A stretch of 55,420 nucleotides of DNA from Lentisphaerae bacterium ADurb.BinA184. GTDB taxonomy: Bacteria; Verrucomicrobiota; Lentisphaeria; Oligosphaerales; MVZH01. Location of the stretch: assembly GCA_002068325.1 (NCBI GenBank), contig MVZH01000002.1, forward strand, positions 1 to 55,420, read 5' to 3'. The notes beneath the pieces were generated by a model. The model ran no database searches. It was not told the origin of the DNA and was given only the letters and a program-made list of their open reading frames with translations. How positions within the stretch are numbered: position 1 is the stretch's first letter; every line of letters begins with the position of its first letter. Below are positions 1-55,420 of the stretch, in pieces. Made by a program: the position numbers and the translations under genes.

Positions 1-2
1 CC

Positions 3-782
3 GCCGGCATCCTCCACCCCGGGGCCCCCACGATCTTCCACCCCGCCCCCTCGCCCTACGGCATCCCCTACCGCTGCCTGTACGCGCGCAACCTCGAGAA
101 CCTGTTCTGCGCGGGCCGCAACATCAGCGTCACCCATGCCGCCCTCAGCTCGACCCGCGTGATGGGCACCTGCTCCCTGCTCGGCCAGGCCGTGGGCACC
201 GCCGCCGCACTCGCCGTCCGTCACGGATTGAACCCGCGCGAAGTCGGCCAAACCCGCCTCGCCGAATTGCAGCAGCAGCTCATGGACGACGACGCCTACC
301 TGCCGGGGCTCCGACGCCACGTCCCCGACCTCTCCCGCACCGCCAGCCTGACTGCCTCGCACGGCGACCCCGAACCCCTGCGCAATGGCATTGACCGCCC
401 CGTCGGCGACGACGACAACGGCTGGGCCTGCCCGCCCGGCGGACGGGCCGAATACACCTTCGAGACGTCGCGCGCGCTGCGCCAGGCCCGCCTCGTCTTC
501 GACAGCGACCTCAGCCGTACCGCCAAGGGGACACGGGCCGACTACCCGCTGGCTCAGCCGCGGCTGGCGCCGCCGCCCACCTTGGTCAAGGCTTTCCGGA
601 TCGAGGCCGCGGACGGGGCCGGCGGCTGGCGGACCGTGGTGCGCGTCGCCGACAACCACCAGCGCCTGGTGCGGGTTCCCCTCGGGCTCGAAGCGACTGC
701 CCTGCGCCTCGTTCCCGAGAGCACCTGGGGGGCGCCGTCCTGCCACATCCTGGCCTGGGATGTCGAGCCCGATCCGGCCTGA
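3..782 (+). CDS. FAD-dependent oxidoreductase, C-terminal part (5' end outside the window)
   Basis: Frame 3 is open from base 3 to TGA at 780-782. The listed ORF 159..782 is only its internal part. The translation ...YGIPYRCLYARNLENLFCAGRNISVTHAALSSTRVMGTCSLLGQAVGTAAALAV... resembles the C-terminal FAD-contact segment of PF12831-type oxidoreductases (by recall, not by search). Confidence 0.6.
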   Translation, partial: AGILHPGAPTIFHPAPSPYGIPYRCLYARNLENLFCAGRNISVTHAALSSTRVMGTCSLLGQAVGTAAALAVRHGLNPREVGQTRLAELQQQLMDDDAYLPGLRRHVPDLSRTASLTASHGDPEPLRNGIDRPVGDDDNGWACPPGGRAEYTFETSRALRQARLVFDSDLSRTAKGTRADYPLAQPRLAPPPTLVKAFRIEAADGAGGWRTVVRVADNHQRLVRVPLGLEATALRLVPESTWGAPSCHILAWDVEPDPA

Positions 783-824
783 CCCGCCTTGCCCATCGTC
801 CCCAGACAGGCAAGACCTTTCCCT

Positions 825-848
825 TGGAGCCGGCGGTCTCCGCCGGTA
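825..848 (+). repeat. REP-like hairpin element, copy 1 (TGGAGCCGGCGGTCTCCGCCGGTA)
   Basis: This 24-mer is identical to 11464-11487. Its core CCGGCGG-TCT-CCGCCGG is a perfect 7-bp stem with a 3-nt loop. It lies 43 nt after the stop of the FAD oxidoreductase gene. Confidence 0.6.
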
Positions 849-976
849 CCAGACGATCTTGTCCAGGCAACCATGGAACGATTGGCAACGCCGCCGGCGG
901 ACGACCGCGACGCAGTCATGCCGTCGCGCATTTTTCTTTCTGTACACCCCGCATCGGGCTTGCTCTGCGGGCGTTG

Positions 977-1014
977 CCATGTTATCATTAAGAGTGTCTG
1001 CGCAGTGCAATGAC
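977..1014 (+). promoter_or_regulatory. Conserved 38-nt upstream motif of DUF1559 paralogs (promoter-like, -10-like TGCAAT)
   Basis: CCATGTTATCATTAAGAGTGTCTGCGCAGTGCAATGAC aligns without gaps to 9175-9212 (27 of 38 identical by hand count). Both copies end exactly 52 nt before the ATG of a DUF1559 gene. Confidence 0.35.
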
Positions 1015-1065
1015 GGGGCGGGGCCGACGAGCGGTCTCTGGCGGATATCCGTAGAGAGTCTTCGC

Positions 1066-1965
1066 ATGGGCTGTGGATGCCGCGTACGGCCAGCCTGGGC
1101 TGCGTTCACGCTGGTCGAGTTGTTGGTCGTGGTGGCCATTGTCGCCATCCTGGCGGCGTTGTTGCTGCCGGCGCTGAAGCGTGCGCGCGAGCAGGCGATT
1201 CTCGCCGCGTGCCAGTCGAGCATTCGGCAGGCGGGGGTGGCCTGCACGTCGTACACGCTAGACTATGACGGCGCCTTTCCCTACGGCTGGGGGCAGTTGC
1301 GCAGCACGTCCGAGCCGGGCTACCAGTACTACTCGGTCGGCATCGGCGGCTCACAGCAGGCCGACGGCGCGGCCGGCATTCTCGAACGCAACGACTACGT
1401 CGGCCCAACCCCGGCCCGGGTGCTGGACTGCCCGGCACGGGTCAGCGAGGTGCCAACCACCCCCGGCTTCGTCTACTACAACTACTGGCGGGTGACCATG
1501 AACAACGGCTGGATGACCCAGGTTGGCGGCCCGGCCTCCGCCAGCTATGGCTATGTCGGCTGGTTCGGCCGCAACGGCGAGGCCCTCGACGCGGTGCCCC
1601 ACTACCAGCCCTTTGCGGGCGAGAACTGGTACACGGGGACCGGCAACGGGGCGGTCGGCTGGAACGCGCAGGCCTACGCCACCCCCCGCGAGCGCGAGTT
1701 CTTCATCCCCGAATGGACCGGGCGATCGGGCAACCATGGCATGGGTGCCACGCATCCCGAGGGCAGCGTCCCGGTTCTGAGCTGCCCGTTCTGGCAACCG
1801 TACTACACCTGGCAGATTGGCACCTGGCCGCACTTCCCGCGGTGGATCCCGACACCCGGCAGCAGCCAGTGGGATCAGCGTGTCGCCGCCGACCCCGGCA
1901 AACGCAATTACTGGTTCCGCGACGGCTCGGTGCGGACAAGGAGCCAACCGACAATCCTCTTCTGA
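1066..1965 (+). CDS. DUF1559 / prepilin-type N-terminal cleavage-methylation domain protein
   Basis: This is an internal ATG of ORF 385..1965. The N-terminus [44 protein letters not shown] is the classic type IV pilin-like FTL(V/I)ELLVV leader. A Trp/Tyr/Gly-rich body follows, as in PVC DUF1559 proteins. The upstream part of the ORF overlaps the previous gene and looks non-coding. Confidence 0.85.
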   Translation: MGCGCRVRPAWAAFTLVELLVVVAIVAILAALLLPALKRAREQAILAACQSSIRQAGVACTSYTLDYDGAFPYGWGQLRSTSEPGYQYYSVGIGGSQQADGAAGILERNDYVGPTPARVLDCPARVSEVPTTPGFVYYNYWRVTMNNGWMTQVGGPASASYGYVGWFGRNGEALDAVPHYQPFAGENWYTGTGNGAVGWNAQAYATPREREFFIPEWTGRSGNHGMGATHPEGSVPVLSCPFWQPYYTWQIGTWPHFPRWIPTPGSSQWDQRVAADPGKRNYWFRDGSVRTRSQPTILF

Positions 1966-2076
1966 ACGGCGTCACACAGCGGCTGTCAGCAACGTTCGTG
2001 ACGCCATGCGAGAACGACAGGAGACCGAGGACAGCGTCCCGGCCCCAGGCAAAAACCCGGAAAAGGAGCGAGCGGC

Positions 2077-3273
2077 ATGAAGACGAACAGGATGACGCGG
2101 TGCGGTGCGGCGGTGGCCATGGCAGCCCTCGGTGTCGGCGTGTGGGCAGGCGCGGCGACCATTACGTGGACAGGAGCAACCAGTACGGACTGGGCGACGG
2201 GCAGCAACTGGACCGGCGGCCCCGGCGTCCCGCAGGCGGGCGACGACGTCGTCATTGACGGCACTGCGGGCCGGGACGTCGCCTTGTCATCCTCCACTCC
2301 CGCCCTAGGCACCGTCACCATCAGCGGCAACCGGACGTTGACTTTCAACGGGTGGGATACCCAGCTCGTGGCCTACGTCCTCGACGTGAAGAGCACGGGG
2401 ACGATCACCCACACGGCCAACGGGGCCTACAACACGGGCATCGGAGCCGCGAACGGCGTCAACCGGGTCAACATCCAGGTCGGCAGCGTGCTGGTCGAGC
2501 TGGGCGGCAGGATCACCGCCGATGCCGGGGGCTGGCAAGGGTATACTTACAGTGGAACGACGGAGGGTGGGTACTGGGCACACGTAGAGGACATCGCCGC
2601 GAGCCGGGTCATGTCGGGGCCGGGGGCGGGGTCATCAGGCACCGCGGGATCCGGCGGCGCGTATGGCGGCGCTGGCGGGAGGTCGACGTGGGACTCCGTA
2701 AACAACGCCACCTATGGACTCCTTGCCTACCCCACCGGTGCAGGCAGCGGTGGCGGCCATGAGTGGGATCTGACCAGCAACTACAGCGATGGCGGCGGCG
2801 CCGTCTACATCACCGCCACAACCGTGAGTATTGCCGGCGCGATCAGCGCCAACGGACAGGACGGCGACGGGAATCGCGGCGGCGGCGGATCCGGCGGCTC
2901 CATCTTCATCAACATCGGGACCGGCGGGTTCTCGCTGACGGGCTCGCTGTCGGCCAACGGCGGCGACGACAGCGTCTCCGCCTACGCCGGCTATGGCGGC
3001 GGCGGGGGTGGCGGCCGGATCGCCGTGTGGAAGAAACTGCCCGGAGCCATTCAGTCTGCCCTGATGGCGGGCACCGACCCTTCCAGCTTCCCGGAACTGA
3101 TCCTGGCCTACACAATGGCCGGTGTGACGGTGAACGGCGGCCCCGTGGGCACCAACGGCAACACGGCCGGCAGCGACGGGACCTTCTTCTTCGGTAGGGT
3201 TCCCGAGCCCGCCTCGGCGGCGCTGCTGGGCTTTGCCGCGTTGGCCCTGCTCCGCCGACGCCAACGGCAATAG
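2077..3273 (+). CDS. PEP-CTERM-anchored glycine-rich secreted protein (beta-strand repeat type)
   Basis: An AAGGAG Shine-Dalgarno lies upstream. The signal peptide is MKTNRMTRCGAAVAMAALGVGVWAGA, followed by the ATITWTGATSTDWATGSNWTGG motif. The C-terminus VPEPASAALLGFAALALLRRRQRQ is a PEP-CTERM sorting signal. Confidence 0.8.
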   Translation: MKTNRMTRCGAAVAMAALGVGVWAGAATITWTGATSTDWATGSNWTGGPGVPQAGDDVVIDGTAGRDVALSSSTPALGTVTISGNRTLTFNGWDTQLVAYVLDVKSTGTITHTANGAYNTGIGAANGVNRVNIQVGSVLVELGGRITADAGGWQGYTYSGTTEGGYWAHVEDIAASRVMSGPGAGSSGTAGSGGAYGGAGGRSTWDSVNNATYGLLAYPTGAGSGGGHEWDLTSNYSDGGGAVYITATTVSIAGAISANGQDGDGNRGGGGSGGSIFINIGTGGFSLTGSLSANGGDDSVSAYAGYGGGGGGGRIAVWKKLPGAIQSALMAGTDPSSFPELILAYTMAGVTVNGGPVGTNGNTAGSDGTFFFGRVPEPASAALLGFAALALLRRRQRQ

Positions 3274-3329
3274 CCCAGAGGCGACAACCGCCTTGGAACC
3301 TTCGAGCCTTCGAGGTGAATCACGCAGGG

Positions 3330-3959
3330 CTAGGCACGCCTGGCCTTGCGCGGCGGCCGGGCCTCGACCTCCCGGATTTCCTCTTCCGGCGGAATCGGGA
3401 AGGTGAAGACTTGGTCGAGGCGCAGCTTGAGGCGCGGAAAGGCCGGACTGGTCAGGGTGTCACGCTTACGGAAGCCGTTGGCGAGATGGAAATACCCGTT
3501 CTCCAGGACGAAGATTTCGACGAGGGCCGGGTGCGGCGTCACCAGCCAGTACTCTTTCACGCCGAAGCGCTGATAGAGCGTGAACTTCGTCACCCGGTCG
3601 TGGCAGACCGAGGCCGGCGACAGAATCTCGACGACCATGGCTGGCGCGCCCTCGATGTGCGTCTCCGTGATCTGATCCGGATCACAGACCACGACGAGGT
3701 CGGGCTGGACGACGTTCGTCTCGGAGAGTTTGACGTCGATGGGCGCAGGAAAGACCTGGCAGGGGCCTTTGCGGAGATGGGCGAACAGCGCCGCATGCAG
3801 GGCACTCGTTACGGCCTGGTGCCGCACCAGGGGTGCCGGGGCCATGGCGCGGGGTTCGCCATCGATCAGTTCCCAGCGTTCGTCGTCGGACCACGACGCG
3901 TAGTCGGAGTAGGTGAACCCGTCTTGCCTCTTCACCGGCACGCCAGCCATCGAACCCAT
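3330..3959 (-). CDS. Uma2-family (DUF820) putative endonuclease
   Basis: ...FTYSDYASWSDDERWELIDGE...PDLVVVCDP...PAMVVEILSPAS...KFTLYQRFGVKEYWLV... matches the Uma2 PD-(D/E)XK-like pattern. The start was chosen at an internal ATG (3959, or alternatively 3950, which has AAAGGA upstream). The longer ORF reaching 4070 is unlikely. Confidence 0.8.
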   Translation of the reverse strand: MGSMAGVPVKRQDGFTYSDYASWSDDERWELIDGEPRAMAPAPLVRHQAVTSALHAALFAHLRKGPCQVFPAPIDVKLSETNVVQPDLVVVCDPDQITETHIEGAPAMVVEILSPASVCHDRVTKFTLYQRFGVKEYWLVTPHPALVEIFVLENGYFHLANGFRKRDTLTSPAFPRLKLRLDQVFTFPIPPEEEIREVEARPPRKARRA

Positions 3960-4115
3960 CCTTTCGATTCCGTTCTCTAGGCGTACGATAGCATTCGTGT
4001 GCATGAGGTGCAACCGCCCCAAGGCCGTTCGGCAACCCAGGAGACCGCAACCATGAGCCATGCGTTCCACCCCGCCCGCGCCCTCGATGCCCCCAACCCC
4101 AAGGAGACCGCCACG

Positions 4116-5117
4116 ATGAGAACCATCCTCGCCCTCGCCGCCGCCGTTGCCCTCCTAGCCCTGGATACATCCCGCGCCGCTACGATCTCCGGATCCGCGA
4201 CTCTGTATGCAAACCCCTTTGCCGGAATGCCCGACAGTGCTTATGTCTGGGGTGGCACCGACGTTACCATGGCCAGCCCGCTTATCCCGCTGAATCAGAC
4301 CGCAGGATACATGCGAATGAGTTCCGCCGTAGGAGCCACGGTCAGCGGCTGGGCGCAGGTCACCACCGCGACCCCGTTCCAAGCGGGCACCATCGTCAGC
4401 ACCGGCTATACCGGGTACAACAGCGGTTCCACCACGTATTCGGTTGGCATCGGCAGCCCTGCTCTCCTCACCCACGGCGTCGACATCGGTGGCGCCCCCA
4501 CCAACTCACCGTGGCTGGTGACGCATGGGGTGCCCGTCACGTCCGATACGTTACGGGTCGAGGTGAGCAGACTGTACGGGTACAATCCCTCCTATTGGTT
4601 CACGGACATCGGCAAGCTGCTGGTGATCCCGGACGAATTGGTCTATCTGTCCGCCACCAGTGGCACGGACGCCGCTCACAACAGCCCGGGCACCCTTGGC
4701 ACCTATGAGGGGGGCAACGTCGTCGACCTGCAAAGTAGCACGCCTTACATCAACCGCAGCACCACCGACCCGCACTGGTTCGTTCTCGACATCACTGGCG
4801 GCCCGAAGACGATCGGGGCCGTAGTCACCGACATGCCGGCCACGGTTCAGACCCTCGACATTCAGAGGCCTGACGGCCTGGGCGGGTGGACTACAATCAC
4901 CAGCGTGACGAACAGTCTTGGGGGCGAGGTCGTGGCTGTGAAGTTTGATGCCTCCGTGCCGGATGTGAGCGAACTGCGCTTCTATTACAACTACAGCGGC
5001 GGGGCTGAGACACGGGTGAACGAGGTCATGCTCTTCTCCGTTGTGGTTCCCGAGCCGGTCTCCGCGGTCCTGCTCGGCCTGGGGCTGGTCTTTCTGCCGC
5101 GCCGCCGTCGCGGGTGA
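4116..5117 (+). CDS. PEP-CTERM-anchored secreted protein
   Basis: The internal ATG is preceded by AAGGAG. The signal peptide is MRTILALAAAVALLALDTSRAAT. The C-terminus VPEPVSAVLLGLGLVFLPRRRRG is a PEP-CTERM signal. Confidence 0.75.
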   Translation: MRTILALAAAVALLALDTSRAATISGSATLYANPFAGMPDSAYVWGGTDVTMASPLIPLNQTAGYMRMSSAVGATVSGWAQVTTATPFQAGTIVSTGYTGYNSGSTTYSVGIGSPALLTHGVDIGGAPTNSPWLVTHGVPVTSDTLRVEVSRLYGYNPSYWFTDIGKLLVIPDELVYLSATSGTDAAHNSPGTLGTYEGGNVVDLQSSTPYINRSTTDPHWFVLDITGGPKTIGAVVTDMPATVQTLDIQRPDGLGGWTTITSVTNSLGGEVVAVKFDASVPDVSELRFYYNYSGGAETRVNEVMLFSVVVPEPVSAVLLGLGLVFLPRRRRG

Positions 5118-5302
5118 CCGACGGACCGTGCCCGGCTCCACGAGCGTCAGCCTTCGCCGCCGCGGACGGCGGAGGCTCACCCGGCTGAAGTTCCAGGTTT
5201 GAGCGGACCGTTCAACGTGGGAGGCGGCTCCACATGCTTCGAGAGCCTGCAGGACTCGGACTGGTGCATGGTCTCCGGCGTGGGGGCAGGGCCGGCGGGC
5301 GA

Positions 5303-8300
5303 ATGAGGCGGGGTGCCGTCGGGGTGCTCGTGCTGTCAGCCATCCTGTGCGCCGGCGATGTCGCCGCGCAGGACGTGGCCGCCCTGCTCGCGGCCGGCAA
5401 GGCGGGGGCGACGGTGACGTTGCCGGCGGGGACGTTCGCGGCCGGCGACCTCGTCGTCCCCGCGGGCGTGTCCGTGCGCGGGGCGGGGTACGGCAAGACG
5501 ATCCTGGACGCCGCCGGCCACAGGGTCGGGCTGCGGGTCTCCGGCGGCGAAGCGATCACCGTCAGCGACTTCACCCTCCGCGGGGCGACGGCGGCGGCGC
5601 TGCACGTCGAGGGCGGCACCGGGTTGACCGCGGCGCGGCTGCGCCTGCTCGACTCCGGCGTCGGCTTGCGCGCGGAAGGGGTGAGCGGAGCTCGCTTCGA
5701 GAACCTGGTCATAGCCGGCAACGGCACCGGGGGGGTGCTCCGGGAGTGCCAAGACAGCGTTTTCGCGAACTGCACGGCCGCCGACAACCGCGATCTGGCG
5801 ATCAGCCTGGCCGGCAACCGCGGCGGCGCCGTCTTCAACAACCTGTTCATCAACAGTCAGTTGGGGATGTATGACGGCGGCGGCAACGAGCGCCTCGCGG
5901 TCGACTGCAACCTCTATGTTGCGCTCTTCGTCGGCGGCCTGGCCGGCCAGCCGACGCGCGAATCGCTGGCGGCCTGGCGCGCCCTGACCGGCTTCGACCG
6001 CCGTTCGGTGGAACTGCCCGTGCAGTTTGCGGACCCCGCAAGACGTGACTACCGGCCGGTGCTTGCACTGCCGTGGTGCCTCGCGCGGGCGACCACCGCC
6101 GACTGGGGCACGGCCGAACTGGCTGGGTTTGCCGCACCGCCGGCCGACATCAACGGCAACGCCCGCTCCGGGGGAATGGATCTGGGCGCGTTCGAAACGA
6201 CCCTCACCGCGCCGCGGCCGCCTGACGGCTCCTTCACGGTCCACGGCGGCGGCGTGACCAGCGCCGGGCTGTTCACCCCCGACGGCACACTCCTCGCCTA
6301 TCTCTTCCATAATCTGCCGCTGGCCAGGGCAAGGCACGACTTCTGGCTGCCGCCGCGCACCCACGACGGCACGCCCATTCCGGCCGGCCGCTGCGAACTC
6401 CGCACGAGCGAGAGCGACCTCTCCCTCGAGTACGTCGGCATGGCGGCCAACGGCGGCGTCGACAGTGACGTCCGCAACTGCGCCTCGCTGTCGCCCGAGT
6501 GGATCGTCTTCGACGCCGACGGCAACGTCATCCTTGTGCAGGCCGGCATCGAAAACCATCAGCACGTGCGCGGCTTTGACCGTGACCTCGCCCGCCACCG
6601 CTGGATCGTCTCGGGAGGCGGCGGCTGCCAGGGCGCCACGGTTGACGAGAACGGCGTCTTCTTCCGCCTTGGCAACGGCGAGGTTCTCAAGGTCGAGGCC
6701 GCCACCGGGCGCATCAACGTTGAAGGCCGGCCCGGCGTGTTCCGGCGGACGGTGGGCGGACCCCTCACCGACAAAGTACAGGGGCTCGCGGCCCTCGGCG
6801 GACGGCTGTTCGTCGCCGACCCCGAGCACAACCGCATCCTTTTTGCGGACTCCGCAGCTCTCGACTTCGCGGCGGACAAGGTGTGGAGCGTCACCCGTCC
6901 CGTCTCGCCTGCGGCCGACCTGGCGAACGGGCTGCTGTGGGTGGTGGCGGAGAATGACCGGCTGGTCGCGCTCGATGCCAAGACCGGTGTGGTGCGCTGC
7001 ACGGCGCGGCCCGTCGAGAAGCCGTGGTCCGTCGCGGTCTGCGGTGGGCGGCTGGCCGTCGCCAGTGCGGCCACCCGCAGAATCCACATCTTCGACTGTA
7101 CCGATCCGGCCGACCTCAAGGCACTCTACACGGTCGGCAGCGGCCGCGACCCGCGCGCCCTCGGCCCCATCGGCCCGACCGACCTCACCGGCGAGGGCGA
7201 GGTGGCGATCGACCGCGACGGCCGGGTTGCGACGACCGATGGCAATGTGCGACTCTTCGGCCCGGACGGCAGGCTGTTGCGCTGGCACACCGCCTTCTGG
7301 GGGCAGTTCACGCCGGGCGGCTGGTGGACCGGGGCCGACCGGAAGCCCGAGTTCCACCTCTCGGGGATGCATGCGCAGCACACCGTGGTGCTCGATGTGG
7401 CGGCTCGGACGTGGCGCCCCGGTGTCCGGTTCAGTCTCCCGGATGGCACGCCGCCGCATCTCGTCTGTCTGTTCACGGCGAAGGGCGCGAACTTCGCCGT
7501 CTACAGCGACGATTTCCGCACCACGTTCCACGTCCTGCGCTTCGACGACTGGGCCGGTCGCCTTGTCCGCGTCTGGGCCGGCGACAAGCCGAACGGGGGC
7601 TTCGTCGAGACCGCCGGCGACCGGGCGGCGCCGCTGCTGACGCCTGACGGCCGCAAGGTCGAGGCGCTCGCCTTCAAGCAGGACGGGCGCCTGTTCGCCG
7701 GCGGATGCCTGATTCCGCGAACCGGCCTTGCCCCTGACGGCGCGCCGCAGTGGGACTGGACGGCCTGCGTGCCCAAGCCGAAGCCGTTCGGCGAGGGCGG
7801 CGGCGGCCAGGGCCAGTTCAACTTTGACGTCCTGCCGAACGGTGCCTGGATTCGCGACGAGGGCCCGGGACGCGGATTCGGCGGCGGATTCACCACGTTC
7901 GCGGCGTACAACCCCGACGGCACGGTGCGCTGGAAATACCACAACGATCATCACTGCACCCTCGGCGCCCTGCGCAGCCTGCGGGTGTTCGCAGCGCGGA
8001 GCGGGGAGCATGGAGCGGCGGGATCGGTCGGCGACCCCCGAGGCCCCGCGCCCACGATCGTCACCGCCATGGCAACCGAGGAACTGGATTTGGTGGCGAT
8101 CGACCAGGACGGCCTTGGCCTGGGGGTCATGGGTGTCCCGAAGGCCATGAACTGGAATGGGTTCTGGCACGACCAGGACTGGTCCATGCAGGGCGTGACC
8201 GGCCCCGACGGCCAGCCGTTCCTGACTCTTGGCGACTACACCTGCCAGGGCTACCATTGGCTTGCCATCGCCGGTGCGGCGAGCATCCGTCACGCCGCCG

Positions 8301-9064
8301 TTCCAGTCGTCATCGATGAGGCCCGCGCCGCCGCGCTTTCCCTCTTGGGGTCTGTCCCCATGGCGAGCAGCCCAGCCCCGCCCACCCCCCGCATCGTCGT
8401 CAGGAAGCTGGCCAATCCGATGACCGTTGACGGCGATCTGGCCAAGTGGCGTGACCTCGGCATTGCCCCGCAGATCGTGCATGTGCCGGGCGCGCGGCCG
8501 CCGGACGACGTCAGCGCCCTCATCCGTATGGCCTGGCAGGGCGACGATCTCTACGTGCAGGTCATCAAGTTCGATGACGTGGTCAGCTTCCACCAGCCGC
8601 TCAGCTTCCACTACAAACAGGACTCGACGGAACTGGCCCTGATCGGCGGCTTCATGGGCGGGTACAAGTTTGCCATCACGCGGACGACCGACGCTGGCGA
8701 CGTCCTCTACCGTGAGCAGTTCCTGATGAAGAAGGAACTCAACCTCGAGGCGGCGAAGGCCCCGCGCGTCATCCGCGTGCTCGACAGCGCGAGGGACGTC
8801 GAGGAACGCGCGCTCATCGAGGACACGATGGGGGTGGACCTGTCGGGCTGCAAGGTCATCGTCACCGAGTTCAAGATCCCGATGACGTATGCCTGGGACG
8901 GCAAATTGCCGGTCAGGATGGAGAGCGGCACCGAGTTCTGGTTCGGCTTCTTTGTTGACGACAACGATGAACCCGGCTCGGACGTGCAGGAAGCCTACCC
9001 CTGGCCGGTGACCTACGCCGCCTTCGGCAACCCTGATCAGGGCGCCCGCGCGGTGCTCGAGTAG
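5303..9064 (+). CDS. Large secreted protein: right-handed beta-helix repeats, beta-propeller-like middle, CBM9/DOMON-like C-terminus
   Basis: The signal peptide is MRRGAVGVLVLSAILCAGDVAAQ. Parallel beta-helix-type repeats are present (NLVIAGNGTGGV..., NCTAADNRDLAISLAGNRGGAVFNNLFINS). Repeated ...RL(F/A)VA(D/S)...RI(L/H)... blades follow. The C-terminal segment DGDLAKWRDLG...WFGFFVDDND is like carbohydrate-binding family 9. The start is uncertain (5234 or 5303). Confidence 0.7.
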   Translation: MRRGAVGVLVLSAILCAGDVAAQDVAALLAAGKAGATVTLPAGTFAAGDLVVPAGVSVRGAGYGKTILDAAGHRVGLRVSGGEAITVSDFTLRGATAAALHVEGGTGLTAARLRLLDSGVGLRAEGVSGARFENLVIAGNGTGGVLRECQDSVFANCTAADNRDLAISLAGNRGGAVFNNLFINSQLGMYDGGGNERLAVDCNLYVALFVGGLAGQPTRESLAAWRALTGFDRRSVELPVQFADPARRDYRPVLALPWCLARATTADWGTAELAGFAAPPADINGNARSGGMDLGAFETTLTAPRPPDGSFTVHGGGVTSAGLFTPDGTLLAYLFHNLPLARARHDFWLPPRTHDGTPIPAGRCELRTSESDLSLEYVGMAANGGVDSDVRNCASLSPEWIVFDADGNVILVQAGIENHQHVRGFDRDLARHRWIVSGGGGCQGATVDENGVFFRLGNGEVLKVEAATGRINVEGRPGVFRRTVGGPLTDKVQGLAALGGRLFVADPEHNRILFADSAALDFAADKVWSVTRPVSPAADLANGLLWVVAENDRLVALDAKTGVVRCTARPVEKPWSVAVCGGRLAVASAATRRIHIFDCTDPADLKALYTVGSGRDPRALGPIGPTDLTGEGEVAIDRDGRVATTDGNVRLFGPDGRLLRWHTAFWGQFTPGGWWTGADRKPEFHLSGMHAQHTVVLDVAARTWRPGVRFSLPDGTPPHLVCLFTAKGANFAVYSDDFRTTFHVLRFDDWAGRLVRVWAGDKPNGGFVETAGDRAAPLLTPDGRKVEALAFKQDGRLFAGGCLIPRTGLAPDGAPQWDWTACVPKPKPFGEGGGGQGQFNFDVLPNGAWIRDEGPGRGFGGGFTTFAAYNPDGTVRWKYHNDHHCTLGALRSLRVFAARSGEHGAAGSVGDPRGPAPTIVTAMATEELDLVAIDQDGLGLGVMGVPKAMNWNGFWHDQDWSMQGVTGPDGQPFLTLGDYTCQGYHWLAIAGAASIRHAAVPVVIDEARAAALSLLGSVPMASSPAPPTPRIVVRKLANPMTVDGDLAKWRDLGIAPQIVHVPGARPPDDVSALIRMAWQGDDLYVQVIKFDDVVSFHQPLSFHYKQDSTELALIGGFMGGYKFAITRTTDAGDVLYREQFLMKKELNLEAAKAPRVIRVLDSARDVEERALIEDTMGVDLSGCKVIVTEFKIPMTYAWDGKLPVRMESGTEFWFGFFVDDNDEPGSDVQEAYPWPVTYAAFGNPDQGARAVLE

Positions 9065-9174
9065 GGCGGCGGCGGACGCGAGGGGCCTCTTGCCGGACGG
9101 GTGGGGCGGCGCCCCGCCGGCGGGGGCTTGCGTATGGCACGGAACGCGGCGCGCGGCTTGCCGTTGAGGCGTCG

Positions 9175-9212
9175 GCATGTTACGGTTAGGCATGTTCGTA
9201 CAGTGTAATGAC
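9175..9212 (+). promoter_or_regulatory. Conserved 38-nt upstream motif of DUF1559 paralogs (copy 2, -10-like TGTAAT)
   Basis: GCATGTTACGGTTAGGCATGTTCGTACAGTGTAATGAC is the partner of 977-1014. It ends 52 nt before the ATG at 9264. Confidence 0.35.
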
Positions 9213-9263
9213 ACGCCGGGCGGACGAGCCGGTGCGCCGCCACCGCCCAGGAGGGCCCGAACG

Positions 9264-10142
9264 ATGGATCGCCTACGTGACGGACGGCAGGGGGTGCGGG
9301 ACGTTTTCACGCTGATTGAGCTGCTGGTCGTGGTGGCGATCATCGCCATCTTGGCGGCGTTGCTGCTGCCCGCCCTCAAGAAAGGCCGGCAACTGGCCTC
9401 GCGCGCCATGTGCAGCTCCAACGAACGGCAGGTGCTGACGGCGCTGTCGCTGTACTTCGCCGACAACGACGGCCACAACCCCGGCGGCTCCGGCGACCAC
9501 CCCGCCTATCCGTATAGCTGGGGACACGAGTACATCTACTTCGTGCAACTGGCGGTCTACGTCGGGTTCGACGAGATTGCGGAGGCGCCGAAGACGGGTG
9601 GGGCCGGCGGGCAGCACGCCACCTACGTGAACCTGATCCCCAACCGCGGGCCGGTCACGCGCAGCGTGTTGTACTGCCCCACCGCGGGATGGGAGACCAG
9701 CGACACGTACCCGAACGGCGACGTCATGCCGTGGTGGCACTACTCGAGCTACGGCATCTTCACCAGCGGCTGGTCGGGGGATCCGAACAAACACTGGTGG
9801 AACCAGCCGCTCGATCCGTTCGACGACAGCGGGCGGGTAGACCGTCCGCAGGCCGCGGCATTCCTGCTGGGCACCATCCTGTCCAGCAGTCCGAACCCGT
9901 CCAACACCGGGGTGTTCGGGCATTTCAGCCGTGCCAACGTGTGGTGGCAGCTTGAGGCGGCCAACGGCTGGACCTCGTGCAGCTACACCCCCTACTACGA
10001 CACGGCTCAGAACGACCACGGCAATGCCTTGCCGGCGGGATTCCTCGACGGCCACGTGCGCATCATCACCCAGGCGGACATGCAGGACTCCAAGTATGGC
10101 CCGACCGGCGACACCCCGCTGTGGCGCGTGCTGAACTGGTGA
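9264..10142 (+). CDS. DUF1559 / prepilin-type N-terminal cleavage-methylation domain protein
   Basis: An AGGAGG Shine-Dalgarno lies 9 nt upstream. The N-terminus is [45 protein letters not shown]. Confidence 0.85.
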
Positions 10143-10377
10143 GGATGCCGCCCCTCCCGCGTCCGACACCGGCCGCCTGGCGTCGCACCTTCAGCCTGAG
10201 CGATTCATCAACAAAGAGGCAACGGAGATGACGGAGGCATATCTCATTGGTCCGCAATAACCTACGAACCACTGAGAGAGCAGTCGGTTCCCACGCCGCC
10301 CAACCGCACGTGGGGGGGTAACCTTCTGCAACGCAAACCCTTCGTTGCCTTTGTTCCCTCGCTGTGCACAGTTCGGG

Positions 10378-11322
10378 TCAGCGGTCGGCGTTGCCTCTTT
10401 GCTCGAACAGCAGCCTTCGCAGGCGCGCGAAGTCGGGTTGCGACCGCGGGATTGCGGAGTCTGCAGAGGGGGAGGGCACCGTGTCCCGGCCGTATTCGCG
10501 CACGGGCTCCCCGCCCGGCGGGTTCTGCGCATGGCTGGGCGTAGCGCCTGCCGAGCCGTCGTCCGTCGTTTCGGGCGGGATGGCGCAGCCTCGGCGGCGG
10601 AGGAGTTCGACGGCGATGCGGCGCATGGCCAGGGTGTCGGCGCGGCAGTAGGATTCGAGGCGCTGGCGGGCCGCGGCGTCGTGGTGCCGTTCCCAGGCCT
10701 GCCAGAGTTGGACGGCCTCGGCGCCGTCCACCCCAACCAGCTCCGGCGGACGGTTGAAGCCGAGTGCCCGTTCGATGGCCTTGAGCCCGCCGCGGAGGGC
10801 CTCGCGGTAGCAGACCCAACGCAGATCCAGATGCGAGCAGGGCAGCTCGGGGATGTTGAAGGCCCGCAGGATGTGCGGGACGTCGAAGGAGCTGCCGTTG
10901 AACGACACCAGCAGGCGCGCCTGTTCAAGCAGGTCGAGGGCGGCGTCGAGGTTCTCGCCGCGCACGAACGTATGGCAACGGCCGTCCTGCCAGCCGGCGA
11001 TCACGGTGATCTGGCTCGACCACGTCAGGCCGGTGGTCTCGATATCTACGAATGTGGCGTCGGCGAGGTATTCGGCCAGCAGCCGCCAGCGGTCGGCCGG
11101 GTTGAGGCGGGTGGCGAGGTAGCGCAGGTCGCCGTTCTGACAGGCCTGCTGGCAACGCTCGGCCTCGCAGCGCACGGCGTCCCAGGCCGCGGGGCCGAGG
11201 CGAACGGTGGGTGGCGGCGGCCGGGCGCACACATCCGCCCACGTCCAGATGCCGGCGTCGTGCAGGCGGCGCAGGCGTTCCGGGCCAATGCCGGGCAGAT
11301 GGCTGAGAGCCTGGTCAAGCAT
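10378..11322 (-). CDS. RNase H-like (DnaQ/YprB-type) exonuclease domain protein with N-terminal helix-hairpin-helix
   Basis: LPGIGPERLRRLHDAGIWTWADV is HhH-like. FVDIETTGL (DxE), SFNGSSFDVPHI and H-x-DL are motifs typical of PF13482-type RNase H-fold exonucleases. Confidence 0.7.
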   Translation of the reverse strand: MLDQALSHLPGIGPERLRRLHDAGIWTWADVCARPPPPTVRLGPAAWDAVRCEAERCQQACQNGDLRYLATRLNPADRWRLLAEYLADATFVDIETTGLTWSSQITVIAGWQDGRCHTFVRGENLDAALDLLEQARLLVSFNGSSFDVPHILRAFNIPELPCSHLDLRWVCYREALRGGLKAIERALGFNRPPELVGVDGAEAVQLWQAWERHHDAAARQRLESYCRADTLAMRRIAVELLRRRGCAIPPETTDDGSAGATPSHAQNPPGGEPVREYGRDTVPSPSADSAIPRSQPDFARLRRLLFEQRGNADR

Positions 11323-11330
11323 ACGGCGGG

Positions 11331-11358
11331 ATTATAGGGCGGCGGGCGACGACTGCAA
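11331..11358 (-). promoter_or_regulatory. Sigma70-like promoter of the RNase H-like gene (TTGCAG, 16 nt spacer, TATAAT)
   Basis: The minus strand reads ggctcgcTTGCAGtcgtcgcccgccgcccTATAATcccgccgtATG. The perfect -10 box ends 8 nt before the start codon, which implies a leaderless or near-leaderless mRNA. Confidence 0.45.
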
Positions 11359-11382
11359 GCGAGCCCGCGGAGTGCGGAAGGC

Positions 11383-11581
11383 GGAACTGGAAACCGAAAA
11401 CCGTAGGTCGTGGGTCGTAGCGGACCCCGCCGGTGATGCCGATCACCGATGACCCGTGGGGCGTGGAGCCGGCGGTCTCCGCCGGTAATGCCCGGAACCG
11501 GTGATCGGTGACCCGTGACCGGTGATGCCGGCAACGAGGCACGAAGGCACGACGGCACCGTCGATCGTGGGTCGTGTGGGC
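11383..11581. repeat. Mosaic of short heptamer tandem runs (period 7, changing unit sequence)
   Basis: The hand parse gives GGAACTG GAAACCG AAAACCG TAGGTCG TGGGTCG TAGCGGA, then GGTGATG CCGATCA CCGATGA CCCGTGG GGCGTGG. After the REP copy it continues CCGGTGA TCGGTGA CCCGTGA CCGGTGA ... CACGAAG GCACGAC ... TCGATCG TGGGTCG TGTGGGC. Confidence 0.7.
11464..11487 (+). repeat. REP-like hairpin element, copy 2
   Basis: TGGAGCCGGCGGTCTCCGCCGGTA is identical to 825-848. It continues ATGCCCGGAACCGG, as copy 3 does. Confidence 0.6.
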
Positions 11582-11700
11582 CCCGAAGGGGCCGTGGTAT
11601 GTAGCCCCCGGTGCAACCGGGGGGGCGCCCCGTCACCCCATGCCGAGCGCCCCAAAGCGGGCGCGGGTGGTAACGATCGTGGATCGTCTGCTGTGGATCC

Positions 11701-11731
11701 CGGAGCCAACGGTCTCCGCCGGTCATGCCGG
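11701..11731 (+). repeat. REP-like hairpin element, copy 3 (diverged)
   Basis: CGGAGCCAACGGTCTCCGCCGGTCATGCCGGGAACGG aligns with copy 2, TGGAGCCGGCGGTCTCCGCCGGTAATGCCCGGAACCGG. Confidence 0.5.
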
Positions 11732-11756
11732 GAACGGCCAACCCCGAGCCGGCCCG

Positions 11757-14700
11757 TCACGTCGCGAGCGCGAGGAGCCAGTCGCGGTGCACGGCGAAAC
11801 GGACGGTTTGGCGGCGGCCGCCGGCGGCGTCGGCGATGATCCATGAGCGGTCGGGCTGCACGGCGGTGAGACGCCAGTTGGCGGCTCCGACCGTCAGGCC
11901 GACGCGGGCGGCCTTGGCCGCGGCCTCCTTGGCCACCCAAAGCTGGAGGAGCGGCGCCGCGCCCTCGACCGATCCGGTTTCCGCGAGTTTCATCTCGACG
12001 GGCGTGGCAATCTGTCCCGGCTCGAAATGCGGAGTCCGCAAAAGGGGCTCGAGGTCAATGCCGACCGGGCCGGGGCCGACCGCCGCGGCGGCGGCATGCC
12101 CCGAGTGCGCCAGGCTCACGGCGAGGGGCGGATGCCACGCGTCCGCGGATGCGGCCAGAGTCACCGCGGGGGCGCCGTTGGCCTCGTTGAAAACGGTGAT
12201 TTCGACCGGGTGGGGAAGGTGCCGTCCCTCGCCGCGGCGGCGGAGGGCGTCCAGCATCGCGTTCTTGACCGCGAGGCGCCCGCACAGCCACTGCAGGCGA
12301 CGGACGGGCGTCGTTTTGGCCGGCGGCATCTCCGCCGACTCGCGGACGGACAGGAAGAGGCTGCGTACGTGGGCCGTGCCGAGGCTGGCGAGGTCGTCGG
12401 CGGCGCTGAGCCAGCAGGCGGCGACATCCTCCGGCTGCCCGGCGAAATGCACCGGGGTGGCCAGCCGCATCTGCGTGGGCTCGCGCAGCGAGGTCACCAG
12501 GGCGGCGGACTCGGAGAGGATGGCGAGGGTCCATCCCCGGCCGCGCGCCCAGACGTGGCCGTCCCCGTCCTGGATCTCGAGGTCGTAGGTCATCTCCTTG
12601 CCGGGTGTGAAAGACGTGCGTTCGCCGTAGACGGGCAGGAGGCGTCCCGGGGGTGGCGGGGGGCGGTAGAACTCGATGGCTTCCATGGCCATGGGCAGGG
12701 CGAGCCGGGGCGGGACGGCGGAGGCGTGCAGCCCGGCGGCCTGCCAGGCGCCGTCGAGGAGCACCGGGTCGGTCAGCAGTGCAGGTGCCGACCCCCGCGT
12801 GAAGAGTCCGTCGGCCGGCAGGGACCGCAGCTCGGCGCGGAAGGTCTCCGGCCCCGCGGTCACCATCCGGCAGAGGCTCTGCAGCAGGGGACCGTGGAAG
12901 AGAAGCCCGCCGGTGTAGATGTCCGGCGCCCGCAGTGGCGACGGCGAGTCGTCGGCGGGGCGGGCAAAACGCGGCGTCACGGTCAGGCGGTAGCGTTCGC
13001 CAAAGAGGCATTCGGCGCTGAAGGCAGACTGGCCGTCGCGCTGGATTTCGCCGGCGACAAGCGTGAGCCCGTCGGCGGTTTCGGCGGGGCGGACGCGGAG
13101 CGTGAGCATGATCTCGTCGCAGTCCTCGAACGCCAACAGCTTGAGGGCGCGCACGCGCCGGAAGCCGGTCAGCCCCTGTCCGCGGGCCAGGAAGGCGGCG
13201 GCCTCGGCCAGCATTTCGAGGGCGAATGCGGCGGGGACGGTGGCCAGGCACTGAGCCGGCGGCTTGTAGTCGTGGACGAGGGCGAAGGCGTGGTCAACGA
13301 AACAGGGGAAATCGGCGAGCCGCAACGGGCACGCGAACGAGACCCAGCCGTCGGGGGCGCGGCCGAGGCAGTGCGTGATGAAGGGCATCCACGGCGGCGA
13401 TGGCTCACGGGCGGCGGCGCGCCCGCCGTGCGCCGCGGAGGCTGTCGCGGTTCCGGCCGCGTCTCCCGGCCACGGCTGTCGGTGAAGCGGGATCAGGGCT
13501 TCCGGGCTGCGCCGCGAGGGCGCGGCGACGGGCACCGCGGTCTCAAGGAGTCCCGCCAGGTTCACGCGGCAGCCGTTGACAAAGAGCTCGGCCGCGGCGC
13601 GCTGCAACTGGGTCAGGGGGTGCACGCCGTCCAAGTCGAGGGCGACGAAGGTCGCCGGGGCGGTGGGGGCGGTCCGGCTGGCCGGTGCTGCATCGCCCAA
13701 GGGGGCGGGAGAGGCGTCTGGCGTCGGCCCGCGGCGGTCTGGCGTCACGTCGTCCACGGCGGTTGTGCTGAACGAGCCCAGCCCGCAGTGCAGGAACAGG
13801 CGCGTGCCCTGGTCGCGGACCGTGCGCAGCGTCTGCCAGACGCGGGCGGGCCGGATGAGGTTGTCCGCGGCGGTCTCGGCCAGCGCGTCTTCCTGCACGT
13901 CGAACGGCCTGCCCGTCACCGAAGAGACGACCGCAGGGGCGGCGGGGCGTGGGTGGACGTGGCGGGCCACGAGGGCGCGCAGCCGTTCACGCAGGGGCAT
14001 CATCAGGGCGCTGTGCATCGGCGGGTAGGGCAGCCGGAGCGCGACACCCGCGCCGGCGGCCCGGACGTCGGCGACGAAGGCGTCAATCGCCGCGGCCGGC
14101 CCGCCGAGGCAGAACGTGACCGGGCTGATGTAAAGGGTGATGCAGACCGCGGGATGCTGGTCGAGGATGGTTCCGAGCTGTGCCTCACGCCCCTGGAAGA
14201 CCGCCGTCGTGCCGAGTGTGGACAGGTGGTACTCGGCGGCGGCGACCGGCCAGAGGTCGGCGAGCACCTCCGGCAGATCCAGGTGTCCGGCGGCGCCGAG
14301 GGCGGGGAGGTCGCCGATGGACTGGCCGAGGAAGCTGTCCGGCTCGACGCCGAGGCGGCGCGTCAGGAGCCAGCCGACCCAGTCGGCCATGAGTACGGTC
14401 GGCGGCACGAGGCTGCGGCGGTCGGGCGGCAGGTTGTCGAAGCGTAGGTTCCCGCCGTCCGCCGGGGCGGCGAGCGAGAAGCGGGCGCGCAGGCCGGCGG
14501 CCAGCCCGGGGGGGGCCGTTTCGGGCGGGGCGAGCAGCAAGCTGGTCGGCAGCGGGTCGTCCGGGTTGTGGTCGCGTGGCTCCTGCCCGTCGAGGAAACG
14601 GCGGACTTCCGGGAAGAGCATGGCGTGTGTGAGCAGATGTTCGGGCAGGTCGCCTTCGAGTCCGGGGTAGCCCACGCCGGGGAAGACGGCCGTGAGCCGC

Positions 14701-16220
14701 GGCGGCGCGGGCGTTGCGTCCCAGCCGAGGAAGACGTCCGCAACGGGCGGGGCGTCCGCATCGAGGCTGGCCAGGGCCGCATCCAGCAACCCGCACGCGC
14801 TCCCTGGCGCGGCGACGATGGCGGCGCGCACGGCTAGGCCGCCGGCGCTGGCGGCGGCCGGTGCCTCCGCGGCCAGCGCCGCGAACTCTGCGGCCGGCGC
14901 AGGGGATCCAAGGCGCGCCTGTGCGGCCTGCAACTGTGTACGGAGCGCGGCACGCGAATCCGCCGCGAAGGCGAGCAGTTCGGTGGGGCGTTCCAGCCCC
15001 GGCGCGGCGGGCCGGGTCGTCTCGTCGAGTGCTGCCTGGAGGAGGGCGCCGCCGACGTGTCCGGACGGGCCGCAGGCGAGGACGGCGGCGGTGCGGACTC
15101 CGCAGGCCGGGGGTTTGAGCCAAGGCCTGGCGCGCCGGCTGGTGTAGAAGCGGCTGCGGCACAGGGCCTCGCCCGGGGGCGCGGAACCCGGGGTGGGCGG
15201 CAGGATGCGGCAGGCGAGGGCGCGCGCCGTCTTGATCAGCGCCGCCAGCCCGGCCGCGTTGAGGGTCCAGCCAACGACGGGGGTCAGGGAGCCAATCGCC
15301 GTCGTGGCGGCTTCCGTGGTGCGGCCGCCGTACGCGTCCTGCAAGTCGGCGAGAACCCTGTCGTCAAGCCCGGGTGACACCCCGCCGGCCACCTCGATGT
15401 AGTCGGGGCACGCGCCGGCCCCGGCCGCATCGAGCGCGGCCCGGATTCCACTCCCGGCGCCGTCGCCGGAAACTGCGGACTCCGCAGACCCGTCGCCGAC
15501 GCCGGTGACAAGGGCGTGCACAGACTCGCCGCCGGCCGCGACGGTGGCGTAGGGCGCGAGGACGACGGCGCCGCCGCCCTCGCCGGGCAGAACGCCGGGC
15601 CGCGCTTCGGCCAGAAACTCGGGAAACCCCTGTTCGCAGAGGACTCCGTCCCTCCGCAACCGATGCCACCAAGCGGGGAGAGCCGGGCCGCTGACCCCGG
15701 CTAGGATGACGTGCCCGGCCGCACCCGCGCGAAGCCGTTGCGCCGCCGCGCGCAGCAGCGGGGCCAGGGCCGCGCCTTCAGACAAAGAGAACACGCGGAC
15801 AGCCCCGCCGATGCCGAGGGGCGCGGCGACTCCGGCGCGGACTGCCTCGACAGCGCCGGCGTCGGCCTCCCCGTCGTGCTCGCCGGCGATGAGCAGATCC
15901 GTCTGCGCCAGGCGGGCGGGCGACTCGGCCCCGGCGTCGCAGAGGGCGCGGACAACCAAGTCGCGCAACAGGGCCAGGTGCGGGTGGGAGCCGTCGTCAT
16001 CGAGGACGGGGGTACGCGGGTGCAGCCGGCAGGGAGTGGTGAAGAAGCCGCCGGTCACAGCGGCCGCAGGCACCGCCCCGCCGGCGCGTTCCGGCGGCAA
16101 CGGCCCCAGGAAGCGACGGCCGTTGACCACGCCGCGCCAGAAGGCCTCGAGGTCATGGGCGCCGGGGAAGCAGGCGCTCATTCCCACGATGGCCAGCGCG
16201 TTGTCGTTGGGGTTGGACAC
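11757..16220 (-). CDS. PKS / PUFA-synthase-like subunit B: inactive KS (CLF-like), AT-like, PKS-type dehydratase, C-terminal 4'-phosphopantetheinyl transferase
   Basis: A 1487-aa ORF with a GTG start. The N-terminus MSNPNDNALAIVGMSACFPGAHDLEAFW is a KS N-terminal signature. Domain motifs are listed in the sub-features. There is no ACP, KR or active KS, so this subunit must work with the 2371-aa subunit A. Confidence 0.85.
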   Translation of the reverse strand: MSNPNDNALAIVGMSACFPGAHDLEAFWRGVVNGRRFLGPLPPERAGGAVPAAAVTGGFFTTPCRLHPRTPVLDDDGSHPHLALLRDLVVRALCDAGAESPARLAQTDLLIAGEHDGEADAGAVEAVRAGVAAPLGIGGAVRVFSLSEGAALAPLLRAAAQRLRAGAAGHVILAGVSGPALPAWWHRLRRDGVLCEQGFPEFLAEARPGVLPGEGGGAVVLAPYATVAAGGESVHALVTGVGDGSAESAVSGDGAGSGIRAALDAAGAGACPDYIEVAGGVSPGLDDRVLADLQDAYGGRTTEAATTAIGSLTPVVGWTLNAAGLAALIKTARALACRILPPTPGSAPPGEALCRSRFYTSRRARPWLKPPACGVRTAAVLACGPSGHVGGALLQAALDETTRPAAPGLERPTELLAFAADSRAALRTQLQAAQARLGSPAPAAEFAALAAEAPAAASAGGLAVRAAIVAAPGSACGLLDAALASLDADAPPVADVFLGWDATPAPPRLTAVFPGVGYPGLEGDLPEHLLTHAMLFPEVRRFLDGQEPRDHNPDDPLPTSLLLAPPETAPPGLAAGLRARFSLAAPADGGNLRFDNLPPDRRSLVPPTVLMADWVGWLLTRRLGVEPDSFLGQSIGDLPALGAAGHLDLPEVLADLWPVAAAEYHLSTLGTTAVFQGREAQLGTILDQHPAVCITLYISPVTFCLGGPAAAIDAFVADVRAAGAGVALRLPYPPMHSALMMPLRERLRALVARHVHPRPAAPAVVSSVTGRPFDVQEDALAETAADNLIRPARVWQTLRTVRDQGTRLFLHCGLGSFSTTAVDDVTPDRRGPTPDASPAPLGDAAPASRTAPTAPATFVALDLDGVHPLTQLQRAAAELFVNGCRVNLAGLLETAVPVAAPSRRSPEALIPLHRQPWPGDAAGTATASAAHGGRAAAREPSPPWMPFITHCLGRAPDGWVSFACPLRLADFPCFVDHAFALVHDYKPPAQCLATVPAAFALEMLAEAAAFLARGQGLTGFRRVRALKLLAFEDCDEIMLTLRVRPAETADGLTLVAGEIQRDGQSAFSAECLFGERYRLTVTPRFARPADDSPSPLRAPDIYTGGLLFHGPLLQSLCRMVTAGPETFRAELRSLPADGLFTRGSAPALLTDPVLLDGAWQAAGLHASAVPPRLALPMAMEAIEFYRPPPPPGRLLPVYGERTSFTPGKEMTYDLEIQDGDGHVWARGRGWTLAILSESAALVTSLREPTQMRLATPVHFAGQPEDVAACWLSAADDLASLGTAHVRSLFLSVRESAEMPPAKTTPVRRLQWLCGRLAVKNAMLDALRRRGEGRHLPHPVEITVFNEANGAPAVTLAASADAWHPPLAVSLAHSGHAAAAAVGPGPVGIDLEPLLRTPHFEPGQIATPVEMKLAETGSVEGAAPLLQLWVAKEAAAKAARVGLTVGAANWRLTAVQPDRSWIIADAAGGRRQTVRFAVHRDWLLALAT
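11760..12323 (-). other. Integrated Sfp/AcpS-type 4'-phosphopantetheinyl transferase domain
   Basis: PVGIDLEPL is present (Asp1389 codon checked at 12054-12056), and LQLWVAKEAAAKA matches W-x-x-KEA-x-x-K. These are the two hallmark PPTase motifs. Confidence 0.7.
12471..13394 (-). other. PKS-type (double hot-dog) dehydratase domain
   Basis: LADFPCFVDHAFALVHDY...VPAAFALEM fits the H-x3-G/A-x4-P type motif; the His977 codon was checked at 13290-13292. The downstream LLTDPVLLDGAWQAAG fits the D-x3-Q motif. Confidence 0.6.
13776..14708 (-). other. Acyltransferase-like domain with variant nucleophile elbow GQSIG
   Basis: LTAVFPGVGYPG aligns with the FPGQGSQ start. FLGQSIGDLPALGAAG has Ser634, whose TCC codon was checked at 14319-14321. 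PYPPMHSALM aligns with the AFHS motif. No Arg was seen at the usual malonyl-carboxylate position. Confidence 0.5.
15036..16199 (-). other. KS-like domain lacking the Cys-His-His triad (chain-length-factor-like)
   Basis: At the position of the D-x-ACSS motif the sequence is VFSLSEGAALAPLL (no Cys). The EAHGTGT position reads YIEVAGGVSPG (no His). The GS-x-K-x-x-x-GH position reads IGSLTPVVGWTLNAAG (His replaced by Trp). Confidence 0.65.
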
Positions 16221-16293
16221 GGAACTGCCTGCCTCTGAGGTGCCTGCAAAACTCCCGCAAGCGCCGGTTTCATGTGTCAGGGTTCAGCACTTG

Positions 16294-16426
16294 ACGTTCG
16301 ACGTTCTGCGTTGGGCGTTCTGCGTTCTGCGTTCGGCGTTGAGCGTTCTGCGTTGAGCGTTCTGCGTTCGCCGTTCTGCGTTCTGCGTTCGCCGTTGGGC
16401 GCTCGCCGTTTGTCGTTCGTCGTTCA
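16294..16426. repeat. Heptamer tandem array, 19 units of CGTTCNN type (left arm)
   Basis: The hand parse is ACGTTCG ACGTTCT GCGTTGG GCGTTCT GCGTTCT GCGTTCG GCGTTGA GCGTTCT GCGTTGA GCGTTCT GCGTTCG CCGTTCT GCGTTCT GCGTTCG CCGTTGG GCGCTCG CCGTTTG TCGTTCG TCGTTCA. CAGGGTTCAG precedes it at 16278-16287. The array lies between the res stop (16563) and the subunit B start (16220). Confidence 0.9.
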
Positions 16427-16562
16427 TCTGGCCGCGAGGAATGAGTTCGCCCTGGCTGCGGACACCCAGGCCCAGTTCGAGCCGCACGTCTCCCGGCTCC
16501 GGCGTTGCCGGCGCTGCCGGGGATGTGTTCGCGGCCCGCGCCTGGGCCGGCCTGTTTGGGGG

Positions 16563-19229
16563 TCAGGCATCCCTGATAGCCGTTGTGATGGCGGAAAAGC
16601 CCCGCTCCGTCGGCATCACGAACAGGCAACGGCCGCCGCTGCGGGAGGCCCACACCGCGCCGACCGCCCGCTTCTCCTCGGCGTCGGTCCACAGGTGCGC
16701 GCCCTTGTACTCCACCACGAGAGAGCGGCCGTCCGTCAGCCGGCAGACGAAGTCGGGGTAAAACCAGTCCTTGGAAGTCTGCAGCCGGAACGACGTCGCC
16801 TTGCGCGCGAGGTTGCGCACCCAGAACTCCACCTCCGGGATCCCGTCGAGGAACTGCGCGCACTTGAACTCCTCCGTGGTGTTTCCGCCCGACGTGAGTT
16901 CCGCCAGCTCGCCCGGCTTCGGCCCGAAGTAGTGTTTCTTGAACTGGAAGCTCCCCTCGAACAGCCAGCTCGGCTCGTAGCTCATGGTTCGGAAGTTGAT
17001 GACCTTCTCGTCGCTGACCGCCAGGGGCGTGCCCGGGAGCAGGAACGCCTGGAACGCCGTGGCCCTCTCGGTCTCCCGGTGCTCCTGGATGCGGGCCTCG
17101 ACCTCGTCGCGCAGCCGGAACCGGTCGAGCGCCAGCAGGCCCACGTCCTCGATGCCGTGCCTCGCCATCAGTCCCCGGACGGCGTTCCGCAGGAAGGCCG
17201 CAGACTCACCGGCCGGGATGTCCCGGTGGTCGATGCGCTTGTCGAGCCAGGCGACGAGTCCCTCCAGCGTACACCCGCCAGTCGCCCCCAGCGCCAGCAC
17301 CTGCTGGTGCAGCCTGGCGACGAAATCGGCGTCCGGCACCTCCCGGAGCATGCTGGTCTGCACTTCCCCCTTCGTGCCGACGTCTACCAGGCCGGCGTAG
17401 CCCGCGGGCCGTTTCCGCGGATCGTAGTCTGCCCGGAGCGACGCGTCCTTGGTGCCGAGCCGCCACGGGTGTTCGAGGAGGAAGGTGCTTTCGAACTCGA
17501 ACAGGCCCCCCCCTTCGCGCACGCACAGGACCGGCACGGGGAAGTCGACCTTCCGTTCGAAGGGGGACGGCGCGCGCGTCGCGCCCGTGCCGCCGAACAC
17601 CCTCTCGGCCTCGCGCATGACGGCGACCGCCTCCTCGACCTTGCCCTTGCCGTCCTGCGACCTCACGCAGCTCGCCAGCTTCGCGGTCTCCGCCTGATCC
17701 AGCGGCACGAGCACCGTGATCTCGCCCGTCGCCGCGTCGACCTGCACCTTCCCGGCCAGCCCCGGCACCTGCGCCTGGGCCGCCGCCGCGTCGATGTCCG
17801 CCGGGGCGAGCCGCACCGTCCGCGGCTGGGCGCCGAGGGTCGGGGTGTTCGGCGGGATGGGGATGATGATGCGGGCGGCCTCGGCCGCCGTGAAGCCGTT
17901 GCTCTCCAGCGCGTCGCGCAGCTCCGCCAGGACCTCGCCAAGCGACGGGGAGACGGAGAAGACGTAGGAGCAGTTCAGGTCGGGGTGCCGCTTCGCCCGC
18001 GCGCCGGGGAGCCGCAGGACGCGCCCGACGATCTGCTCGATGGCCGTGGCCGACCGCGTCTCCCGCAGGCTGCAGAGCACGTAGGCGAAGGGGCAGTCCC
18101 AGCCCTCGCGCAGTTTCTGCACGGTGATGATGAAGCGCACGGGGGATTTCGACGAGGCGAGGTCCTCCGCGCCGGGCAGCTCGTCGAGGTTGCCGACGGA
18201 GATCTTCACCTCGTCCTTCGCGATGCCGAACTCGGCCACCAGCCGCTCGCGCAGGGGTTCGCACGCGTCCACCCGCTCTGCCTGGAGCAGCAGGACCGGC
18301 CGCAGGTACTCGGCGGTCGCCTGCGCCTCCGCCGCCGCGAGCCGCTCGAGGTCGCCCCGCAGCGTGACGGCCTCGGAGAGCAACTGGTCGCGCTGGCTGG
18401 GGTGCCGCGCAATGACGCGCAACGGCAGCTTGACCATGTCCGCCGCCTTCAGCTCCGCGGCCGAGACGTGGTGCAGCACGTTCGACGGGTTCTTGCTCCG
18501 CGCCGGCGTCGCCGTGAACTCGACGATGCACGACGGCTGCACGCTGCCGAGGGTGGCAAAGCTCAGGTCGGTGCGCGCGTTGTGGGCTTCGTCGACGATG
18601 ACGATCGGGCGGCGCAGCCGGAGCATGTTCACCAGCGACGGCTTCGGCTTACCGTCCACGCCGGGCAGCAGCTCGGCGAGCACGTTGAGCAGGTGCTCCG
18701 CGAACGCGCCGTTCTGGTCGTAGACTTTGCGCCCGGTCGTGTCCTCGACGCGGAAGCACTGGATCGTGGACACGATGACCACCGTCTGCCCTTCCGCGGT
18801 GGCGCGCGACAGCCGCAGAGCCTCCTCGATCGTCACGACCTCGACGGCGCCGCACGCCAGTTCCAGGGCGCGCCGGTAGGCGTGACGCGGGTCGCGTAGC
18901 GCCTCGGCGGTCTGGTTGAGGATGGTGTTGCTCGGCACCAGCCACAGCACCACGGCCCGCTCCGCGTGCAGCAGGTCCTGCATCGCGATGCCGGCGGCGT
19001 GGCAGGCGAGCAGCGTCTTGCCGCCGCCGGTCGGAACGCGCAGGCAGACGTAGGGCATCCCCGGCGTCAGCCCCGCCATGTGGACGGGGATGTACGGCAC
19101 GGGCTGGCGCCCGTTGCGCAGTTGCACTGCTTGGAAGGCCGCGTCGGGCCGTCCGTCCTTGGCGCACTGGCGGAAGAAGTCGGACAGCGAGCCGAGCACG
19201 CGCGTCTGGTAATCCTTGAGCGTGATCAT
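16563..19229 (-). CDS. res: Type III restriction enzyme, Res subunit (SF2 helicase plus PD-(D/E)XK nuclease)
   Basis: RVPTGGGKTLLA is the Walker A / motif I and IVIVDEAHNA is the DEAH box. The C-terminal YPDFVCRLTDGRSLVVEYKG is a PD...E-x-K nuclease motif. The start overlaps the mod stop by 4 nt (ATGA). Confidence 0.85.
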   Translation of the reverse strand: MITLKDYQTRVLGSLSDFFRQCAKDGRPDAAFQAVQLRNGRQPVPYIPVHMAGLTPGMPYVCLRVPTGGGKTLLACHAAGIAMQDLLHAERAVVLWLVPSNTILNQTAEALRDPRHAYRRALELACGAVEVVTIEEALRLSRATAEGQTVVIVSTIQCFRVEDTTGRKVYDQNGAFAEHLLNVLAELLPGVDGKPKPSLVNMLRLRRPIVIVDEAHNARTDLSFATLGSVQPSCIVEFTATPARSKNPSNVLHHVSAAELKAADMVKLPLRVIARHPSQRDQLLSEAVTLRGDLERLAAAEAQATAEYLRPVLLLQAERVDACEPLRERLVAEFGIAKDEVKISVGNLDELPGAEDLASSKSPVRFIITVQKLREGWDCPFAYVLCSLRETRSATAIEQIVGRVLRLPGARAKRHPDLNCSYVFSVSPSLGEVLAELRDALESNGFTAAEAARIIIPIPPNTPTLGAQPRTVRLAPADIDAAAAQAQVPGLAGKVQVDAATGEITVLVPLDQAETAKLASCVRSQDGKGKVEEAVAVMREAERVFGGTGATRAPSPFERKVDFPVPVLCVREGGGLFEFESTFLLEHPWRLGTKDASLRADYDPRKRPAGYAGLVDVGTKGEVQTSMLREVPDADFVARLHQQVLALGATGGCTLEGLVAWLDKRIDHRDIPAGESAAFLRNAVRGLMARHGIEDVGLLALDRFRLRDEVEARIQEHRETERATAFQAFLLPGTPLAVSDEKVINFRTMSYEPSWLFEGSFQFKKHYFGPKPGELAELTSGGNTTEEFKCAQFLDGIPEVEFWVRNLARKATSFRLQTSKDWFYPDFVCRLTDGRSLVVEYKGAHLWTDAEEKRAVGAVWASRSGGRCLFVMPTERGFSAITTAIRDA

Positions 19230-20890
19230 GTCACCCTGATCTCGTAAGGGGTTTGCCGGACGACGATGCGCTCCGCCTGCAGACGGTCAGGCCCGAGGAG
19301 GCAGCCGGCGCAGTAGATCACCTTCTGTCCGTCGAATGGCGGAAGCTGGGCCAGCACGGCGCGGGTCAGGACGTTGCCGCCGGTGGCGCTCTTGTCGCCG
19401 AGGATGCCGTTGTAGAGCAGGTAGACGCCGACGCCCCGGCACTCCCCGAGGAAGGCGGATGTCGTGACGCGTTCCCGCGGCAACGGCTCGCCCGTTTCGC
19501 TGAAGAAGACGTGCCGCGCGAGGTCGGCAAAGGAAACGGTCTCGCGAATCCTGCCCCCCTCGTCGAACAGCGGCTCGCCCAGTTCGCAGAAGCGGAAACC
19601 ACCACCCAGACCAGGCACAGCCTCACCTTTCACACGCGAGTAGCCCTGTGCCACCCGGCGCACGCGCTCTGCCGTCACCTCGCGCGCAATCTTTGACTCC
19701 ATCTCCACGAGGATGAACCTGCGCTTGCCACCATCTTGCTGGTTGAGCTTCAGGACTGCATGCCCTGTGGTGCCGGAACCGGCAAAGGAATCGAGGACCA
19801 AGTCATCCGAGCGACTGGCTGCCTGGATTAGCGAGGCGACTAGCGATATGGGCTTGGGGTAGGCAAACACCTTGGTTCCGAAAATCTCTTGCAGCGCTTT
19901 CCCCCCCTCCTGATTCATGCCTGAACCCAGAATCGTCAAGTCCCACTCTGCGGCATCTTCGGCTGCACCTTGAAGCGCATTCACACTCTCGACCCAACTT
20001 GACACAGGTTTCGGCTTGGCAGTGTCAGGGTCGTAGTAGGTCTTGTAGCGAGGCCGCTCCATGCGTCGCTCCGGGAAATCGTCGGGCCAGATGACCAACT
20101 CCTTCGCAATCACCTCTTGCATGGTCTGTGGGAAGAAGCGCCACACGCGTTCCGGGTTCGGCTGGTACACCTTCCCTGTGCGTGGATTGGTGATGGGGAA
20201 GAACTGGTTCGGCCGTGCTTCTCGCCCCATGCCGACTGTCAGGTCCGTGCTGGCATACCTCCCCCGCGCATCAACAAGCGGATACGATTCGACGCCCTTC
20301 TCCAAGCCGTACAGCAGGGCACTTCCCGCCTCCAACGCGTAGCACATCACGTACTCGTGGTCGATTGACAGTGGGGTCCCCCGCATGGCGCTTGAGCTGC
20401 GCCGTTTCCAGACAAGCGTCCCCAGGGCATTCTCTCTGCCGAAGATCTCGTCGAGAACAAGACGGAGTGCACCCTCTTCCGTTTCGTCCATGCTGACGAA
20501 AAGGACCCCCTCACGTCGGAGGAAGAGGCGCAGCAGCGCCAATCGAGGGTACATCATGCACAGCCACTTGTCGTGGCGGGAAAGGTCCTCGCCCTCCCTG
20601 CCGACAACCTTGCCAAGCCAGTCCCGAATGAGCGGGCTGTTGACATTGTCGTTGTATACCCAGCTCTCGTCACCTGTGTTGTAGGGCGGGTCGATGTAGA
20701 TGCACTTCACCTGGCCGGCGTAGTAGGGCAGCAGAGCCTTGAGCGCGACGAGGTTGTCGCCCTGGACGATCAGGTTGCCGCTGCCCGGGTCGCCGTACCC
20801 GAGTTCGGGCACGTCCTTGAGCAGGCGAAAAGGCACCTGCTGGTGGTGGTTGACCACCGCTTCCTTTCCGATCCAGTTCAGCGTCGGCAT
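19226..20890 (-). CDS. mod: Type III DNA methyltransferase, Mod subunit (beta-class N6A/N4C MTase)
   Basis: Motif IV, IYIDPPYN (DPPY at 20681-20692), precedes motif I, LDSFAGSGTTGHA (about 19769-19795). That order is typical of Type III Mod. The gene sits upstream of res and is translationally coupled to it. Confidence 0.85.
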   Translation of the reverse strand: MPTLNWIGKEAVVNHHQQVPFRLLKDVPELGYGDPGSGNLIVQGDNLVALKALLPYYAGQVKCIYIDPPYNTGDESWVYNDNVNSPLIRDWLGKVVGREGEDLSRHDKWLCMMYPRLALLRLFLRREGVLFVSMDETEEGALRLVLDEIFGRENALGTLVWKRRSSSAMRGTPLSIDHEYVMCYALEAGSALLYGLEKGVESYPLVDARGRYASTDLTVGMGREARPNQFFPITNPRTGKVYQPNPERVWRFFPQTMQEVIAKELVIWPDDFPERRMERPRYKTYYDPDTAKPKPVSSWVESVNALQGAAEDAAEWDLTILGSGMNQEGGKALQEIFGTKVFAYPKPISLVASLIQAASRSDDLVLDSFAGSGTTGHAVLKLNQQDGGKRRFILVEMESKIAREVTAERVRRVAQGYSRVKGEAVPGLGGGFRFCELGEPLFDEGGRIRETVSFADLARHVFFSETGEPLPRERVTTSAFLGECRGVGVYLLYNGILGDKSATGGNVLTRAVLAQLPPFDGQKVIYCAGCLLGPDRLQAERIVVRQTPYEIRVT

Positions 20891-21225
20891 GTGTACTGTC
20901 TCTATTTCTGCAACCAGTCAAACCTGATCCTGTCCTGTCAGCGAAACGACGAGAGAACAGTGCCCAGCAAAATGTCGGTGGCCGCCTCGTCACGACTCAG
21001 AGCCAACGGTCCACCCCTGGAAACGCACGGCTCGACGCCTTGTGGCTCAGCCCTGCGCAAACGCAACACTGGTAAAATGGCGTGCGAAGGCGGTTTTCCC
21101 AGCGCGGGCGGGCCTCTCGTGGATCAGAGTTTGACAGGCGTGCGGGCCCACGGCTGTATCTCAAGACGAGTGAATGGTTGCGTGCGTCGAGAACCCCGGC
21201 GCGGCCGGGCAAGACGGGGCAAAAG

Positions 21226-21435
21226 AGGAACGGCGAACGCAGAACGCAGAACGGCGAACGCCCAACGCCGAACGCCGAACGCAGAACGCAGAACGGCGAA
21301 CGCCCAACGCCGAACGCCGAACGCAGAACGCCGAACGAAGAACGCAGAACGCAGAACGCCGAACGCAGAACGCCGAACGAAGAACGCAGAACGGCGAGCG
21401 ACGGACGCCGAGCGACGAACGGCTAACGCCGGACG
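21226..21435. repeat. Heptamer tandem array, 30 units of NNGAACG type (right arm, inverted relative to 16294-16426)
   Basis: The parse runs AGGAACG GCGAACG CAGAACG CAGAACG GCGAACG CCCAACG CCGAACG CCGAACG and so on. The 42-bp block at 21240-21281 is exactly duplicated at 21282-21323. The array overlaps the last codons and the stop (21423-21425) of the four-helix-bundle gene. Confidence 0.9.
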
Positions 21436-21866
21436 TCGCAAGGGGGAGAGTCGTGGCAGTCGTACAGCCCGCGCTCTTCCTTGGCCAGCTTGGCGGAGGC
21501 GGTGCGGATGCTACTCTTGAAGATGCGGATCAAGGCATCCGTTTCCTGCAACAGCGGCTCGACGGTAGACGGTGGCTCAACCAGCGGCACCCGCGCGACC
21601 AGGCCCAGTGCCCGGAGCGATTCGCGCAGTTCCTTGAGGCAGATTCCGAGCTTGTGTACGAAGTCGGCGCGAGATTCAGCCGCCTCCGCCTCACCGTGGT
21701 TGAAGTAGGGGCTCGTGCCGCACCGGAGGAGCTGTCCACCGACATGGTTGCCAGCCCGGGTCTTGACGAGCTTTTCGGTCAGGTCAATGATGGCCGCCGA
21801 GTACTCCAAGAGCCGCTCCTCCAAATCCCAGGTTCTGCCGCCACTGTGCCCTCGTGTGCCCTGCAT
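21423..21866 (-). CDS. Four-helix-bundle protein (23S rRNA intervening-sequence protein / Avd family)
   Basis: A GAGGAG Shine-Dalgarno lies 11 nt upstream. ...LLEYSAAIIDLTEKL...GNHVGGQLLRCGTSPYFNHGEAEAAESRADFVHKLGICLKELRESLRAL... matches the characteristic pattern of PF05635/TIGR02436-type proteins (L-x-RS-x-TS...N-x-x-E...DF-x-x-KL-x-I-x-x-KE-x-x-E). Confidence 0.8.
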   Translation of the reverse strand: MQGTRGHSGGRTWDLEERLLEYSAAIIDLTEKLVKTRAGNHVGGQLLRCGTSPYFNHGEAEAAESRADFVHKLGICLKELRESLRALGLVARVPLVEPPSTVEPLLQETDALIRIFKSSIRTASAKLAKEERGLYDCHDSPPCDVRR

Positions 21867-21883
21867 CGCCCAGTGCTCCTCAC

Positions 21884-21914
21884 TTCGCCGTTCTGCGTTC
21901 AGGGTTCAGGCAGG
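21884..21914. repeat. Short heptamer run upstream of the four-helix-bundle gene (CGTTC type, then AGGGTTC type)
   Basis: TTCGCCGTTCTGCGTTC (21884-21900) is the perfect reverse complement of GAACGCAGAACGGCGAA at 21242-21258 and at 21284-21300. It is identical to 16367-16383. It is followed by AGGGTTCAGG (21901-21910). Confidence 0.85.
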
Positions 21915-21970
21915 AATCGAGTCCAGGCGTCAGCCCCGGAAACATCGTGCGGTTCCCGACTGCGGTTCTT

Positions 21971-22006
21971 CCTGAACCCTGACACCCTGAACCCTGGCAC
22001 CTGAGC
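21971..22006. repeat. Heptamer run CCTGAAC CCTGACA (C) CCTGAAC CCTGGCA CCTGAGC
   Basis: CCTGAACCCT (21971-21980) is the exact complement of AGGGTTCAGG (21901-21910). The same CAGGGTTCAG word sits at 16278-16287 next to the left array. Confidence 0.8.
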
Positions 22007-22039
22007 AGCTACCCTAGCACCCGAAACCTGTATGCTCCG

Positions 22040-22062
22040 CTTGCAGAACCGCGTTCTGCAAG
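22040..22062 (-). terminator. Perfect 10-bp stem / 3-nt loop hairpin 12 nt after the stop of PKS subunit A
   Basis: The sequence is CTTGCAGAAC-CGC-GTTCTGCAAG. No U-tract follows on the minus strand, so its status as an intrinsic terminator is uncertain. Confidence 0.4.
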
Positions 22063-22073
22063 CAGCTCGTCCA

Positions 22074-25000
22074 TCATTCCATCATTGCACGATCCTGTGG
22101 GACGCCTGTGATCTGCGACAGCTTGTCCAGTGTGGCGCCGATGACGACCTCGACCGGGCCGGAGCGGTCGCGCAGTTCGCGCAGCAGGGCCTGGGCGGCG
22201 GCGGCCAACGGCAGGGGCTCGATGCCGCGCGCCCGCATCAGGGCCTGCAACGGCGCGTGCACCATGCCGCCTGCGAGCGGGCCCCAGTTGATCGCCTTGA
22301 CCGTCACGTGCGGCCAGCGGCCGGCGAGGGCCTCGGCCAGCTTGTTGAGGCATTCGTTGGCGGCGGCGTAGTCGGCCTGGAAGGCGTTGCCGAAACGGGC
22401 CGCGGCCGATGAGAAGAACACCAGGCCGCGCAACGTCTCCGGCCGCAGGCTCCCGGCCAGGACCTGAGCCGGGATCAGTTTGCTCTCGATGACCTCGGCC
22501 AGCGCGTCGGGCGGGCGGGAGGTGAGAGGGCCGTCGTGGAGGATCCCGGCGGCATGGATGACCAGGTCCAGCCGTCCGAAGCGCGCGTACAGCGCGTCAA
22601 GGAACGCGGCCAGCCGGCCGGCGTCGCGGCCGTCCACGGCATGGTATTCGACGCGGGCCCCGGCTGCGGACAGCGCCGCGATCGTGTGTCGAATGTTACG
22701 CTGGCGGAGGAGGTTGCGGAGGATGGGTTCGACGTGCGCGGGCGGGGGGGCGGCGCCTGCGGCGCGGGCTTCGGCGATGAGGGCCTGGCGCAGGCTGGCC
22801 TCGTCCTCGATGCCGTGCGTCGCCGCGGGTTCCGGGCCGTCCGGGAGTGGGGTGCGGCCGGTGAGGATGAAGGTGGCGGGCGCCTGCGTGGCCAGCTCAG
22901 CCAGCATGGTGGCGGTGACGCCGTACGCCCCGCCGACGGCGAGCACGACGCTGTCCGCACGTACGTCGAGCCCGCGGTTGCCGGGGGTTGTCTCGGTGAG
23001 CACGGGGCGGACGAAGCGGTCCGTCCGCACCCCGGTCTCGGTTCCGGCGGCGTCGCGGGCGGCGGCGAGCAGGCCGATCAGGGTCTGCCCTGGCGGCGCG
23101 TCGGGCGCGACGTCTATGATCGCGGCTCGTGCCTCCGGCCACTCGCGGGCCAGGGACTTTGTGAAGCCCGCGGCGGCGGCCTGCGGCCAGCGGAGATCGG
23201 CGGCGCGGGAGAGGCCGAACGTGCCATCGAGGCCGGTGACGGTCAGCAGCGTGGCCGGACGGCCGGCGCGCCGCAGCTCCGGCTCGAAGACGGCGGCCAC
23301 GTTGAAGAGCGCGGCGGTCAGCTCCGTGGCCTGCCTGGCGGGCGGCGCCTCGCCGCCGGCCGGGGCGAAGACAAGGGGGAGCAGGTTGAGAAGGGTTCCG
23401 ACCGAGAACGCCGGATCGCTGCGCAGGGCCTCGGCGGCGGCGGTCAGCGAATCCCGCGAAAGGAGGTCCGCGGTCAGCCTGCGCTCGCCGACACGCCGGA
23501 ATGCCTCGCCATGGGAGAGCCGCCAGACGGGGACCGGGGCCGCACCGTCCTCGAAGCCGGGGAAGCGCGCCAGGCGCGGGGAGTCGCCGACGATCAGCAC
23601 GCCGCGCCCGTCGGCCCCGGCGATGATGGCATCCAGGGACTCGTCGCTGTCAAGCCGGACGGGCTGGGCGCTGAGCACTTGCCGTTGCACCGTGGCCGGC
23701 GGCGGGGCGGGCGAGGGCGAGAGGGCGGGGGTGTCGCGGCCGGCCGGTTTCGTCGCCTCCGGGGATGCCGGCGAGAGGGCGCGGCGGCGGTCGTAGTAGG
23801 CGACGATGTCGTTGAGGGTCTTCAGCTGCATGAAATCAACCAGGAGGTCCTCCTGCGGCCGGCCTTCGCCCAGCAGCACAGGGTGATAGGGTTTGAGCTG
23901 GGCGAACAGCTCCATCACCTTGATCGAATCAATGCCCAGCCCCGATTCGAGCGGCAGGCTGGGATCGAGCATGTCCTTCGGGTAGCCGGTGCGGGCGCTG
24001 AGCGCTTCGATCAGATCGGCGCGGAACGTCGCCGTCGGCGGCGTGGCGCCGGCGTCGGGCGTGGCGACGGGGACGGAAGGCGGCGGCGCGGTCGGGGCGG
24101 GCGCAGGCGCGGGGGCAACGGGCAACGGCGCGAGTTCCGGCGGCAGCGCGATCGCCGGCAGTTGCGGCACGGGCGCGGCCGGGAGCACGGCATCGCCGAG
24201 GACGCTGTCCAGCCCGGCCGGCGCGGCGGCTCTCGCGGGACGCCGGGAACCCGCTTCCGACCGCGCCGCGAAGTCGGCCCAGGGGACGGTGTCGGTGAGC
24301 GTGATGACGTGGCGGGTCGGGGTGGGGCGCCGGGCGGCCTCCTCGTCTTTGAGGAGCGTGGCCAGCGGCACGGGTTCGAGGCCGCGGTTGGCGAACCACG
24401 GCGACAGCTCGATCTCGGCCCCTTCGGCGACGAGCGCGGCCAGCAGCCGGGCCAGCCCGATGCGGCTGTCGGAGTCGCCGGTATCCAGCGGCAGGCAGCG
24501 GTGCGGGCGTCCGGCGAGGATCTCGTCAATCAACCGCGACAGGATGTTGCCGGGGCCGAGTTCGACGAACAGCCGCGCCCCGTCGTCATGCATGCGCTCG
24601 ATCATGGCCGCGAACGCGACGGGTTCGGTGATGTGCCGGCACAGCAGGTGCGCCATCCTGCCTGCCGACCCCTCGTACGGCGCGGCGGTGACATTGCTGT
24701 AGACCGGAATCGCGGGCCGCCCGAAGGCAAGGCCGGCCTGGAAGTCCGCCAACTGCCGCGCCGCGGGCCGCATGGCGGGACTGTGGAAGGCGCCGCTGAC
24801 GGCCAGGCGCACGCAACGTACACCCTGCGCCTCGAACCGCGCGCAGACCGCGGCCAGCCCCGCCTCCGGCCCCGAGACGACGACCTGCCGCGGCGCGTTG
24901 AAATTGGCGGCGCCGACACCGCCCCCGACCTCGGCAAGAACCGCGGCCACCGTCTCGCGGTCGGCCATGACCGCCGCCATGCCGCCCGGGATCGCGGCCG

Positions 25001-28000
25001 CCGCCGCCTGCATGACCCGGCCGCGGCGCGTGCACAGCCGGATCAGATCGTCGAAGGCCAGCACGCCCGCGGCGTGCAGCGCGGACAGCTCGCCGAAGCT
25101 GTGCCCGCCGGCCATCGCCGGGCGCAGGCCGTAACCGCGCAGGGTCTGCCAGGCCAGCGCCTCCGCCACCGCCAGCGCGGGCTGCGCGCAGTCGGCCGAC
25201 CGCAGGGTCTCGATGCGCTGCAGAATCTCCTGCGGGGTGAATCCGGCCGGAGGGTAGAGAACCGCCGACAGCGCGGTGGGAAGCTCGGTCGCGGCGGTGG
25301 CGTCGGCCGTCTCGATGAGGCGGACGGCGTCGCGGTTGCCGAGGGCGAGCTCGCGGAACATATCGATCCGCTGTGACCCCAGGCCGGGGAAGACGACCGC
25401 CACGCATGGCGGCGCGGCCAGTGCGCCCTCTCCCCAGGCGCAGCCTTCGACGCCGCCGGGATCTCCCGCGTCCAGGCGGGCGACGACCTCGGCCAGGCGG
25501 GTGCGCAGCGTCGCCACGTCCGGCGCCGTCAGGGCGAGTCGTACGGCGGCCGCCTTGCCCGAGGCGCGGCGGCGGTGCGACTCGTCAAGATGGCAGCTGG
25601 CGGCGAGGCGTTCGAGGCTGGGCAGAGCCTCGGCGGCGAGGGCGGCGTTCAGGGTTTCAAGCCGCTCCCGCAGCTCGCCCCGCGACGGCGCCTGCCAGGC
25701 GAACAGTTCGACCGGCGGCGCCGACAGGTTCGGCGGCGGCGGCTGGGCCGGGGAGGCGAACTCCTCAAGAACAAGGTGGTAGTTGGTGCCGCCGAAGCCG
25801 AAGGCGCTGACGCCGGCCCGGCGCGGGTGATCCCCGCGGCGGATCCACGGCCGCAACGCCGTGTTGATGTAGAAGTGGCTCCCTGCGGCCAGCCCGCGCG
25901 GGTTGGGGGTGCGCACGTTCACCGTCGGCGGGAGCACCTGTTGCGAGAGCGCCAGCGTGGCCTTGATCAGGCCCGCCAGGCCGGCCACCGTCTTGGTGTG
26001 CCCAAGGTTGGACTTGACCGAGCCGACCGCGCAACGCCCCGGCCCGCCCGCCGTGGCGGGGACAAACTCGTCCAGCGCCTGCAGCTCGATGCGGTCGCCG
26101 AGGCTGGTGCTGGTGGCGTGGGCCTCGATGAGCTCGACGGTGTCGGGGGCCAGGCCGGCGTCGTCGTACGCCCTCTGCAACGCCAGCTTGATGGATGCCT
26201 TGGCCGGGGCGGTCAGGCTGGCCTCGCGGCCGTCGCTGGAGAATCCCACCCCGCGGATGACGGCGTAGATGCGGTCGCCGTCGCGCACGGCGTCGTCGAG
26301 GCGTTTGAGGAGGACGGCGGCGGCGCCCTCGGCCAGCACGATGCCGTCGGCGCTCTCGTCGAACGGGCAGCTCACGTCGCGCGGGGAGAGGGCCTGGGTG
26401 CGCGAGAAGGCCGTGTAGGCGAACGGGCCCATGCCGCGGTCGACGCCGCCGACCAGGACGGCGTCGCTGGCGCCCGCCCGCAGGAGGGCCACGGCGTGCG
26501 CGAGGGCGGCCAGCGAGGAGGCGCAGGCCGCGTCAATGATGAGGTTCTCGCCGTGCAGGTCGAGCAGATTGGCGACGCGGCCGGCAGTCAGGTTGGGCAG
26601 GAAACCGGGGAAGCTGTCCTCGGTCCACTCCGGCAGGACGGCGCGGAAGGCCGCCAGGACCTGCTCACGGGCGCGCTCGCCGAGAGCCGTCTGCGACAGC
26701 AGGTGCGGCAGGCTGCTGCGGAGGCCGTAGCCGAGCCCGAGGTTGTCCTGGCCGGAATTGGTGAATACGGCCGAGACGCGGCTGCGCTCCAGGGGCCGCG
26801 AGCCGTAGCCGGCGTCTTCAAGGGCGCGCCGGGCCACCACCAGCGACAGCAGCTGCACCGTGCTGATGGCCTTGACGGCGACTGGCGGAATCCGGTACTC
26901 GACGGGATCGAAGACGACGGGGTCGAGGAAGCTGCCCTTGCGGCTGTAGATGTGTTCGGGGGCCTTGCGGTCGGGGTCATAGTAGAGGCTGGCGTCGAAC
27001 AGCTCGGCCGGGACGTCCCGGATGGCGTTGAAGCCCCGCTGGATGTTCTGCCAGTATTCGCGCGTGCCGGGTGACTGCGGGAAGAGGGCGCTCATGCCGA
27101 CGATGGCGATGGGGGCGGGTGGCGGGCGCGTCCGTGCGGCCGGGGGAGGGCGGGGCGACCGTCCCGCCCAGGCGTCAAGGCGCCCGGCCGATTCGGTGCA
27201 GAGGCCGTGATGCAGCTCGGCGAGCGTCAGCGGCGTGTCACGGAGGATCGCGGCCTGCCCGAGCATGAACAGTCCCTGGTCGCGCTGGATGTCGGGCGGG
27301 GCCGCAACCAGGGCGGCGGAGTCGTCGAGAAACCGTTGCGGCTCTTCGGCGCCCTCCTCGGCGGCGGCGCGGCGCACCCCCTTGGCGGCGAGGCGGAGCC
27401 GGCCGAGGGTGAGCTTTTCGAGGCGGAGGCGGGTTTCGCCGTCGCCGAGCCCGGCCTCGATGAGGCGTTGGCGGCTCTCATCGAACGCGTGGGCGAAGGG
27501 GGTGTCGGCGCAGCGCATTTCGTGTCCCGGGCCGGTGCACAGCAGCCGGGTACGGGTGCAGGCGAGGGCGGTCGCCTGGAACGATGCGGTCAGCGCGCCG
27601 GTCTTCACGCACTCGCGGGTGAAAAGGTATGGGGTTCCCAGCAGTAGTCCGACCTTGACCCCGCGTTCGGCCAGCGGGGCCGCCAGCACGGCCAGCATGG
27701 CGGCGGAGAGGCGGTCGTGGAGCCCGCCGGCGAAGAGGACTTCGAGGTCGGCGGCTGTGTGGTCGGGCAGCGCGGCGACGATGTCGAGGACGTGGCGCCA
27801 CAGCGGGAAGGCGAACAGGGGGCCGACATGGCCGCCGCACTCGCGGCCCTCAAAGACGAAGCGCCGGCAACCGGCGGCGAGGTGGTCGCGGAACAGCCCC
27901 GGTGTGGGCGCATGGAGGAAGGCTTTGATGCCAGCCCCCTCGAAGGCGGCGGCCTGATCGGGCCGGCCGCCGGCCAGGATGACGGCCCGCGGCTGTGCTT

Positions 28001-29189
28001 CGCACACGCATCCGGCCTGTTCGCGGTAGAGCGCGGGCGGCAGGAAGCCGAGGATGCCCGCGGCCCACGGTTGCCCGCCGACGGCCTCACGCGTGCGGGC
28101 AAACAGCTCGCGGATGCGGGCTGGCGTCAACACGCCGAGGGCAAGGCAGCTCAGCGCCCCGGCCTCGCTGACGGCGCGGGCGAACTCGGGGCAGTCGCTG
28201 ACCCGCGTCATGGGGCCCTGGACGATCGGCAGGGCCGTGCCGAGGCTGGCGGCCACGCCATGGCCCGGGGCCAGAATGCGCTGGCGCGCGGCCAGGGCCG
28301 GGAGGCGCGCCGCGGCGCCGCGGAAGCCCTCGAGAATGCCGGCGAGGCTGGCGCCTTGCCGGGCGAGGGAAGCGGCCAGCCCCATGCCTTGCCCAACCTC
28401 GAAAGGGTAGAGCGAAGCCAACGCCAGCGGCTGGAAGCCTGGCACGGCCACGCGCAGTTCCGTGCCGCGGCTGACGGTGTCGGCGAGGGCGGCGGCGGAC
28501 GGCAGGATGCGGGGGATCCACGTGCGGTAGTGGCGGTTGGAGCGGTCGTGCAGGCAGGAGGTCTCCGTCCCGTCCGCCTGCATGAAGAGCGAGCGCAGCG
28601 TGTCGGGCATCGCCATCTCACGGGCCAGCCAGAGCTCCTCGCGCAGGCAGATGCCGCATCCGGCGGCGCGGGCCGCCGCGGCGGTCTCCGGCGACCACGC
28701 ACCCTCGATCCACACCGGGGCCCTGAACCGCGGCGCCATCTGCGCCAGCACGAAGGAGGAGAGTTCCGCGTTGAAGCCGCCCGCCTCGCCCGCCTTCAGC
28801 ACCAGTCCCTCCGCCCCGGCCGCCAGGTACGCCGGCCCGTTCTCGGGAACATGGCACTCGACGAGGACACGCCCCGCGCGAGGGCGTGCCAGCCCGACGG
28901 CCCCGGCCACCGCGGCCGGCTCGGCGGCCTCCTCGCAGATGACGACGACCGGGATCCGGGCCGGCACCCCTTCGGCGGCCAGCCACTCGCCCGCCGTGGC
29001 CGCCGGCACGGCTAGCCCCCACGAGGAGTCCGGCGGCATCGGGGCGAAGCAGGCCTCCAGGGCCGTCCGTCCGGGCGGTGGCTCGGCGCCGGCTTGGGCG
29101 ATGGCGACGGCACCGCAACGGCCGGCCGCCGCCAGGGCGTAGCGGCACTCCGGCCGCAACGGTAGCATCACGATTTCGGTCTCGGTCAT
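22074..29189 (-). CDS. PKS / PUFA-synthase-like subunit A: tandem NMO-type enoyl reductase, KS, AT, single ACP, KR
   Basis: A 2371-aa ORF. All catalytic motifs are present (see the sub-features). Confidence 0.9.
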   Translation of the reverse strand: MTETEIVMLPLRPECRYALAAAGRCGAVAIAQAGAEPPPGRTALEACFAPMPPDSSWGLAVPAATAGEWLAAEGVPARIPVVVICEEAAEPAAVAGAVGLARPRAGRVLVECHVPENGPAYLAAGAEGLVLKAGEAGGFNAELSSFVLAQMAPRFRAPVWIEGAWSPETAAAARAAGCGICLREELWLAREMAMPDTLRSLFMQADGTETSCLHDRSNRHYRTWIPRILPSAAALADTVSRGTELRVAVPGFQPLALASLYPFEVGQGMGLAASLARQGASLAGILEGFRGAAARLPALAARQRILAPGHGVAASLGTALPIVQGPMTRVSDCPEFARAVSEAGALSCLALGVLTPARIRELFARTREAVGGQPWAAGILGFLPPALYREQAGCVCEAQPRAVILAGGRPDQAAAFEGAGIKAFLHAPTPGLFRDHLAAGCRRFVFEGRECGGHVGPLFAFPLWRHVLDIVAALPDHTAADLEVLFAGGLHDRLSAAMLAVLAAPLAERGVKVGLLLGTPYLFTRECVKTGALTASFQATALACTRTRLLCTGPGHEMRCADTPFAHAFDESRQRLIEAGLGDGETRLRLEKLTLGRLRLAAKGVRRAAAEEGAEEPQRFLDDSAALVAAPPDIQRDQGLFMLGQAAILRDTPLTLAELHHGLCTESAGRLDAWAGRSPRPPPAARTRPPPAPIAIVGMSALFPQSPGTREYWQNIQRGFNAIRDVPAELFDASLYYDPDRKAPEHIYSRKGSFLDPVVFDPVEYRIPPVAVKAISTVQLLSLVVARRALEDAGYGSRPLERSRVSAVFTNSGQDNLGLGYGLRSSLPHLLSQTALGERAREQVLAAFRAVLPEWTEDSFPGFLPNLTAGRVANLLDLHGENLIIDAACASSLAALAHAVALLRAGASDAVLVGGVDRGMGPFAYTAFSRTQALSPRDVSCPFDESADGIVLAEGAAAVLLKRLDDAVRDGDRIYAVIRGVGFSSDGREASLTAPAKASIKLALQRAYDDAGLAPDTVELIEAHATSTSLGDRIELQALDEFVPATAGGPGRCAVGSVKSNLGHTKTVAGLAGLIKATLALSQQVLPPTVNVRTPNPRGLAAGSHFYINTALRPWIRRGDHPRRAGVSAFGFGGTNYHLVLEEFASPAQPPPPNLSAPPVELFAWQAPSRGELRERLETLNAALAAEALPSLERLAASCHLDESHRRRASGKAAAVRLALTAPDVATLRTRLAEVVARLDAGDPGGVEGCAWGEGALAAPPCVAVVFPGLGSQRIDMFRELALGNRDAVRLIETADATAATELPTALSAVLYPPAGFTPQEILQRIETLRSADCAQPALAVAEALAWQTLRGYGLRPAMAGGHSFGELSALHAAGVLAFDDLIRLCTRRGRVMQAAAAAIPGGMAAVMADRETVAAVLAEVGGGVGAANFNAPRQVVVSGPEAGLAAVCARFEAQGVRCVRLAVSGAFHSPAMRPAARQLADFQAGLAFGRPAIPVYSNVTAAPYEGSAGRMAHLLCRHITEPVAFAAMIERMHDDGARLFVELGPGNILSRLIDEILAGRPHRCLPLDTGDSDSRIGLARLLAALVAEGAEIELSPWFANRGLEPVPLATLLKDEEAARRPTPTRHVITLTDTVPWADFAARSEAGSRRPARAAAPAGLDSVLGDAVLPAAPVPQLPAIALPPELAPLPVAPAPAPAPTAPPPSVPVATPDAGATPPTATFRADLIEALSARTGYPKDMLDPSLPLESGLGIDSIKVMELFAQLKPYHPVLLGEGRPQEDLLVDFMQLKTLNDIVAYYDRRRALSPASPEATKPAGRDTPALSPSPAPPPATVQRQVLSAQPVRLDSDESLDAIIAGADGRGVLIVGDSPRLARFPGFEDGAAPVPVWRLSHGEAFRRVGERRLTADLLSRDSLTAAAEALRSDPAFSVGTLLNLLPLVFAPAGGEAPPARQATELTAALFNVAAVFEPELRRAGRPATLLTVTGLDGTFGLSRAADLRWPQAAAAGFTKSLAREWPEARAAIIDVAPDAPPGQTLIGLLAAARDAAGTETGVRTDRFVRPVLTETTPGNRGLDVRADSVVLAVGGAYGVTATMLAELATQAPATFILTGRTPLPDGPEPAATHGIEDEASLRQALIAEARAAGAAPPPAHVEPILRNLLRQRNIRHTIAALSAAGARVEYHAVDGRDAGRLAAFLDALYARFGRLDLVIHAAGILHDGPLTSRPPDALAEVIESKLIPAQVLAGSLRPETLRGLVFFSSAAARFGNAFQADYAAANECLNKLAEALAGRWPHVTVKAINWGPLAGGMVHAPLQALMRARGIEPLPLAAAAQALLRELRDRSGPVEVVIGATLDKLSQITGVPQDRAMME
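22140..23672 (-). other. Ketoreductase domain (structural plus catalytic subdomains)
   Basis: VVLAVGGAYGVTATMLAELA is the Rossmann motif. FSSAAARFGNAFQADYAAANECL carries the catalytic Tyr in YAAAN. Confidence 0.75.
23790..24032 (-). other. Single acyl carrier protein domain
   Basis: LESGLGIDSIKVMELF carries Ser1755 (codon checked at 23925-23927). An Ala/Pro-rich linker precedes it. Only one such motif occurs in the protein. Confidence 0.85.
24510..25406 (-). other. Acyltransferase domain (active)
   Basis: VVFPGLGSQ is present. GGHSFGELSALHAAG carries Ser1364 (AGC codon checked at 25098-25100). VSGAFHSPAM is also present. Confidence 0.85.
25755..27113 (-). other. Ketosynthase domain (active)
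   Basis: IAIVGMSALFPQSPGTREYWQNI is the KS N-terminus. IIDAACASSLAAL carries Cys889 (TGC codon checked at 26523-26525). EAHATSTSLGD and GSVKSNLGHTKTVAG supply the two His residues. Confidence 0.85.
27360..29189 (-). other. Tandem nitronate-monooxygenase-type (PfaD-like) enoyl-reductase region; first copy degenerate
   Basis: The second copy has ALPIVQGPMTRVSD and FEGRECGGHVGP, which are PfaD / trans-ER hallmarks. The first copy has LKAGEAGGFNAELSSFVL, an EAGGH-like motif with His replaced by Phe. Confidence 0.6.
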
Positions 29190-29267
29190 ATCCCACTCGC
29201 AACGGGGCCGCGGTTCGGTGACGTCAGGCCCGCACCATACGTGGCCGGACGGACGGTGTCAATCGGG

Positions 29268-29291
29268 TGAGGCTCCTGCAGAACCCCGCGG
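29268..29291 (+). repeat. Dispersed repeat TGAGGCTCCTGCAGAACCCCGCGG (copy 1)
   Basis: It matches 30406-30430 (TGAGGCTCTTGCAGAACCCCCGCGG) with one mismatch and one 1-nt indel. Weaker similarity (GACCTCCGT-containing segment) continues for about 70 nt. Confidence 0.55.
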
Positions 29292-29441
29292 CCCGTTGAA
29301 GCCGGTCCGCCAGCCTGGGTGCGTACCCGTTGGTGTACCGACCTCCGTCGGCCCCGGGGCGACTTTCCCCGCTGCACGGGGAAGGTTCGGCAAGAACCTC
29401 GGGTGGTCTTGGGGGGAGGGCCGCACACGGTTGGACCGGGC

Positions 29442-30227
29442 TCAGTTGACTTCCTTGTCGAGCATGGTCCAGCTGGGGAAGGACCAGTAGTATTGGCAGG
29501 GCCAGCCGAGGTAGTAGTTCGGCCAGGCGTCGGGGCTGGTGGGATAGGTGAAGCGGCGGAAGTTGCGTTGCCAGACGCCGGAGCCGTCGTGGCGGATGGC
29601 ATTGCCGCCGACCTTGTGGGCCCAGTAGTTGGGGTTGACGACCCAGGCTTCGGTCTCAATGGCGAAGGTTCCGGGGTAGGTTCCGCCCCAGTTCGTGCCG
29701 AAGCTGGCGTCGTCGGCCAGCAGGGTGGCGGTGTTGTAGACATCGAGCACGCGCACGGGCCGCGAGACGGTCTGGTTGCAGCCGGCGAAGTCGCTGTTGC
29801 TGTTCCATCGGTAGTTGTAGTGGGTCCAGCCGTACATGTGAATGCCGAAGCCGCGTCCGGCGGGGACGCTCTTCTTGGCCGGGCAGCGCAGGTTGCGGGT
29901 GGTGATGTAGCCCAGGCTGTGGGCGACGCCCCAGCCGTCGAGCTCGCCGTCGGCGGAGAACTCGGCGAACTGCCGTCCGACCCACGGCAGGTAGTCGTTC
30001 TGCTGGGCGGTGGGCGGCTCGCCGTCGTAATCGGTCGCGTAGTTCATCATGCCGGCGTGGATCTGGCGGAGGTTGGACAGGCAGCTGACGGCCTTGGCCA
30101 ACTCGCGGCTGCGCGAGAGGGCCGGCAGCAGCAGCGCCGCCAGGATGGCGATGATCGCGATGACGACAAGGAGCTCGATCAGCGTGAAGGGGGCCGAGTC
30201 CCGTCGCCGATGAAGGGTGTGCGCCAT
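29442..30227 (-). CDS. DUF1559 / prepilin-type N-terminal cleavage-methylation domain protein
   Basis: The N-terminus is [56 protein letters not shown]. The gene lies directly upstream of PKS subunit A and is co-directional with it. Confidence 0.85.
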
Positions 30228-30405
30228 GGCAGGCTACTATCCGCCGGGATGCCCGCCGTGTCAAGCCGCCCGCCCCGGGCCCTTTGCGCCGGGGACGGAT
30301 TGCAAACAGGTGTTCGTCGGCTTAACTTATCTGGATCATCGGCTTTGCGAAACCCGCCGTAGGGGCTTTGGGCTATGGGCGACCTTTGGATGTGCAGTAG
30401 TTGCT

Positions 30406-30430
30406 TGAGGCTCTTGCAGAACCCCCGCGG
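30406..30430 (+). repeat. Dispersed repeat TGAGGCTCTTGCAGAACCCCCGCGG (copy 2)
   Basis: See 29268-29291. This copy lies inside the 5' extension of the listed TolC-like ORF (30375..). Confidence 0.55.
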
Positions 30431-30449
30431 ACGACAACGGCCTCGTGCG

Positions 30450-32165
30450 ATGGAGGGCGGACCTCCGTGTCCGCCAGGTCATACGCGAAGACCCGGTCTG
30501 ACGCGGACGAACCCGGACGACACGGAGGTCGTCCCTCCAGCCCGGCAGACGGCAATCCTGGGCGAGGCCGATGGAAGCCGGGGGGGCGTCCCAGCCACTC
30601 ACGCCTGGGTTCTGCAAGCGGCTTGCTTGGTTTGCCTGGCACTGGCCGTGAGCCTGACCGTCCCGCCGGCGGCGGTCGCGGACGAGCCGCCGGCGCCCCT
30701 GCCGGCGCAGGACCTGGGCCTGCGCGACTACCTGCAACAGGTGGTTGACCGCAACCTGGGCGTGATCGGGCAGCGCCTCGAACACCAGGCGCGGGTCTGG
30801 CAGGTGCGGCGGGAATGGGCCGCGTTCGAGCCGGAACTCGTCACCTCGGCCGAGCACCGGCGCACGGAGCGCGAAAACAACACCGAGCAGGCGCTGAACC
30901 AGAGCTCGTCGCTGTTCGCCGAGAGGCGCGACGGCCTCAAGTCCGGCGTCGAAGGGCTGCTGCCGATGGGCACCCAGTACCGCGTCGGCGTCACCTGGGA
31001 CCGGATCGCCAACAACCTGACCCGAACCACCACGGCCGACCGCTGGGAGGACGAGTACCAAGCCTTCACCGGCATCAGCCTGACGCAGCCTCTGCTACGG
31101 AACTTCGGGCCGCAGGCGACCCTGGCGCGCATTCATATGGCGGCGGCCGACGCCGAGGTCGCACGCCAGGAATTGCGCAAGCAGCTCATGGCCCTGGTCG
31201 GGCGTGCCGAGGCCGCATACTGGGACACGGCCTACGCCCAGGAGGATCTGGCCACGCGGCTGGAGTCGGCCGGCCGTGCCGAACGCATCCTGCGCGACAA
31301 CCGCGAGCGCGTGCAGGCGGGCAAGATGTCGGAGCTGGAAATCTTTGAGGCGGAGGCCGGGCTGGCGCAGCGCGAGGCCCTCGCCCGCGAGGCCGAGCAG
31401 AACCTGGCCGCGGCGGTCAACCAGCTGCGCACCTTCCTCTCGGCCAGCTGCGCCGAACAGCCGGCCCCGATCCGCGCCACCGACACGCCGGAGGAATCGC
31501 CGACCGACGGCGACCGCGCCGCCAGCCTCACCCGCGCCATGACTCTCCACCCCGACTACCTGGCGCAGCGGCAGACGATCGAACAGGAGAACGTCCGCCT
31601 GGCCTTTGCCCGCAACCAGCGCTGGCCGCAGCTCGACTTGGTGGCCAGCTACGGCCTCAACGGACTGGGCGACACCACGGGCGGCGCCGCCGCCGACATC
31701 AGCAGCTCGGACTTCGAGGCCTGGTCGGTGGCGCTCGAACTGCGCGTGCCCCTGGGCGGCGGGCAGCGGGCGCGCAGCGAACTGGAGACCGCCCGCCTGC
31801 GCAAGCAGAAGGCGATCCTCGAACTGAAGTCCATCGAGGTCGAGCTGGCCAACGCCCTCGATACGGTGCGAGGGCGCCTGCAGGCCGTGCGCGGCCTGAT
31901 CGCCGGCTACGGCAAGGTCGCCGAGTTCCGTGAAAAGACCCTGGCGGCCGAGATGGCGCGGCTGGACGGCGGCAAGAGCGACAGCCGCAAGGTGCTGCAG
32001 GCCGAGCAGGACCTCGTCGAGGCCCGCCTTATGAAGCTGAAAAGCCTGGTGGACCTGCAGAAGGCCCGCATTGATCTCGAACTGACCGAGGGGGCCATCC
32101 TCGAGAAGCTCGGGTTCGAACCCGTGCTGGACGACGACGCGGGCGGAGGCCCTGCATCCCTGTGA
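30450..32165 (+). CDS. TolC-family outer membrane efflux protein
   Basis: The protein has two repeated halves with typical OEP patterns (LGLRDYLQQVVDRNLGV..., LTRAMTLHPDYLAQRQTIEQENVRLAFARNQRWPQLDLVASYGLNG). The start is uncertain (ATG 30375 or 30450). The hydrophobic signal-like segment AACLVCLALAVSL begins about 55 codons after 30450. Confidence 0.75.
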   Translation: MEGGPPCPPGHTRRPGLTRTNPDDTEVVPPARQTAILGEADGSRGGVPATHAWVLQAACLVCLALAVSLTVPPAAVADEPPAPLPAQDLGLRDYLQQVVDRNLGVIGQRLEHQARVWQVRREWAAFEPELVTSAEHRRTERENNTEQALNQSSSLFAERRDGLKSGVEGLLPMGTQYRVGVTWDRIANNLTRTTTADRWEDEYQAFTGISLTQPLLRNFGPQATLARIHMAAADAEVARQELRKQLMALVGRAEAAYWDTAYAQEDLATRLESAGRAERILRDNRERVQAGKMSELEIFEAEAGLAQREALAREAEQNLAAAVNQLRTFLSASCAEQPAPIRATDTPEESPTDGDRAASLTRAMTLHPDYLAQRQTIEQENVRLAFARNQRWPQLDLVASYGLNGLGDTTGGAAADISSSDFEAWSVALELRVPLGGGQRARSELETARLRKQKAILELKSIEVELANALDTVRGRLQAVRGLIAGYGKVAEFREKTLAAEMARLDGGKSDSRKVLQAEQDLVEARLMKLKSLVDLQKARIDLELTEGAILEKLGFEPVLDDDAGGGPASL

Positions 32166-32329
32166 CGCCCGGCCGCCCGCGCACCCGTCCGTGCGGACGA
32201 TGGCGCGGTCGGTGGCCGTTTGTCTGCACCGTTTCCGAATGGTCGTGGGCGGCCGCCGCGGGGAGTTGCCGGCCGGCGACGTCTCCCGGCACTGCCAACC
32301 CCCGACCCTGTACTGGAGCGAGGACGCCA

Positions 32330-33154
32330 GTGAAGGCAAGCGTGGTTCGATCTGTTTCGGCGGGCGCGCTGGCCCTGGTCTGCGCCGTCCCGGCCTTGGC
32401 TGAGACTGTGATCGGGGTGACGCGCCCGTTCCGCGACGCGACCCTCAGCGCGGCGGTTCCCGGCGCCGTGGTCGAGGTGACGGTCAAGCCGGGGGCGGCG
32501 GTGAAGAAGGGCGACGTGCTGGTCCGGCTCGACAGCCGCCTCGAAGAGCTCGAAGTGGCGCGGCGGCGGCAGCAGGCCGAAAGCCAGGTCGAGATCGAAG
32601 CCGCGAAGGCGCGGGTGGCGACGCTCAAGACCGATCTCGACGGCACCCGCCGGCTGTTCGAGACGACCCAGTCGGTCAGCAAGGACGACTTGGACAAGAA
32701 GGAGCTGGAGTTCCGGCTGGCGGAGGCCGAGCTGAGCCAGCTCGCCGTCGCCGAGGAGCGCGAACGGATCGAGTGCGAAATGGCCGAGGCGCAGCTGGAG
32801 AAGCGGGCCGTGAGGGCGCCGTTCGACGGCATTGTGACGCGGGTCGAGATCGAGGAGGGCGAGGTCTGCGGGCCGGAGCGGCCGTTGCTGCGGCTGGTGG
32901 ATGTCACCAGTGTCTACTTCACCGCCAGCCTCGATGCCCGGCTGACGCCGGGGCTGAGCCTCGGCCAGGAGCTGGCCGTGCGCGTCGAGAATGACGGCGA
33001 CCCGCTCGGGCGCGTCGGGACGGTCGAGTTCATCTCGCCGGTGGTGGATGCCGCCAGCGGCCTGCAGGACATCCGGGTGCGCTTTGCCAACCCCGACGGG
33101 CGCGTGCGCCCCGGGCTGTCGGCCACCGTCGAACTGGGAGCCACGCCGCAATGA
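32330..33154 (+). CDS. HlyD-family membrane fusion (periplasmic adaptor) protein
   Basis: An internal GTG start follows GGAGCGAGG. The signal-like segment is VKASVVRSVSAGALALVCAVPALA. The lipoyl-like hairpins are VVEVTVKPGAAVKKGDVLVRLD and VRAPFDGIVTRVEIEEGEV, with a coiled coil between them. Confidence 0.8.
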   Translation: MKASVVRSVSAGALALVCAVPALAETVIGVTRPFRDATLSAAVPGAVVEVTVKPGAAVKKGDVLVRLDSRLEELEVARRRQQAESQVEIEAAKARVATLKTDLDGTRRLFETTQSVSKDDLDKKELEFRLAEAELSQLAVAEERERIECEMAEAQLEKRAVRAPFDGIVTRVEIEEGEVCGPERPLLRLVDVTSVYFTASLDARLTPGLSLGQELAVRVENDGDPLGRVGTVEFISPVVDAASGLQDIRVRFANPDGRVRPGLSATVELGATPQ

Positions 33155-35025
33155 GAAGCGCGGTTGCCTTCACGGGGACGCGGCTGGCGGAGGCCGCGGC
33201 GCGGCTGACCGAGCTGGAGTCGTTTGCCGGGCCGCCGGGGGAGTTCTGGGCCGCCTGCCTCGAGACCCTTGCGCAGGTTGCCGGCGCCCGGCTGGCGGTG
33301 CTGATCCGGCGGGTGTCCGGCGCCGAGGGCGCGGCTGAGTGGCGGCCCCTCACCCAGTGGTCGCCGGGGCCGGTGAAGCCGGCCGTGGCCCGCGCGCTCT
33401 CCGCCGCCCTGCCGGGACTCGGCGAGCAGGCCCTGGCCGCCGGCGAAACCTGCACGCCCCTGACCGGCGACGACATCGGCCCCGAGGCCGGAATGGCGGC
33501 CGCCGTACGGCTCCTGCGGAATCAGCCCGACGAGAGCGCGGTGGGTGTCTTCCTCCTCGACGCGGCCAGCCCCGACGCGGCCCAGGAACCGCTCGCCCGG
33601 CTGCGCCTGGCGGCCGGCCTGCCGGAAGCCTACCAGAACCGGCGCCTCCTCGCCCAGGCGCGGCGCGACGTCAGCCACTTCTCCTCCGTGCTCGACCTCA
33701 TGGTCCTGCTCAACGGCCAGACCCGTTTCATGGCGGCCTGCATGCTGCTGTGCAACGAATTCGCCAGCCGCTTCGCCGCCGACCGCGTCTGCCTGGGCTG
33801 GAAGAAGGGCGACTACGTGCGCCTGCGCGCCATGAGCCACGCCGAGAAGTTCGACAAGAAAATGGCGGCGGTGCGCGCGGTCGAAGAGGCTATGGAGGAA
33901 GCCCTCGACCAGGACGAGGAGATCGCCTGGCCGCCGGCCGCCGAGGTGACGGCCATCGTGCGCGACCACGAACAGTACGCGCGGTCGCAGGGCGTGGCCA
34001 ACCTGTGCACCGTGCCCTTGCGGGCCGAGGGCAGGCCGGTGGCGGCCATCACGCTGGAACGTGCGGCACAGGCTTTCACCGAGGACGAAACCGCCCACTT
34101 GCGCCTGTATGCCGACCAGGCCGTGCGGCGGCTCACCGACCTCGAAAAACACGACCGCTGGTTCGGGGCGCGCTGGCTGGCCGCGGCCCGGCGCGGGCTG
34201 GGACGGCTGATCGGGGTCGAACATACCTGGGCCAAGCTCGGGGCGTTGGCCGGCGCCGTGGCGCTGGCCGTGCTGCTCTTCGGCCGCGCCTCCTACCGCA
34301 TCCAAGGCAGCTTCATGCTGCAGCCGGCCGACGTCGTCTACCTGCCGGCGCCCTTTGACGGCTACATCGGTGAGGTCAGGGTCCGGGTCGGCGATGAGGT
34401 CGCCGAGGGCGCGGTCCTGCTGGCGCTGGACACCCGCGAGCTGCTGCTCGAACAGGCGGCGGCGGTGGCCGATCTGCAGCGCTACACCCGCGAGACCGAG
34501 AAGGCGCGCGCCGCCGATGCCTTGGCCGACATGCGGGTGGCGGCGGCGCTGGCCGAACAGGCACGGGTGCGCCTCGAACAGGTCCGCTACCGGCTTGGAC
34601 AGGCCAATGTGACCGCGCCCTTCGCCGGCATCGTGGTCGAGGGTGACATGCGCGAGCGCATCGGCGCGCCGGTCAAGCAGGGCGACGTGCTGTTCCGCGT
34701 CGCCCGGCTCGAAGACCTCTATGTGGCCGTGGACGTCGAGGAGGCGGACCTGCCGCGCCTCGACGCGACGGCCGCCGGGCAGGTTGCCTTTCTCAGCCGT
34801 CCGGGCCTGAAGTTCCCGGTGCAGGTCGAGCGGATCGAGCCGGCCGCGCAGGCCAAGTCCGGCAAGAATGTGTTCACGGTGCGGTGCGCATTGAAGGGCG
34901 GGGTCGAGGAGTGGTTCCGCCCTGGCATGAGCGGGGTGTGCAAGCTGAACGCGGGCCGGCGCAGCCTGCTGTGGCTGTTCACGCACAAGACGGTGGATTT
35001 CCTGCGTCTGCGGCTATGGTGGTGA
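33151..35025 (+). CDS. GAF-like sensor domain(s) fused to a transmembrane HlyD-family membrane fusion protein
   Basis: The ATGA overlaps the previous gene. The N-terminal half of about 330 aa is cytoplasmic with a GAF-like pattern (...CLGWKKGDYVRLRAMSH...LCTVPLRAEGRPVAAITLER). The TM segment is LGALAGAVALAVLLFG. The HlyD motifs are YIGEVRVRVGDEVAEGAVLLALD and VTAPFAGIVVEGD. Confidence 0.75.
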   Translation: MRSAVAFTGTRLAEAAARLTELESFAGPPGEFWAACLETLAQVAGARLAVLIRRVSGAEGAAEWRPLTQWSPGPVKPAVARALSAALPGLGEQALAAGETCTPLTGDDIGPEAGMAAAVRLLRNQPDESAVGVFLLDAASPDAAQEPLARLRLAAGLPEAYQNRRLLAQARRDVSHFSSVLDLMVLLNGQTRFMAACMLLCNEFASRFAADRVCLGWKKGDYVRLRAMSHAEKFDKKMAAVRAVEEAMEEALDQDEEIAWPPAAEVTAIVRDHEQYARSQGVANLCTVPLRAEGRPVAAITLERAAQAFTEDETAHLRLYADQAVRRLTDLEKHDRWFGARWLAAARRGLGRLIGVEHTWAKLGALAGAVALAVLLFGRASYRIQGSFMLQPADVVYLPAPFDGYIGEVRVRVGDEVAEGAVLLALDTRELLLEQAAAVADLQRYTRETEKARAADALADMRVAAALAEQARVRLEQVRYRLGQANVTAPFAGIVVEGDMRERIGAPVKQGDVLFRVARLEDLYVAVDVEEADLPRLDATAAGQVAFLSRPGLKFPVQVERIEPAAQAKSGKNVFTVRCALKGGVEEWFRPGMSGVCKLNAGRRSLLWLFTHKTVDFLRLRLWW

Positions 35026-35031
35026 GGGCGG

Positions 35032-37188
35032 ATGCCTGACGCGGAGAAGACATTCAGCGAGTCCTGGTACCGGGTGGCCGGGCAGCGTCTGTGCCTGCGG
35101 CCGCAGGTGCAGATGCAGCGGCAGCATTTCCGCGGCCGGCGCTGGTACGTGGTGCGCGACCCGTACAGCAACCAGTTCTTCCGCCTGCATCCGGCCGCCC
35201 ACGCCTTCGTCGCGCGGCTGCGCCGCGACCGCACTGTCGAGGAGGTGTGGAACGAGTGCCTGGCGCTGCACCCCGCCGAGGCCCCCGGCCAGCAGGAGGT
35301 CATCAACCTGCTGGCCCAGCTGTTCTTCGCCAACCTGCTGCAGTGCGAGAACCCGGCCGACAGCGCCGCCCTCTTCGAGCGCTACCGCCGGCGGCGCGGG
35401 CAGGAGGTCCGTTCCCGCATCGTCAACATCATGTTCTCGCGCTTCCCGCTCCTCGACCCGGACCGGTTCCTGCTCCGCGCCCTGCCCCTGGTGCGCCCGC
35501 TGATCGGCCCGCTGGGGGCGGTGCTGTGGCTGGCGGTCGTCGGCTGGGCGGTGAAGGTGGCCGTCGAGCATTTCCCCGACCTCTCGCGGCAGGGCGACGC
35601 CATCCTCTCCCCCGCCAACCTGCCCCTGCTCTATCTCGCGCTGGTGGTGATCAAGGCCCTGCACGAGTTTGGCCATGCCTTCGTCTGCCGGCGCTTCGGC
35701 GGCGAGGTGCACGAGATGGGCATCACCCTGCTGATCTTCACCCCCTTGCCCTACGTGGATGCCAGCTCGGCCTGGGCCTTCCGCAGCCGCTGGCGACGCG
35801 TGGTTGTCGGCGCCTCCGGGATGATGACCGAGCTGTTCTTCGCCGCCGGCGCCACCTTCGTCTGGGCCGGCACCGGAACCGGAACCCTCCACAGCCTGGC
35901 CTACAACATCATGTTCATCGCCTCGGTCTCGACCGTCCTCTTCAACGCCAACCCCCTCCTGCGCTGGGACGGCTACTACATCCTCTCCGACCTCCTCGAC
36001 ATCCCCAACCTCCACTCCCAGGCCGCCCAGCAGCTGCGCCACCTGCTCGACCATTACGCCTTCGGCGTGCGCGACTCGCGGTCGCCCGCCAACACGCGCC
36101 GCGAGGCGTTCTGGCTGACCGTCTTCGGCATCCTCAGCCAAGTCTACCGCGCGGTGGTCTTCGTCGGCGTCATCTTCTTCGTCGCCCAGCGTTTCCTGCT
36201 GGCCGGGATCGTGATGGCCGTGCTGTGTTTCGTCTTCTGGGTGTTGCGCGCGGTCGGCACCGCGGTGCACTACCTGGCGGCCAACCCGCGGCTGGAGCGG
36301 ACGCGGCCGCGGGCCATCGCCGTCTCGGTGGCGTTTGTCGCCGGCGTGCTGTTCCTTCTCGAGGCCCTGCCCTACCCGGTCCGTTTCCGCGCGCCGGGGA
36401 TCGTGCAGGCCGAGGAGCAGGCCTTTGTCGTCAACGAAACGGCCGGCTTCCTGCAGCGACCGCTGGCCGGTTCCGGCATCCGGGTCGAGGCCGGCCAGCC
36501 GCTCGCCGAGCTGGTCTCGCCAGACCTCGATTTCGAGACCCGCCTTGTCCACGCCCAGCTCGAACAGGCCCAGGCCTTGCGGCGCAAGGCGCTGGACGAG
36601 GGGGCGTCCGACCTGCGGCCCATTGACAGCCACATCGCGGCGGTGCAGGCCCAGGTCGAACAGCTCGAACGCCGCCGCGCCAGCCTGGTGCCGCGGGCCC
36701 CGCACCGCGGCCTCTGGATCGCGCCGAACCTCGAAGACTTCCAGCAGGCCTGGCTGGGGAAGGGAACCGCCCTCGGGCAGGTGATCAACCCGGAGACGTT
36801 CTTCTTCCTCGCCGTGGTCTCCCAGCGCGACGCGGCCCGGCTCTTTGCCGAGCCCCCGCGGGCGGTCGCCGTGCGCCTGCGCGGGCAGGCGGAGACCGCC
36901 CTTGACATCCGCCAGGTCATGGTCATTCCCGCGCAGCAGGACCGTCTGCCCTCGGCGGCCCTCGGCTGGCTGGGCGGCGGCGAGGTCGCCGTCGACACCC
37001 AGGACAGCCAGGGGACGCGCGCCGCCGAACCCTTCTTCGAAGTGCGCCTCAAGCTGGACGCCGACCCCGGCATCCCGGTCTTCCACGGCCGTTCCGGCCA
37101 GGCGCGTTTCGAGTTCCAGCCCGAGCCCCTGCTCGAACAGGGCTGGCGCCGTCTCCGCCAGACCCTGCAGCGGCGCTTCCGGCTGTAG
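35032..37188 (+). CDS. Site-2-protease family (peptidase M50) membrane metalloprotease fused to a C-terminal HlyD-like domain
   Basis: HEFGH occurs at 35662-35676 inside a polytopic membrane region. The C-terminal 280 aa carry a coiled coil and a beta-barrel-like HlyD pattern (EAGQPLAELVSPDLDFE...APHRGLWIAPN). The N-terminal 100 aa are soluble (see findings). Confidence 0.8.
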   Translation: MPDAEKTFSESWYRVAGQRLCLRPQVQMQRQHFRGRRWYVVRDPYSNQFFRLHPAAHAFVARLRRDRTVEEVWNECLALHPAEAPGQQEVINLLAQLFFANLLQCENPADSAALFERYRRRRGQEVRSRIVNIMFSRFPLLDPDRFLLRALPLVRPLIGPLGAVLWLAVVGWAVKVAVEHFPDLSRQGDAILSPANLPLLYLALVVIKALHEFGHAFVCRRFGGEVHEMGITLLIFTPLPYVDASSAWAFRSRWRRVVVGASGMMTELFFAAGATFVWAGTGTGTLHSLAYNIMFIASVSTVLFNANPLLRWDGYYILSDLLDIPNLHSQAAQQLRHLLDHYAFGVRDSRSPANTRREAFWLTVFGILSQVYRAVVFVGVIFFVAQRFLLAGIVMAVLCFVFWVLRAVGTAVHYLAANPRLERTRPRAIAVSVAFVAGVLFLLEALPYPVRFRAPGIVQAEEQAFVVNETAGFLQRPLAGSGIRVEAGQPLAELVSPDLDFETRLVHAQLEQAQALRRKALDEGASDLRPIDSHIAAVQAQVEQLERRRASLVPRAPHRGLWIAPNLEDFQQAWLGKGTALGQVINPETFFFLAVVSQRDAARLFAEPPRAVAVRLRGQAETALDIRQVMVIPAQQDRLPSAALGWLGGGEVAVDTQDSQGTRAAEPFFEVRLKLDADPGIPVFHGRSGQARFEFQPEPLLEQGWRRLRQTLQRRFRL

Positions 37189-37750
37189 CTCACAAGGTGC
37201 CACTCCAGAGAGACGATGCCGGGTTCGCACCCCCCGACTGCCGGGTGGCCGGTCGCCCCATGGCGGGGGCACATGGCGGCCGCTTCAGATTTCGTTTCTC
37301 GCCTGCGATGGCGGCGCCACGGCATACGCCTCCCGGGAAGGCCCCGGCTGCCACGTGAACCCCGAGTGTCCGGAGCCAACATTCCGCAGGGCATGCCCAT
37401 GGGGGGAATCGCGGCATCCCTCGTCTGCCTGGCCCTGACGCCGGCCGTTCTCGCCGACACCTTCACCCTCACCCGCAGCCCTGGCCGGAACGTGGTCTCG
37501 TTGCTCATCGCCGCGGACGCCCGAGCTGCCGGGCGGCACCCGTGCGCGTGAACGCGTACAGGGCCGCGCACGCCGGACGCAGGGAGGACCCGGCCGACGC
37601 TTCTGTCGTACACCCCCCGTTCCCCCGTTCCCCGCAGTGGCATTCACGGCGGCGCGCGGGTATAGTACCCGGTTTGCACGGTCTCCGCCGTTGGCGCGAA
37701 CCCGGTTGCCGTGGGCTCGGCCAACCACACCAGAAGGGATATGACCCACT

Positions 37751-39118
37751 GTGAACGACAAGGACATCGTGGTCAACGTCGTGCGCGAGGAACCCGCGCC
37801 CTGCCGGCTGAAGCTGGACATCGAGGTTCCGGCCGAGGCGGTCAAGAGCGTCCAGGCCCTCGTCGAAGGCGAGTTCCGCAAGCAGGCGCGCGTCCCCGGT
37901 TTCCGGCCGGGGAAAACCCCCAGACCCCTGCTGTGGCGGCACTACGGCGAGAAGATCCGCGAGGAGGTGAAGGACCGCCTCGTCCGCCTCGGGGTCCGCC
38001 GGGCCCTCGAACAGGAGAAGCTGACCCCGGAAACGTACCCGGTTCTGGACAACGAGGAGGCGCTCACGGTCAGTGACACCGAGAGCTTCGTGTTCTCGGT
38101 CCAGTTCGACATGGCACCGCAGTTCGCCCTGCCCGACTACAAGCAGGTGAAGGTCGAGGACGCCCCCGTTGAGGTCAAGGAGGATCAGGTCGAGGACGTG
38201 ATCAAGGGCATGCTCGAACGGTTGACCTCGTTTGCGAAGATCGAACGGGCCGCCGTCCAGGGCGACCTTCTCAAGGCCTCCTACCACGGCCGGCTGGCCG
38301 ACGAGTCGGTGGCCGTGCCCGAGGCCGCCAAGTACCTGCTGGCCGCCGAGCAGACGTGGATCGCCCTGCGGGAGCCGGAGATCATCCCCGGCGTGATCGG
38401 CGCCCTGGCCGGGGCCGAGGCCGGCTCGCGACACGTCCACACGACGACCTTCCCCGCCGACTTCTACGACCGGGCGATCGCCGGACAGACGGTCACCTAC
38501 ACCATCGAGGTCCACGAAGTCCATGCCCCAAACGTTCCGGAACTCGATGATGCGACCGCCAAACGCCTGGGCGCCGAGAACGCCGACGGCGCCCGCCGGC
38601 GCGTCCGCGAGAGCCTCGAGTCCCGCCAGCAGGCCGCCCGTGACCGCGCCCGCCGCGACCAGGTCGTCGGGCAGCTCCTCGAAAAGGTTGACTTCGGCGT
38701 GCCTCCCGCCCTGCTGGCCCGCGAGACCTATGACATTCTGACGCAGTTGTACCAGAACGACGTCCGGCGCGGCGCCGTGCCCGAGGGGGACGCGGGCAAG
38801 GAACACATCCAGCAGCTGCGGGGCCAGGCCGAGAGCTACGCGCGGCAGCGGCTGCGCCGGCACTATCTGCTGACCCGCATCGCCGAGGCCGAGGGGATCA
38901 AGGTCGAGCCGGCCGAGATCCAGGCGACGCTCGAAACGATGTCGGCGGCCCACAACCTGTCGCTGAAGGCGCTGCAGCGGCGGCTCCAGGAGTCCGGCCG
39001 CCTGGGCGATCTCATCGATGGGCTCCTCGACGACAAGACGCTCAACCGGCTCCTCGAATTCGCCGGCGGCGCCCCCGCGGCGCCGGACGGGCAACCCGCA
39101 CCCACGGCCCAGGCGTGA
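37751..39118 (+). CDS. tig: Trigger factor
   Basis: GTG start. [14 protein letters not shown] matches the GFRPGK-x-P signature. Length and domain order are typical, and the gene lies upstream of clpP-clpX. Confidence 0.9.
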
Positions 39119-39158
39119 CCCGCACCCACGGCCTTCCGCCAGCATGAGGTCAGACCCG

Positions 39159-39782
39159 ATGAAGGCTCAGTACCTGGTTCCCGTTGTGGTCGAGCAGACT
39201 CCGCACGGCGAGCGCGGCTATGACATCTACTCCCGCCTGCTCAAGGACCGCATCGTCCTGCTGGGCACCCCCATTGACGACCACGTGGCCAGCCTCCTGG
39301 TCGCCGAGTTCCTCTACCTGCAGTCGGAAGACCCCAAGAAGGACATCGAATTCTACATCAACAGCCCCGGCGGCAGTGTCACCGCCGGCATGGCCATCTA
39401 TGACACCATGCGGATGCTGAGCTGCGACGTGAAGACCTACTGCGTCGGCCAGGCCGCCAGCATGGCCGCTGTGCTGCTGGCCGCCGGCATGGCGGGCAAG
39501 CGTTTCGCGCTCCCCAACGCCCGCATCATGATCCATCAGCCCGCCGGCGGCGCTGAGGGCACCGCCGCCGACATCGGCATCCAGGCCCGCGAAATCCTCC
39601 GCGTGCGCGAAAACCTCAACAAGATCCTGGCCGCCCACACCGGACAGCCGCTGGCCAAGATCGAGGCCGACTCCGACCGCGACCACTTCATGTCGGCCGA
39701 GGAGGCCAAGGCCTACGGCCTGGTTGATGCCATCCTGCCGGCCCGCAACCGCCCGGCCGCCGCCAAGCCGCCAACCCCCTGA
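39159..39782 (+). CDS. clpP: ATP-dependent Clp protease proteolytic subunit
   Basis: [45 protein letters not shown] (Ser) and IMIHQP (His) are all present. The ATG at 39159 has GAGG 8 nt upstream; the ATG at 39144 is an alternative. Confidence 0.9.
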
Positions 39783-39795
39783 GAGAGCTTTGTCC

Positions 39796-41106
39796 ATGCC
39801 ACCCAGACGCCGTGACCCCGACGCCTTCTGCGCCTTCTGCGGACGTTCCGGCCGCGAGGCGCCGCGCCTCATCGCCAGCCCCACCATCGGCGTCCACATC
39901 TGCGCCGACTGCATCAAGGTCTGCGAGCGCATGCTCAACGGCGACCGCGCGGAGGCCGGAAAGCCCCGCCGCGCCGTCAAGGCACCCCCGATCCCCAAGC
40001 TGACCGTGCCCAAGCCGGCTGAGCTGAAAGCCTATCTCGACCAGTTCGTCGTCGGCCAGGAACAGGTCAAGAAGGTGCTCTCCGTCGCCGTCCACAACCA
40101 CTACAAGCGGCTGCAGCACCAGCGCACCGCCGACAGCCGACCGCCCGACAGCGTCGAGATCGACAAGAGCAACATCCTCATGATCGGGCCGACGGGCAGC
40201 GGCAAGACCCTGCTGGCGCGCGTGCTGGCCCGCCGCCTCGAAGTCCCCTTCTCGATCTCCGACGCCACCACGCTGACCGAGGCCGGCTACGTCGGTGACG
40301 ATGTCGAGAACATCCTGCTGCGCCTGGTCCAGGCCGCCGACTACGACATCGAGCGGGCGCAGGTCGGCATCGTCTACGTCGACGAGATTGACAAGATCGG
40401 GCGCAAGACGGACAACGTCTCGATCACCCGCGACGTCTCCGGCGAGGGGGTGCAGCAGGCCCTGCTGAAGATCCTCGAAGGTACCGTGGCGAACGTGCCC
40501 CCGCACGGCGGCCGCAAGCACCCGCAGCAGGAATTCCTGCCGGTGGACACCTCCAACATCCTCTTCATCTGCGGCGGCGCCTTCGTCGGGCTGGACAAGA
40601 TTGTGCGCCGGCGCTTGGGCCGGCGGGTGCTGGGCTTCGCCAGCGCGGCCGACGCCAACGGCAACGAGGCGGCGGCGCTGGACGACGCCGAAATCCTCTC
40701 CCGCACCGAGCCCGAGGACTTGATCCACTACGGGCTGATCCCTGAGTTCGTCGGGCGCCTGCCGGTGGTCGCCGCGCTGCGCGACCTTTCCGAGCAGGAT
40801 CTGGTCCGCATCCTGACTGAGCCCCGGAGTGCGATCGTCAAGCAGTACCAGGAAATGTTCCGCATGGAGGGGGTGGAGCTGAGCTTCACCGAGGGGGCGC
40901 TGCGCGCCCTGGCCGCCCAGGCCAGGAAGAAGGGCACTGGCGCCCGCGGCCTGCGCTCGCTCATCGAATCGTTGATGGTCAACATCATGTTCGATGTGCC
41001 GTCGCGTGAGGACGTGGCAACCTGCACCGTCACCGAAGGCGTGGTCGCCGGCGAGGTTCCGCCGGTGCTGACGTACCGGCCGTCCGCGGCGCGCGTGAGC
41101 GCCTGA
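39796..41106 (+). CDS. clpX: ATP-dependent Clp protease ATP-binding subunit ClpX
   Basis: The zinc ribbon is [32 protein letters not shown]. The Walker A motif is [11 protein letters not shown]. The sensor motifs are [12 protein letters not shown] and GARGLR. Confidence 0.9.
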
Positions 41107-41234
41107 TCCGCCGCGGCCGGCAGCCGACGCACGACCAGGGGATCACGGTTCGGCGGTTGTCGGCATCACCGGCGGTGGTTGCCGGCGCCACGGCCTGCGA
41201 CCGCACTCCACGATGAGTGCCACGCGTCGTGGGG

Positions 41235-41273
41235 GGGGGTGTCGCCCCGCCTGTTGCGCGAGCCGACACCCCC
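41235..41273. terminator. 10-bp inverted repeat between convergent clpX and ppdK
   Basis: GGGGGTGTCG (41235-41244) and CGACACCCCC (41264-41273) are separated by a 19-nt loop. There is no clear U-tract on either strand. Confidence 0.25.
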
Positions 41274-41301
41274 GCTTGGCCTTGCCTTCCCGGCGGGCGT
41301 C

Positions 41302-44028
41302 TCAGCCCTTGGCCTTCTGCGCCCTGATGGCGGCCTGGGCCGCGGCCAGCCGTGCGATCGGCACGCGGAACGGCGAGCAGCTCACGTAGGTCAGGCCGTT
41401 GCGGAAGCAGAACTCGACCGATGCCGGGTCGCCGCCCTGTTCCCCGCAGATGCCCACCTTGAGATCCGGACGCGTCGTGCGGCCCTTCGCAACGGCCATC
41501 TCGATGAGCTGCCCGATGCCGTCCTGATCAATCGTCTGGAACGGGTCGGCGTCGAGGATCTTCCCCTCGACGTACGCCTCGAGAAAGCCGCCGATGTCAT
41601 CGCGGCTGAAGCCGAACCCCATCTGGGTCAGGTCGTTGGTGCCGAAGGAGAAGAACTCGGCGGTCGCGGCCATGCGGTCGGCCAGCAGCGCCGCGCGCGG
41701 AATCTCGATCATGGTGCCATACTTGTATTCGATCTTCTTCAGGCCGCTGGCCTTGAGGACCTCGGCGTAGACGCGGTCGACGATCTTCTTGGTGACGTCC
41801 AGCTCGCGCACATCGCAGGTCACCGGCACCATGATCTCCGGCTTGGCCTTGCGTCCGGCTTTGAGCAGCTCGGCGGCGGCCTCGAGGATGGCGCGCACCT
41901 GCATCTCGGTGACCTCCGGGTAGGTGATGCCGAGGCGGACGCCGCGGTGGCCCATCATCGGGTTGGACTCGTGCAGGGCGGCCCCGCGCTTGCGGACCTC
42001 CGCCGTCTTGATGCCCAGCGCCTTCGCCAGCTCGGCCTGCTTGGCCACGTCCTGCGGCACGAACTCGTGCAACGGCGGGTCGAGCAGGCGGACGGTGACC
42101 GGCAGGCCGTCCATCGCCTCGAGCGTGGCCTTGATGTCCTTCTTGACAAAGGGGTAGAGTTCCTTCAGCGCCTTGACCCGTTCCTCAACCGTGTTGCTCA
42201 GAATCATCTTGCGCAGCAGGAACAGCGGCCGGTCGGCGCCCTTGCCGTAGAACATGTGCTCGGTGCGGAACAACCCGATGCCCTCGGCGCCGAACTCGCG
42301 CGCGATCTTGGCGTCGGCCGGGGTGTCGGCGTTGGTGCGCACGCCCATGGTGCGGCAGGCGTCAACCAGCTTCATGAATTTCTGGAAGCGCGGGTTCTCG
42401 GAGGCGTCCACCATGGCGACCTGGCCGGCGTAGACGAAGCCGCGCGTGCCGTTCATGGTGATGAGGTCGCCCTCCTTGAAGACGGCGTCGCCGACCTTGA
42501 GTTTCCTGGCCTTGGCATCAACGTGCAACATGCCGGCCCCGACGATGCAGCACTTGCCCCAGCCGCGGCAGACCAGCGCGGCGTGCGAGGTCATGCCGCC
42601 GCGGGCGGTGAGAATGCCCACCGCCGCGCGCATGCCCTCGACGTCCTCGGGATTGGTCTCCTCACGGACCATGACAACCTTCTTGCCGGCGCGGGTCTGC
42701 GCCACGGCATCCTCGGCCGAGAAGACGATGTGCCCGACCGCGCCCCCCGGCCCAGCCGGAAGGCCCTTGGCGAACGGCGAGACCTTGGCCTCGGCCTTCG
42801 GATCGAGGATCGGGTGGAGCAGTTCGTCAAGCTGCTTGGGGTCAACCCGCAGGACGGCGGTCTTCTCGTCGATCAGCCTCTCGTTCAGCATGTCCAAGGC
42901 CATGTTCAACGCGGCGGTGCCGGTGCGCTTGCCGACGCGGCACTGCAGCATCCACAGCTTCTTCTCCTGGATCGTGAACTCGATGTCAAGCATATCGGTG
43001 AAGTGCTTTTCGAGCTTGGTGCGGATGGCATCGAGCTCGCGGTAGACCCTCGGCATGACGTCCTGCATGCTGTGCAGGTGCTTGTTCTGCTCGTTCTTGG
43101 TGTCGTCATTGAGCGGGTTCGGCGTGCGAATGCCGGCCACCACGTCCTCGCCCTGGGCGTTGACCAGCCACTCGCCGTAGAACTTGTTGTCGCCGGTGGC
43201 CGGGTCGCGGGTGAAGGCCACGCCGGTCGCCGAGCTGTCGCCCATGTTGCCGAAGACCATGGCCTGGACGTTGACCGCCGTGCCCCACTCGTCGGGGATG
43301 CCTTCAATGCGGCGGTAGGAGACCGCCTTCTTGCCGTTCCAACTCTTGAAGACCGCCGCGATCCCACCCCACAGCTGGGCCATCGGATCGTCCGGGAACG
43401 CCTTGTGCAGGTGCGTCTTGACGAGCTTCTTGAAGGTGTCGGCCAGCGTCTTCAGGTCGTCGGCGGACAGCTCGGTGTCGGACTTGTAGCCGTGCGCGTG
43501 CTTGTAGGCGTCCAAGGTTTCGTCCATGACCTTGCGGATGCCCTTGCCGGCGGCGGGCTCACGACCCTCGGCCTTCTCCATGACCACGTCGGCGTACATC
43601 ATGATCAGGCGGCGGTAGGAGTCCCAGACGAAACGCGGGTTGCCGGTCTTGCGGATCATGCCGGGGATGGTGGCGGTGGCCAGGCCGACGTTCAGCACGG
43701 TGTCCATCATGCCGGGCATGGACTTGCGGGCGCCGGAACGGCAGGAGACTAGGAGGGGGTTGGCGGCGTCCCCGTACGTCATGCCCATGATGGCCTCGGT
43801 CTTGCGCAGGGCGGCCAGCACCTCGGCCTCCAGCGACTTGGGCAGCTGGCAGCCGCTGGCGTAGTAGGCCGTGCAGCAGTCGGTGGAGATGGTGAAGCCG
43901 GCCGGAACCGGAATGTCCAGCAGGCACATCTCGGCCAGGTTGGCGCCCTTGCCGCCAAGCAGATTCTTGTCCCCGGCGCCGCCTTCCGCCGTGCCGCCGC
44001 CGAACGTGTAGACGTACTTCACCGCCAT
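41302..44028 (-). CDS. ppdK: Pyruvate, phosphate dikinase
   Basis: MAVKYVYTFGGG...GGKGANLAEM is the typical N-terminus. The phospho-His motif is GGMTSHAALVCRGWG. The protein is 908 aa, and GAGGGA lies upstream as a Shine-Dalgarno. Confidence 0.92.
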   Translation of the reverse strand: MAVKYVYTFGGGTAEGGAGDKNLLGGKGANLAEMCLLDIPVPAGFTISTDCCTAYYASGCQLPKSLEAEVLAALRKTEAIMGMTYGDAANPLLVSCRSGARKSMPGMMDTVLNVGLATATIPGMIRKTGNPRFVWDSYRRLIMMYADVVMEKAEGREPAAGKGIRKVMDETLDAYKHAHGYKSDTELSADDLKTLADTFKKLVKTHLHKAFPDDPMAQLWGGIAAVFKSWNGKKAVSYRRIEGIPDEWGTAVNVQAMVFGNMGDSSATGVAFTRDPATGDNKFYGEWLVNAQGEDVVAGIRTPNPLNDDTKNEQNKHLHSMQDVMPRVYRELDAIRTKLEKHFTDMLDIEFTIQEKKLWMLQCRVGKRTGTAALNMALDMLNERLIDEKTAVLRVDPKQLDELLHPILDPKAEAKVSPFAKGLPAGPGGAVGHIVFSAEDAVAQTRAGKKVVMVREETNPEDVEGMRAAVGILTARGGMTSHAALVCRGWGKCCIVGAGMLHVDAKARKLKVGDAVFKEGDLITMNGTRGFVYAGQVAMVDASENPRFQKFMKLVDACRTMGVRTNADTPADAKIAREFGAEGIGLFRTEHMFYGKGADRPLFLLRKMILSNTVEERVKALKELYPFVKKDIKATLEAMDGLPVTVRLLDPPLHEFVPQDVAKQAELAKALGIKTAEVRKRGAALHESNPMMGHRGVRLGITYPEVTEMQVRAILEAAAELLKAGRKAKPEIMVPVTCDVRELDVTKKIVDRVYAEVLKASGLKKIEYKYGTMIEIPRAALLADRMAATAEFFSFGTNDLTQMGFGFSRDDIGGFLEAYVEGKILDADPFQTIDQDGIGQLIEMAVAKGRTTRPDLKVGICGEQGGDPASVEFCFRNGLTYVSCSPFRVPIARLAAAQAAIRAQKAKG

Positions 44029-44162
44029 GGCATCATCCCTCTCTTACCTGTTGCACCGCAATGACGAGCATCATGCAACCCCGGCCCGGAAAAGACCTGC
44101 CGCCGCGTCGCCGAAGACCGGCACGGCGAAGGATCGGGCCGAAAGGCGCGAAAAAACTGAGT

Positions 44163-44191
44163 AATATAGTCCGTCCGATGCGGTTTGTCGA
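44163..44191 (-). promoter_or_regulatory. Sigma70-like promoter upstream of ppdK (TCGACA, 17 nt spacer, TATATT)
   Basis: The minus strand reads gggcggggTCGACAaaccgcatcggacggacTATATTac, about 135 nt upstream of the ppdK ATG. Confidence 0.45.
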
Positions 44192-44203
44192 CCCCGCCCA
44201 GTT

Positions 44204-44245
44204 GGCCGATGGCAAATAGCAAATAGAAGATAGCAAATGGCGGCG
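44204..44245. repeat. Heptamer run GGCCGAT GGCAAAT AGCAAAT AGAAGAT AGCAAAT GGCGGCG (left arm)
   Basis: The hand parse shows an AT-rich island in GC-rich DNA. The units are reverse complements of units in 44441-44468. Confidence 0.85.
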
Positions 44246-44324
44246 GCGCCACGAGCACGATGAAAGCATGCCCGCAACCACCAGAGCCAGGGAGGGAGAC
44301 CAGCTGTCCGGCCGAAGGTCGGCA

Positions 44325-44398
44325 GGTGGAAGGAGGACGGAGGACGGTGGGACGGTGGGACGGTGGACGGTGGACGGTGGACGGTGGACGGTGGAGGG
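44325..44398. repeat. Central G-rich tandem run (GAGGACG x2, GTGGGACG x2, GTGGACG x4, GTGGAGG)
   Basis: Hand parse of ggaggacggaggacggtgggacggtgggacggtggacggtggacggtggacggtggacggtggagg. The period is 7, with two 8-nt units. Confidence 0.85.
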
Positions 44399-44440
44399 GG
44401 CCTAGGCGGATGTCTGCTCGCGCCTACCCCCCTTCCCGCC

Positions 44441-44510
44441 ATCTTCTATCTTCTATTTGCTATTTGCTATTCTCTATTCGCCGTGTTCCGTCTGCCGTTT
44501 GCCGTCGCCG
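44441..44510. repeat. Heptamer run ATCTTCT x2, ATTTGCT x2, ATTCTCT, ATTCGCC, GTGTTCC, GTCTGCC, GTTTGCC, GTCGCCG (right arm)
   Basis: ATTTGCT is the reverse complement of AGCAAAT, and ATCTTCT of AGAAGAT. The run is therefore inverted relative to 44204-44245. Confidence 0.85.
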
Positions 44511-44531
44511 GCCTGCTCACCGGCCGCTGGT

Positions 44532-45224
44532 CTACCTCTGCCCGTAGTAGGCTCCGGGCCCGTGTTTCCGCCGGTAGTGCCGCTCCATAAGATACTGCGG
44601 AATAGACCGTTGCGAACTCCGCAACTGGAGCGTCCCCAGCCCCATCTCCGCCACCGCCTCGAGCACTACGCTGTTCTTGACGGCGGCTGCGGCCGTCTCC
44701 CCCCAGGTGAACGGGCCGTGCCCGGCCACCAACACCGCCGGCACGCCCAGGGGGTCGCGGCCGCTGAACGTCTCGACGATCACCCCGCCGGTGTTGGCTT
44801 CATAGGCGCCGCCGACCTCCTCGGCGGTCAGCATCCGGGTGACCGGCACGTCCCCGTGGAAATGGTCGGCGTGGGTCGTGCCCAGGCAGGGCAGGGGAAG
44901 TCCGGCCTGGGCGAAGGCCGTGGCCGAGGGGCTGTGGGTGTGGGCGACCCCTCCCACCCCGGCAAACGCCCGGTACAGCGCCAAGTGGGTCGGGGTGTCC
45001 GACGACGGACGCAGGTCGCCCCAGATCACTTTCCCCGACAGCAGGTCCAGCAGCACAATGTCGGCGGCCGTCAGCGCGTCATAGTCCACGCCGCTGGGTT
45101 TGATGGCGACGGTGCCGCTGTCGCGGTCGATGCCGCTGACGTTGCCCCAGGTGTAGGTGACCAGGCCGCGCGCCGCCAGCTCAAGGTTGGCCTCGCAGAC
45201 GGCTTCGCGCAGGCGTGCGAGCAT
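44532..45224 (-). CDS. araD: L-ribulose-5-phosphate 4-epimerase (class II aldolase fold)
   Basis: An internal ATG gives 230 aa. The protein looks collinear with E. coli AraD as I recall it: TWGNVSGIDR..., IKPSGVDYD, PSSDTPTHLALY, VAHTHS, GTTHADHF, and the C-terminal HYRRKHGPGAYYGQ. Confidence 0.85.
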   Translation of the reverse strand: MLARLREAVCEANLELAARGLVTYTWGNVSGIDRDSGTVAIKPSGVDYDALTAADIVLLDLLSGKVIWGDLRPSSDTPTHLALYRAFAGVGGVAHTHSPSATAFAQAGLPLPCLGTTHADHFHGDVPVTRMLTAEEVGGAYEANTGGVIVETFSGRDPLGVPAVLVAGHGPFTWGETAAAAVKNSVVLEAVAEMGLGTLQLRSSQRSIPQYLMERHYRRKHGPGAYYGQR

Positions 45225-45238
45225 GGGGGCGGCTGAGC

Positions 45239-46111
45239 CTATTCGTTGTTGCTGGGCTGCTCGGGCGGCGGCTGCATCTGCGGGAACAGCATCGGGTACT
45301 GGCCCGCCAGCTCCTGCACGTTCTCGGGCGTGACGAGGAGGTAGCGCTTGTTGAAGGCGGCCTCGGGATCCTTCGGGATGGACGGATCCTGCATGTCGGG
45401 ATCCGGCCGGTACGTCAGCATGGCCGTGACATACCCCTCGCGGATGGCCTCCTGGAGCTGCGGCAGGTTCATGGCGCTGACCAGCACCAGCTTGGGGGCG
45501 TTCTTCATCGTCCACAGCGAGAGGTTGTTCAGATCCATCGGCAGGCCGATCAAGCTGATGATCAGGTTGGTGCCCTCGGGCATCTCCTTGATCAGCTTGT
45601 TGAAGTCCTTGGCCTGCAGCATGGTGTCCATCATCGGGCCCATCATGGCGTAGCCCATGTCCTCGCCCTCGGGCCCCTTCGGCATGCTCTCCATGTACTT
45701 CTTGTACTCCTCCGGAATCTCGGGGCTGACCACGGCGCCGATCTCGACCGCCTCGCCCAGGCCCTCCTTCAAACCCGCCATCTGCGCCTCGAAACGCGGA
45801 TCAACCGCCTGTTGCGGCATGAACTCGACCGACTTGATCACCAACGCCTTGCCGCCGCTGAACTTCTCCGCCAGGTACGTGCCCAGCTTCTTCGTCGAGA
45901 TCCTCTCATAGGCCAGCTCACGCTTGCGGATGTCATTGATCTCCCGCTGGCTCGGGCCGCCGCCGCGGAACATGCTCCCAATCGCCAGAACCAGCGCCAC
46001 CAGCGCGCAGGCGACGGTCAGAGGCTTGCCCCACTCAACCCCCTGCTTCATCTTGATCAACCCGAGGACCGCACCCACACCTGCCAGAGCGATGACGATG
46101 TACAACCACAT
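45239..46111 (-). CDS. Hypothetical membrane-anchored protein (two N-terminal TM helices), co-transcribed with araD
   Basis: A strong AAGGAGGAG Shine-Dalgarno is present. The N-terminus is MWLYIVIALAGVGAVLGLI...LTVACALVALVLAIGSMF. Lys/Glu/Met-rich coding statistics differ clearly from shadow ORFs. The stop lies 14 nt before the araD start. No family was recognised. Confidence 0.7.
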   Translation of the reverse strand: MWLYIVIALAGVGAVLGLIKMKQGVEWGKPLTVACALVALVLAIGSMFRGGGPSQREINDIRKRELAYERISTKKLGTYLAEKFSGGKALVIKSVEFMPQQAVDPRFEAQMAGLKEGLGEAVEIGAVVSPEIPEEYKKYMESMPKGPEGEDMGYAMMGPMMDTMLQAKDFNKLIKEMPEGTNLIISLIGLPMDLNNLSLWTMKNAPKLVLVSAMNLPQLQEAIREGYVTAMLTYRPDPDMQDPSIPKDPEAAFNKRYLLVTPENVQELAGQYPMLFPQMQPPPEQPSNNE

Positions 46112-46389
46112 GAACGGATCTCCTCCTTTTCTGTTTCGGACCCTTGCCGTACGTGCGGGGCCATCATGCCCACTGCCAGCCGCCCATCCCCTGCCGCACC
46201 GTGCGCTCTCCCGCGCCTAACACTGGCAAGGGCAACGTCCAGAACTATACAGAGCGAACCGCCCGGAAGCAAGCGCCCGCACCGCCCAACCGCCTGACGC
46301 GGTCAGGCGGCGGGCTTGCGTCGGCGGCCGATGACCGAGTATATTCCCGGACGAGAGCGCCGAGGGTTCCTGCTCTCCGGAGGTCTGCC

Positions 46390-48027
46390 ATGGAGCCGAA
46401 CGCACCGGTCAGGACGCCCTGTGAGCGTCACCCCCGGGTGACCGCCAGCGCGCACTGCCTGCAGTGCGGACAGCCGATCTGCCGCGAGTGCGTGAGTGCA
46501 TTCGGCTATTTCTGCGGCGAGGCGTGCCGGGCCAAGTCGAAGTCATCCGTCAACGTCGCCGAGCGGCAGGCGTTTGAGGCCGAGGAGGCCCTGTACGCCG
46601 CCACCGCGCGCAAGGCCCGCACGATCGCGCTGGCGGCGGCCGCGCTGGTAGCGGTGCTGATCGTGCTGGCCATCCTCAAATGGCGCTACCTGGCGCCGGG
46701 CCGGGTGGCCTGGACATGGCGTTGGCCGCCAGGCGCCGCGAGCGTCCAGATCGTCGGCAGCACCGAGGACACGGTGTCGGTCCTGGCCGGGGACACGCTG
46801 TACGTTCTCGATGCCGCCGGCGGCCGCGAACGCCGCCGCACCAAGCTGGCCGCGCATCCCGAAGGCGACCTCGAACTGCACGCCACGGCGGATGGATTCG
46901 TCGGCACGGACGGGCGAACCTTCCTCCGCCAGGACGCCGGGGGCAGACTCCTCTACACCCTCGACCTCGGGGCGGCCTGCGACACGGTGGTCTACGCGCC
47001 CGGCTTCCCGGCCGCCTGGTGCCTGTACGAACCCGACTACGACTTCCGCACCGGCGCCGTCACACCCGGGCGGCTGCTCGGCGTTGACTTGGTCGCCGGC
47101 CGCGAAATGTGGCACGCCGAGGCGGCGCCAGGCATGTTCCCCAGCCGGATCGTGGCCGCGGGAACGATCCTTTACTTGGTTGAAAACACGGCCTACGATG
47201 CGGCCGCCGGGCAGCAGCCCGCCGGCGGCAACCTCGTCGCCATCGAGGCCCGCACGGGCCGGCGGCTCTGGGTCTCCCGCCTCTCGGAAGACCTGGCCTG
47301 GGGGCCCGAGACCGCGGGCGGGCTGCTGCTGATGGAGTACAAGGGGAAGTTCCGTGCGGTCGCGGCCGACGGCACCGAGGCCTGGTCCGTGGTCGTGCCC
47401 GCCGGCGACCGTTCCAGGCATGTGGTCGGCGAGGGGCTGGTCTTCATCGAGGGCGAGAGCGGCACCCACGTGTATGAGCTGGCCAGCGGCCGGCGCCTGT
47501 GGAGCGTCAGCGTGCAGCCTGACGGCGACCTGCTGGCGGCCGACGGCACCCGCCTGCTGCTCACCGGGGCGGCGGCCCTCGCGGGCGGCGGCGGCCTGCC
47601 GCCCGGCCTCAACCAGGCCCAGGATACGTTGAAGGACATGGGCGGCGGAACCGGCGGGCTGCTCAAGCAGTTCATGCGGCAACGCGTCCTGATGGCCCTC
47701 GACCGGACGACGGGCAAGGAACTGTGGCGGGCGTCCAACGTCGTCGGCGACCTGTTTGTCGGAAAGTCCGGCGTGATCGAGGTCAACGACACCAGCCGCA
47801 CCAGCGCCATCCAGATGATGACCGGCGGCCGCGGGTACGCCATCGTGCGGCAGTTTGCGGCGGCGGTGGACCTGGATTTCGAGCCGTACGGGCTGGCCGG
47901 CGGCCGGCTGGTCGGGGTGGCGCGTACGCGGGGGGGGACGGTGGGGGCGCTGGCGGCGGCGCACGGCGACCGGGCGGGGGGCACGTCCCGGCCCGTCGGC
48001 GTCATCGGCATCCGAATCCGCAAGTGA
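46390..48027 (+). CDS. B-box-type zinc-finger / single TM / PQQ-like beta-propeller repeat protein
   Basis: A GGAGG Shine-Dalgarno is present. The zinc finger is CERHPRVTASAHCLQCGQPICRECVSAFGYFCGEAC and the TM segment is IALAAAALVAVLIVLAIL. Repeated ...G-x-L-x-A-(L/V)D-x-x-TG-x-x-LW... blades follow (LVAIEARTGRRLWV, VYELASGRRLWSV, MALDRTTGKELWRA). Confidence 0.75.
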   Translation: MEPNAPVRTPCERHPRVTASAHCLQCGQPICRECVSAFGYFCGEACRAKSKSSVNVAERQAFEAEEALYAATARKARTIALAAAALVAVLIVLAILKWRYLAPGRVAWTWRWPPGAASVQIVGSTEDTVSVLAGDTLYVLDAAGGRERRRTKLAAHPEGDLELHATADGFVGTDGRTFLRQDAGGRLLYTLDLGAACDTVVYAPGFPAAWCLYEPDYDFRTGAVTPGRLLGVDLVAGREMWHAEAAPGMFPSRIVAAGTILYLVENTAYDAAAGQQPAGGNLVAIEARTGRRLWVSRLSEDLAWGPETAGGLLLMEYKGKFRAVAADGTEAWSVVVPAGDRSRHVVGEGLVFIEGESGTHVYELASGRRLWSVSVQPDGDLLAADGTRLLLTGAAALAGGGGLPPGLNQAQDTLKDMGGGTGGLLKQFMRQRVLMALDRTTGKELWRASNVVGDLFVGKSGVIEVNDTSRTSAIQMMTGGRGYAIVRQFAAAVDLDFEPYGLAGGRLVGVARTRGGTVGALAAAHGDRAGGTSRPVGVIGIRIRK

Positions 48028-48042
48028 GCGCGAGGCGCGGTC

Positions 48043-49035
48043 TTGGCAGACGATCTGCAGCGCGAGTACCGAAAGGTCGTGGGCGCGGCCTTGGCCGCCC
48101 CTTGGCCAAGCTGCACCCGGCACGGCGACCGGCCGGCCGAGGCGGCGTGCGCGTGCTGCGAAAAGGTCTACTGCTGGGAGTGCCTGCGGCACGAGGCCGC
48201 GGACGACCGGCTGGTCTGCGTGCCCTGTCGCGAGGCGGCCGCCGAGGGTGAGTGCGGGCGGCGCTGGGTGCGGACGCTGACCCGGCCCTACCTGTGGGTC
48301 GTCGGACTCGCCCTGGCTGCGCTGGTCGCCTACCTGGCCGGGGTCGGCAACCCCGACCCGGACAGTCTCAGCCGGCGCGACCGGAACCGGCCCTGGCCGC
48401 AGCGCCGCACCGCCGTGCTGTGGTTGCGCCAGGCCGCGCGGGCCCGGGCCCGCGTGAGCCGTCTCCAGAGCCAAGGCCGGCAAGCCGAGAGCCGGGTCTG
48501 GGCACGGCTGGCAACGACCGCCCTCGGCCGGACCGGGGAGGCCTGGCGCGGCGAACCGCCCGAACCCCAGGTCCGCATCGCCGAGGCCCAGGCCCTGGCC
48601 GACGCCGGCGATGCCGCGGCCGCCTGGAACGCCATCCGCGCCTTGGACGGAGCCATCCCCTCCGACGACAAGCGCCACCTCGCCTTCCTCCTCCACCGCG
48701 GCCGCCTCGCCATTGCCGCCGGACAGACCGAGGCCGGCGTAGCCGACTGGCGCCGGATCCTCGAACGGACCGCCGAACCCGCCTCCCTCCACCCCACCCA
48801 GGCTCTCGACGCCATGCTCGACAAACTCTCCCTCGGAGCGGTCGAGGGTGGCGTCACGCTCCTCCTCGAACAGGTCTCCGAGACCGGACTCACCGAGTAC
48901 GACGTGCGCGAACGCACCCTCGACCTGATCATGGAACACGGCCTGAACAACCGCTTCGCCGACCTGCTCCGCACCGCCAGGGCACCCGACCCCGAGACGG
49001 AGGCCGGCGGCCCCCTGACGATCGAATTCGAGTGA
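48043..49035 (+). CDS. B-box-type zinc-finger / single TM / helical-repeat (TPR-like) protein
   Basis: TTG start. The zinc finger is CTRHGDRPAEAACACCEKVYCWECLRHEAADDRLVCVPC and the TM segment is YLWVVGLALAALVAYLAG. The C-terminus is Ala/Leu-rich and helical. Confidence 0.65.
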   Translation: MADDLQREYRKVVGAALAAPWPSCTRHGDRPAEAACACCEKVYCWECLRHEAADDRLVCVPCREAAAEGECGRRWVRTLTRPYLWVVGLALAALVAYLAGVGNPDPDSLSRRDRNRPWPQRRTAVLWLRQAARARARVSRLQSQGRQAESRVWARLATTALGRTGEAWRGEPPEPQVRIAEAQALADAGDAAAAWNAIRALDGAIPSDDKRHLAFLLHRGRLAIAAGQTEAGVADWRRILERTAEPASLHPTQALDAMLDKLSLGAVEGGVTLLLEQVSETGLTEYDVRERTLDLIMEHGLNNRFADLLRTARAPDPETEAGGPLTIEFE

Positions 49036-49047
49036 GGCGTCCCGCCC

Positions 49048-50262
49048 ATGATCTTCCCCTATGCCGCAGAGACTGACCGCGACTGGGAGTTCACCCAGGA
49101 ACGGGCGTGGGCCGTCTACAGCCTGCTCGCCATCCTGCTCCTCGTGCACCTGGCCGTCGCGCGGCTCCCCGAGGAACGCCAGGTGGATGTGATCTACCGC
49201 TTCGGGGCCGTCCGCTGTGCCCTCCACGCGTACAGCCTCATCACCTGCGCCTTCCTGCACGGCGGCTGGTTGCACCTCATCGGCAACGGCTACTTCCTGT
49301 GGATCTACGGCGTCACCCTCGAAAAACTCCTGGGCGGCGGCCGCTTCCTGCTCCTCTACGCGGCCGGCGCCATCGTCAGCATGCTGGTGCACTTCGCAAC
49401 CCTGTCGCCCTTCGTGATGGACATCCCCACGATCGGCGCGTCGGGCGCCATCTCCGCCGTGCTCGGCGCCTTCTTCGTGCTCCTGCCGACCGCCCGGCTG
49501 CGCTGCGCGGTCGTCTTCTTCCTGCGCCCGATCCTCGGCTCGCTGCCCGCCTGGGCGGTGCTCGGCATATGGTTCCTCGGACAACTCTACCAGAGCCTCG
49601 ACCCCCAGGCCGCGTCGGCCTCGGTCGCCTTCTGGGCGCACGTGGCCGGCTTCGCCGCCGGGGCCGGCCTGGGCACGCTGCTCGACAGCCTCAGGGTGCG
49701 ACGGCGCCGGCACCACGAGGAGGCGTCCCACCACTTCCTCGACGAAGCTTGGCAGGCCTTCACCGCCGGCAACCTCACCCGCGCCGCAACCTGCCACGCG
49801 CGATTCCTCGACGAAAGCCCCGAGGCCGCGCACCGCGACTCGCCCCTCCTGGCCGGACTCCTGGCGTGGCACCACGACCACGACGCCAACCGCGCCGCGC
49901 AAGGCCTGCTGCGTGCCTTCAAACGGGCCGGCAACGCCCTCGACCACGTCCGGCAACTGTCGGTCTACATGCAGATGCGACGGCACCTGCCGCCCGACAG
50001 CATCCCGCCGTTCGCCCACCGGGACGGCGCCGCGGCCGCCATCGCCTGCGGCCAGCCCGCCCTCGGCGTCGAAGCCGCCGGCGCAGCCCTCGGCGAGGGG
50101 CTGGACGAGCGCAGCCGCGAGCAAACCCTGGCGCGCAGCGAGGCCGCCCTCCGCCACAAGCTCGGACTGGCCGACGCGGCCGACGGCGTGCGTGCACTGC
50201 TCGACCGCCACTTCCCCGGCCATGACCTCCGGCGGGCCGCGGCCGGGCAACCCCCCGCATGA
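49048..50262 (+). CDS. Rhomboid-family intramembrane serine protease with C-terminal helical-repeat extension
   Basis: FLHGGWLHLIGNGYFLWIYG is present. IGASGAISAVLGAF carries the catalytic GxSG, and FWAHVAGFAAGAGLG carries the catalytic His. Confidence 0.8.
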   Translation: MIFPYAAETDRDWEFTQERAWAVYSLLAILLLVHLAVARLPEERQVDVIYRFGAVRCALHAYSLITCAFLHGGWLHLIGNGYFLWIYGVTLEKLLGGGRFLLLYAAGAIVSMLVHFATLSPFVMDIPTIGASGAISAVLGAFFVLLPTARLRCAVVFFLRPILGSLPAWAVLGIWFLGQLYQSLDPQAASASVAFWAHVAGFAAGAGLGTLLDSLRVRRRRHHEEASHHFLDEAWQAFTAGNLTRAATCHARFLDESPEAAHRDSPLLAGLLAWHHDHDANRAAQGLLRAFKRAGNALDHVRQLSVYMQMRRHLPPDSIPPFAHRDGAAAAIACGQPALGVEAAGAALGEGLDERSREQTLARSEAALRHKLGLADAADGVRALLDRHFPGHDLRRAAAGQPPA

Positions 50263-53200
50263 CCCCGCCGTCCGCCATCCGCAGCGTCGGCTTCCGTGCC
50301 CTGCTGGCGACGCAGTTCCTGGGCGCCTTCAACGACAACGCCTTCCGCCTGGTGGTGTCGCTGGCCGCCGTCCGCCTCATGCCCACGCCCGAGGCGCGCT
50401 CCCTCTATGTCGCCCTGGCCGGCGGCCTGATGACCCTGCCCTACGTGCTGTTCTCAACCTATGCCGGCTACCTGGCCGACCGGTTCAGCAAGAAGCGCCT
50501 CATGGTCGCCTGGAAACTCCTCGAAGTCGCCGTCATGCTGCTGGCGGCCGTCGCCTTCTGGCTGCGCAGTCCGCCGTTCATGGTCGCCGTGGTCTTTCTC
50601 ATGGGCGCCCAAAGCGCCCTGTTCAGCCCCTGCAAGTACGGCATCCTGCCCGAGACCCTCCCCGACCAGGAGCTGTCCCGCGGCAACGGGGCGATGCAGA
50701 TGTGGACCTTCCTGGCCATCATCCTCGGCACCGCGGCCGGGGGACGGCTGGCCGGGCTGTTCGCCGAACACAGGGTCGCCTGCGCGGCCGTGTTCGTCGC
50801 CATCGCCATCCTCGGCACACTCACCAGCCTTGCGGTGACCCCGGTGCCGGCGGCGGGGTCGCGGCAACCCTTCGAACCGCTCTTCTGGAAGGGGGCGCTC
50901 GACACCTTCCGCCAGGTGCGGGCCGACCGCGCCCTGCTCCTGTGCATCCTGGGCAGCGCCTTCTTCTGGTGCCTGGGGGCGCTCTTCCAGATGAACATCC
51001 TCCTCTACGCCCGCGACCCCATGGGGCTGGACGAAACCCACACCGCGTACCTGCTGACCGCGGTGGCCCTCGGCATCGGCCTGGGCAGCCAGCTGGCCGG
51101 CCGCTGGTCCGGGGAGAAGGTCGAGTTCGGCCTGGTGCCGCTGGGCGCCCTCACCCTCGGGCTGTTCTCGATCTGGCTGTCCTTCTCCTTCAACTCGTAC
51201 GGCCTGACCCTGGCGGTCCTGTTCATGCTCGGTGTCGGCTCGGCCTTCTACGACCTGCCGCTGGGCACCTACGTGCAGCAGCGCAGCCCGGCCGACGCCA
51301 AGGGACGCGTGCTGGCCTGTTCCGCCTTCCTAGCCAATGGCGGCATCGTCGCCATGGCCGGCCTGTTCTGGCTCCTGCAGAGCGTCCTCCACCTCGGCGC
51401 GCCCCTGACCTTCCTGGCCGTCGGGCTGGGCTCGATGCTGGTCGTCTACTACATCTGCCGCCTGCTGCCCGAATTCCTCCTCCGCTTCCTGATCTGGCTC
51501 GGAACCCACTCGCTGTACCGCATCCGCATCGTGGGCGGGGAGTACATCCCGCGCAACGGCGGGGCGCTGCTGGTCTGCAACCACGTCTCACACGCGGACG
51601 GCTTCGTGATCCAGGCCTGCATCCAGCGCGTGGTGCGCTTCCTGGTGCCGCGCACCTTCTACGACCTGCCCATGCTGCGCCCGTTCTTCCGCATCATGAA
51701 CGCAATCCCCGTCGCCGCCGCCGACGGCCCCGGCGGCGTGCGCGAAGCCCTGCGACAGGCCCGCGAGGAGGTGCGGGCCGGACGCGTCGTCTGCCTGTTC
51801 GCCGAGGGCGCCGTCACCCGCACCGGAAACCTCCTCCCCTTCTCCGCCGCACTTGAAGACCTCATGCGAGACCTCGATGCCCCTATCATCCCCGTCTACT
51901 TGGACCGCATGTGGGGAAGCCTGTTCAGCTTCGAGGGCGGGCGCCTCCTGCGCCGCCTGCCGAGCCGGCTGCCCTACCCGTGTACGGTGCTGTTTGGGCG
52001 GCCGCTGCCCGCGTGGTCAAGTGCGTTCCAGGTCCGTCAGGCGGTGGCTGAACTCGGCGCCAGCGCCTTCCCGCACCGCCGGAAACGCCCACCCCTCCTC
52101 ACGACCCTGTTCTGCCGCCAGGCACGGCGAACCCCGTTCCGTCTCTGCATGGCCGACAGCTCCGGACGCCGACTCAACTACGCCCAGGCCGCCGTCGCCG
52201 CCCTCGCCCTCGCGCGAACCCTCCGCCGCGACGGCCGCGCCGACACAATGGTCGGCATCCTCCTGCCCAGCTCGGTCCCGGCCGCCTTGGTCAACATCGC
52301 GGTGACGTTGTGCGGGAAAATCCCGGTCAACCTCAACTTCACAGCCCCCGCCGAGTCCCTGGCCGCGGCGGTCAGGCGTTGCGGAATCCGCAAAATCTAC
52401 ACCTCGCGGGCCCTGGCCGAAAGACTCGCCGTTCCCCTGCCGGCCGAGGCGGTCTACATGGAGGATGTTCTTGCCCGGACGACCTGGCTGGACCGTAGCC
52501 TCGCCGCCGCCGCCTTCGCCATCCTGCCCGGCGTCCTGTTGCGCCGACGGCTCCGACGCGGATCACCGGGCGACCCCAACAGCCTCGCCACCGTGGTCTT
52601 CTCCAGCGGCAGCACCGGCGACCCCAAGGGCGTGATGCTGTCGCACGCCAACATCGGCGCCAACATCGAGGGCATCTATCAGATCCTCCAAATCCGCCCC
52701 GGCGACGTCGTCCTCGGGGTGATGCCGTTCTTCCATTCGTTCGGCTTCACCGGCACGCTGTGGCTGCCCCTGGCTACGGGGATGGGAGCCGTCTATCATC
52801 ACAACCCGTTGGATGCCAAGGCCATCGGGGAGCTGTCCCAGCGCTTCAAGACCACCGTCCTGCTGGCCTCGCCGACTTTCCTCCTCTCCTACGCGCGTCG
52901 GGTGGAGGCCGGGCAGTTCGCCAGCCTGCGCTTCGTGTTCGCCGGGGCGGAGCGCCTCGGCGAATCCGTCGCCGGCCTGTTCCGCGAGCGCTTCGGGATC
53001 GAGCCGCTCGAAGGCTACGGGTGCACCGAGCTGTCGCCCATCGTGGCCGTCAACATCCCCAACGTCGCCATCGGGCCGCGGCGCCAGCTCGGCAGCCGGC
53101 GCGGTACGCTCGGACTGCCCCTGCCGGGAGTCGCCGTCAAAGCCGTTGACCCCGAGACCCGGGCCGACCGGGGGCCGGGTGAGGACGGGCTCCTGCTCGT

Positions 53201-53750
53201 GCGCGGCGGCAACGTCATGCTCGGCTATCTCGGCGACGAAGCCCGCACCCGCGACGCCCTACGCGACGGCTGGTACGTCACCGGCGACATCGGGCACCTC
53301 GACAGCGACGGCTTCATCACCATCACCGACCGCCTCTCCCGCTTCAGCAAGATCGGCGGCGAGATGGTCTCGCACGGACAGATCGAACAGGCAATCTGCC
53401 GGGCCGCCGCCGGCGATGCGGGGTTCGCCTGCGTCGTCACCGCCATCCCCGACGAGCAGAAGGGCGAACACCTGATCGTGCTCTACCAGGGGCGCTTGGA
53501 CATCGCGGCCGTCCGCGCGTCCTTGGCCAGGGCGGGCCTGCCCAACCTGTGGATCCCCCGTGCCGACGCCTTCCTTGCCGTCGAAAACCTGCCGCTTCTG
53601 GCCAGCGGGAAGCTTGACTGGCGTCGGGCAAAGGCCCTTGCCGCCGAGTGGGCTGCCGCCGCCCGGCATCCGGGTGGGGAGGGCGAATCCGGTGCCGCCG
53701 GTTCAGGTGACGGATCTCGTGCGTCGCGTGAGACCCCACGCGGCAACTGA
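50259..53750 (+). CDS. Triple fusion: MFS lysophospholipid transporter (LplT-like), PlsC-type acyltransferase and acyl-ACP synthetase (Aas-like)
   Basis: The N-terminal region of about 400 aa is a 12-TM MFS. The H-x4-D motif NHVSHAD is at 51579-51599 and FAEGAVTRTG follows. The AMP-binding motif is VVFSSGSTGDPKGVMLSH. The start overlaps the rhomboid stop (ATGA). Confidence 0.85.
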   Translation: MTPPSAIRSVGFRALLATQFLGAFNDNAFRLVVSLAAVRLMPTPEARSLYVALAGGLMTLPYVLFSTYAGYLADRFSKKRLMVAWKLLEVAVMLLAAVAFWLRSPPFMVAVVFLMGAQSALFSPCKYGILPETLPDQELSRGNGAMQMWTFLAIILGTAAGGRLAGLFAEHRVACAAVFVAIAILGTLTSLAVTPVPAAGSRQPFEPLFWKGALDTFRQVRADRALLLCILGSAFFWCLGALFQMNILLYARDPMGLDETHTAYLLTAVALGIGLGSQLAGRWSGEKVEFGLVPLGALTLGLFSIWLSFSFNSYGLTLAVLFMLGVGSAFYDLPLGTYVQQRSPADAKGRVLACSAFLANGGIVAMAGLFWLLQSVLHLGAPLTFLAVGLGSMLVVYYICRLLPEFLLRFLIWLGTHSLYRIRIVGGEYIPRNGGALLVCNHVSHADGFVIQACIQRVVRFLVPRTFYDLPMLRPFFRIMNAIPVAAADGPGGVREALRQAREEVRAGRVVCLFAEGAVTRTGNLLPFSAALEDLMRDLDAPIIPVYLDRMWGSLFSFEGGRLLRRLPSRLPYPCTVLFGRPLPAWSSAFQVRQAVAELGASAFPHRRKRPPLLTTLFCRQARRTPFRLCMADSSGRRLNYAQAAVAALALARTLRRDGRADTMVGILLPSSVPAALVNIAVTLCGKIPVNLNFTAPAESLAAAVRRCGIRKIYTSRALAERLAVPLPAEAVYMEDVLARTTWLDRSLAAAAFAILPGVLLRRRLRRGSPGDPNSLATVVFSSGSTGDPKGVMLSHANIGANIEGIYQILQIRPGDVVLGVMPFFHSFGFTGTLWLPLATGMGAVYHHNPLDAKAIGELSQRFKTTVLLASPTFLLSYARRVEAGQFASLRFVFAGAERLGESVAGLFRERFGIEPLEGYGCTELSPIVAVNIPNVAIGPRRQLGSRRGTLGLPLPGVAVKAVDPETRADRGPGEDGLLLVRGGNVMLGYLGDEARTRDALRDGWYVTGDIGHLDSDGFITITDRLSRFSKIGGEMVSHGQIEQAICRAAAGDAGFACVVTAIPDEQKGEHLIVLYQGRLDIAAVRASLARAGLPNLWIPRADAFLAVENLPLLASGKLDWRRAKALAAEWAAAARHPGGEGESGAAGSGDGSRASRETPRGN

Positions 53751-53919
53751 GTTGAGGCAGCTTTCCCACCGTCTTCGCCTGTGCCCTCGCGGCCGCCTGC
53801 CCGGGGAACCTCGCCCGCGCGTGAACGCGCGCGCCATCATGGCAACCCGGCAGTGAACCGCCTGCGCGGCACCCCCCCCGTCCCCACGCCGCGTGTCACT
53901 CAACCCCCATGCCGGTCGC

Positions 53920-53931
53920 AGGGACAGACCC
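53920..53931. repeat. Short palindromic motif AGGGACAGACCC (inverted copy)
   Basis: It is the reverse complement (12 of 13) of AGGGTCTGTCCCT at 54064 and 55351. Confidence 0.3.
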
Positions 53932-54063
53932 CAAGACGAAGGCGCGCTGCCCACGCCTCGGGATCAGGGGGGCATCCGGCGACGGGGGCCGTCCCGTGTC
54001 GTCAGGCCCGTGCCATCCCCCGCCTCCTCCGTGCCCCCCTGCGCCAGCCACAGCGAGTCTCTC

Positions 54064-54077
54064 AGGGTCTGTCCCTC
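54064..54077. repeat. Short motif AGGGTCTGTCCCTC (copy upstream of the RAYT-like gene)
   Basis: This 14-mer is identical to 55351-55364. Confidence 0.3.
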
Positions 54078-54235
54078 CCCCTTCCCGGGCAGACCGATGC
54101 CTTGCATCATCATCGCAGTCCGGGGTTTCCTCCCGGCAACCCGTCACACTGCCCACCCCCGCCAGAAAAATGGTTGATGCACCTTGACACAATCATAAAC
54201 ATGGCTAGTTTTCGATTGTGTTTCGGAGGTGAGCC

Positions 54236-54922
54236 ATGCGGACGGCACGAGTTCGTGATGACAGCCGCAACACCGTCTACCGCGTGAGCAATGGGGTGGT
54301 GGGCAGTGCCGGTCAAGTCATACTGGGCCCCCGCGAACGGCGCAAACTGGAAGCCATCCTGCGGCGACTTGGCAAGCTCTACGTCATTGCGATTCTATCG
54401 GTCCGTGTCTGGCCGACAGGCTACCAAGTTGTGTGTTCGGCTCCTGCTGAGGCCCCGGACCGGGCGACCGTGGAGGCCCGTTTCCAATCCCGCTACGGCA
54501 AGCATGCCCCGCTTCCCGATCTCGATGATCCAGAGGTGCTATCCCATTGGGCGGACAGGCTTCGAAATGTCAGTTTCCTGTTCAAGGATCTGGCGCAGTG
54601 TTTCACCCAGTGGTATAACCAGACAGCCATGGGCGGCAAACGCGTCGGCACGGTCTGGCGCGACCGTTTCAAGAGCACCATCGTGAAGGCGGCCCGGCAA
54701 TTGCTGGCAGCCATCGCCGGGACGCGGAGCCCGGACAGCCGCATGGCCGCGGCCGCCTTCGCCGAGTCCGGCTGGGCTGTCTTCTGCGAACGGCATCCAG
54801 GGCTCGCCAACGCCTTGGCCGAACTGCGCGACACGCTCGTCGAAGCGCCTGGCATCCTTGCGGACTGGCTCCTTCCGACCTTTCACCACCGTGTACCGGG
54901 CATGCCCTTGTGGCGTTCCTGA
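54236..54922 (+). CDS. IS200/RAYT-like (Y1 transposase-fold) protein, apparently lacking the HUH motif
   Basis: A GGAGGTG Shine-Dalgarno lies 5 nt upstream in an AT-richer leader. ...RNTVYRVSNGVVG... and ...FKDLAQCFTQWYNQTAMGGKRVGTVWRDRFKSTIV... resemble the YHV-x-x-R and F-x-x-x-YN-x-x-x-GR-x-G-x-(L/V)W-x-x-R(F/Y)KS blocks of REP-associated tyrosine transposases. No His-hydrophobic-His was seen at the expected place (AILSVRVWPTGYQVV). Confidence 0.4.
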   Translation: MRTARVRDDSRNTVYRVSNGVVGSAGQVILGPRERRKLEAILRRLGKLYVIAILSVRVWPTGYQVVCSAPAEAPDRATVEARFQSRYGKHAPLPDLDDPEVLSHWADRLRNVSFLFKDLAQCFTQWYNQTAMGGKRVGTVWRDRFKSTIVKAARQLLAAIAGTRSPDSRMAAAAFAESGWAVFCERHPGLANALAELRDTLVEAPGILADWLLPTFHHRVPGMPLWRS

Positions 54923-55350
54923 CGTGCACCGGTGATTCCGCCGCCACCCCGCACTCTCCGCGGTCGGTCAACGACCGCTCTTCGGCCATGTCGAGGCGTG
55001 CCGCCAGGCTTGCCTGGAGGCACGGCCAGCCTGCCACCGTGACATTTGCCGGCGCCCACCGCCCGCCGGTCGGGCCGTCGTCTTGCCTGATCATCTTGGT
55101 GTCTCGCCAGTGCCGTCGTGTATCCGCCTCCGGTTCAGTCCCTGGCGGGTGATCGCCTCTGGCCGGAGACCAGCGTTCTGGCGACACCCCTGGCAACGCT
55201 CCGGACGGCTCCCTTAAGCCGCCTGCCAGCCGGGACTGCTCTCCGAGTTCAGGTACCCGCCACAGTGGGCGGGGAACGCACGCGACGACGCGTCGTTCAG
55301 TTCGGGGATCGCCTCCCCCTCCCTCCAGTGCTCACGGGAACCGCCCTTGA

Positions 55351-55364
55351 AGGGTCTGTCCCTC
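55351..55364. repeat. Short motif AGGGTCTGTCCCTC (copy downstream of the RAYT-like gene)
   Basis: Identical to 54064-54077. Confidence 0.3.
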
Positions 55365-55420
55365 ATGTGATCAGCGGCGCGAATGCCGGATGGCGTCCAC
55401 TGTGCGGCGGGCGGGGTGGG

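Follow-up and report, generated by a model that had tools for sequence, protein, structure and literature searches.

Two minus-strand genes, termed here gene A and gene B, are predicted to encode a widespread variant of the known Ars-type synthase (arsABCD alkylresorcinol operon, Azotobacter vinelandii). A new enzyme class is not supported, since a synthase of the known Ars kind is combined here with a helper protein that bears an extra, partly dead module. The locus probably codes for an Ars-type iterative type I fatty-acid synthase whose domains are shared between two polypeptides and whose product is a saturated long-chain acyl group. In the window, i.e. the whole 55,420-nt stretch of DNA that was analysed, an ORF check recovered both reading frames on the minus strand with exactly the ends originally predicted; the third-position GC of gene A and gene B (0.90 and 0.88, respectively) is a strong coding signal, and identical proteins are present in three other assemblies. 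Gene A consists of an ER-like domain, ER, KS, AT, one ACP and KR, and gene B of a dead KS, an atypical AT, a PKS-type DH and a PPTase. The original prediction had given this order as ER-ER-KS-AT-ACP-KR plus KS0-AT*-DH-PPTase, and the Pfam, hhalign and AlphaFold results agree with it. Catalytic residues are intact in the KS, AT, ACP, KR and second ER (ER2) of gene A, as well as in the DH and PPTase of gene B.

Gene A and its tandem enoyl reductase domains

The following features were assigned to gene A:

22074–29189, minus strand: gene A, 2371 aa, ArsA-type type I fatty-acid synthase subunit (ORF and Pfam)
28275–29189, minus strand: ER1, residues 1–305, FabK-fold pseudo-enoyl-reductase (hhalign and AlphaFold/Foldseek)
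27120–28274, minus strand: ER2, residues 306–690, FMN-type FabK-like enoyl reductase, motif ECGGH454VGP (Pfam NMO)
25605–27113, minus strand: KS, residues 693–1195, active-type, C889/H1024/H1064 (Pfam and motifs)
24528–25394, minus strand: AT, residues 1266–1554, malonyl-type, GHS1364FG, R1389, H1469 (Pfam, NCBIfam and motifs)
23790–24047, minus strand: single ACP, residues ~1715–1800, phosphopantetheine serine S1755 in LGIDS (PP-binding match and motif scan)
22260–23702, minus strand: KR with structural subdomain, residues ~1830–2310 (Pfam KR 2081–2306 and motifs)
29234–29262, minus strand: sigma-70-like promoter match TTGACA-17-TATGGT, 45 nt upstream of the gene A start (consensus match only; 3 such matches were found in the region vs 0.5 expected)

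Pfam matches of gene A comprise an NMO/FabK-type ER (residues 318–612), KS (693–1092, E 6e-59), AT (1266–1554), one PP-binding domain (1725–1771) and KR (2081–2306). The KS carries the motifs DAACASS, EAHATST and NLGHTK, the AT matches the NCBIfam fabD model with an E-value of 6e-58, and the KR displays GGAYGVT at residue 2086 and YAAANE at residue 2274. When the linker alone was searched for a second ACP up to E ≤ 1, there was still one PP-binding match, and the sole other G.DS motif of gene A (residue 1659) lies inside the proline-rich linker. A FabA-type DH is absent from the Pfam matches (E ≤ 0.01) of both proteins. Hence, the single ACP and the lack of a FabA-type DH, both predicted originally, were borne out by the domain HMMs. 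Matches in the structure databases were restricted to generic PKS, FabD and FabF entries, with no solved structure of ArsA or ArsD among them.

The search for homologues of gene A returned 3812 proteins at E ≤ 1e-30, one of which, from Methylocaldum marinum, is named "type I fatty acid synthase ArsA". The NMO-KS-AT-KR Pfam set is common to thousands of these homologues, and in the precomputed Pfam lists the single ACP (PF00550) is visible for only some of them.

The N-terminus of gene A (ER1) has no Pfam match. Profile-profile comparison with hhalign, however, aligned residues 13–284 with the ER at residues 330–665 (probability 97.7%, E 1.5e-12), and the AlphaFold (AF2) model of residues 1–305 (pLDDT 89.3) retrieved FabK structures as the top Foldseek matches (TM 0.73–0.75, E 1e-11). 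The His454 position of ER2 is a His in each of 120 homologues, whereas the equivalent column of ER1, occupied here by F139, holds R, W, L or F and in none of the 120 homologues H. The sole NCBIfam match of ER2 is FabK (TIGR03151), a sequence search of the PDB yielded FabK/NMO matches only, and the fold of ER2 is much closer to FabK (TM 0.85–0.87, E 1e-17) than to PfaD (TM 0.43–0.50, E 1e-8). Both ER domains are thus FabK-like and not PfaD-like, FabK and PfaD having in common only the superfamily level. The catalytically dead ER1 probably keeps ER2 in a pseudo-dimer.

Gene B, an extended DH-PPTase partner

Gene B was found to contain the following features:

11757–16220, minus strand: gene B, 1487 aa, pseudo-KS, atypical AT, DH and PPTase (ORF and Pfam)
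14961–16220, minus strand: KS', residues 1–420, pseudo-ketosynthase (alignment with intact partner KS domains)
13731–14723, minus strand: AT*, residues 500–830, GQS634IG, H736 retained (Pfam Acyl_transf_1 and alignments)
12471–13394, minus strand: DH, residues 943–1250, PKS-type double hot-dog, H977/D1156/Q1160 (Pfam PS-DH)
11760–12353, minus strand: PPTase, residues 1290–1487, two ACPS-fold halves, GID1389LE1391 and K1431EAAAK (Pfam ACPS, NCBIfam and alignment)

Pfam detected two weak KS matches (residues 8–45 and 245–344), AT (622–811), PS-DH (1107–1239) and ACPS (1385–1460), while AcpS-type NCBIfam matches cover residues 1302–1381. In the alignment with intact partner KS domains, the Cys/His/His columns of the triad are occupied by E148, A278 and W318, and ~55 aa are deleted from the N-terminal half of KS'. 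The original prediction placed a "CLF-like" domain on this polypeptide; its location holds, as does the lack of a partner KS in cis, but, given the loss of all three catalytic residues together with the deleted segment, the alignment suggests that the domain is better called a pseudo-KS. The Acyl_transf_1 match of AT* spans profile positions 79–264 only. Both the GQGxQ motif and the malonyl-binding Arg segment are missing, the latter being deleted where the AT of gene A has R1389, and the Ser-His dyad (S634, H736) is retained.

The C-terminal half of the protein (residues 943–1487) matches the 616-aa DH-PPTase (DH-ACPS) of Methylocaldum with 31% identity over 558 aa (E 2e-63). The H977, D1156 and Q1160 columns of the DH are invariant in a 23-sequence alignment (A1), and D1389, E1391 and K1431 of the PPTase are conserved. 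The overall identity of gene B to its best relatives is only 26–36%, including 33% over 1339 aa with the partner protein of locus L004.

The N-terminal half recalls PfaB, which has been described as a pseudo-KS without Cys-His-His with a downstream AT in which GxSxG (His replaced by Tyr) and a Ser-His dyad are present and the Arg is missing, and as a terminal acyltransferase that moves long-chain acyl groups, in vitro from CoA to ACP (PMC12895367). Gene B matches this published pattern in its KS fold devoid of Cys-His-His and in an AT whose GxSxG has the His replaced, with the dyad kept and the malonyl-binding Arg absent. It differs from PfaB in that Gln rather than Tyr precedes the serine and in that its didomain is fused to DH-PPTase, whereas PfaB stands alone; moreover, the window synthase has no KS-CLF, FabA-type DH or tandem ACPs. 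Gene B can thus be read as an ArsD-like DH-PPTase preceded by a PfaB-like didomain, and we infer that its pseudo-KS/AT half loads or off-loads the acyl chain.

An insertion divides the operon

Genes A and B are not adjacent, and the intervening 5.85 kb are foreign-looking. The segment contains the following features:

16221–22073, minus strand: 5.85 kb insertion dividing the operon (Pfam/NCBIfam, GC drop and comparison with L004)
16563–19229, minus strand: type III restriction endonuclease gene (Pfam/NCBIfam)
19226–20890, minus strand: DNA methyltransferase gene (Pfam/NCBIfam)
21423–21866, minus strand: four-helix-bundle gene, 23S rRNA IVP family (Pfam/NCBIfam)
16277–16429, no strand assigned: heptamer array (GAACGCA)n in minus-strand sense, right-hand arm of an inverted repeat (TRF and pattern search)
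21218–21438, no strand assigned: heptamer array (GAACGCA)n in plus-strand sense, the other arm, 4.8 kb away (TRF and pattern search)

Inside the insertion GC drops to 0.57–0.65. The array at 16277–16429 comprises 18.7 copies according to TRF and 24 pattern matches vs 0.38 expected, and the arms of the heptamer inverted repeat (149 nt, 80% complementary) flank the restriction-modification genes. The two synthase genes have a 1-nt overlap in L004, the closest relative. An insertion-free allele was sought in the other three assemblies, which either carry the same insertion or have contigs that break inside it.

It seems improbable that the locus is a decaying remnant, in which genes A and B have been uncoupled by the insertion, with gene B losing its function and no product being made. 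Such decay would agree with the separation of two genes whose counterparts in the closest relative overlap, with the damaged KS' and divergent AT*, and with the low identity of gene B to its best relatives. Both ORFs are nevertheless intact and retain a GC3 of 0.88–0.90, the DH and PPTase residues are conserved, the identical proteins occur in three other assemblies, and partners with a dead KS recur in several phyla rather than being a one-off. In addition, as the inserted genes all lie on the same strand, read-through into gene B is possible. An appropriate annotation of the locus would be an Ars-type fatty-acid synthase whose ArsD-like subunit is extended and whose genes are divided by a mobile restriction-modification cassette.

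Comparison with known synthases

Methylocaldum and Beijerinckia loci, together with secondary papers, served as the reference for the Ars architecture; Ars biochemistry is summarised in PMC6274091 and PMC4824345, and in the catalogue of Shulse and Allen (PMC3098273) Ars corresponds to Type P. Gene A shares with its Ars counterpart the order ER-KS-AT-ACP-KR, the fused FMN-type ER and the single ACP. In both systems the DH and PPTase reside on a second polypeptide, that of the window being homologous to the ArsD-type protein, the DH is of the PKS type and not of the FabA type, and there is no thioesterase. The NMO-KS-AT-KR Pfam set is found in the ArsA-named protein (P0049) and its Methylocaldum locus L003, where the ACP is missing from the precomputed lists but was detected by domain BLAST and where ArsA is followed by a type III PKS and then by the 616-aa DH-ACPS protein.

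Several points separate the locus from Ars or count against the assignment. Gene B has the extra N-terminal pseudo-KS/AT of ~930 aa, which resembles the published PfaB pattern but has Gln in place of Tyr before the serine; the operon is interrupted by the 5.85 kb restriction-modification insertion; and the gene A KS-AT is not part of the clade linked to type III PKS genes. Acyl chains of the canonical ars system are taken from the ACP by two type III PKSs, ArsB and ArsC. In the window, by contrast, arsB/arsC genes are lacking: tblastn of the 55 kb with a Methylocaldum type III PKS query gave no match at E ≤ 1e-3, and the chalcone-synthase family is absent from the Pfam matches of 27 candidate genes scanned across it. 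Sulfotransferase, thioesterase and acceptor genes were likewise not found in the 55 kb.

The best NCBIfam model for gene A is PfaA (TIGR02813), and the locus resembles the Pfa PUFA synthase (PfaA-E) in being iterative, multi-polypeptide and equipped with an FMN-type ER. However, the PfaA score (880 bits) is below the cut-off of 1010, the window has one ACP and neither KS-CLF nor FabA-type DH/isomerase, its ER is FabK-like, and both ER and PPTase are fused. The enediyne PKSE shares the six-domain set KS-AT-ACP-KR-DH-PPTase with an integrated PPTase, but it is one polypeptide without ER, whereas the window encodes two polypeptides with tandem ER domains. Furthermore, the KS-AT of gene A is 32–34% identical to proteins named enediyne PKS by JGI, vs 42–50% to every ArsA-like group. 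The swf cluster of a sponge symbiont, in which SwfA is KS-AT-DH-ER-KR-ACP with a reductase-sulfotransferase partner, was set aside as another architecture.

The original prediction is supported in that the locus belongs neither with the classical PUFA synthases nor with PKSE, and a reduced long-chain acyl product is a sensible guess. The five differences from canonical Pfa are real, save that the ER had been taken for PfaD-type. The suggestion of an undescribed secondary-lipid synthase type fares worse. Of the five, four are Ars hallmarks, namely the fused ER, the single ACP, the PKS-type DH and the integrated PPTase, ArsA-like homologues number in the thousands, the C-terminal half of gene B is ArsD-type, and the long form of the partner is abundant in public genomes. 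We consider it highly improbable that the locus is an undescribed relative of Pfa or PKSE with an unpredictable product, e.g. a hydrocarbon precursor. Nothing specific to the two-protein architecture was found in the literature, no product is assigned to the long-partner variant in the papers found, database names of long-form partners are generic, and the characterised Ars clade does not include gene A, all of which would suit such a view. Sulfotransferases drive olefin formation in other systems, and sulfotransferase genes adjoin some relatives (L004, L005, L021, L030, L046). The window, however, has no sulfotransferase, the ER sets it apart from PKSE, and all its domains and their arrangement are accounted for by ArsA, ArsD and a PfaB-like didomain. 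Related types with a single ACP and an integrated PPTase were already catalogued in 2011 (PMC3098273).

Survey of partner proteins and relatives

Partner proteins were surveyed at 80 genomic loci, with type III PKS genes sought within 10 kb. The genome scan was keyed to the PPTase motif WCAKE and missed the source genome because the PPTase of the window has WVAKE. A short DH-PPTase partner is present in 17 of the 17 loci with a type III PKS, whereas none of the 56 long-form loci combines a type III PKS with the long partner. Long KS-AT-DH-PPTase partners are common in Planctomycetota, many Streptomyces, Acidobacteriota, Chloroflexota and others; they share with gene B the domain order and the pairing with an ER-KS-AT-ACP-KR gene. 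Unlike gene B, most of them keep C-H-H and hence an active KS (88/114, 77%), and many relatives differ further in having 2–4 ACPs or the DH inside the first protein. About 20 partners are dead like gene B and form a recurrent class (median length 1424 aa) in several phyla, in which they also adjoin ER-KS-AT-ACP-KR genes (L013, L018). The GQSxG class of AT, which includes gene B and is shared with planctomycete MAGs, accounts for 37 of the 114 long partners. Taken together, the partners make up a length series of KS-AT-DH-PPT, KS'-AT-DH-PPT, AT-DH-PPT and DH-PPT.

In the neighbour-joining tree of KS-AT sequences (100 bootstraps, no A. vinelandii sequence included), the type III PKS-associated clade has 99% bootstrap support, and the KS-AT of gene A lies outside it, pairing with L004 at only 69% support; the tree does not assign it a deeper position in the superfamily. 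To this extent the original prediction was not refuted, since the KS-AT was not placed inside the characterised clade, and the long-partner variant is accordingly functionally uncharacterised.

Relatives adjoin DevBCA-like exporters. A TolC/HlyD set is located upstream in the window, and the sole conserved-neighbour link between the window flanks and the relatives is a weak HlyD-family similarity.

Proposed mechanism and chain release

According to the proposed scheme, gene A would build the chain: its malonyl-type AT would charge the single ACP with malonyl units for condensation by the KS, after which the keto group would be reduced by the KR and the enoyl group by the FabK-type ER2. Gene B would act in trans, as ArsD, providing the dehydratase activity as well as the phosphopantetheinylation by which the ACP becomes active. 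The product is expected to be a fatty acyl chain that is saturated and probably very long, neither a PUFA nor an enediyne-type polyene. Domain content, catalytic residues and homology to ArsA and ArsD-type proteins are established by the analysis, and the function of AT*, the chain length and the fate of the product are deductions. Since AT* has kept the Ser-His dyad and lost the malonate-binding features, it may well handle the long acyl chain, most likely by removing the finished chain from the ACP. The in vitro direction of PfaB, from CoA to ACP, means that both loading and off-loading are possible for this AT; off-loading is favoured because the long partner and the type III PKS are mutually exclusive and type III PKSs act at the release step of Ars.

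A priming function of the pseudo-KS/AT, in which AT* would load a preformed medium- or long-chain acyl-CoA (e.g. from FAS II) onto the ACP as starter for elongation by gene A to a very long chain, with release elsewhere, appears rather unlikely. The features of AT* fit this role too, and the active KS of 88 of the 114 long-form partners would suit priming or first condensation in those relatives. In gene B, however, the KS is dead, so that no priming condensation is possible in cis, and the mutual exclusion with the type III PKS agrees better with off-loading. ArsA and ArsD, moreover, reportedly make C22–C26 chains from malonyl-CoA alone (work of Miyanaga et al., 2008).

Extending the off-loading role of AT* to the relatives, one may tentatively regard long-partner systems as a widespread class of very-long-chain fatty-acid synthases, in which release or transfer is performed by a PfaB-like AT on the DH-PPTase subunit and not by a type III PKS. 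The window may then represent an evolutionary intermediate on the way from KS-AT-DH-PPT through the dead-KS form to the minimal ArsD (DH-PPT), which itself may have arisen when type III PKSs took over off-loading. Because relatives adjoin the DevBCA-like exporters and the window has the TolC/HlyD set, the planctomycete product could be an exported envelope lipid.

Implications

If the Ars-type reading is true, the ArsA-like superfamily would be far bigger than the alkylresorcinol systems it is known from, and thousands of genomes, many Streptomyces included, would make a long-chain lipid with a two-protein synthase. The strict either/or of type III PKS and KS-AT extension, the graded loss of this extension across partners and the tandem pair of dead and live FabK-like reductases would offer a handle on release in iterative type I FAS/PKS systems and on the evolution of ArsD.

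Domain organisation of the two subunits

ORF calling and Pfam searches confirmed two very long ORFs with the ends and domains of the original prediction. Their third-position GC (0.90 in gene A, 0.88 in gene B) is typical for real genes in this DNA, the G+C content of the window being ~70%.

Synthase genes and domains of gene A (Pfam)
22074-29189, minus strand: gene A, first subunit, 2371 aa
gene A residues 318-612: NMO-type reductase
gene A residues 693-1092: KS
gene A residues 1266-1554: AT
gene A residues 1725-1771: PP-binding domain (one)
gene A residues 2081-2306: KR
11757-16220, minus strand: gene B, second subunit, 1487 aa

In gene A the catalytic residues of the KS (C889, H1024, H1064) and AT (GHS1364FG, R1389, H1469) are present, as are S1755 of the ACP and H454 of the ER. 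The ACP is single, as had been predicted: one PP-binding match was obtained, and a search of the linker by itself at E ≤ 1 revealed no second ACP in gene A. The best NCBIfam model is PfaA, with 880 bits, below its cut-off of 1010.

The Pfam matches of gene B comprise weak KS matches, an AT covering the model core only, a PKS-type DH and an ACPS-type PPTase. Neither protein matches a FabA-type Pfam family, in agreement with the predicted PKS type of the DH. As the alignment with relatives reveals, the motifs DAACASS, EAHGTG and KSMIGH retained in their KS are replaced in gene B by SLSEGAA, EVAGGVS and VVGW, and ~55 residues are deleted; hence, the domain formerly described as CLF-like is a pseudo-KS rather than a classical chain-length factor. 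The AT of gene B has GQS634IG and keeps H736 but lacks both the GQGxQ motif and the segment bearing the malonyl-binding Arg. The DH retains H977, D1156 and Q1160 and the PPTase GIDLE and KEAAAK, the catalytic columns of both showing little or no variation among 23 aligned sequences.

Tandem reductase domains

The first 305 residues of gene A (ER1) have no Pfam match, yet are retained in essentially all 120 homologues examined. Profile-profile comparison aligned them with the downstream reductase domain, ER2 (probability 97.7%, E 1.5e-12), and the AlphaFold model of residues 1-305 alone (pLDDT 89.3) best matches FabK structures (TM 0.73-0.75). Sequence searches with the ER of gene A returned FabK/NMO matches only, and in fold it is much closer to FabK (TM 0.85-0.87) than to PfaD (0.43-0.50). 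The two ER-fold domains originally predicted are therefore both there, but they are nearer FabK than the PfaD type assigned to them.

The His of the ECGGH motif of ER2, which corresponds to the proposed catalytic residue of FabK, is invariant (120/120 homologues), whereas the equivalent column of ER1 holds R, W, L or F and never H in the 120 ArsA-like homologues examined (F139 in gene A). ER1 is thus probably a non-catalytic partner of ER2, and all 120 of these homologues open with a FabK-fold domain without the His, followed by a live FabK-like ER. Since residues 1-690 were modelled as one confident unit (pLDDT 91.4, pTM 0.93), the model suggests that ER1 and ER2 may form an intramolecular pseudo-dimer.

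Relation to Ars synthases and PfaB

Among the candidates scored, 3812 homologues of gene A were found at E ≤ 1e-30. The best 120 listed have the same Pfam set except the ACP, which their precomputed Pfam lists show for some only, and some also carry PKS-type DH families. Methylocaldum marinum has a homologue annotated as ‘type I fatty acid synthase ArsA’, followed by a type III PKS and a 616-aa DH-ACPS protein, which is the layout of an ars operon. In Ars systems, the type III PKSs ArsB and ArsC receive C22-C26 chains directly from the ACP of the type I synthase (PMC6274091, PMC4824345); Ars corresponds to Type P of Shulse and Allen, where the single ACP was already remarked upon (PMC3098273). 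Residues 943-1487 of gene B share 31% identity with the Methylocaldum DH-ACPS protein (E 2e-63). Because gene A is ArsA-like and the C-terminal half of gene B matches this protein, four of the five departures from Pfa listed in the original prediction, although correctly seen as domain differences, are known Ars hallmarks and not new. Shared with Ars are the ArsA-like first subunit and a DH-PPTase on the second, whereas type III PKS genes are absent from the window, as are sulfotransferase and thioesterase genes.

The pseudo-KS of PfaB has no Cys-His-His and serves as a scaffold, while its AT has GxSxG with His replaced, a retained Ser-His dyad and no Arg; the protein acts on long acyl chains and determines the final product (PMC12895367). 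The N-terminal half of gene B shows matching anatomy in both its pseudo-KS and its AT. Judged from sequence, the locus appears to be an Ars-type fatty-acid synthase whose ArsD-like subunit bears a PfaB-like pseudo-KS/AT, so that the domain reading of the original prediction is supported but its idea of an undescribed synthase type is not.

Distribution of the partner proteins

On a metagenome contig (locus L004) lies the gene most closely related to gene A (47% identity); the next gene, which overlaps it by 1 nt, encodes a KS-AT-DH-ACPS protein of 1571 aa with 33% identity to gene B over 1339 aa. When the DH-PPTase half of gene B served as query in an exhaustive HMMER search, 707 cluster representatives were retrieved at E ≤ 1e-10; the best 149 divide into 58 short (≤ 700 aa), 59 long (≥ 1250 aa, match at the C-terminus) and 32 intermediate proteins. 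With a Streptomyces long partner as query, more than 7800 proteins were found at E ≤ 1e-50, and all 120 listed share the KS, AT and ACPS Pfam families, nearly all with a PKS-type DH; their source-given names, where any, are generic only. The long KS-AT-DH-PPTase partner is common.

A scan of one genome per species, annotated by domain BLAST, gave 80 loci. In this survey, with a single type III PKS query (E ≤ 1e-6), 17 loci had a type III PKS, and a short DH-PPTase is present at every one of them (Methylocystis, Methylocaldum, Beijerinckia, Massilia, Duganella, Paraburkholderia); none was found within 10 kb of a type III PKS among the 56 long-form loci, which represent Planctomycetota, Streptomyces, Yinghuangia, Acidobacteriota, Chloroflexota, Burkholderiales, Myxococcales, Poribacteria and Verrucomicrobia. 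The surveyed loci have between one and four ACPs, and in some a DH is part of the first subunit. The KS triad is kept in 88 of 114 long partners and lost in ~20, gene B likewise; the dead-KS partners are shorter (median 1424 aa), and among them are the partners encoded with ER-KS-AT-ACP-KR genes in two MAGs, one of Syntrophobacteraceae and one deltaproteobacterial (L013, L018). By AT motif, ~50 long partners, mostly non-planctomycete, are GHSxG and 37 GQSxG, the latter class taking in the window, L004 and planctomycete MAGs.

The first-subunit KS-AT region was placed in a neighbour-joining tree (855 columns, 60 sequences, 100 bootstraps) built without PfaA, HglE or A. vinelandii sequences.

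Bootstrap support in the KS-AT tree
Clade associated with type III PKS genes: 99%
The same clade with dead-KS loci L013 and L018: 96%
The same with the planctomycete/cyanobacterial group added: 92%
GHSxG-class group: 82%
Window and L004: 69%

The tree fixes no deeper placement of the window-L004 pair. For the KS-AT of the window, identity with each of the ArsA-like groups is 42-50%, as against 32-34% with the modular and enediyne-named PKS outgroups. Tree and identities place the window outside the characterised clade but still within the ArsA-like superfamily.

Insertion and genomic neighbourhood

Genes A and B are set apart by 5.85 kb (16221-22073), in which GC falls to 0.57-0.65.

Features of the insertion (genes all on the synthase strand)
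16277-16429: (GAACGCA)n array, ~19 copies
16563-19229, minus strand: type III restriction endonuclease (res)
19226-20890, minus strand: DNA methyltransferase (mod)
21218-21438: (GAACGCA)n array, ~23-29 copies
21423-21866, minus strand: four-helix-bundle (23S rRNA IVP family) gene

The arrays are inverted and flank the R-M genes; the two arms, each of ~150 nt, are separated by 4.8 kb and show 80% complementarity. The only other match to the pattern in the window (21889-21900) is still within the insertion. The arrays may mark where a mobile cassette ends, or they may base-pair with each other in transcripts that read through. Three further assemblies encode the same proteins, on contigs that either include the insertion or end within it; breaks were observed at the arrays. 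A sigma-70-like match closely precedes gene A, and none was found upstream of gene B.

Other features of the window
30375-37188, divergent from the synthase: TolC-like outer-membrane factor and three HlyD-family genes
41302-44028, minus strand: pyruvate phosphate dikinase
49048-50262: rhomboid gene, preceding the next
50259-53750: MFS transporter/PlsC-type acyltransferase/AMP-binding enzyme three-part fusion, 1163 aa

Of the HlyD-family genes, one has a fused GAF domain and another a fused peptidase M50 domain; the TolC-like/HlyD set is only a hint of export. In planctomycete MAGs (L016, L017, L021, L024, L025, L033) the synthase is split into KS-AT-ACP, KR and KS-AT-DH-PPTase genes, and the stretch examined shows no fused ER. 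The Pfam-checked L024 continues with HlyD, an ABC ATPase and two FtsX/MacB permease genes (L016, L025 and L033 have a HlyD-like match at the HlyD position), a set reminiscent of the DevBCA glycolipid exporter. The three-part fusion resembles LplT-Aas lysophospholipid recycling fusions.

A neighbouring gene encodes DUF1559 and N-terminal methylation motifs, a combination typical of planctomycetes. Two nuclease genes were also noted, one for a putative Uma2-family endonuclease (3330-4070) and one of RNase_H_2/RecB-like type (10378-11322); the latter is directly downstream of gene B and likewise follows it in another assembly (L087). Short tandem arrays, among them (GGTGGAC) x 9.9 at 44325-44395, occupy the intergenic region 44212-44510 upstream of the dikinase gene.

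Proposed mechanism and product

Since the required domains of genes A and B are intact, chain building would run through malonyl loading, condensation, keto-reduction, dehydration in trans and enoyl reduction, the ACP of gene A being activated by the integrated PPTase of gene B. With an ER and no FabA-type isomerising DH, a saturated chain would be the default product; we infer its length solely by analogy with Ars. The AT of gene B is best read as a chain-handling AT, most likely acting in off-loading, the main alternative being that it loads the starter instead. The chain-handling reading is preferred because of the PfaB-like anatomy and the either/or relation with type III PKS genes.

Sulfotransfer_3-family genes adjoin or lie near the long-partner gene at L004 (22020-23261), L005, L021, L030 and L046, hinting that some family members may make sulfated lipids or olefins. 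By its sequence, the system of the window seems to belong to a widespread, already catalogued variant class.

Follow-up and report, generated by a model that had tools for sequence, protein, structure and literature searches.

A predicted heptamer-armed four-helix-bundle gene cassette and a Type III restriction–modification operon between two interdependent polyketide synthase genes

Why do two interdependent polyketide synthase (PKS) genes of Lentisphaerae bacterium ADurb.BinA184 lie 5.85 kb apart, with a restriction–modification (R-M) operon and inverted heptamer arrays between them? The window analyzed here is the whole 55,420-nt stretch of contig MVZH01000002.1. At this locus all genes lie on the minus strand in the order PKS-A, 4HB (four-helix-bundle gene), mod, res, PKS-B, and 16221–22073 contains only mod, res and 4HB (Table 1). 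Pfam resolves PKS-A into NMO(ER)-KS-AT-PP-binding-KR, and the protein scores 880 bits against TIGR02813. PKS-B comprises a fragmentary KS, AT, PS-DH and ACPS, its match to the KS N-terminal domain being limited to residues 8–45; it recurs identically, with the same 343-nt upstream spacer, in contigs L011, L098 and L099. The initial annotation held that unrelated DNA splits a PKS pair, and this is borne out by the sole detectable relative, where a 4-bp overlap joins the A-like gene to the B-like gene. Among the relatives of the host organism found by search, there was no close one without either insert. Because ~5.9 kb of DNA with a restriction system in it interrupts the pair, co-expression of the two interdependent subunits is not a given.

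Table 1. Coordinates of genes, arrays and hairpins at the PKS-A/PKS-B locus
Feature	Position	Strand	Description
PKS-B	11757–16220	-	Downstream partner gene; degenerate KS, AT, DH, PPTase
Outer word GTGTCAGGGTTCAG	16274–16287	+	Exact reverse complement of 21972–21985
Left array, ~19 CGTTCNN units	16294–16426	+	TRF; minus (coding) strand = (GAACGNN)19
res, Type III restriction endonuclease/helicase subunit	16563–19229	-	PADLOC REase_III, Pfam ResIII
mod, Type III DNA methyltransferase	19226–20890	-	PADLOC MTase_III, Pfam N6_N4_Mtase
Spacer upstream of mod, 335 nt, unique	20891–21225	-	Without homology to flanks of related mod–res operons
Right array, ~30 NNGAACG units	21226–21435	+	Predicted 3' arm of 4HB cassette; 42-nt super-period
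4HB gene	21423–21866	-	PF05635/TIGR02436, '23S rRNA IVS protein'/Avd superfamily
Short opposite array CGTTCTG CGTTCAG GGTTCAG	21886–21910	+	Predicted 5' arm of 4HB cassette; pattern match at 21889–21907
CCTGAAC-type heptamer array	21965–22006	+	TRF and RNA fold
Perfect hairpin CTTGCAGAAC-CGC-GTTCTGCAAG	22040–22062	+	Shortly after PKS-A stop
PKS-A	22074–29189	-	Upstream partner gene; ER-KS-AT-ACP-KR, PfaA-like

By gene content, the predicted mod–res operon is a genuine and complete Type III R-M operon. Like EcoP15I-like systems, it has mod before res, overlapping stop and start codons (4 nt, 19226–19229, with res directly after mod) and full-length profile matches for both subunits: PADLOC MTase_III PDLC03644 covers residues 1–553 of 554 in Mod (E = 4.5e-171), and REase_III PDLC03650 covers residues 1–872 of 888 in Res (E = 5.3e-127). 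It differs only in its position, within a PKS gene pair and beside a 4HB cassette. The operon is of foreign type, as had been proposed: close homologues (up to 82% amino-acid and 70–73% nucleotide identity) occur in unrelated contexts and in other phyla, and mod homologues in Verrucomicrobia MAGs reach 82% identity. Nucleotide homology among these relatives stops exactly at the ORF boundaries (from 20891 on the mod side). The spacer upstream of mod is presumed to be its leader or promoter region; its minus strand yielded no sigma-70-like site. Base composition is less telling. The GC dip in mod is real (0.58–0.61 in its centre, against 0.72–0.78 in the PKS genes), but it is a weaker sign of recent arrival than it seems, because GC3 of res is host-like (0.94); in each of the three mod–res relatives, too, GC is lower in mod than in res. 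The lowest values fall in the central part of mod, presumably the target-recognition region.

The arrays, mirror-image outer words, hairpin, gene order and GC dip described in the initial annotation were all recovered where it placed them, far above chance. Pattern GAACGNNGAACGNNGAACG, allowing at most one mismatch, yielded 37 matches against 0.02 expected, every match falling within the arrays. TRF delimited the left array at 16295–16425 (period 7, 18.7 copies), which is invariant across four assemblies, and the right array at 21228–21430 (~29–30 units), which runs over the final codons of the 4HB ORF. In one sample the right array has 24 units instead of 30, a difference of exactly one 42-nt block that short-read assembly collapse could also produce. 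The two arrays are real inverted repeats of 130–150 nt with ~80% complementarity; a perfect shared word does exist, although it is a 19-mer and not the reported 17-mer, 16365–16383 being the reverse complement of 21242–21260 and 21284–21302. Together with the 14-nt outer words, the arrays form a nested mirror structure enclosing the whole insert, which is treated as a by-product in the explanation favoured below. The short array consists of three GAACNNN units when read on the coding strand. RNA folding pairs the CCTGAAC-type array with 21893–21910 across a 55-nt loop, giving an ORF-less heptamer hairpin, and gene-less inverted heptamer doublets are present in the window at 21886–22006 and 44212–44510. 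The perfect hairpin after PKS-A has a 10-bp stem and a 3-nt loop, each arm carrying one GCAGAAC/GTTCTGC unit, with no T-run following it. Rfam returned neither rRNA nor any other match in the window.

Their layout identifies the right array and the short array as the arms of a conserved cassette built around the 4HB gene. We surveyed 80 loci of the same subfamily from at least seven phyla, mostly MAG contigs, with isolate-derived evidence comprising eight plasmid loci and one literature table. A SAACNNN array (at least four units within 300 nt upstream) precedes the gene at 73/80 loci and an NNNGTTS array follows it at 69/80, both being present at 66/80; arrays in the wrong orientation amounted to just 4 and 10 cases, with a background of 52 arrays in 318 kb. 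Arm length has a mode of five units and a family norm of five to six per arm, so the window cassette is atypical, with three units upstream, ~30 downstream and the unit SAACGNN. The two arms of one cassette co-evolve: own-cassette arms are 85% complementary versus 75% for arms from different loci (Mann-Whitney p = 8e-17), and in the syntenic cassettes L058 and L090 position 1 of the heptamer shows C<->G changes in both arms. The layout recurs, with heptamers of different sequence, in other PF05635 subfamilies (L015, L021, L051, L057), including PF05635 genes carried by finished plasmids from cultured cyanobacteria, Bernardetia and Chlorohelix (L101–L108). The cassette layout is thus a conserved property of the 4HB protein family across phyla, and each 4HB subfamily has its own heptamer sequence, which holds even for paralogues within one genome. 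ORF-less arm copies are scattered near cassettes, with ~40 ORF-less inverted heptamer pairs in their flanks. The genes beside the cassettes are diverse, with 147 Pfam families represented in 150 of them, and those next to 75 cassettes were not enriched for R-M or defence genes. In 68/77 loci the cassette points the same way as its upstream neighbour and lies within ~100 nt of it. For the crystallised Xcc0516, a GGGAATC array overlaps the start codon (PMC4692102 supplement); our literature search found no publication linking heptamer arrays to 4HB genes.

The encoded protein belongs to TIGR02436 (63.6 bits; cut-off 24) and falls slightly under the gathering score of Pfam PF05635 (30.0 versus 33.8 bits). 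Its AF2 model (pLDDT 87.5) displays four helices (residues 15–32, 37–61, 66–92 and 99–136), in line with a four-helix bundle, and a profile of the subfamily matches PDB 2RLD at 3.4e-17. Foldseek ranked 2RLD (TM 0.89 on target), 2GSC (0.83) and 4DWL highest; these relatives, 4DWL being grouped with 8UB7, are five-chain assemblies. Avd of diversity-generating retroelements, a pentameric nucleic-acid-binding accessory protein, has the same fold (4DWL, 8UB7; TM ~0.8 on target) but only ~18% identity, and unlike avd the 4HB gene has no adjacent reverse transcriptase or template/variable repeats; no reverse-transcriptase family is among the 25 commonest Pfam families of the 150 cassette neighbours. 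About 5000 proteins share 60–77% identity with the 4HB protein, and the '23S rRNA IVS protein'/four-helix-bundle family is large, with 10,326 clusters at 50% identity. Its genes are often multi-copy and can be found within gene clusters for CRISPR, DISARM/BREX and methylases. The heptamer arrays account for the breaks in short-read assemblies at these loci, and contigs of 0.5–1.5 kb carry many members of the family. To our knowledge, the '23S rRNA IVS protein' family has no known function outside Avd.

Taken together, we consider it probable that two mutually unrelated elements make up the 5.85-kb spacer, a heptamer-armed 4HB cassette and a horizontally acquired Type III mod–res operon. The 4HB gene would lie in the loop of an inverted repeat with tandem-heptamer arms, inserted in the direction of the host operon, with the ORF-less heptamer hairpin (21886–22006) adjoining it. 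The mod–res operon would then be placed between the 3' arm of the cassette and a further, opposite-orientation array of the same heptamer, the left array. These flanking arrays may be heptamer elements that fill each intergenic gap in this string of genes, or mod–res may have landed inside an array cluster. The left array matches cassette 5' arms in type but lacks both an ORF and a partner array on its outer side, a point against this account of mod–res insertion. The cassette itself could be a putative self-recognising unit in which the 4HB protein recognises its own heptamer arrays, with a logic like that of a RAYT gene and its REP/REPIN elements. Self-recognition is a tentative proposal, suggested by the pentameric structural relatives that include the nucleic-acid-binding Avd; the link between 4HB genes and repeats could also stem from co-inheritance of gene and flanks.

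The alternative that retains the most force is an RNA cassette of the intervening-sequence type, in which the arms would pair in the transcript and RNase III would cut the stem, freeing the 4HB mRNA and separating the upstream and downstream cistrons. RNase III is the enzyme that excises rRNA intervening sequences, and founding PF05635 members sit in such sequences. The resemblance extends to a small ORF within inverted terminal repeats able to form a long stem (here 21886–21910 with 21226–21435) and to carriage inside a host transcript. ORF-containing 23S rRNA intervening sequences are known from Leptospira and others (Ralph & McClelland 1993, cited in PMC3936711). Minimum-free-energy folding of the whole ~500-nt module paired the arms over at least 20 bp in 63/66 cassettes, and the close, co-oriented position behind the upstream gene fits read-through transcription. 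A heptanucleotide repeat locus of H. influenzae likewise depends on an RNase III-targeted 5'-UTR element, according to PMC12721329. However, the window cassette is not inside a 23S rRNA gene helix but between the protein-coding genes PKS-A and mod, its arms are tandem heptamer arrays, and they are highly unequal in length. Arm mismatches show no asymmetry on the sense strand (98 G.U versus 97 A.C), and the two strands, sense and antisense, give equal duplex energies. Pairing alone also leaves the cross-phylum SAAC core and the 7-periodicity of the arms unaccounted for. We regard this explanation as unlikely.

It is improbable that the arrays delimit a unit that captured or mobilises mod–res, or that they mediate inversion of the intervening 4.8-kb segment, as the initial annotation had entertained. 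The long inverted arrays with their 19-nt perfect run, the perfect outer words in mirror position around the whole insert, and the alternating orientations in array clusters of other loci would all suit such a unit. However, the heptamer arrays do not travel with mod–res: its relatives (70–82% identity) carry none, so the arrays do not belong to the R-M cassette. The right array is already explained as a cassette arm, and the neighbours of other cassettes point to no special tie with restriction genes. Inversion fares no better. Seven independent assemblies gave one fixed orientation, which recurs in every junction-covering contig (L001, L002, L004, L008, L011, L098, L099, L100, L109); this check rests on assembled contigs from at least six samples, a scale at which minor subpopulations would escape detection. 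Gene calls and Pfam disclosed no recombinase or invertase gene in or beside the mod–res segment, and the longest perfect run shared by the arrays is those 19 nt. As regards MITEs and insertion sequences, inverted arms are present and no transposase was identified. Arrays on both sides of mod–res are most simply explained without making them the ends of an R-M mobile element.

Slightly less probable still is that the arrays are slippage-prone simple-sequence repeats acting as a contingency switch or rheostat of mod–res expression, phasevarion-like, with the 4HB gene incidental. Phase variation is classic for Type III mod genes, and the array upstream of mod varies by exactly one block in one sample. 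Heptanucleotide repeats also control hmw expression in H. influenzae, as reported in PMC12721329 and PMC8262952. Against this, 335 nt separate the upstream array from the mod start, another array, unchanged in four assemblies, follows downstream of res, 4HB genes are flanked by the same arrays at dozens of loci lacking R-M genes, and the 24-unit variant could be the assembly collapse mentioned above. A chimeric join at the repeat arrays, placing mod–res between the PKS genes by assembly error, has a negligible probability: contigs do often terminate within arrays (L003, L005, L006, L008, L012), but each junction recurs in independent assemblies, those from PKS-A through 4HB and the array to mod–res in L001, L002 and L004, mod–res itself in L100, and the res–array–PKS-B junction in L011, L098, L099 and L109 at 99.9–100% identity.

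The composite reading, in which the 4HB cassette is one of the two parts, bears on two sets of known repeats. REP/REPIN elements with RAYT genes offer a close parallel, sharing a gene enclosed by its own repeat in inverted copies, inverted doublets without a gene in intergenic regions and subfamily-specific repeats. They differ in that RAYT is an HUH/Y1 transposase whereas the protein here is a four-helix bundle, that the repeats here are 7-periodic arrays and not single palindromes, and that the analysis yielded no sign of mobilisation of the cassette. Intergenic heptamers have been described as cyanobacterial STRR, as GGGAATC in Xanthomonas and GGGGAYT in Nostoc (PMC4692102) and as TAACTGA in Beggiatoaceae (PMC4679880). 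Like the arrays studied here, they are tandem, mostly of four to six units, variable in unit number and often in convergent inverted pairs, with 70–75 such pairs in Xanthomonas (PMC4692102). PMC4692102 and PMC4679880 tie these repeats to no protein family, whereas the arrays studied here go with PF05635 genes.

Cyanobacterial STRR repeats have been fingerprinting targets for decades, and we know of no explanation so far for them or for the over-representation of heptamers in bacteria. Heptamers are the most over-represented simple-repeat class in many bacterial genomes (PMC4679880, PMC4692102). The gene-plus-repeats layout appears to link these long-unexplained repeats to one protein family. 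In its most general form the proposal is possible but rather doubtful: PF05635/TIGR02436 proteins would be sequence-specific binders of heptamer arrays, perhaps with one heptamer per pentamer subunit; each subfamily and its cognate heptamer would together make up a self-recognising, possibly self-propagating system; and such systems would be the source of a large share of over-represented intergenic heptamer repeats. If true, this would account for the cyanobacterial STRR, the Xanthomonas GGGAATC and the SAACRYY repeats of PVC and Desulfobacterota, and it would constitute a second relationship of the RAYT–REPIN type on an unrelated protein fold. The consistent physical link between repeats and 4HB genes offers a testable hypothesis for both, namely that the pentamer may bind the heptamer array and may thereby affect the host operon.

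The five genes of the initial annotation are all on the minus strand, and Pfam agreed with it on the domain content of both PKS subunits (table below). The protein of the four-helix-bundle (4HB) gene (PF05635/TIGR02436) is predicted to fold as such a bundle (pLDDT 87.5), its nearest structures being 2RLD, 2GSC (Xcc0516) and the DGR protein Avd. Both heptamer arrays proved genuine in TRF and form inverted repeats of 130-150 nt with ~80% complementarity and a perfect run of 19 nt; a three-unit heptamer pattern gave 37 matches against 0.02 expected, every one inside these two arrays. The outer word, the hairpin beside PKS-A and the GC dip within mod were likewise confirmed, and folding revealed an ORF-less heptamer hairpin next to the 4HB gene. 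Neither Rfam nor tRNA scanning gave any match in the window, a promoter scan found no minus-strand sigma-70 sites, and terminator-like sites were at chance level. A second ORF-less heptamer structure separates two minus-strand genes at 44212-44510, where (GCAAATA)~4 and its complement (TATTTGC) surround (GGTGGAC)10 and a GCCGTCT-type run follows; it folds into a single long hairpin on each strand (-146 and -122 kcal/mol). Downstream of PKS-B, the intergenic gap (11380-11560) contains short heptamer runs (CGTAGGT x2.7, ACCGGTG x4.1) and an octamer run; contig L011 has the same run.

Features of the PKS-A/PKS-B region of the window and heptamers of other 4HB genes
Feature	Coordinates	Strand	Annotation or repeat units
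PKS-A	22074-29189	minus	Pfam: ER(NMO)-KS-AT-ACP-KR
4HB gene, 147 aa	21423-21866	minus	TIGR02436 match
mod	19226-20890	minus	PADLOC Type III model matched end to end
res	16563-19229	minus	PADLOC Type III model matched end to end
PKS-B	11757-16220	minus	Pfam: fragmentary KS, AT, PS-DH, PPTase domain
Left array (TRF)	16295-16425		18.7 units
Right array (TRF)	21228-21430		~29-30 units
Outer word, 14 nt	16274-16287		exact reverse complement of 21972-21985
Hairpin	22040-22062
ORF-less heptamer hairpin	21886-22006
Second 4HB, L015			GTGTCAG / CTGAAAC
Second 4HB, L021			ATTTGTG / TCACAAA
Second 4HB, L051			TGTCAGT / ACTGACC
Second 4HB, L057			TGAATAG / CACTAAT
Plasmid 4HB, Nostoc flagelliforme			AATTCAA / TTTTGAA
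Plasmid 4HB, N. punctiforme			AAGTCGG / CCGACTT
Plasmid 4HB, Planktothrix			AATCCCC, AATCGTA / ACGATTT
Plasmid 4HB, Bernardetia			ATTAGTG x15 / TCACTAA
Plasmid 4HB, Gloeocapsa and Chlorohelix			heptamer arrays

About 5000 database proteins share 60-77% identity with the 4HB protein, many on contigs of 0.5-1.5 kb. An alignment of 26 homologues was used to retrieve 80 loci from species-representative genomes of Verrucomicrobiota, Lentisphaerota, Kiritimatiellia, Planctomycetota, Desulfobacterota, Nitrospinia and Chlamydiota. Across these loci period 7 dominates the tandem repeats, with 330 TRF rows and no more than 80 for any period outside the multiples of 7. Read in gene orientation, four or more SAACNNN units (S, C or G) in tandem lie within 300 nt upstream of the 4HB gene in 73 of the 80 loci, and 69 have NNNGTTS units arrayed within 350 nt of its downstream side, with both arms present in 66; the opposite array orientations occur in 4 and 10 cases, and the background amounts to 52 such arrays per 318 kb. 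Arms usually comprise 5-6 units, most frequently GAACATC, GAACGTC and CAACATC. The window fits this layout, its coding strand reading GAACCCT-GAACGCA-GAACGGC (21910-21886), then the 4HB gene, then (CGTTCNN)30. It is exceptional only in the expansion of the 3' arm, and arms of 15-30 units also occur in a few other loci (L015, L017, L018, L065). The right array is part of the 4HB cassette, not of mod-res. Two mutually identical loci from Kiritimatiellia and Verrucomicrobia MAGs (L032/L033) pack ten or more distinct heptamer arrays into 6 kb. The 4HB protein they encode has 54% identity to the query, and the units on its flanks are of the AATTGAG/AATTCAC type instead of SAAC.

Other 4HB genes carry other heptamers. 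A further 48 inverted heptamer pairs lie on either side of the 80 loci's cassettes. Four of these, with gaps of 366-481 nt, each surround another PF05635 gene with a heptamer of its own, so that two 4HB paralogues of one genome keep distinct repeats; ~40 other pairs have gaps of 10-130 nt without an ORF. On finished plasmids of cultured organisms, eight genes annotated as 'four helix bundle protein' were inspected, and each has heptamer arrays at its flanks, as simple inverted pairs in six of the eight. In Xanthomonas campestris, Rehm et al. described 186 GGGAATC arrays, mostly of four units, including 70 convergent inverted pairs (PMC4692102). Repeat #15 of the supplementary table (622956-622983), between bccP (XCC0517) and XCC0516, is a four-unit GGGAATC array over the XCC0516 start codon; a downstream arm is absent from that table (PMC4692102). 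XCC0516 encodes the crystallised pentameric 4HB protein, and PMC4692102 draws no array-4HB connection. The XCC0516 cassette appears to be located in the accB region.

On the simplest hypothesis, the 4HB protein would recognise its own heptamer arrays. It is proposed because the heptamer is subfamily-specific and stays the same from phylum to phylum even where protein identity has dropped to ~55-75%, because repeats differ between paralogues of one genome, and because the structural relatives are pentamers, including the nucleic-acid-binding Avd. The modal 5-6 units per arm, set beside these pentameric relatives, are suggestive but not evidence, since the Xanthomonas arrays are mostly of four units. 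A cassette of the 23S IVS type, acting in RNA and processed by RNase III, is the main rival. In layout the present module is a variant of the IVS-type ORF enclosed by inverted repeats. The arms are constrained: those of the same cassette are 85% Watson-Crick complementary versus 75% for arms of different loci (p = 8e-17), and 63 of 66 whole-module MFE folds pair them for 20 bp or more. In two Verrucomicrobiota MAGs (L058, L090) the cassette occupies an orthologous, syntenic site with five-unit arms in each, yet the first heptamer position differs (C versus G) in both arms, a compensatory change across the whole array. Among arm mismatches, G.U is no more frequent than A.C on the sense strand (98 vs 97), and duplex energies are equal for sense and antisense. 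Complementarity is thus kept, but sense-RNA-specific maintenance is not indicated, and owing to the missing asymmetry the RNase III model was not adopted as the lead. The two explanations are not mutually exclusive. Flanking and cassette proteins of L058 and L090 have diverged alike (~71% identity for the flanking proteins, ~71-72% across flanking and cassette proteins), indicating that some cassettes at least are old, vertically inherited and not recently mobile.

Around 75 cassettes, the 150 nearest neighbours represent 147 Pfam families, mainly from ordinary metabolic and transport operons, and R-M or defence genes are not enriched. The gene upstream points the same way as the cassette in 68 of 77 loci and the one downstream in 56 of 75, with gaps of ~100-140 nt, so a cassette between two co-directional PKS genes is typical of this 4HB family. 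Genes of Bat aerotolerance-type operons recur (VWA_2 11, DUF58 5 and BatA 4 of 150 neighbours in L013-L092), which may point to an ancient insertion passed on vertically or to a preferred site. On finished plasmids, 4HB genes with heptamer flanks lie in defence clusters of Anabaena cylindrica pANACY.01 (L101), Planktothrix p1 (L103), Gloeocapsa (L104) and Chlorohelix (L107), at the sites cas2-cas1, drmD-pglX, DUF1156 gene-HEPN gene and helicase-N6-methylase; 18 such 4HB genes have been counted in cas loci and viewed as having possible Cas-associated functions (PMC3936711). Despite these clusters, a tie between the cassette and R-M or defence was rejected as a rule for the subfamily, the 75 loci being ordinary operons. 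The subfamily had zero matches on IMG/VR viral contigs, leaving a phage vector without evidence.

The Type III R-M operon has a history of its own. Mod homologues reach 82% identity in Verrucomicrobia MAGs and 63-71% in Phycisphaerae, Deltaproteobacteria, Gemmatimonadota and Armatimonadetes, in contrast to PKS-B, whose best match is 26% identical. The three mod-res relatives compared are surrounded by unrelated genes and lack period-7 arrays, and nucleotide homology to them (70-73%) begins precisely at 20891 and stops at 16588, covering the two ORFs only. The arrays are therefore no part of a mobile R-M unit. R-M insertion by itself is ordinary. Composition offers only modest evidence of recent arrival: GC3 is 0.94 in res, 0.78 in mod and 0.88-0.90 in the PKS genes. 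Two observations weaken the idea of recent arrival from a low-GC donor: the GC3 of res resembles that of the host, and the GC of mod falls below that of res in all three relatives too. The mod centre (19600-20800) has the lowest GC of the region (0.58-0.61), which may reflect exchange of the target-recognition region. Several Mod homologues (P0151, P0196, P0212) share ~80% identity over only 80-85% of the protein, an alignment pattern that suggests a mosaic target-recognition region. In a related Type III system (L095, 9778-10978), three small genes, PDDEXK_3, an unknown ORF and ORF6N, are inserted between mod and res.

Same-species contigs from at least six samples, activated sludge included, reproduced every junction, always in the same orientation, which excludes misassembly and leaves the suggested invertible segment unsupported. 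L011, L098 and L099 share an identical left array region, and L001 and L002 an identical right array; in L004 the right array has 24 units, short by exactly one 42-nt block. Several short-read contigs terminate within arrays (L003, L005, L006, L008 and L012 among them), and heptamer cassettes are a systematic source of assembly breaks. A metagenome scan with the PKS-B N-terminus found one contig, of the same species and collinear with the window. Adjacency of the PKS genes elsewhere was assessed in one distant relative, where the A and B genes overlap by 4 bp and arrays are absent.

Altogether, three components of the spacer are well supported: a conserved 4HB cassette with heptamer arms, a heptamer hairpin that lacks an ORF, and a Type III R-M operon of independent acquisition. 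The nested mirror symmetry of the spacer is real but alone proves neither capture nor inversion. Chains of alternating arrays in other loci (L026, L052, L071, L084) indicate that heptamer elements may fill every intergenic gap of this run of genes or that mod-res may have landed in an array cluster, and the 19-unit left array and outer word beyond res may have arisen in either way. A link between heptamer arrays and 4HB genes was stated nowhere in the literature searched, and the consistent tie of this cassette to such arrays appears undescribed. It gives a concrete handle on two old puzzles, the heptamer repeats of bacteria and the function of the 4HB family.

Follow-up and report, generated by a model that had tools for sequence, protein, structure and literature searches.

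Organization of the locus

The window, as the whole analysed stretch of 55,420 nt from Lentisphaerae bacterium ADurb.BinA184 is called here, includes a polyketide synthase (PKS) operon in which two co-oriented PKS genes are separated by a 5.8-kb island. The island contains a gene encoding a 147-aa four-helix-bundle protein (S23p / 23S rRNA IVS protein / Avd-fold; 21423–21866, minus strand), arrays of tandem short repeats and a complete type III restriction-modification (R-M) operon. The gene and its two flanking arms form the element considered below. The 5' arm B (21884–21900, minus strand; GAACGCAGAACGGCGAA) comprises 2.5 heptamer units and ends 17 nt upstream of the ATG, with a GAGGAG Shine-Dalgarno-like motif between the arm and the start codon. 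The 3' arm B' (21228–21430, minus strand) consists of approximately 29 units (minus-strand CGTTCNN, plus-strand GAACGNN) and is detected by TRF with a period of 7, 14 or 42. The arms are very unequal in length, 17 nt versus 203 nt. The 17-nt inverted repeats reported in the preliminary description were reproduced by string comparison, as TTCGCCGTTCTGCGTTC at 21884–21900 is the exact reverse complement of both 21242–21258 and 21284–21300; the B/B' inverted repeat is perfect over 17 nt and extends to 24 nt at 92 % complementarity. The stop codon and the last codons of the 147-aa ORF do lie, as had been stated, inside the degenerate end of the 3' array.

The same arm carries an exact 42-nt duplication (21240–21281 equals 21282–21323), which had been noticed previously; the exact direct repeat actually measures 56 nt at a 42-nt offset. 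Its earlier attribution to slippage or unequal crossing-over is supported by a contig from another sample (L003), which is identical except for the absence of exactly one 42-nt copy, a difference that could also be explained by assembly collapse.

The element is nested within a second inverted pair, formed by the inner A' arm (21901–21910, minus strand; CCTGAACCCT on the minus strand), an exact complement of part of array A, and by the outer array A itself (21971–22001, minus strand; two copies of GGTGYCAGGGTTCAG on the minus strand; TRF period 15, 2.1 copies; inverted repeats I13 and I16). This pair, too, had been recognized before, and string comparison shows AGGGTTCAGG at 21901–21910 to be the exact complement of 21971–21980. 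The hairpin of inner A' and array A is gene-less and has a 60-nt loop (-49.6 kcal/mol, z = -2.1). The other pairing partner of array A is the distal A' arm (16274–16287, minus strand; GTGTCAGGGTTCAG on the plus strand), which is an exact 14-nt complement of 21972–21985, and this 14-nt outer inverted repeat closes the whole island between the two PKS genes.

The type III R-M operon (16563–20890, minus strand) is composed of mod (19226–20890; PF01555) and res (16563–19229; PF04851), and the pair is recognized by PADLOC as MTase_III (4.5e-171) and REase_III (5.3e-127). It is placed in a 'loop' bounded by array B' and by the distal array B (16295–16425, minus strand), which comprises approximately 19 GAACGNN units on the minus strand, is inverted relative to B' and contains a further copy of the 17-mer of the 5' arm at 16367. 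One array is shared by the element and the R-M operon. The GC content of the operon is 0.60–0.65 as compared with at least 0.70 in the flanking PKS genes, and the operon may be either cargo or a bystander of the element. The distal array, the 14-nt outer repeat and the complete R-M operon are additions to the preliminary description.

With up to one mismatch, the pattern GAACGNNGAACGNNGAACG is matched 37 times in the window versus 0.02 matches expected by chance, and all 37 matches fall within 16295–16425, 21228–21400 and 21889–21907; outside these places the 55-kb window has no GAACG-type arrays. Other heptamer arrays, not accompanied by a four-helix-bundle gene, are present at 44212–44510, and the window holds a single gene-bearing copy of the element. 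Scanning the gene's strand for promoters and terminators with a sigma-70 consensus, which may not be that of the host, revealed none. A search of the whole window against Rfam gave no match above the family thresholds, in agreement with the earlier statement that rRNA is absent from it.

The four-helix-bundle protein

The earlier assignment of the protein to the four-helix-bundle / IVS / Avd family is confirmed by profile and structure comparisons. It matches TIGR02436 with 63.6 bits (cut-off 24; E = 1.7e-17), and its PF05635 score of 30 bits lies slightly below the gathering score of 33.8, that Pfam match being precomputed for nearly all homologues. The subfamily profile matches PDB 2RLD (E = 1.5e-17), and the AlphaFold model of the monomer (mean pLDDT 89) consists of four helices, for which the best fold matches found by Foldseek are 2RLD (TM 0.90), 2GSC (TM 0.83–0.85) and Avd (4DWL and 8UB7; TM ~0.8). 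The family motif GxxRxxxSxxxNxxE (PMC3936711) is retained as G-x3-R-x3-S-x3-N-x2-E, in which the spacing between G and R exceeds the published consensus by one residue; alignment A1 shows no variation at G44, R48, S52 and E59 and almost none at N56. Since the N-terminus agrees with that of homologue P0002, the ATG at 21866 is supported as the start codon.

By analogy with its relatives, the protein of the window is presumed to be a homopentamer. The 2RLD structure contains five chains, chains A–E of 2GSC are matched by the model, and Xcc0516, whose fold the predicted one matches, is cited as a homopentamer in PMC4990558, while the Avd pentamer binds stem-loop RNA in diversity-generating retroelements (DGRs; bioRxiv 10.1101/2023.10.23.563531). 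None of the defence models in PADLOC matches the protein, and searches of phage records and of IMG/VR gave no matching homologues. The family is very large, amounting to 10,555 clusters at 50 % identity.

Recurrence of the gene and its arrays in relatives

The preliminary description had proposed inspection of the regions flanking homologous genes, and these turned out to be systematically bordered by inverted heptamer arrays; neither homologues with bare flanks nor arrays equally common beside unrelated genes were encountered. The survey comprised 80 loci on one-genome-per-species contigs, selected by tblastn alone at 53–73 % identity and drawn from Verrucomicrobiota, Lentisphaerota, Kiritimatiellia, Desulfobacterota, Planctomycetota, Nitrospinota and Chlamydiota; two of the copies (L056 and L064) are carried by Akkermansia MAGs. 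A period-7 array was located no more than 200 nt from the gene in all 76 of the usable loci (those with at least 200 nt on each side of the gene), and arrays were found on both sides in 59. The density of arrays is 5.2 per kb near the gene versus 0.24 per kb elsewhere, which corresponds to a 21-fold enrichment, and the association of arrays and gene is not due to chance.

The association was also recovered in both directions when other members of the family were considered. In a blind reverse test, inverted period-7 pairs with other units, spaced 360–500 nt apart, enclosed divergent TIGR02436 genes in four of four cases, all four being unannotated four-helix-bundle genes predicted from the arrays, and in a forward test each of nine further four-helix-bundle ORFs in the loci possessed inverted 7- or 8-nt arrays of its own. 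Among finished genomes, the gene lies between inverted arrays in Anabaena sp. 90, Picosynechococcus and Gemmatirosa, and cyanobacterial copies are found inside cas operons, that of Anabaena sp. 90 (pANA02) between cas6 and cas4 and that of Picosynechococcus PCC 7003 between cas10 and cmr3. The architecture of gene and inverted arrays recurs in every TIGR02436-family relative examined, albeit in part in Pseudanabaena, where the downstream array is direct rather than inverted. Apart from the description of the Coxiella IVS, no family-wide link between heptamer arrays and TIGR02436 genes was found in the literature outside subscription journals.

Each protein subfamily has a heptamer unit of its own, which is conserved across phyla; for the subfamily studied here the logo is S-A-A-C-R-T-Y. 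Divergent paralogues in the same genomes have their own, different units, and within an element both arms always match. The gene is preferentially co-oriented with its neighbours, matching the upstream gene in 56 of 73 loci (p = 5e-6) and the downstream gene in 48 of 67 (p = 5e-4). The spacing of inverted array pairs is bimodal (<100 nt or 400–500 nt). Arm length has modes at 4.4–4.8 and 5.2–6.0 units and ranges from 2.5 to approximately 34 units, some elements being built from 8-nt units; large expansions of the arrays are present in several loci (L013, L014, L066 and L081), and gene-less arrays also occur in related loci.

Pairing of the arms

Folded as a whole, the 791-nt element is no more stable than shuffled sequences (z = 0.02), and local duplex energies were therefore used instead. 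The duplex of the 5' arm B with the 3' array reaches -56.2 versus -39.3 +/- 4.7 for shuffles, that of array A with the distal A' arm -34.3 versus -17.4 +/- 3.4, and that of B' with the distal array B -237.8 versus -119 +/- 7. Mismatches between the arms on the sense strand show no excess of G.U-type over A.C-type pairs (120 versus 139, p = 0.26), and the energies of sense duplexes do not differ from those of antisense duplexes (42 versus 35 loci, p = 0.34), so that selection for pairing in the sense RNA is inseparable from a constraint on the motif or on DNA symmetry. The succession of unit variants in one arm shows only weak mirroring in the other (mean z = 0.49).

Gene-less copies and mobility

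Internally deleted, gene-less, MITE-like derivatives of the element exist. Such doublets, which have the two arms and part of the 3' UTR in common with full-length elements, are dispersed between unrelated flanks in Desulfobacterota relatives, and intermediate decayed copies are also present. No transposase or other mobility enzyme was identified in or next to the element, and no target-site duplication is recognizable at the aligned ends of copies. A scan of metagenomes for an empty site, using the C-terminus of the upstream PKS, yielded only a non-orthologous relative (44 % identity) with a different gene architecture, in which the genes abut without arrays, and a doublet polymorphism was also sought by setting L047 against L073 and L086, but these loci differ in gene order. 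As no empty site was found in these comparisons, an insertion event at the window locus is a matter of inference. The terms 'mobile', 'recombinogenic' and 'RNA-structure-controlled', proposed in the preliminary description, all describe live hypotheses for the element, each with indirect support.

Interpretation

The locus is probably a free-standing IVS-type element, in which the gene and its arms constitute a single inherited and dispersed unit that would be read through from the host operon and whose stem RNase III would cut. The Azospirillum lipoferum IVS has the same architecture and heptamers have been published for that of Coxiella, which is why the window copy is regarded as an element of this type. 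According to this model, an S23p/TIGR02436 gene would be inherited and dispersed together with a pair of inverted arms, each composed of short tandem repeats that are in most cases heptamers. Following read-through from the host operon, the arms would form an imperfect stem of double-stranded RNA; being tandem repeats, they could pair in any 7-nt register, so that the stem may well survive expansion or contraction of the arrays, even to the 2.5 versus 29 units of the window. By analogy with rRNA-borne members, the stem may be cut by the host RNase III, which would free the mRNA of the four-helix-bundle gene and detach the neighbouring cistrons from each other. More speculatively, the pentameric protein might bind its cognate arms, which typically comprise about 4.5 to 5.5 units.

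A wider formulation is put forward more tentatively, and it is considered rather doubtful: TIGR02436 genes and inverted heptamer arrays may together make up a very large, cross-phylum and so far unrecognized class of self-propagating elements, of which 23S rRNA IVSs would be only the best-known subset. The protein would then recognize about five cognate heptamers and drive processing and spread with the help of the host, for example of its RNase III or its recombination functions, giving rise to both gene-bearing copies and gene-less doublets in a RAYT/REPIN-like manner. Hairpin loops, if they were preferred landing sites, would explain both the nesting observed in the window and the position of IVSs at the tips of rRNA helices.

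Besides or instead of providing a pairing stem, the arrays may serve as cognate binding sites for the protein, on RNA or on DNA, with approximately one unit per protomer, and this alternative is a possible though not a likely one. Such sites could be used in autoregulation or in the upkeep and spread of hairpin elements, comparable to RAYT-REP/REPIN systems and to the arrays of subterminal sites at transposon ends. The conservation of the unit sequence itself, beyond complementarity, across phyla and among proteins that are approximately 60 % identical argues for binding, as do the different units of paralogues in one genome, with arms that match within each element, and the dispersal of gene-less doublets between unrelated flanks. 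The modal arm lengths are consistent with relatives that crystallize as pentamers, Avd provides a precedent for the binding of a specific RNA stem-loop, and the missing G.U enrichment together with the weak mirroring of unit order fits motif recognition better than strict pairing. However, the wide range of arm lengths and the 8-nt units of some elements speak against it, the family has no known catalytic activity able to move DNA, and recent horizontal transfer could also account for the conservation of the unit.

That the arrays are mainly substrates for recombination, i.e. for slippage, inversion and the capture or exchange of cassettes, is unlikely. Recombination among arrays with a common unit would account for the position of a type III R-M operon, of lower GC content than its flanks, between B' and the inverted distal array B, and the 42-nt difference in copy number between samples, the large array expansions elsewhere and the closure of the whole island by the outer inverted repeat point in the same direction. 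On the other hand, other genes found between arrays across the 80 loci are ordinary host genes between two adjacent elements, as the R-M pair may be too, none of four metagenome contigs shows a second arrangement of the island, and the 42-nt difference is open to the assembly explanation given above.

The notion that heptamer arrays are a generic intergenic feature, like the cyanobacterial STRR, among which the gene merely happens to lie, could appeal to the gene-less arrays of the window and of related loci, but it is rejected as very improbable, being contradicted by the survey, the blind tests and the enrichment, by a unit that follows the protein subfamily across phyla of differing GC content and by the confinement of GAACG-type arrays to this part of the window. 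A DGR remnant with an orphan avd gene, suggested by the similarity of the fold to Avd, is just as improbable and is likewise rejected, since the genes within approximately 5 kb (PKS, mod and res) include no reverse transcriptase, the direct-repeat search of 11000–30000 returned the heptamer arrays and weak 41–51 nt matches (76–81 % identity) with no TR/VR-like pair, as the preliminary description had already remarked for both features, the match of the protein is to TIGR02436 rather than to the Avd equivalog, and homologues are absent from phage records and IMG/VR.

Questions about what the S23p/IVS protein family does, and about where rRNA intervening sequences come from and how they move, date back to 1993. 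Should gene and inverted arms form one unit with subfamily-specific repeats, the protein would gain an obvious candidate ligand and its function would become directly testable. Such a unit would also account for many of the heptamer repeat arrays in bacterial genomes, for the four-helix-bundle genes inside cas and other operons and for many mis-called proteins with array-encoded peptides at their ends ('NIEHRTSNIE', 'CWMLDVE'). The array signature offers a simple way to find IVS-type elements and their decayed copies.

Comparison with known systems

STRR / TAACTGA repeats of cyanobacteria and Beggiatoaceae are intergenic tandem heptamers of variable copy number, often positioned a short distance upstream of start codons; both Cyanobacteria and Bacteroidetes have them, and their horizontal spread is suspected (PMC4679880). 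They are reported as direct repeats and possible translational regulators, whereas the arrays of the type found in the window are inverted pairs around one gene family, and a text search of PMC4679880 gave no mention of S23p, four-helix-bundle or intervening-sequence genes. The gene-less doublets, approximately 125–135 bp in length, resemble MITEs in that they have both arms and that copies with unrelated flanks turn up in several genomes and at several sites. Unlike MITEs, which have unique terminal inverted repeats, they possess arms composed of tandem repeats, and neither a transposase nor a target-site duplication was identified for them.

The Avd protein of DGRs has the four-helix-bundle fold in common with the window protein, and its pentamer binds a structured RNA encoded beside avd; the window differs in having no adjacent RT or TR/VR pair, and its protein scores below the Avd equivalog model. 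REP/REPIN sequences and RAYTs share with the elements described here a small gene between inverted copies of a short repeat, gene-less doublets capable of forming hairpins that are dispersed in the same genomes, and a cognate repeat for each gene lineage. Nevertheless, RAYTs belong to the HUH/Y1 nucleases and are known to cleave DNA, whereas the four-helix-bundle protein has no known catalytic function, and REPs are single imperfect palindromes rather than tandem heptamer arrays; the resemblance is one of functional analogy only.

The ORF-bearing 23S rRNA IVSs of Leptospira, Coxiella burnetii, Xanthomonas, Brucella and Azospirillum lipoferum encode proteins of the same family (S23p / PF05635 / TIGR02436). 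They are of similar size (approximately 450–650 nt), with the gene in the sense orientation relative to the host transcript and placed between inverted arms of tandem heptamers whose copy number differs between strains. In the Coxiella IVS, a stem formed by 28-bp terminal inverted repeats is cut by RNase III in vitro, and tandem GACAGAT heptamers, the number of which varies between strains, start at the 5' cleavage site (PMC4990558); RNase III processing is published only for such rRNA-borne members (PMC4990558). The window copy differs in lying outside any rRNA gene, in the spacer of a PKS operon, with very unequal arms, in being nested in a second inverted pair and in sharing an array with a type III R-M operon. 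A genuine rRNA IVS also has a gene enclosed by inverted arrays: the ORF of the Azospirillum lipoferum IVS is located within the LSU rRNA gene (RF02541), with approximately five inverted heptamers (CAGAGGA/CGGAGGA) on each side. The module, which the preliminary description considered unassignable to any described class of elements, has in this respect the architecture of the ORF-bearing 23S IVSs, as seen in the Azospirillum lipoferum gene and the Coxiella heptamers (PMC4990558).

Organization of the polyketide synthase spacer

The spacer is flanked by two co-oriented polyketide synthase (PKS) genes (22074-29189 and 11757-16220), and its overall layout, including the distal arrays and the restriction-modification (R-M) genes, was missed in the preliminary description. 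Read on the reverse strand, it comprises an outer array, A (22001-21971), a 60-nt loop, the inner arm A' (21910-21901), the 5' arm B of 2.5 units (21900-21884), the four-helix-bundle gene (21866-21423, reverse strand) and the 3' arm B' of 29 units (21430-21228). These are followed by mod (20890-19226) and res (19229-16563), both on the reverse strand, by a distal B array of about 19 units (16425-16295) and by a distal A' arm (16287-16274). Together, mod and res (16563-20890) make up a complete type III R-M system, which lies between two inverted GAACGNN arrays. A properly nested series of stems can be drawn from the spacer arrays: pairing of A with the distal A' closes the island, the inner A' is a second partner of A, the B/B' stem encloses the four-helix-bundle gene and the B'/distal B stem encloses the R-M genes. 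Every local pairing in the spacer far exceeds shuffled controls in stability, while the energy of the element folded as a whole is not better than that of such controls.

The repeats first described around the gene were recovered exactly: 21884-21900 is the perfect 17-bp reverse complement of both 21242-21258 and 21284-21300, the 10-mer at 21901-21910 is exactly complementary to 21971-21980, and the 42-bp duplication (21240-21281, identical to 21282-21323) belongs to an exact direct repeat at a 42-nt offset that spans 56 nt. Tandem Repeats Finder delimited the array to 21228-21430, with approximately 29 GAACGNN units, and the 147-aa ORF (21423-21866, reverse strand) does end, with its stop and last codons, within the degenerate end of this array. 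The window contains 37 occurrences of three successive GAACGNN units (at most one mismatch) versus 0.02 expected, all confined to 16295-16425, 21228-21400 and 21889-21907. A contig from JGI sample 3300010429, which differs from the window by one mismatch in 3387 nt compared upstream of the array, has one 42-nt (6-unit) copy fewer than 21228-21430 in an otherwise exactly matching array region, reflecting either a real copy-number polymorphism or short-read assembly collapse.

The proposed family assignment was borne out by a TIGR02436 match (E = 1.7e-17), with a PF05635 score slightly under the gathering score. The window-subfamily profile matched PDB 2RLD (E = 1.5e-17), and the AlphaFold model of the protein (pLDDT 89) is a four-helix bundle, whose closest folds are 2RLD (TM 0.90), Xcc0516/2GSC and Avd, the accessory protein of diversity-generating retroelements (DGRs).

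Two further regions of the window are rich in repeats. A second heptamer complex (44212-44510), devoid of a four-helix-bundle gene, is located between pyruvate phosphate dikinase-like and class II aldolase genes; here ten copies of GGTGGAC (44325-44395) and their approximate inverse GCCGTNT (44480-44510) alternate with GCAAATA (44212-44238) and the inverse of the latter, CTATTTG (44441-44481), and the D-C-D'-C' order resembles that of a pseudoknot, not of a nested structure. Beyond the second PKS gene, the downstream spacer (11360-11760) contains the short repeats CGTAGGT, ACCGGTG and AGGCACGA, as well as a 43-nt direct repeat (11456-11498 versus 11693-11735, 81% identical).

Association of arrays with the gene in relatives

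The subfamily profile was scanned against one genome per species, and the 80 best loci, picked by tblastn alone, span Verrucomicrobiota, Lentisphaerota, Kiritimatiellia, Desulfobacterota, Planctomycetota, Nitrospinota and Chlamydiota. The preliminary description had proposed a search of homologue flanks for heptamer arrays; in all 76 loci whose sequence reaches at least 200 nt beyond the gene in either direction, a period-7 array was present within 200 nt of the gene, and 59 of these loci have an array on each side. Array density was 5.2/kb beside the gene versus 0.24/kb elsewhere, and the downstream array was the reverse complement of the upstream one. The subfamily unit is S-A-A-C-R-T-Y (GAACATC, GAACGTC, CAACGTC and so on), of which the GAACGNN of the window is a GC-rich version. 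The arms usually contain 4.4-4.8 or 5.2-6.0 units (31-40 nt), with expansion to 20-34 units in several loci, as in the window.

Many database calls of the subfamily (P0125-P0167) run into the arrays and acquire spurious ends with a 7-residue period (NIERRTSNAQRRT, HPTSNIQHPTSN, CWMLDVE, MFDVGCSMFDV). Array-encoded end peptides, for example NIERRTSN or CWMLDVE, were found in 12 of 15 inspected over-long subfamily calls drawn from 1.8 billion protein representatives. Such ends are an annotation artefact that could serve as a marker for locating elements.

The association extends to divergent members of the family. The spacing of inverted period-7 array pairs in the loci is bimodal (<100 nt or 400-500 nt), and inside each of four long-spaced pairs with other units (GTGTCAG, ATTTGTG, AATTTTG, TGTCAGT) lies a divergent TIGR02436 protein (E = 1e-21 to 1e-35). 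When every ORF of the loci was screened by HMM/phmmer, nine further four-helix-bundle genes were identified, all nine with their own inverted short-period arrays (period 7, sometimes 8). Both searches thus indicate that paralogues of one genome carry different repeats, while the arms within an element match.

The same architecture occurs in the finished genomes of Anabaena sp. 90, Picosynechococcus PCC 7003 and Gemmatirosa, which rules out an assembly artefact as its source. The architecture is partial in Pseudanabaena galeata (pPg_01, 1280-2080), where ten downstream copies of AAAGCCA are direct rather than inverted relative to the sixteen AAAGCTA copies just upstream of the gene, and the inverted partner TAGCTTT lies at a greater distance upstream, so that inversion of the arrays is not a universal feature. 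In Anabaena sp. 90 (pANA02), Picosynechococcus PCC 7003 and P. galeata, the co-oriented gene and its arrays reside in cas operons, the positions in finished cyanobacterial plasmids being between cas6 and cas4 and between cas10 and cmr3. Owing to this location, the published association of the family with CRISPR may stem from element insertion, not from a Cas function.

Derivatives and nested elements

Internal deletion of full elements gave rise to gene-less doublets, and copies in two loci (L049, L053) retain remnants of the ORF C-terminus. In three Desulfobacterota MAGs the doublets measure 125-135 bp and have the two arms and a portion of the 3' UTR in common with the full element, but lie in unrelated flanks, as is typical of a dispersed non-autonomous derivative. 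A transposase, a target-site duplication and an empty site were looked for and none was found; hence we infer mobility of the element from its distribution only.

In four Desulfobacterota loci (L038, L040, L043, L049) the heptamer element is nested in a further inverted repeat (AGCGCTAAGTTGTTTTT ... AAAATAACTTAGCGCT), an arrangement reminiscent of the window, where A/A' surrounds B/B'; it suggests that loops of pre-existing hairpins are the sites into which such elements insert. In six Desulfobacterota loci (L031, L038, L040, L043, L033, L088), AGGAGG precedes a left arm that reads through the heptamers as a 12-codon ORF (ATG AAC ATC GAA CAT CGA ACG TCC AAC ATC GAA CGT TGA; product MNIEHRTSNIER), whose stop overlaps the four-helix-bundle ATG in L031 (ATGA). 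This ORF, which has no equivalent in the window, could encode a putative leader peptide with translational coupling.

Possible roles of the arrays

Co-orientation of the gene with the upstream neighbour was seen in 56 of 73 loci, and with the downstream one in 48 of 67; the median distances are 141 nt from the end of the nearest upstream ORF to the gene match and 184 nt from the match to the start of the nearest downstream ORF. This bias, which fits the window and the cas-operon cases, suggests a dependence on host read-through transcription, as for a 23S rRNA intervening sequence (IVS). We consider it fairly likely that the window holds a free-standing IVS-type element in a PKS-operon spacer: transcription of the host operon would probably read through it, and RNase III would probably process the arm stem. 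With a tandem repeat in each arm, the two can pair in every 7-nt register, and array slippage would therefore be tolerated.

The arrays may have a deeper reason, compatible with the IVS-type reading, namely recognition by the protein of its own repeats, an explanation that we regard as possible but tentative. On the sense strand, arm mismatches showed no excess of the G.U type over the A.C type, sense and antisense duplex energies did not differ and unit order was mirrored only weakly between arms, so that pairing of the sense RNA is not distinguished from the motif itself as the object of selection. Conservation of the unit among proteins approximately 60% identical, together with the paralogue-specific units, points to sequence-specific recognition. 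Relatives of the window protein are pentamers and the Avd pentamer binds stem-loop RNA; a candidate cognate interaction between protein and array, with roughly five units per arm, is thus a reasonable hypothesis.

The R-M genes have a lower GC content than their flanks (0.60-0.65 versus at least 0.70), and horizontal acquisition of the operon is possible, perhaps into the loop of a hairpin. That the arrays serve recombination, with the neighbouring R-M operon as a cassette, is possible but improbable; the commoner pattern in other loci is a host gene between two adjacent elements. Coincidence of arrays and gene is excluded by the survey of relatives, and a DGR remnant by the repeat search of 11000-30000, which found no pair resembling a template and variable repeat.

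Relation to 23S rRNA intervening sequences

The protein family, its presence in rRNA IVSs and cas loci and the Coxiella IVS heptamers were known before. In the full-text literature outside subscription journals, also when searched for the repeat motifs, we could not find a description of the co-orientation bias, of the gene-less derivatives or of the family-wide rule that these genes, whether in rRNA or not, lie between inverted arrays of a short repeat specific to their subfamily; a prior description is possible.

The match on an Azospirillum lipoferum 4B plasmid is a genuine 23S rRNA IVS, because it lies inside an LSU rRNA gene (Rfam RF02541), and its ORF is flanked on each side by about five inverted heptamers (CAGAGGA/CGGAGGA). 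In Coxiella burnetii, the protein encoded by the IVS belongs to the family of the window gene; this IVS possesses a 28-bp terminal-inverted-repeat stem that is cleaved by RNase III in vitro and carries 2-3 tandem GACAGAT heptamers from the 5' cleavage site, their count varying by strain (PMC4990558). Since these IVSs share its layout, the gene-in-hairpin module, previously held not to be assignable to a described element class, corresponds to an IVS architecture outside an rRNA gene. The window element resembles the Azospirillum and Coxiella IVSs in having a gene of the same family between inverted heptamer arms, but differs from them in its position outside an rRNA gene, in a PKS spacer.

Follow-up and report, generated by a model that had tools for sequence, protein, structure and literature searches.

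A probable split-locus copy of a conserved M50 protease-adaptor module with a SecA-like ATPase in a Lentisphaerae bacterium

In the colicin V CvaAB-TolC and HlyBD-TolC systems, a periplasmic adaptor (MFP) and a TolC-type duct allow the envelope to be crossed in one step, and in the peptidase-containing ABC exporters removal of the leader is coupled to export. Another gene set, which combines a Peptidase_M50-HlyD fusion, a GAF-HlyD fusion, an HlyD/biotin-lipoyl adaptor and, sometimes, an outer membrane channel (OEP), was first described, by genome comparison, by Kamneva, Poudel and Ward in 2015 (PLoS One; PMC4452313), who proposed that a SecA-like protein is the ATPase of the system and the M50 protein its inner-membrane part, and noted that the module is split in some genomes. 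[quoted passage not shown] No experimental follow-up on the module was found in the literature. Here we describe an operon of Lentisphaerae bacterium ADurb.BinA184 that very probably is a split-locus copy of this module; an earlier note on the same DNA knew of no functional description of the gene set, yet the 2015 study had already described it by genome comparison.

The operon lies in a window of 55,420 nucleotides, the whole stretch of DNA that was analysed, and consists of four co-directional genes on the plus strand (30375-37188) that encode a TolC-like channel, an MFP, a GAF-MFP fusion and an M50 protease-MFP fusion (M50-MFP). The features of the locus are as follows:

29442-30227, minus strand: DUF1559 gene (Pfam DUF1559 and N_methyl matches)
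30228-30374: divergent intergenic region between the DUF1559 gene and the operon, 147 bp (222 bp if the OEP start is at 30450)
30375-32165, plus strand: TolC-family outer membrane channel, OEP (Pfam OEP PF02321, E 3.6e-31, two repeats)
32330-33154 (longest ORF from 32162), plus strand: short periplasmic adaptor, MFP (HlyD_D23, 76 bits)
33151-35025, plus strand: GAF-MFP fusion, 624 aa (Pfam GAF, E 1.8e-7; HlyD_D23, 69 bits)
35032-37188, plus strand: RRE-M50-MFP triple fusion, 718 aa (Peptidase_M50, 30.1 bits, cutoff 27.2)
35089-35331, plus strand: predicted cytoplasmic PqqD-like, putative peptide-recognition (RRE) domain of M50-MFP (AlphaFold, Foldseek, PqqD matches of homologues)
36370-37185, plus strand: predicted periplasmic MFP domain of M50-MFP (AlphaFold model, Foldseek)
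37189-37750: 562-bp spacer, the site of the SecA-like gene in relatives (same junction in the assemblies L090 and L091)
37399-37551: unconserved 50-aa ORF in the spacer with a signal-peptide-like start (no Pfam match)

The earlier note had described four tightly packed genes with these domain contents, and the description holds. All four ORFs use the high-GC3 frame (GC3 0.88-0.94); the 4-nt overlap and the 6-nt gap that it reported are found at the MFP/GAF-MFP junction (33151-33154) and the GAF-MFP/M50-MFP junction (35026-35031), respectively; and the domain assignments are borne out by Pfam and NCBIfam profiles and, for the HlyD-like part of the M50 protein, by AlphaFold modeling and Foldseek comparison. 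The OEP and MFP genes overlap only when the longest MFP ORF is taken; with the start at 32330, which is the choice of the gene callers on the independent assemblies L090 and L091, they are separated by 164 nt. The gene order is repeated in these two assemblies, at 99.5-99.8% identity. The longest OEP ORF (596 aa, GC3 0.88, with an alternative ATG at 30450) matches TIGR01844 (E 2e-27) and contains a signal-peptide-like hydrophobic segment at aa 78-96. The MFP (274 aa from the start at 32330) has a signal or anchor segment at its N-terminus and also matches HlyD_3, Biotin_lipoyl_2 and TIGR01730 (146 bits, above the cutoff of 94.9). In the GAF-MFP fusion, the GAF domain occupies aa 200-326 (nt 33748-34128) and hydropathy indicates one transmembrane helix near aa 360-378 (nt 34228-34284), so that the N-terminal half (about 355 aa) is predicted to be cytoplasmic and to be followed by this single helix and a periplasmic MFP domain.

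Compared with classical type I secretion and tripartite efflux, the window contains the MFP and the TolC-family factor without the adjoining transporter: as the earlier note stated, no ABC, RND or MFS efflux pump gene adjoins the operon in the Pfam-annotated 55-kb window, the only MFS domain of which belongs to an MFS-acyltransferase-AMP-ligase fusion at 50259-53750. The operon is followed by tig-clpP-clpX, with the trigger factor gene starting at 37751. Its tie to the divergent DUF1559/PKS genes is probably coincidental: in all other genomes different genes surround the module. Judged by the 2015 description (PMC4452313), the window holds M50-MFP, the GAF-MFP that adjoins it, a separate adaptor and the optional OEP; the secondary SecA_DEAD protein without the wing/scaffold domain, which that description places in the neighbourhood, is missing from the window, and the candidate for it, here denoted P0121, is located on another contig.

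The genomic context of the relatives bears directly on this missing component. A SecA-like ATPase of about 660 aa is encoded directly 3' of the M50-MFP gene in 69 of 71 related loci (the exceptions are L050 and L070), and the reverse survey, which started from the SecA-like genes, found M50-MFP directly upstream in 75 of 78, so that the two genes are coupled in approximately 96-97% of the loci in both directions of the count. In 63 of 67 loci, the gene immediately before M50-MFP encodes a GAF-MFP relative. Motifs that resemble ABC ATPases occur in only 3 of 86 related loci, and no adjoining ABC, RND or MFS transporter is present in the seven related loci annotated with Pfam. The neighbourhood survey of related loci detected no conserved substrate gene beside the module and no precursor-peptide or modification genes; two-component genes recur nearby in 11 loci.

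The SecA-like protein retains the Walker A, DEAD, TGT and NMAGRGTD motifs together with the preprotein-binding domain, and it extends only as far as the start of the helical wing domain in canonical SecA; this domain, the two-helix finger and the C-terminal tail are absent. As a second, specialised SecA paralogue that serves a substrate subset, the accessory SecA2 of Gram-positive bacteria and mycobacteria is comparable, and SecA2 structures (6sxh, 4uaq) are among the structural matches of the SecA-like protein. However, the latter is shorter, stopping before the wing domain and the finger, and its partners are M50-MFP, GAF-MFP and TolC, whereas those of SecA2 are SecY or SecY2. In contrast to CvaAB-TolC and HlyBD-TolC, the module comprises a SecA-like motor instead of an ABC transporter and three MFP-domain proteins rather than one.

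The largest operon product, M50-MFP, displays both signatures of peptidase family M50, that is, HExxH in a transmembrane helix and the downstream NxxPxxxxDG, which contains the third zinc ligand. The HEFGH motif is found exactly where the earlier note placed it (nt 35662-35676, aa 211-215), within the predicted helix 194-221, and the second motif is NPLLRWDG (nt 35950-35973, aa 307-314); both are invariant across 22 homologues. The AlphaFold model (pLDDT 77) predicts a cytoplasmic N-terminus, seven transmembrane helices and a periplasmic C-terminus. In this model, the C-terminal domain (aa 447-718) resembles MexA, AcrA and MacA (Foldseek E about 2e-12); the Pfam HlyD score of the protein is sub-threshold (19 bits). 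These motifs in transmembrane helices are shared with RseP, RasP and SpoIVFB, from which M50-MFP differs in its N-terminal RRE-like and C-terminal periplasmic MFP domains and in that no PDZ or CBS domains were detected by Pfam.

At the N-terminus, M50-MFP appears to contain a PqqD/RRE-like domain for which peptide binding is putative, and this domain is a new detail, absent from the 2015 description (PMC4452313). The predicted fold (pLDDT 82) consists of strands 27-33, 36-42 and 49-52 followed by helices 54-61, 69-79 and 87-99, and the fold expected of an RRE is a winged helix of three or four strands and then three helices. In Foldseek searches the E-values were weak (0.02-0.07) and the top-ranked chain was GdmN (7vzu); TbiB1-leader complexes are the matches in which most of a small target domain is covered, with target-normalised TM-scores of 0.67-0.70 and E-values of only 0.03-0.07. 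Pfam PqqD scores 17.4 bits on the window protein, under the cutoff of 23.4; it is matched by 13 of 15 homologues (best E 2.9e-5). Among the Pfam families PqqD ranks first and no other recurs, the two others being single weak matches. The best NCBIfam relatives of M50-MFP are RiPP leader proteases, which match aa 23-404, that is, the N-terminal domain and the HExxH core: daptide_HExxH (NF041824; 168.6 bits, E 2e-49, equivalog cutoff of 300 not reached) and YydH/LiaK (NF058609; 35.1 bits, E 1e-8, cutoff of 225 not reached). By sequence, M50-MFP thus belongs to a clade related to daptide_HExxH and not to the same family. These enzymes share with M50-MFP the joining of a peptide-recognition domain to a site-2-protease core but do not match its C-terminal MFP region. 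The PqqD-like domain suggests a peptide or protein substrate with a leader, and, in conjunction with the kinship to RiPP M50 proteases, it strengthens the suggestion of the earlier note that cleavage is coupled to the release of a peptide or protein. The module also differs in its protease from the peptidase-containing ABC exporters: they employ a cytoplasmic C39 cysteine peptidase, whereas here a zinc protease of the intramembrane M50 type is joined to an MFP.

From these features we infer a mechanism for the module as a whole. The cytoplasmic PqqD-like domain of M50-MFP would grip a ribosomally synthesised peptide or protein by its leader segment; the SecA-like motor, in which the preprotein-binding domain and the two nucleotide-binding domains are preserved, would unfold and thread the substrate at the expense of ATP; the site-2-protease core would cleave it at the inner membrane; and three different MFP domains would make up a sleeve in the periplasm, docked to the TolC-like channel, from which the product is released outside. 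In the second adaptor, the cytoplasmic GAF half could regulate the machine or dock the motor; gating by a small molecule, as suggested in the earlier note, is hypothetical. Several points count against this scheme: the neighbourhood survey detected no conserved substrate gene, the RRE scores of the window protein are sub-threshold, no site-2 protease is known to act as a translocation channel, and canonical SecA acts at SecY via the two-helix finger that the SecA-like protein lacks.

The catalytic motifs would also fit regulated intramembrane proteolysis, in which the M50 protein cuts a membrane-bound regulator, for example an anti-sigma factor, as RseP does, and the MFP and TolC components serve as an envelope sensor or scaffold. 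The best-known members of the site-2-protease family signal in this manner, the GAF domain suggests sensing, and the two-component genes recurring near the module are compatible with such a role. We nevertheless consider this reading unlikely: no sigma or anti-sigma gene was found to be conserved beside the module, the nearest M50 relatives are RiPP leader peptidases rather than RseP, and signalling alone could hardly account for three MFP paralogues, a TolC channel and a preprotein-binding ATPase as strict partners.

The secretion mechanism proposed above includes the motor, and at its canonical position the window contains only the spacer. The junction between the operon and tig is repeated in three assemblies, and tblastn with two SecA-like queries detected neither a SecA-like gene nor a remnant of one in the whole 55-kb window. 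The most probable explanation is that the window represents a rare split locus and that the ATPase is P0121, encoded elsewhere in the genome. This orphan SecA-like gene is located on contig Ga0116241_10040646, in the JGI metagenome sample (3300010429) that also yielded the window's own contig Ga0116241_10005374; its product is intact (666 aa) and has all the ATPase motifs, and the gene adjoins one for a fumarylacetoacetate hydrolase. The tetranucleotide correlation between P0121 and the window is 0.985, which ranks first of 48 GC-matched controls and falls inside the window's own self-consistency range. Furthermore, over 125 loci the identity profiles of P0121 and the window M50-MFP mirror each other (rho 0.84, rank 3 of 126), and their two nearest loci coincide, the two closest relatives of the one protein being the partners of the two closest relatives of the other. 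The link between P0121 and the window genome is circumstantial, consisting of the same sample, the same composition and matching phylogeny; P0121 is recorded from JGI metagenomes only and is not in the NCBI MAG that carries the operon.

The absence of any SecA-like, ABC, RND or MFS pump gene for the operon from the window, the reproducible tig junction and the integrity of M50-MFP, which keeps 137 of the 141 family-invariant columns, could also be taken to mean that the four proteins make up the whole of an envelope machine that lacks a dedicated ATPase and that release is driven by proteolysis, membrane potential or diffusion. Such an arrangement is quite improbable, given the near-universal coupling of the ATPase with M50-MFP in both directions of the count, the lineage-matched orphan gene of the same composition in the same metagenome, and the fact that no TolC-dependent system is known without an energised partner. 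With the ATPase encoded elsewhere in the genome, the machine is very probably not motor-less, and the contention of the earlier note that it has no ATPase is not supported. According to that note, an ABC or RND pump encoded outside the window and always accompanying the M50 fusion would overturn its claim; an energiser beyond the borders of the window is indeed what the evidence indicates, but one of the SecA-like type, not ABC or RND. Decay of the operon after loss of the ATPase in a rearrangement, as the unusually long spacer and the lack of the gene also at L050 and L070 might suggest, is very improbable, considering that all four genes are full length and free of frameshifts, that the four changes at invariant columns of M50-MFP are conservative although its identity to the nearest relative is 58%, and that the candidate partner is intact.

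The full-length identity of the window M50-MFP to family members that adjoin SecA-like genes is 53-58%. The combined reading, in which the operon supplies the membrane and periplasmic components of a conserved type-I-secretion-like module of five genes, the locus is split and the mechanism is as proposed, appears to us moderately probable. More tentatively, with somewhat less than even confidence, we suggest that the module, this split copy included, represents a distinct, unnamed class of trans-envelope secretion systems, in which an RRE-protease-MFP protein and a truncated SecA-like motor replace the ABC exporter, the leader is recognised and cleaved in the membrane, and the product is exported via three adaptors and TolC. 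The locus also illustrates that a component missing from a 55-kb window is not necessarily missing from the genome, and the RRE-like domain offers a concrete handle for the substrate search. In current reviews, ABC, RND and MFS are the only energisers listed for tripartite envelope systems (PMC8277102); if the reading advanced here is true, the module would extend this list by a SecA-type motor and an intramembrane protease.

The four consecutive plus-strand genes that third-position GC singles out in this DNA of about 70% G+C, read in the earlier note as a tripartite-looking envelope machine, are the following:

30375-32165, plus strand: TolC-like channel (Pfam OEP, E = 3.6e-31)
32162-33154, plus strand: standard periplasmic adaptor (MFP; TIGR01730, 146 bits, above cutoff)
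33151-35025, plus strand: GAF-MFP fusion of 624 aa, with a GAF domain at aa 200-326, one transmembrane helix near aa 360-378 and an MFP domain
35032-37188, plus strand: M50-MFP fusion of 718 aa (Peptidase_M50 above the gathering score; HlyD_D23 match weak)

Pfam and NCBIfam bear out all four domain assignments, and the window sequence confirms the HEFGH motif of the M50-MFP protein (encoded at 35662-35676), the 4-nt gene overlap at 33151-33154 and the 6-nt gap at 35026-35031. The overlap between the channel and adaptor genes holds for the longest reading frame only, because independent gene calls place the adaptor start at 32330. As had been observed, no ABC, RND or MFS efflux pump adjoins the operon in the window.

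An AlphaFold model of the M50-MFP protein, built on 22 homologues (mean pLDDT 77), consists of an N-terminal domain of strands and helices, a set of seven long helices that fit a topology with a cytoplasmic N-terminus and a periplasmic C-terminus, and a C-terminal domain (aa 447-718) composed of beta-strands and an alpha-hairpin. In a Foldseek comparison with the PDB, the C-terminal domain matches MexA, AcrA, MacA, ZneB and CusB (E about 2e-12, target-normalised TM-score about 0.6); the proposed third HlyD-like domain thus passes the structural test and is upheld despite the weak HlyD_D23 match. Besides HEFGH, the protein contains the second site-2-protease motif, NPLLRWDG (aa 307-314), which is invariant among the homologues. 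In NCBIfam, aa 23-404 come closest to two families of RiPP intramembrane leader proteases (daptide_HExxH, E = 2e-49; YydH/LiaK, E = 1e-8), in both cases with a score below the equivalog cutoff. Modelled alone (pLDDT 82), the N-terminal domain forms strands followed by three helices. The top-ranked Foldseek chain is GdmN (7vzu, E = 0.02); the top matches also include the cyanobactin oxidase ThcOx and the lasso-peptide RRE TbiB1 with its leader peptide (5v1u, 5v1v), a small target domain that is mostly covered (target-normalised TM-score 0.67-0.70), all with weak E-values (0.02-0.1). PqqD is the sole Pfam match of this domain in the window protein (E = 0.006, below the gathering score) and the leading and only recurrent family among the homologues (13 of 15, best E = 2.9e-5), the two others being single weak matches. 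A PDB sequence search with a profile of the domain returned only noise (E > 1), so the RRE assignment is based on Pfam and fold comparison. With moderate confidence, sequence and model together suggest that three units are fused in the M50-MFP protein: an RRE-like domain for peptide recognition, a site-2 protease and an MFP domain.

The database relatives of this protein number more than 6,950 (the nearest is 58% identical) and are often named "putative peptide zinc metalloprotease" in JGI annotations. A species-level scan with one genome per species detected them in at least 590 genomes, including those of Verrucomicrobiota, Lentisphaerae, Kiritimatiellae, Elusimicrobia, Desulfobacterota, Nitrospirota, Spirochaetota, Chlorobi, Fibrobacter, Planctomycetota, and Beta- and Gammaproteobacteria. 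In most Pfam-annotated neighbourhoods, the gene order is OEP, MFP, GAF-MFP, M50-MFP (one contig, L089, starts at the M50-MFP gene, and locus L087 has extra genes interspersed), and in all of them a protein of about 660 aa with the SecA_DEAD, SecA_PP_bind and P-loop_SecA domains then follows. This SecA-like gene directly follows the M50-MFP gene in 69 of the 71 loci with at least 1.5 kb of downstream sequence, so that the absence of an ATPase claimed in the earlier note does not extend to the family. The GAF-MFP gene lies directly upstream of the M50-MFP gene in 63/67 loci, and among the 35 long loci, 29 also contain the OEP gene and 30 the short MFP gene. Conversely, when metagenomes were searched via the DEAVTPLI motif of the SecA-like protein, the M50-MFP gene was directly upstream in 75 of 78 cases among the matches listed, including four below the automatic thresholds that were assigned by hand. 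The SecA-like protein retains all ATPase motifs and the preprotein cross-linking domain and aligns only to residues 18-605 of Bacillus subtilis SecA; it therefore has no helical wing domain, two-helix finger or C-terminal tail.

An open reading frame resembling an ABC ATPase was detected in 3 of 86 loci, which is only a rough count because the search relied on a regular expression that combined the Walker A, signature and Walker B motifs in simple form; for RND and MFS pumps, the analysis covered the 7 loci with precomputed Pfam annotation. All-against-all clustering of neighbouring open reading frames in about 86 loci yielded no further conserved family, only generic two-component genes (11 loci) and some lineage-specific inserts, and no recurrent peptide was found among the small open reading frames downstream of the SecA-like genes. 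Neither analysis pointed to a substrate encoded next to the module.

In the window, a tblastn search with two SecA-like proteins produced no match, not even a remnant, and the 562-bp spacer between the M50-MFP gene and the trigger factor gene (tig) is therefore not a SecA pseudogene. The junction of M50-MFP, spacer and tig recurs in JGI metagenome contig Ga0116241_10005374 (99.8% identity) and in a contig of the NCBI metagenome-assembled genome GCA_022703545.1 (99.5% identity), so it is not an assembly artefact; L090, a copy of the locus in an independent assembly, is identical to the window across the genes. The spacer also contains a 50-aa open reading frame (37399-37551, plus strand; MGGIAASLVCLALTPAVLA) with a signal-peptide-like start, which is annotated as a gene in the JGI contig and has no Pfam match and no counterpart in the other loci; it could encode a small secreted peptide or have arisen by chance in this GC-rich sequence.

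The metagenome scan did identify true orphan SecA-like genes. Two loci, L112 (from activated sludge) and L190 (Ga0116153_10021278), are 100% identical, have 70.7% G+C and carry a fumarylacetoacetate-hydrolase gene ahead of the SecA-like gene; through them, and not directly by the DNA-motif scan, we reached contig Ga0116241_10040646, which encodes P0121, a full-length SecA-like protein of 666 aa with all motifs intact. This contig and Ga0116241_10005374, the contig of the window itself, come from one metagenome (3300010429). The tetranucleotide correlation of 0.985 between Ga0116241_10040646 and the window ranks first among 48 GC-matched control loci and lies at the upper end of the range obtained for chunks of the window against the rest (median 0.976). 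The two SecA-like proteins nearest to P0121 are those of L087 and L089, the same two loci whose M50-MFP proteins are closest to that of the window, and the identity profiles of P0121 and the window M50-MFP across 125 loci are correlated (rho 0.84, rank 3 of 126 against decoys). Given the shared metagenome, composition and nearest relatives and the mirrored identity profiles, it is quite likely that this organism encodes the SecA-like motor at a second locus. A machine without any ATPase, as the earlier note had it, fits the gene content of the window and is less well supported; for this organism, too, that claim is probably wrong, considering the match of P0121 in composition and phylogeny.

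The operon is flanked downstream by the trigger factor, ClpP and ClpX genes, and upstream by a DUF1559 gene and two polyketide-synthase genes, the adjacency of which to the TolC operon is not conserved in other loci. The flanking features include:

11757-16220 and 22074-29189, minus strand: two large polyketide or PUFA-synthase-like genes
16563-19229, minus strand: ResIII/DEAD helicase-type gene
19226-20890, minus strand: N6/N4 DNA methylase gene overlapping the preceding one
29442-30227, minus strand: DUF1559/N-methyl pseudopilin-like gene (Pfam)
46144-53750, plus strand: co-directional run encoding four proteins

Genes of the DUF1559/N-methyl pseudopilin-like type are typical of Planctomycetes. 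One of the synthase-like genes encodes KS-AT-DH domains and a 4'-phosphopantetheinyl transferase domain, and the other NMO/enoyl-reductase-like, KS, AT, ACP and KR domains. Between them, in DNA with a lower G+C content (0.62 at 20-22 kb), the helicase and methylase genes look like a type III-like restriction-modification pair. The co-directional run encodes a protein with a B-box zinc finger and a PQQ_2 beta-propeller, a protein of 330 aa without a Pfam match, a rhomboid protease, and an MFS-acyltransferase-AMP-ligase fusion (1163 aa) similar to fusions of a lysophospholipid transporter with an acyl-ACP synthetase.

Several lineages show variants of the module. In one verrucomicrobial-type genome (L002, 14647-22082; L003, 14173-19421), a giant gene (>4,800 aa), whose product contains HemolysinCabind (RTX-type) repeats, immediately follows the SecA-like gene; this product is a possible cargo, but the arrangement was not seen in the other loci and is not general. 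Three betaproteobacterial loci, from Burkholderiaceae and others (L051, L055 and L057, about 1-7150), share proteins of about 1,830 aa and 570 aa encoded just upstream of the GAF-MFP gene, which are candidates for lineage-specific cargo; in the two that are long enough to show it (L051, L055), the OEP and MFP genes are downstream of the SecA-like gene, in a different order. In Planctomycetota and in loci labelled Anaerolineales, the short MFP and GAF-MFP genes are separated by a gene for a conserved protein of about 137 aa, perhaps a sixth component specific to these lineages (about 1455-1934 in L066, L071 and L072; 7662-8036 in L078); no such gene is present in the window. In the Lentisphaerae-type L087, a PIN-domain toxin-antitoxin pair and an AP-endonuclease-family gene (5740-6428 and 9169-9981) lie between the module genes, all five of which are intact despite these inserts. 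The 1,985-bp locus L073 (CAYSDO010000555.1), which has the highest best-segment identity to the query (64%) among species-representative genomes, is binned as 'uncultured Bifidobacterium sp.', an implausible host for a TolC-linked module and probably a binning error.

The same locus has been described by comparative genomics (Kamneva, Poudel and Ward, PLoS One 2015; PMC4452313), so the earlier note's statement that no functional description was known does not stand, whereas its genes, domains and lack of an adjacent pump do. In that study, a secondary SecA_DEAD protein that lacks the wing-scaffold domain was reported to be encoded together with proteins of the Peptidase_M50/HlyD, GAF/HlyD and HlyD/biotin-lipoyl types and, in some cases, an OEP. 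Type-I-like secretion was proposed, in which SecA_DEAD would be the ATPase and the M50 protein would provide the membrane component. The study also noted horizontal spread and, in some genomes, components at separate sites, and the carriers it names include Methylobacterium extorquens AM1 (META1p2399-2402). Our literature search found no experimental follow-up to that study and nothing relevant on the M50-HlyD fusion, SecA-like proteins with HlyD, the JGI product name or daptides with M50; a preprint on giant genes mentions SecA_DEAD domains in a different context. A survey of tripartite systems (Chemical Reviews 2021; PMC8277102) lists only ABC, RND and MFS energisers.

With the parts, their topology, the near-obligate genomic coupling and the conserved catalytic and ATPase motifs established, a tentative mechanism can be outlined. 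A leader-bearing peptide or protein would be captured by the cytoplasmic RRE-like domain, unfolded and fed by the SecA-like motor, and cut at the inner membrane by the site-2-protease core, while the three MFP-domain proteins would together form a mixed sleeve that reaches the TolC-like channel; the GAF half may regulate the machine or serve as a dock for the motor. Regulated intramembrane proteolysis for signalling, with the same protease core, is less well supported than such secretion. A decaying remnant is also less well supported, the 137 of 141 family-invariant columns kept in the window M50-MFP speaking against decay. The window operon is probably a newly found split-locus copy of the published module and itself adds little more; the published description is extended here by the RRE-like N-terminal domain and by a much wider distribution, and the module is still an interesting target.
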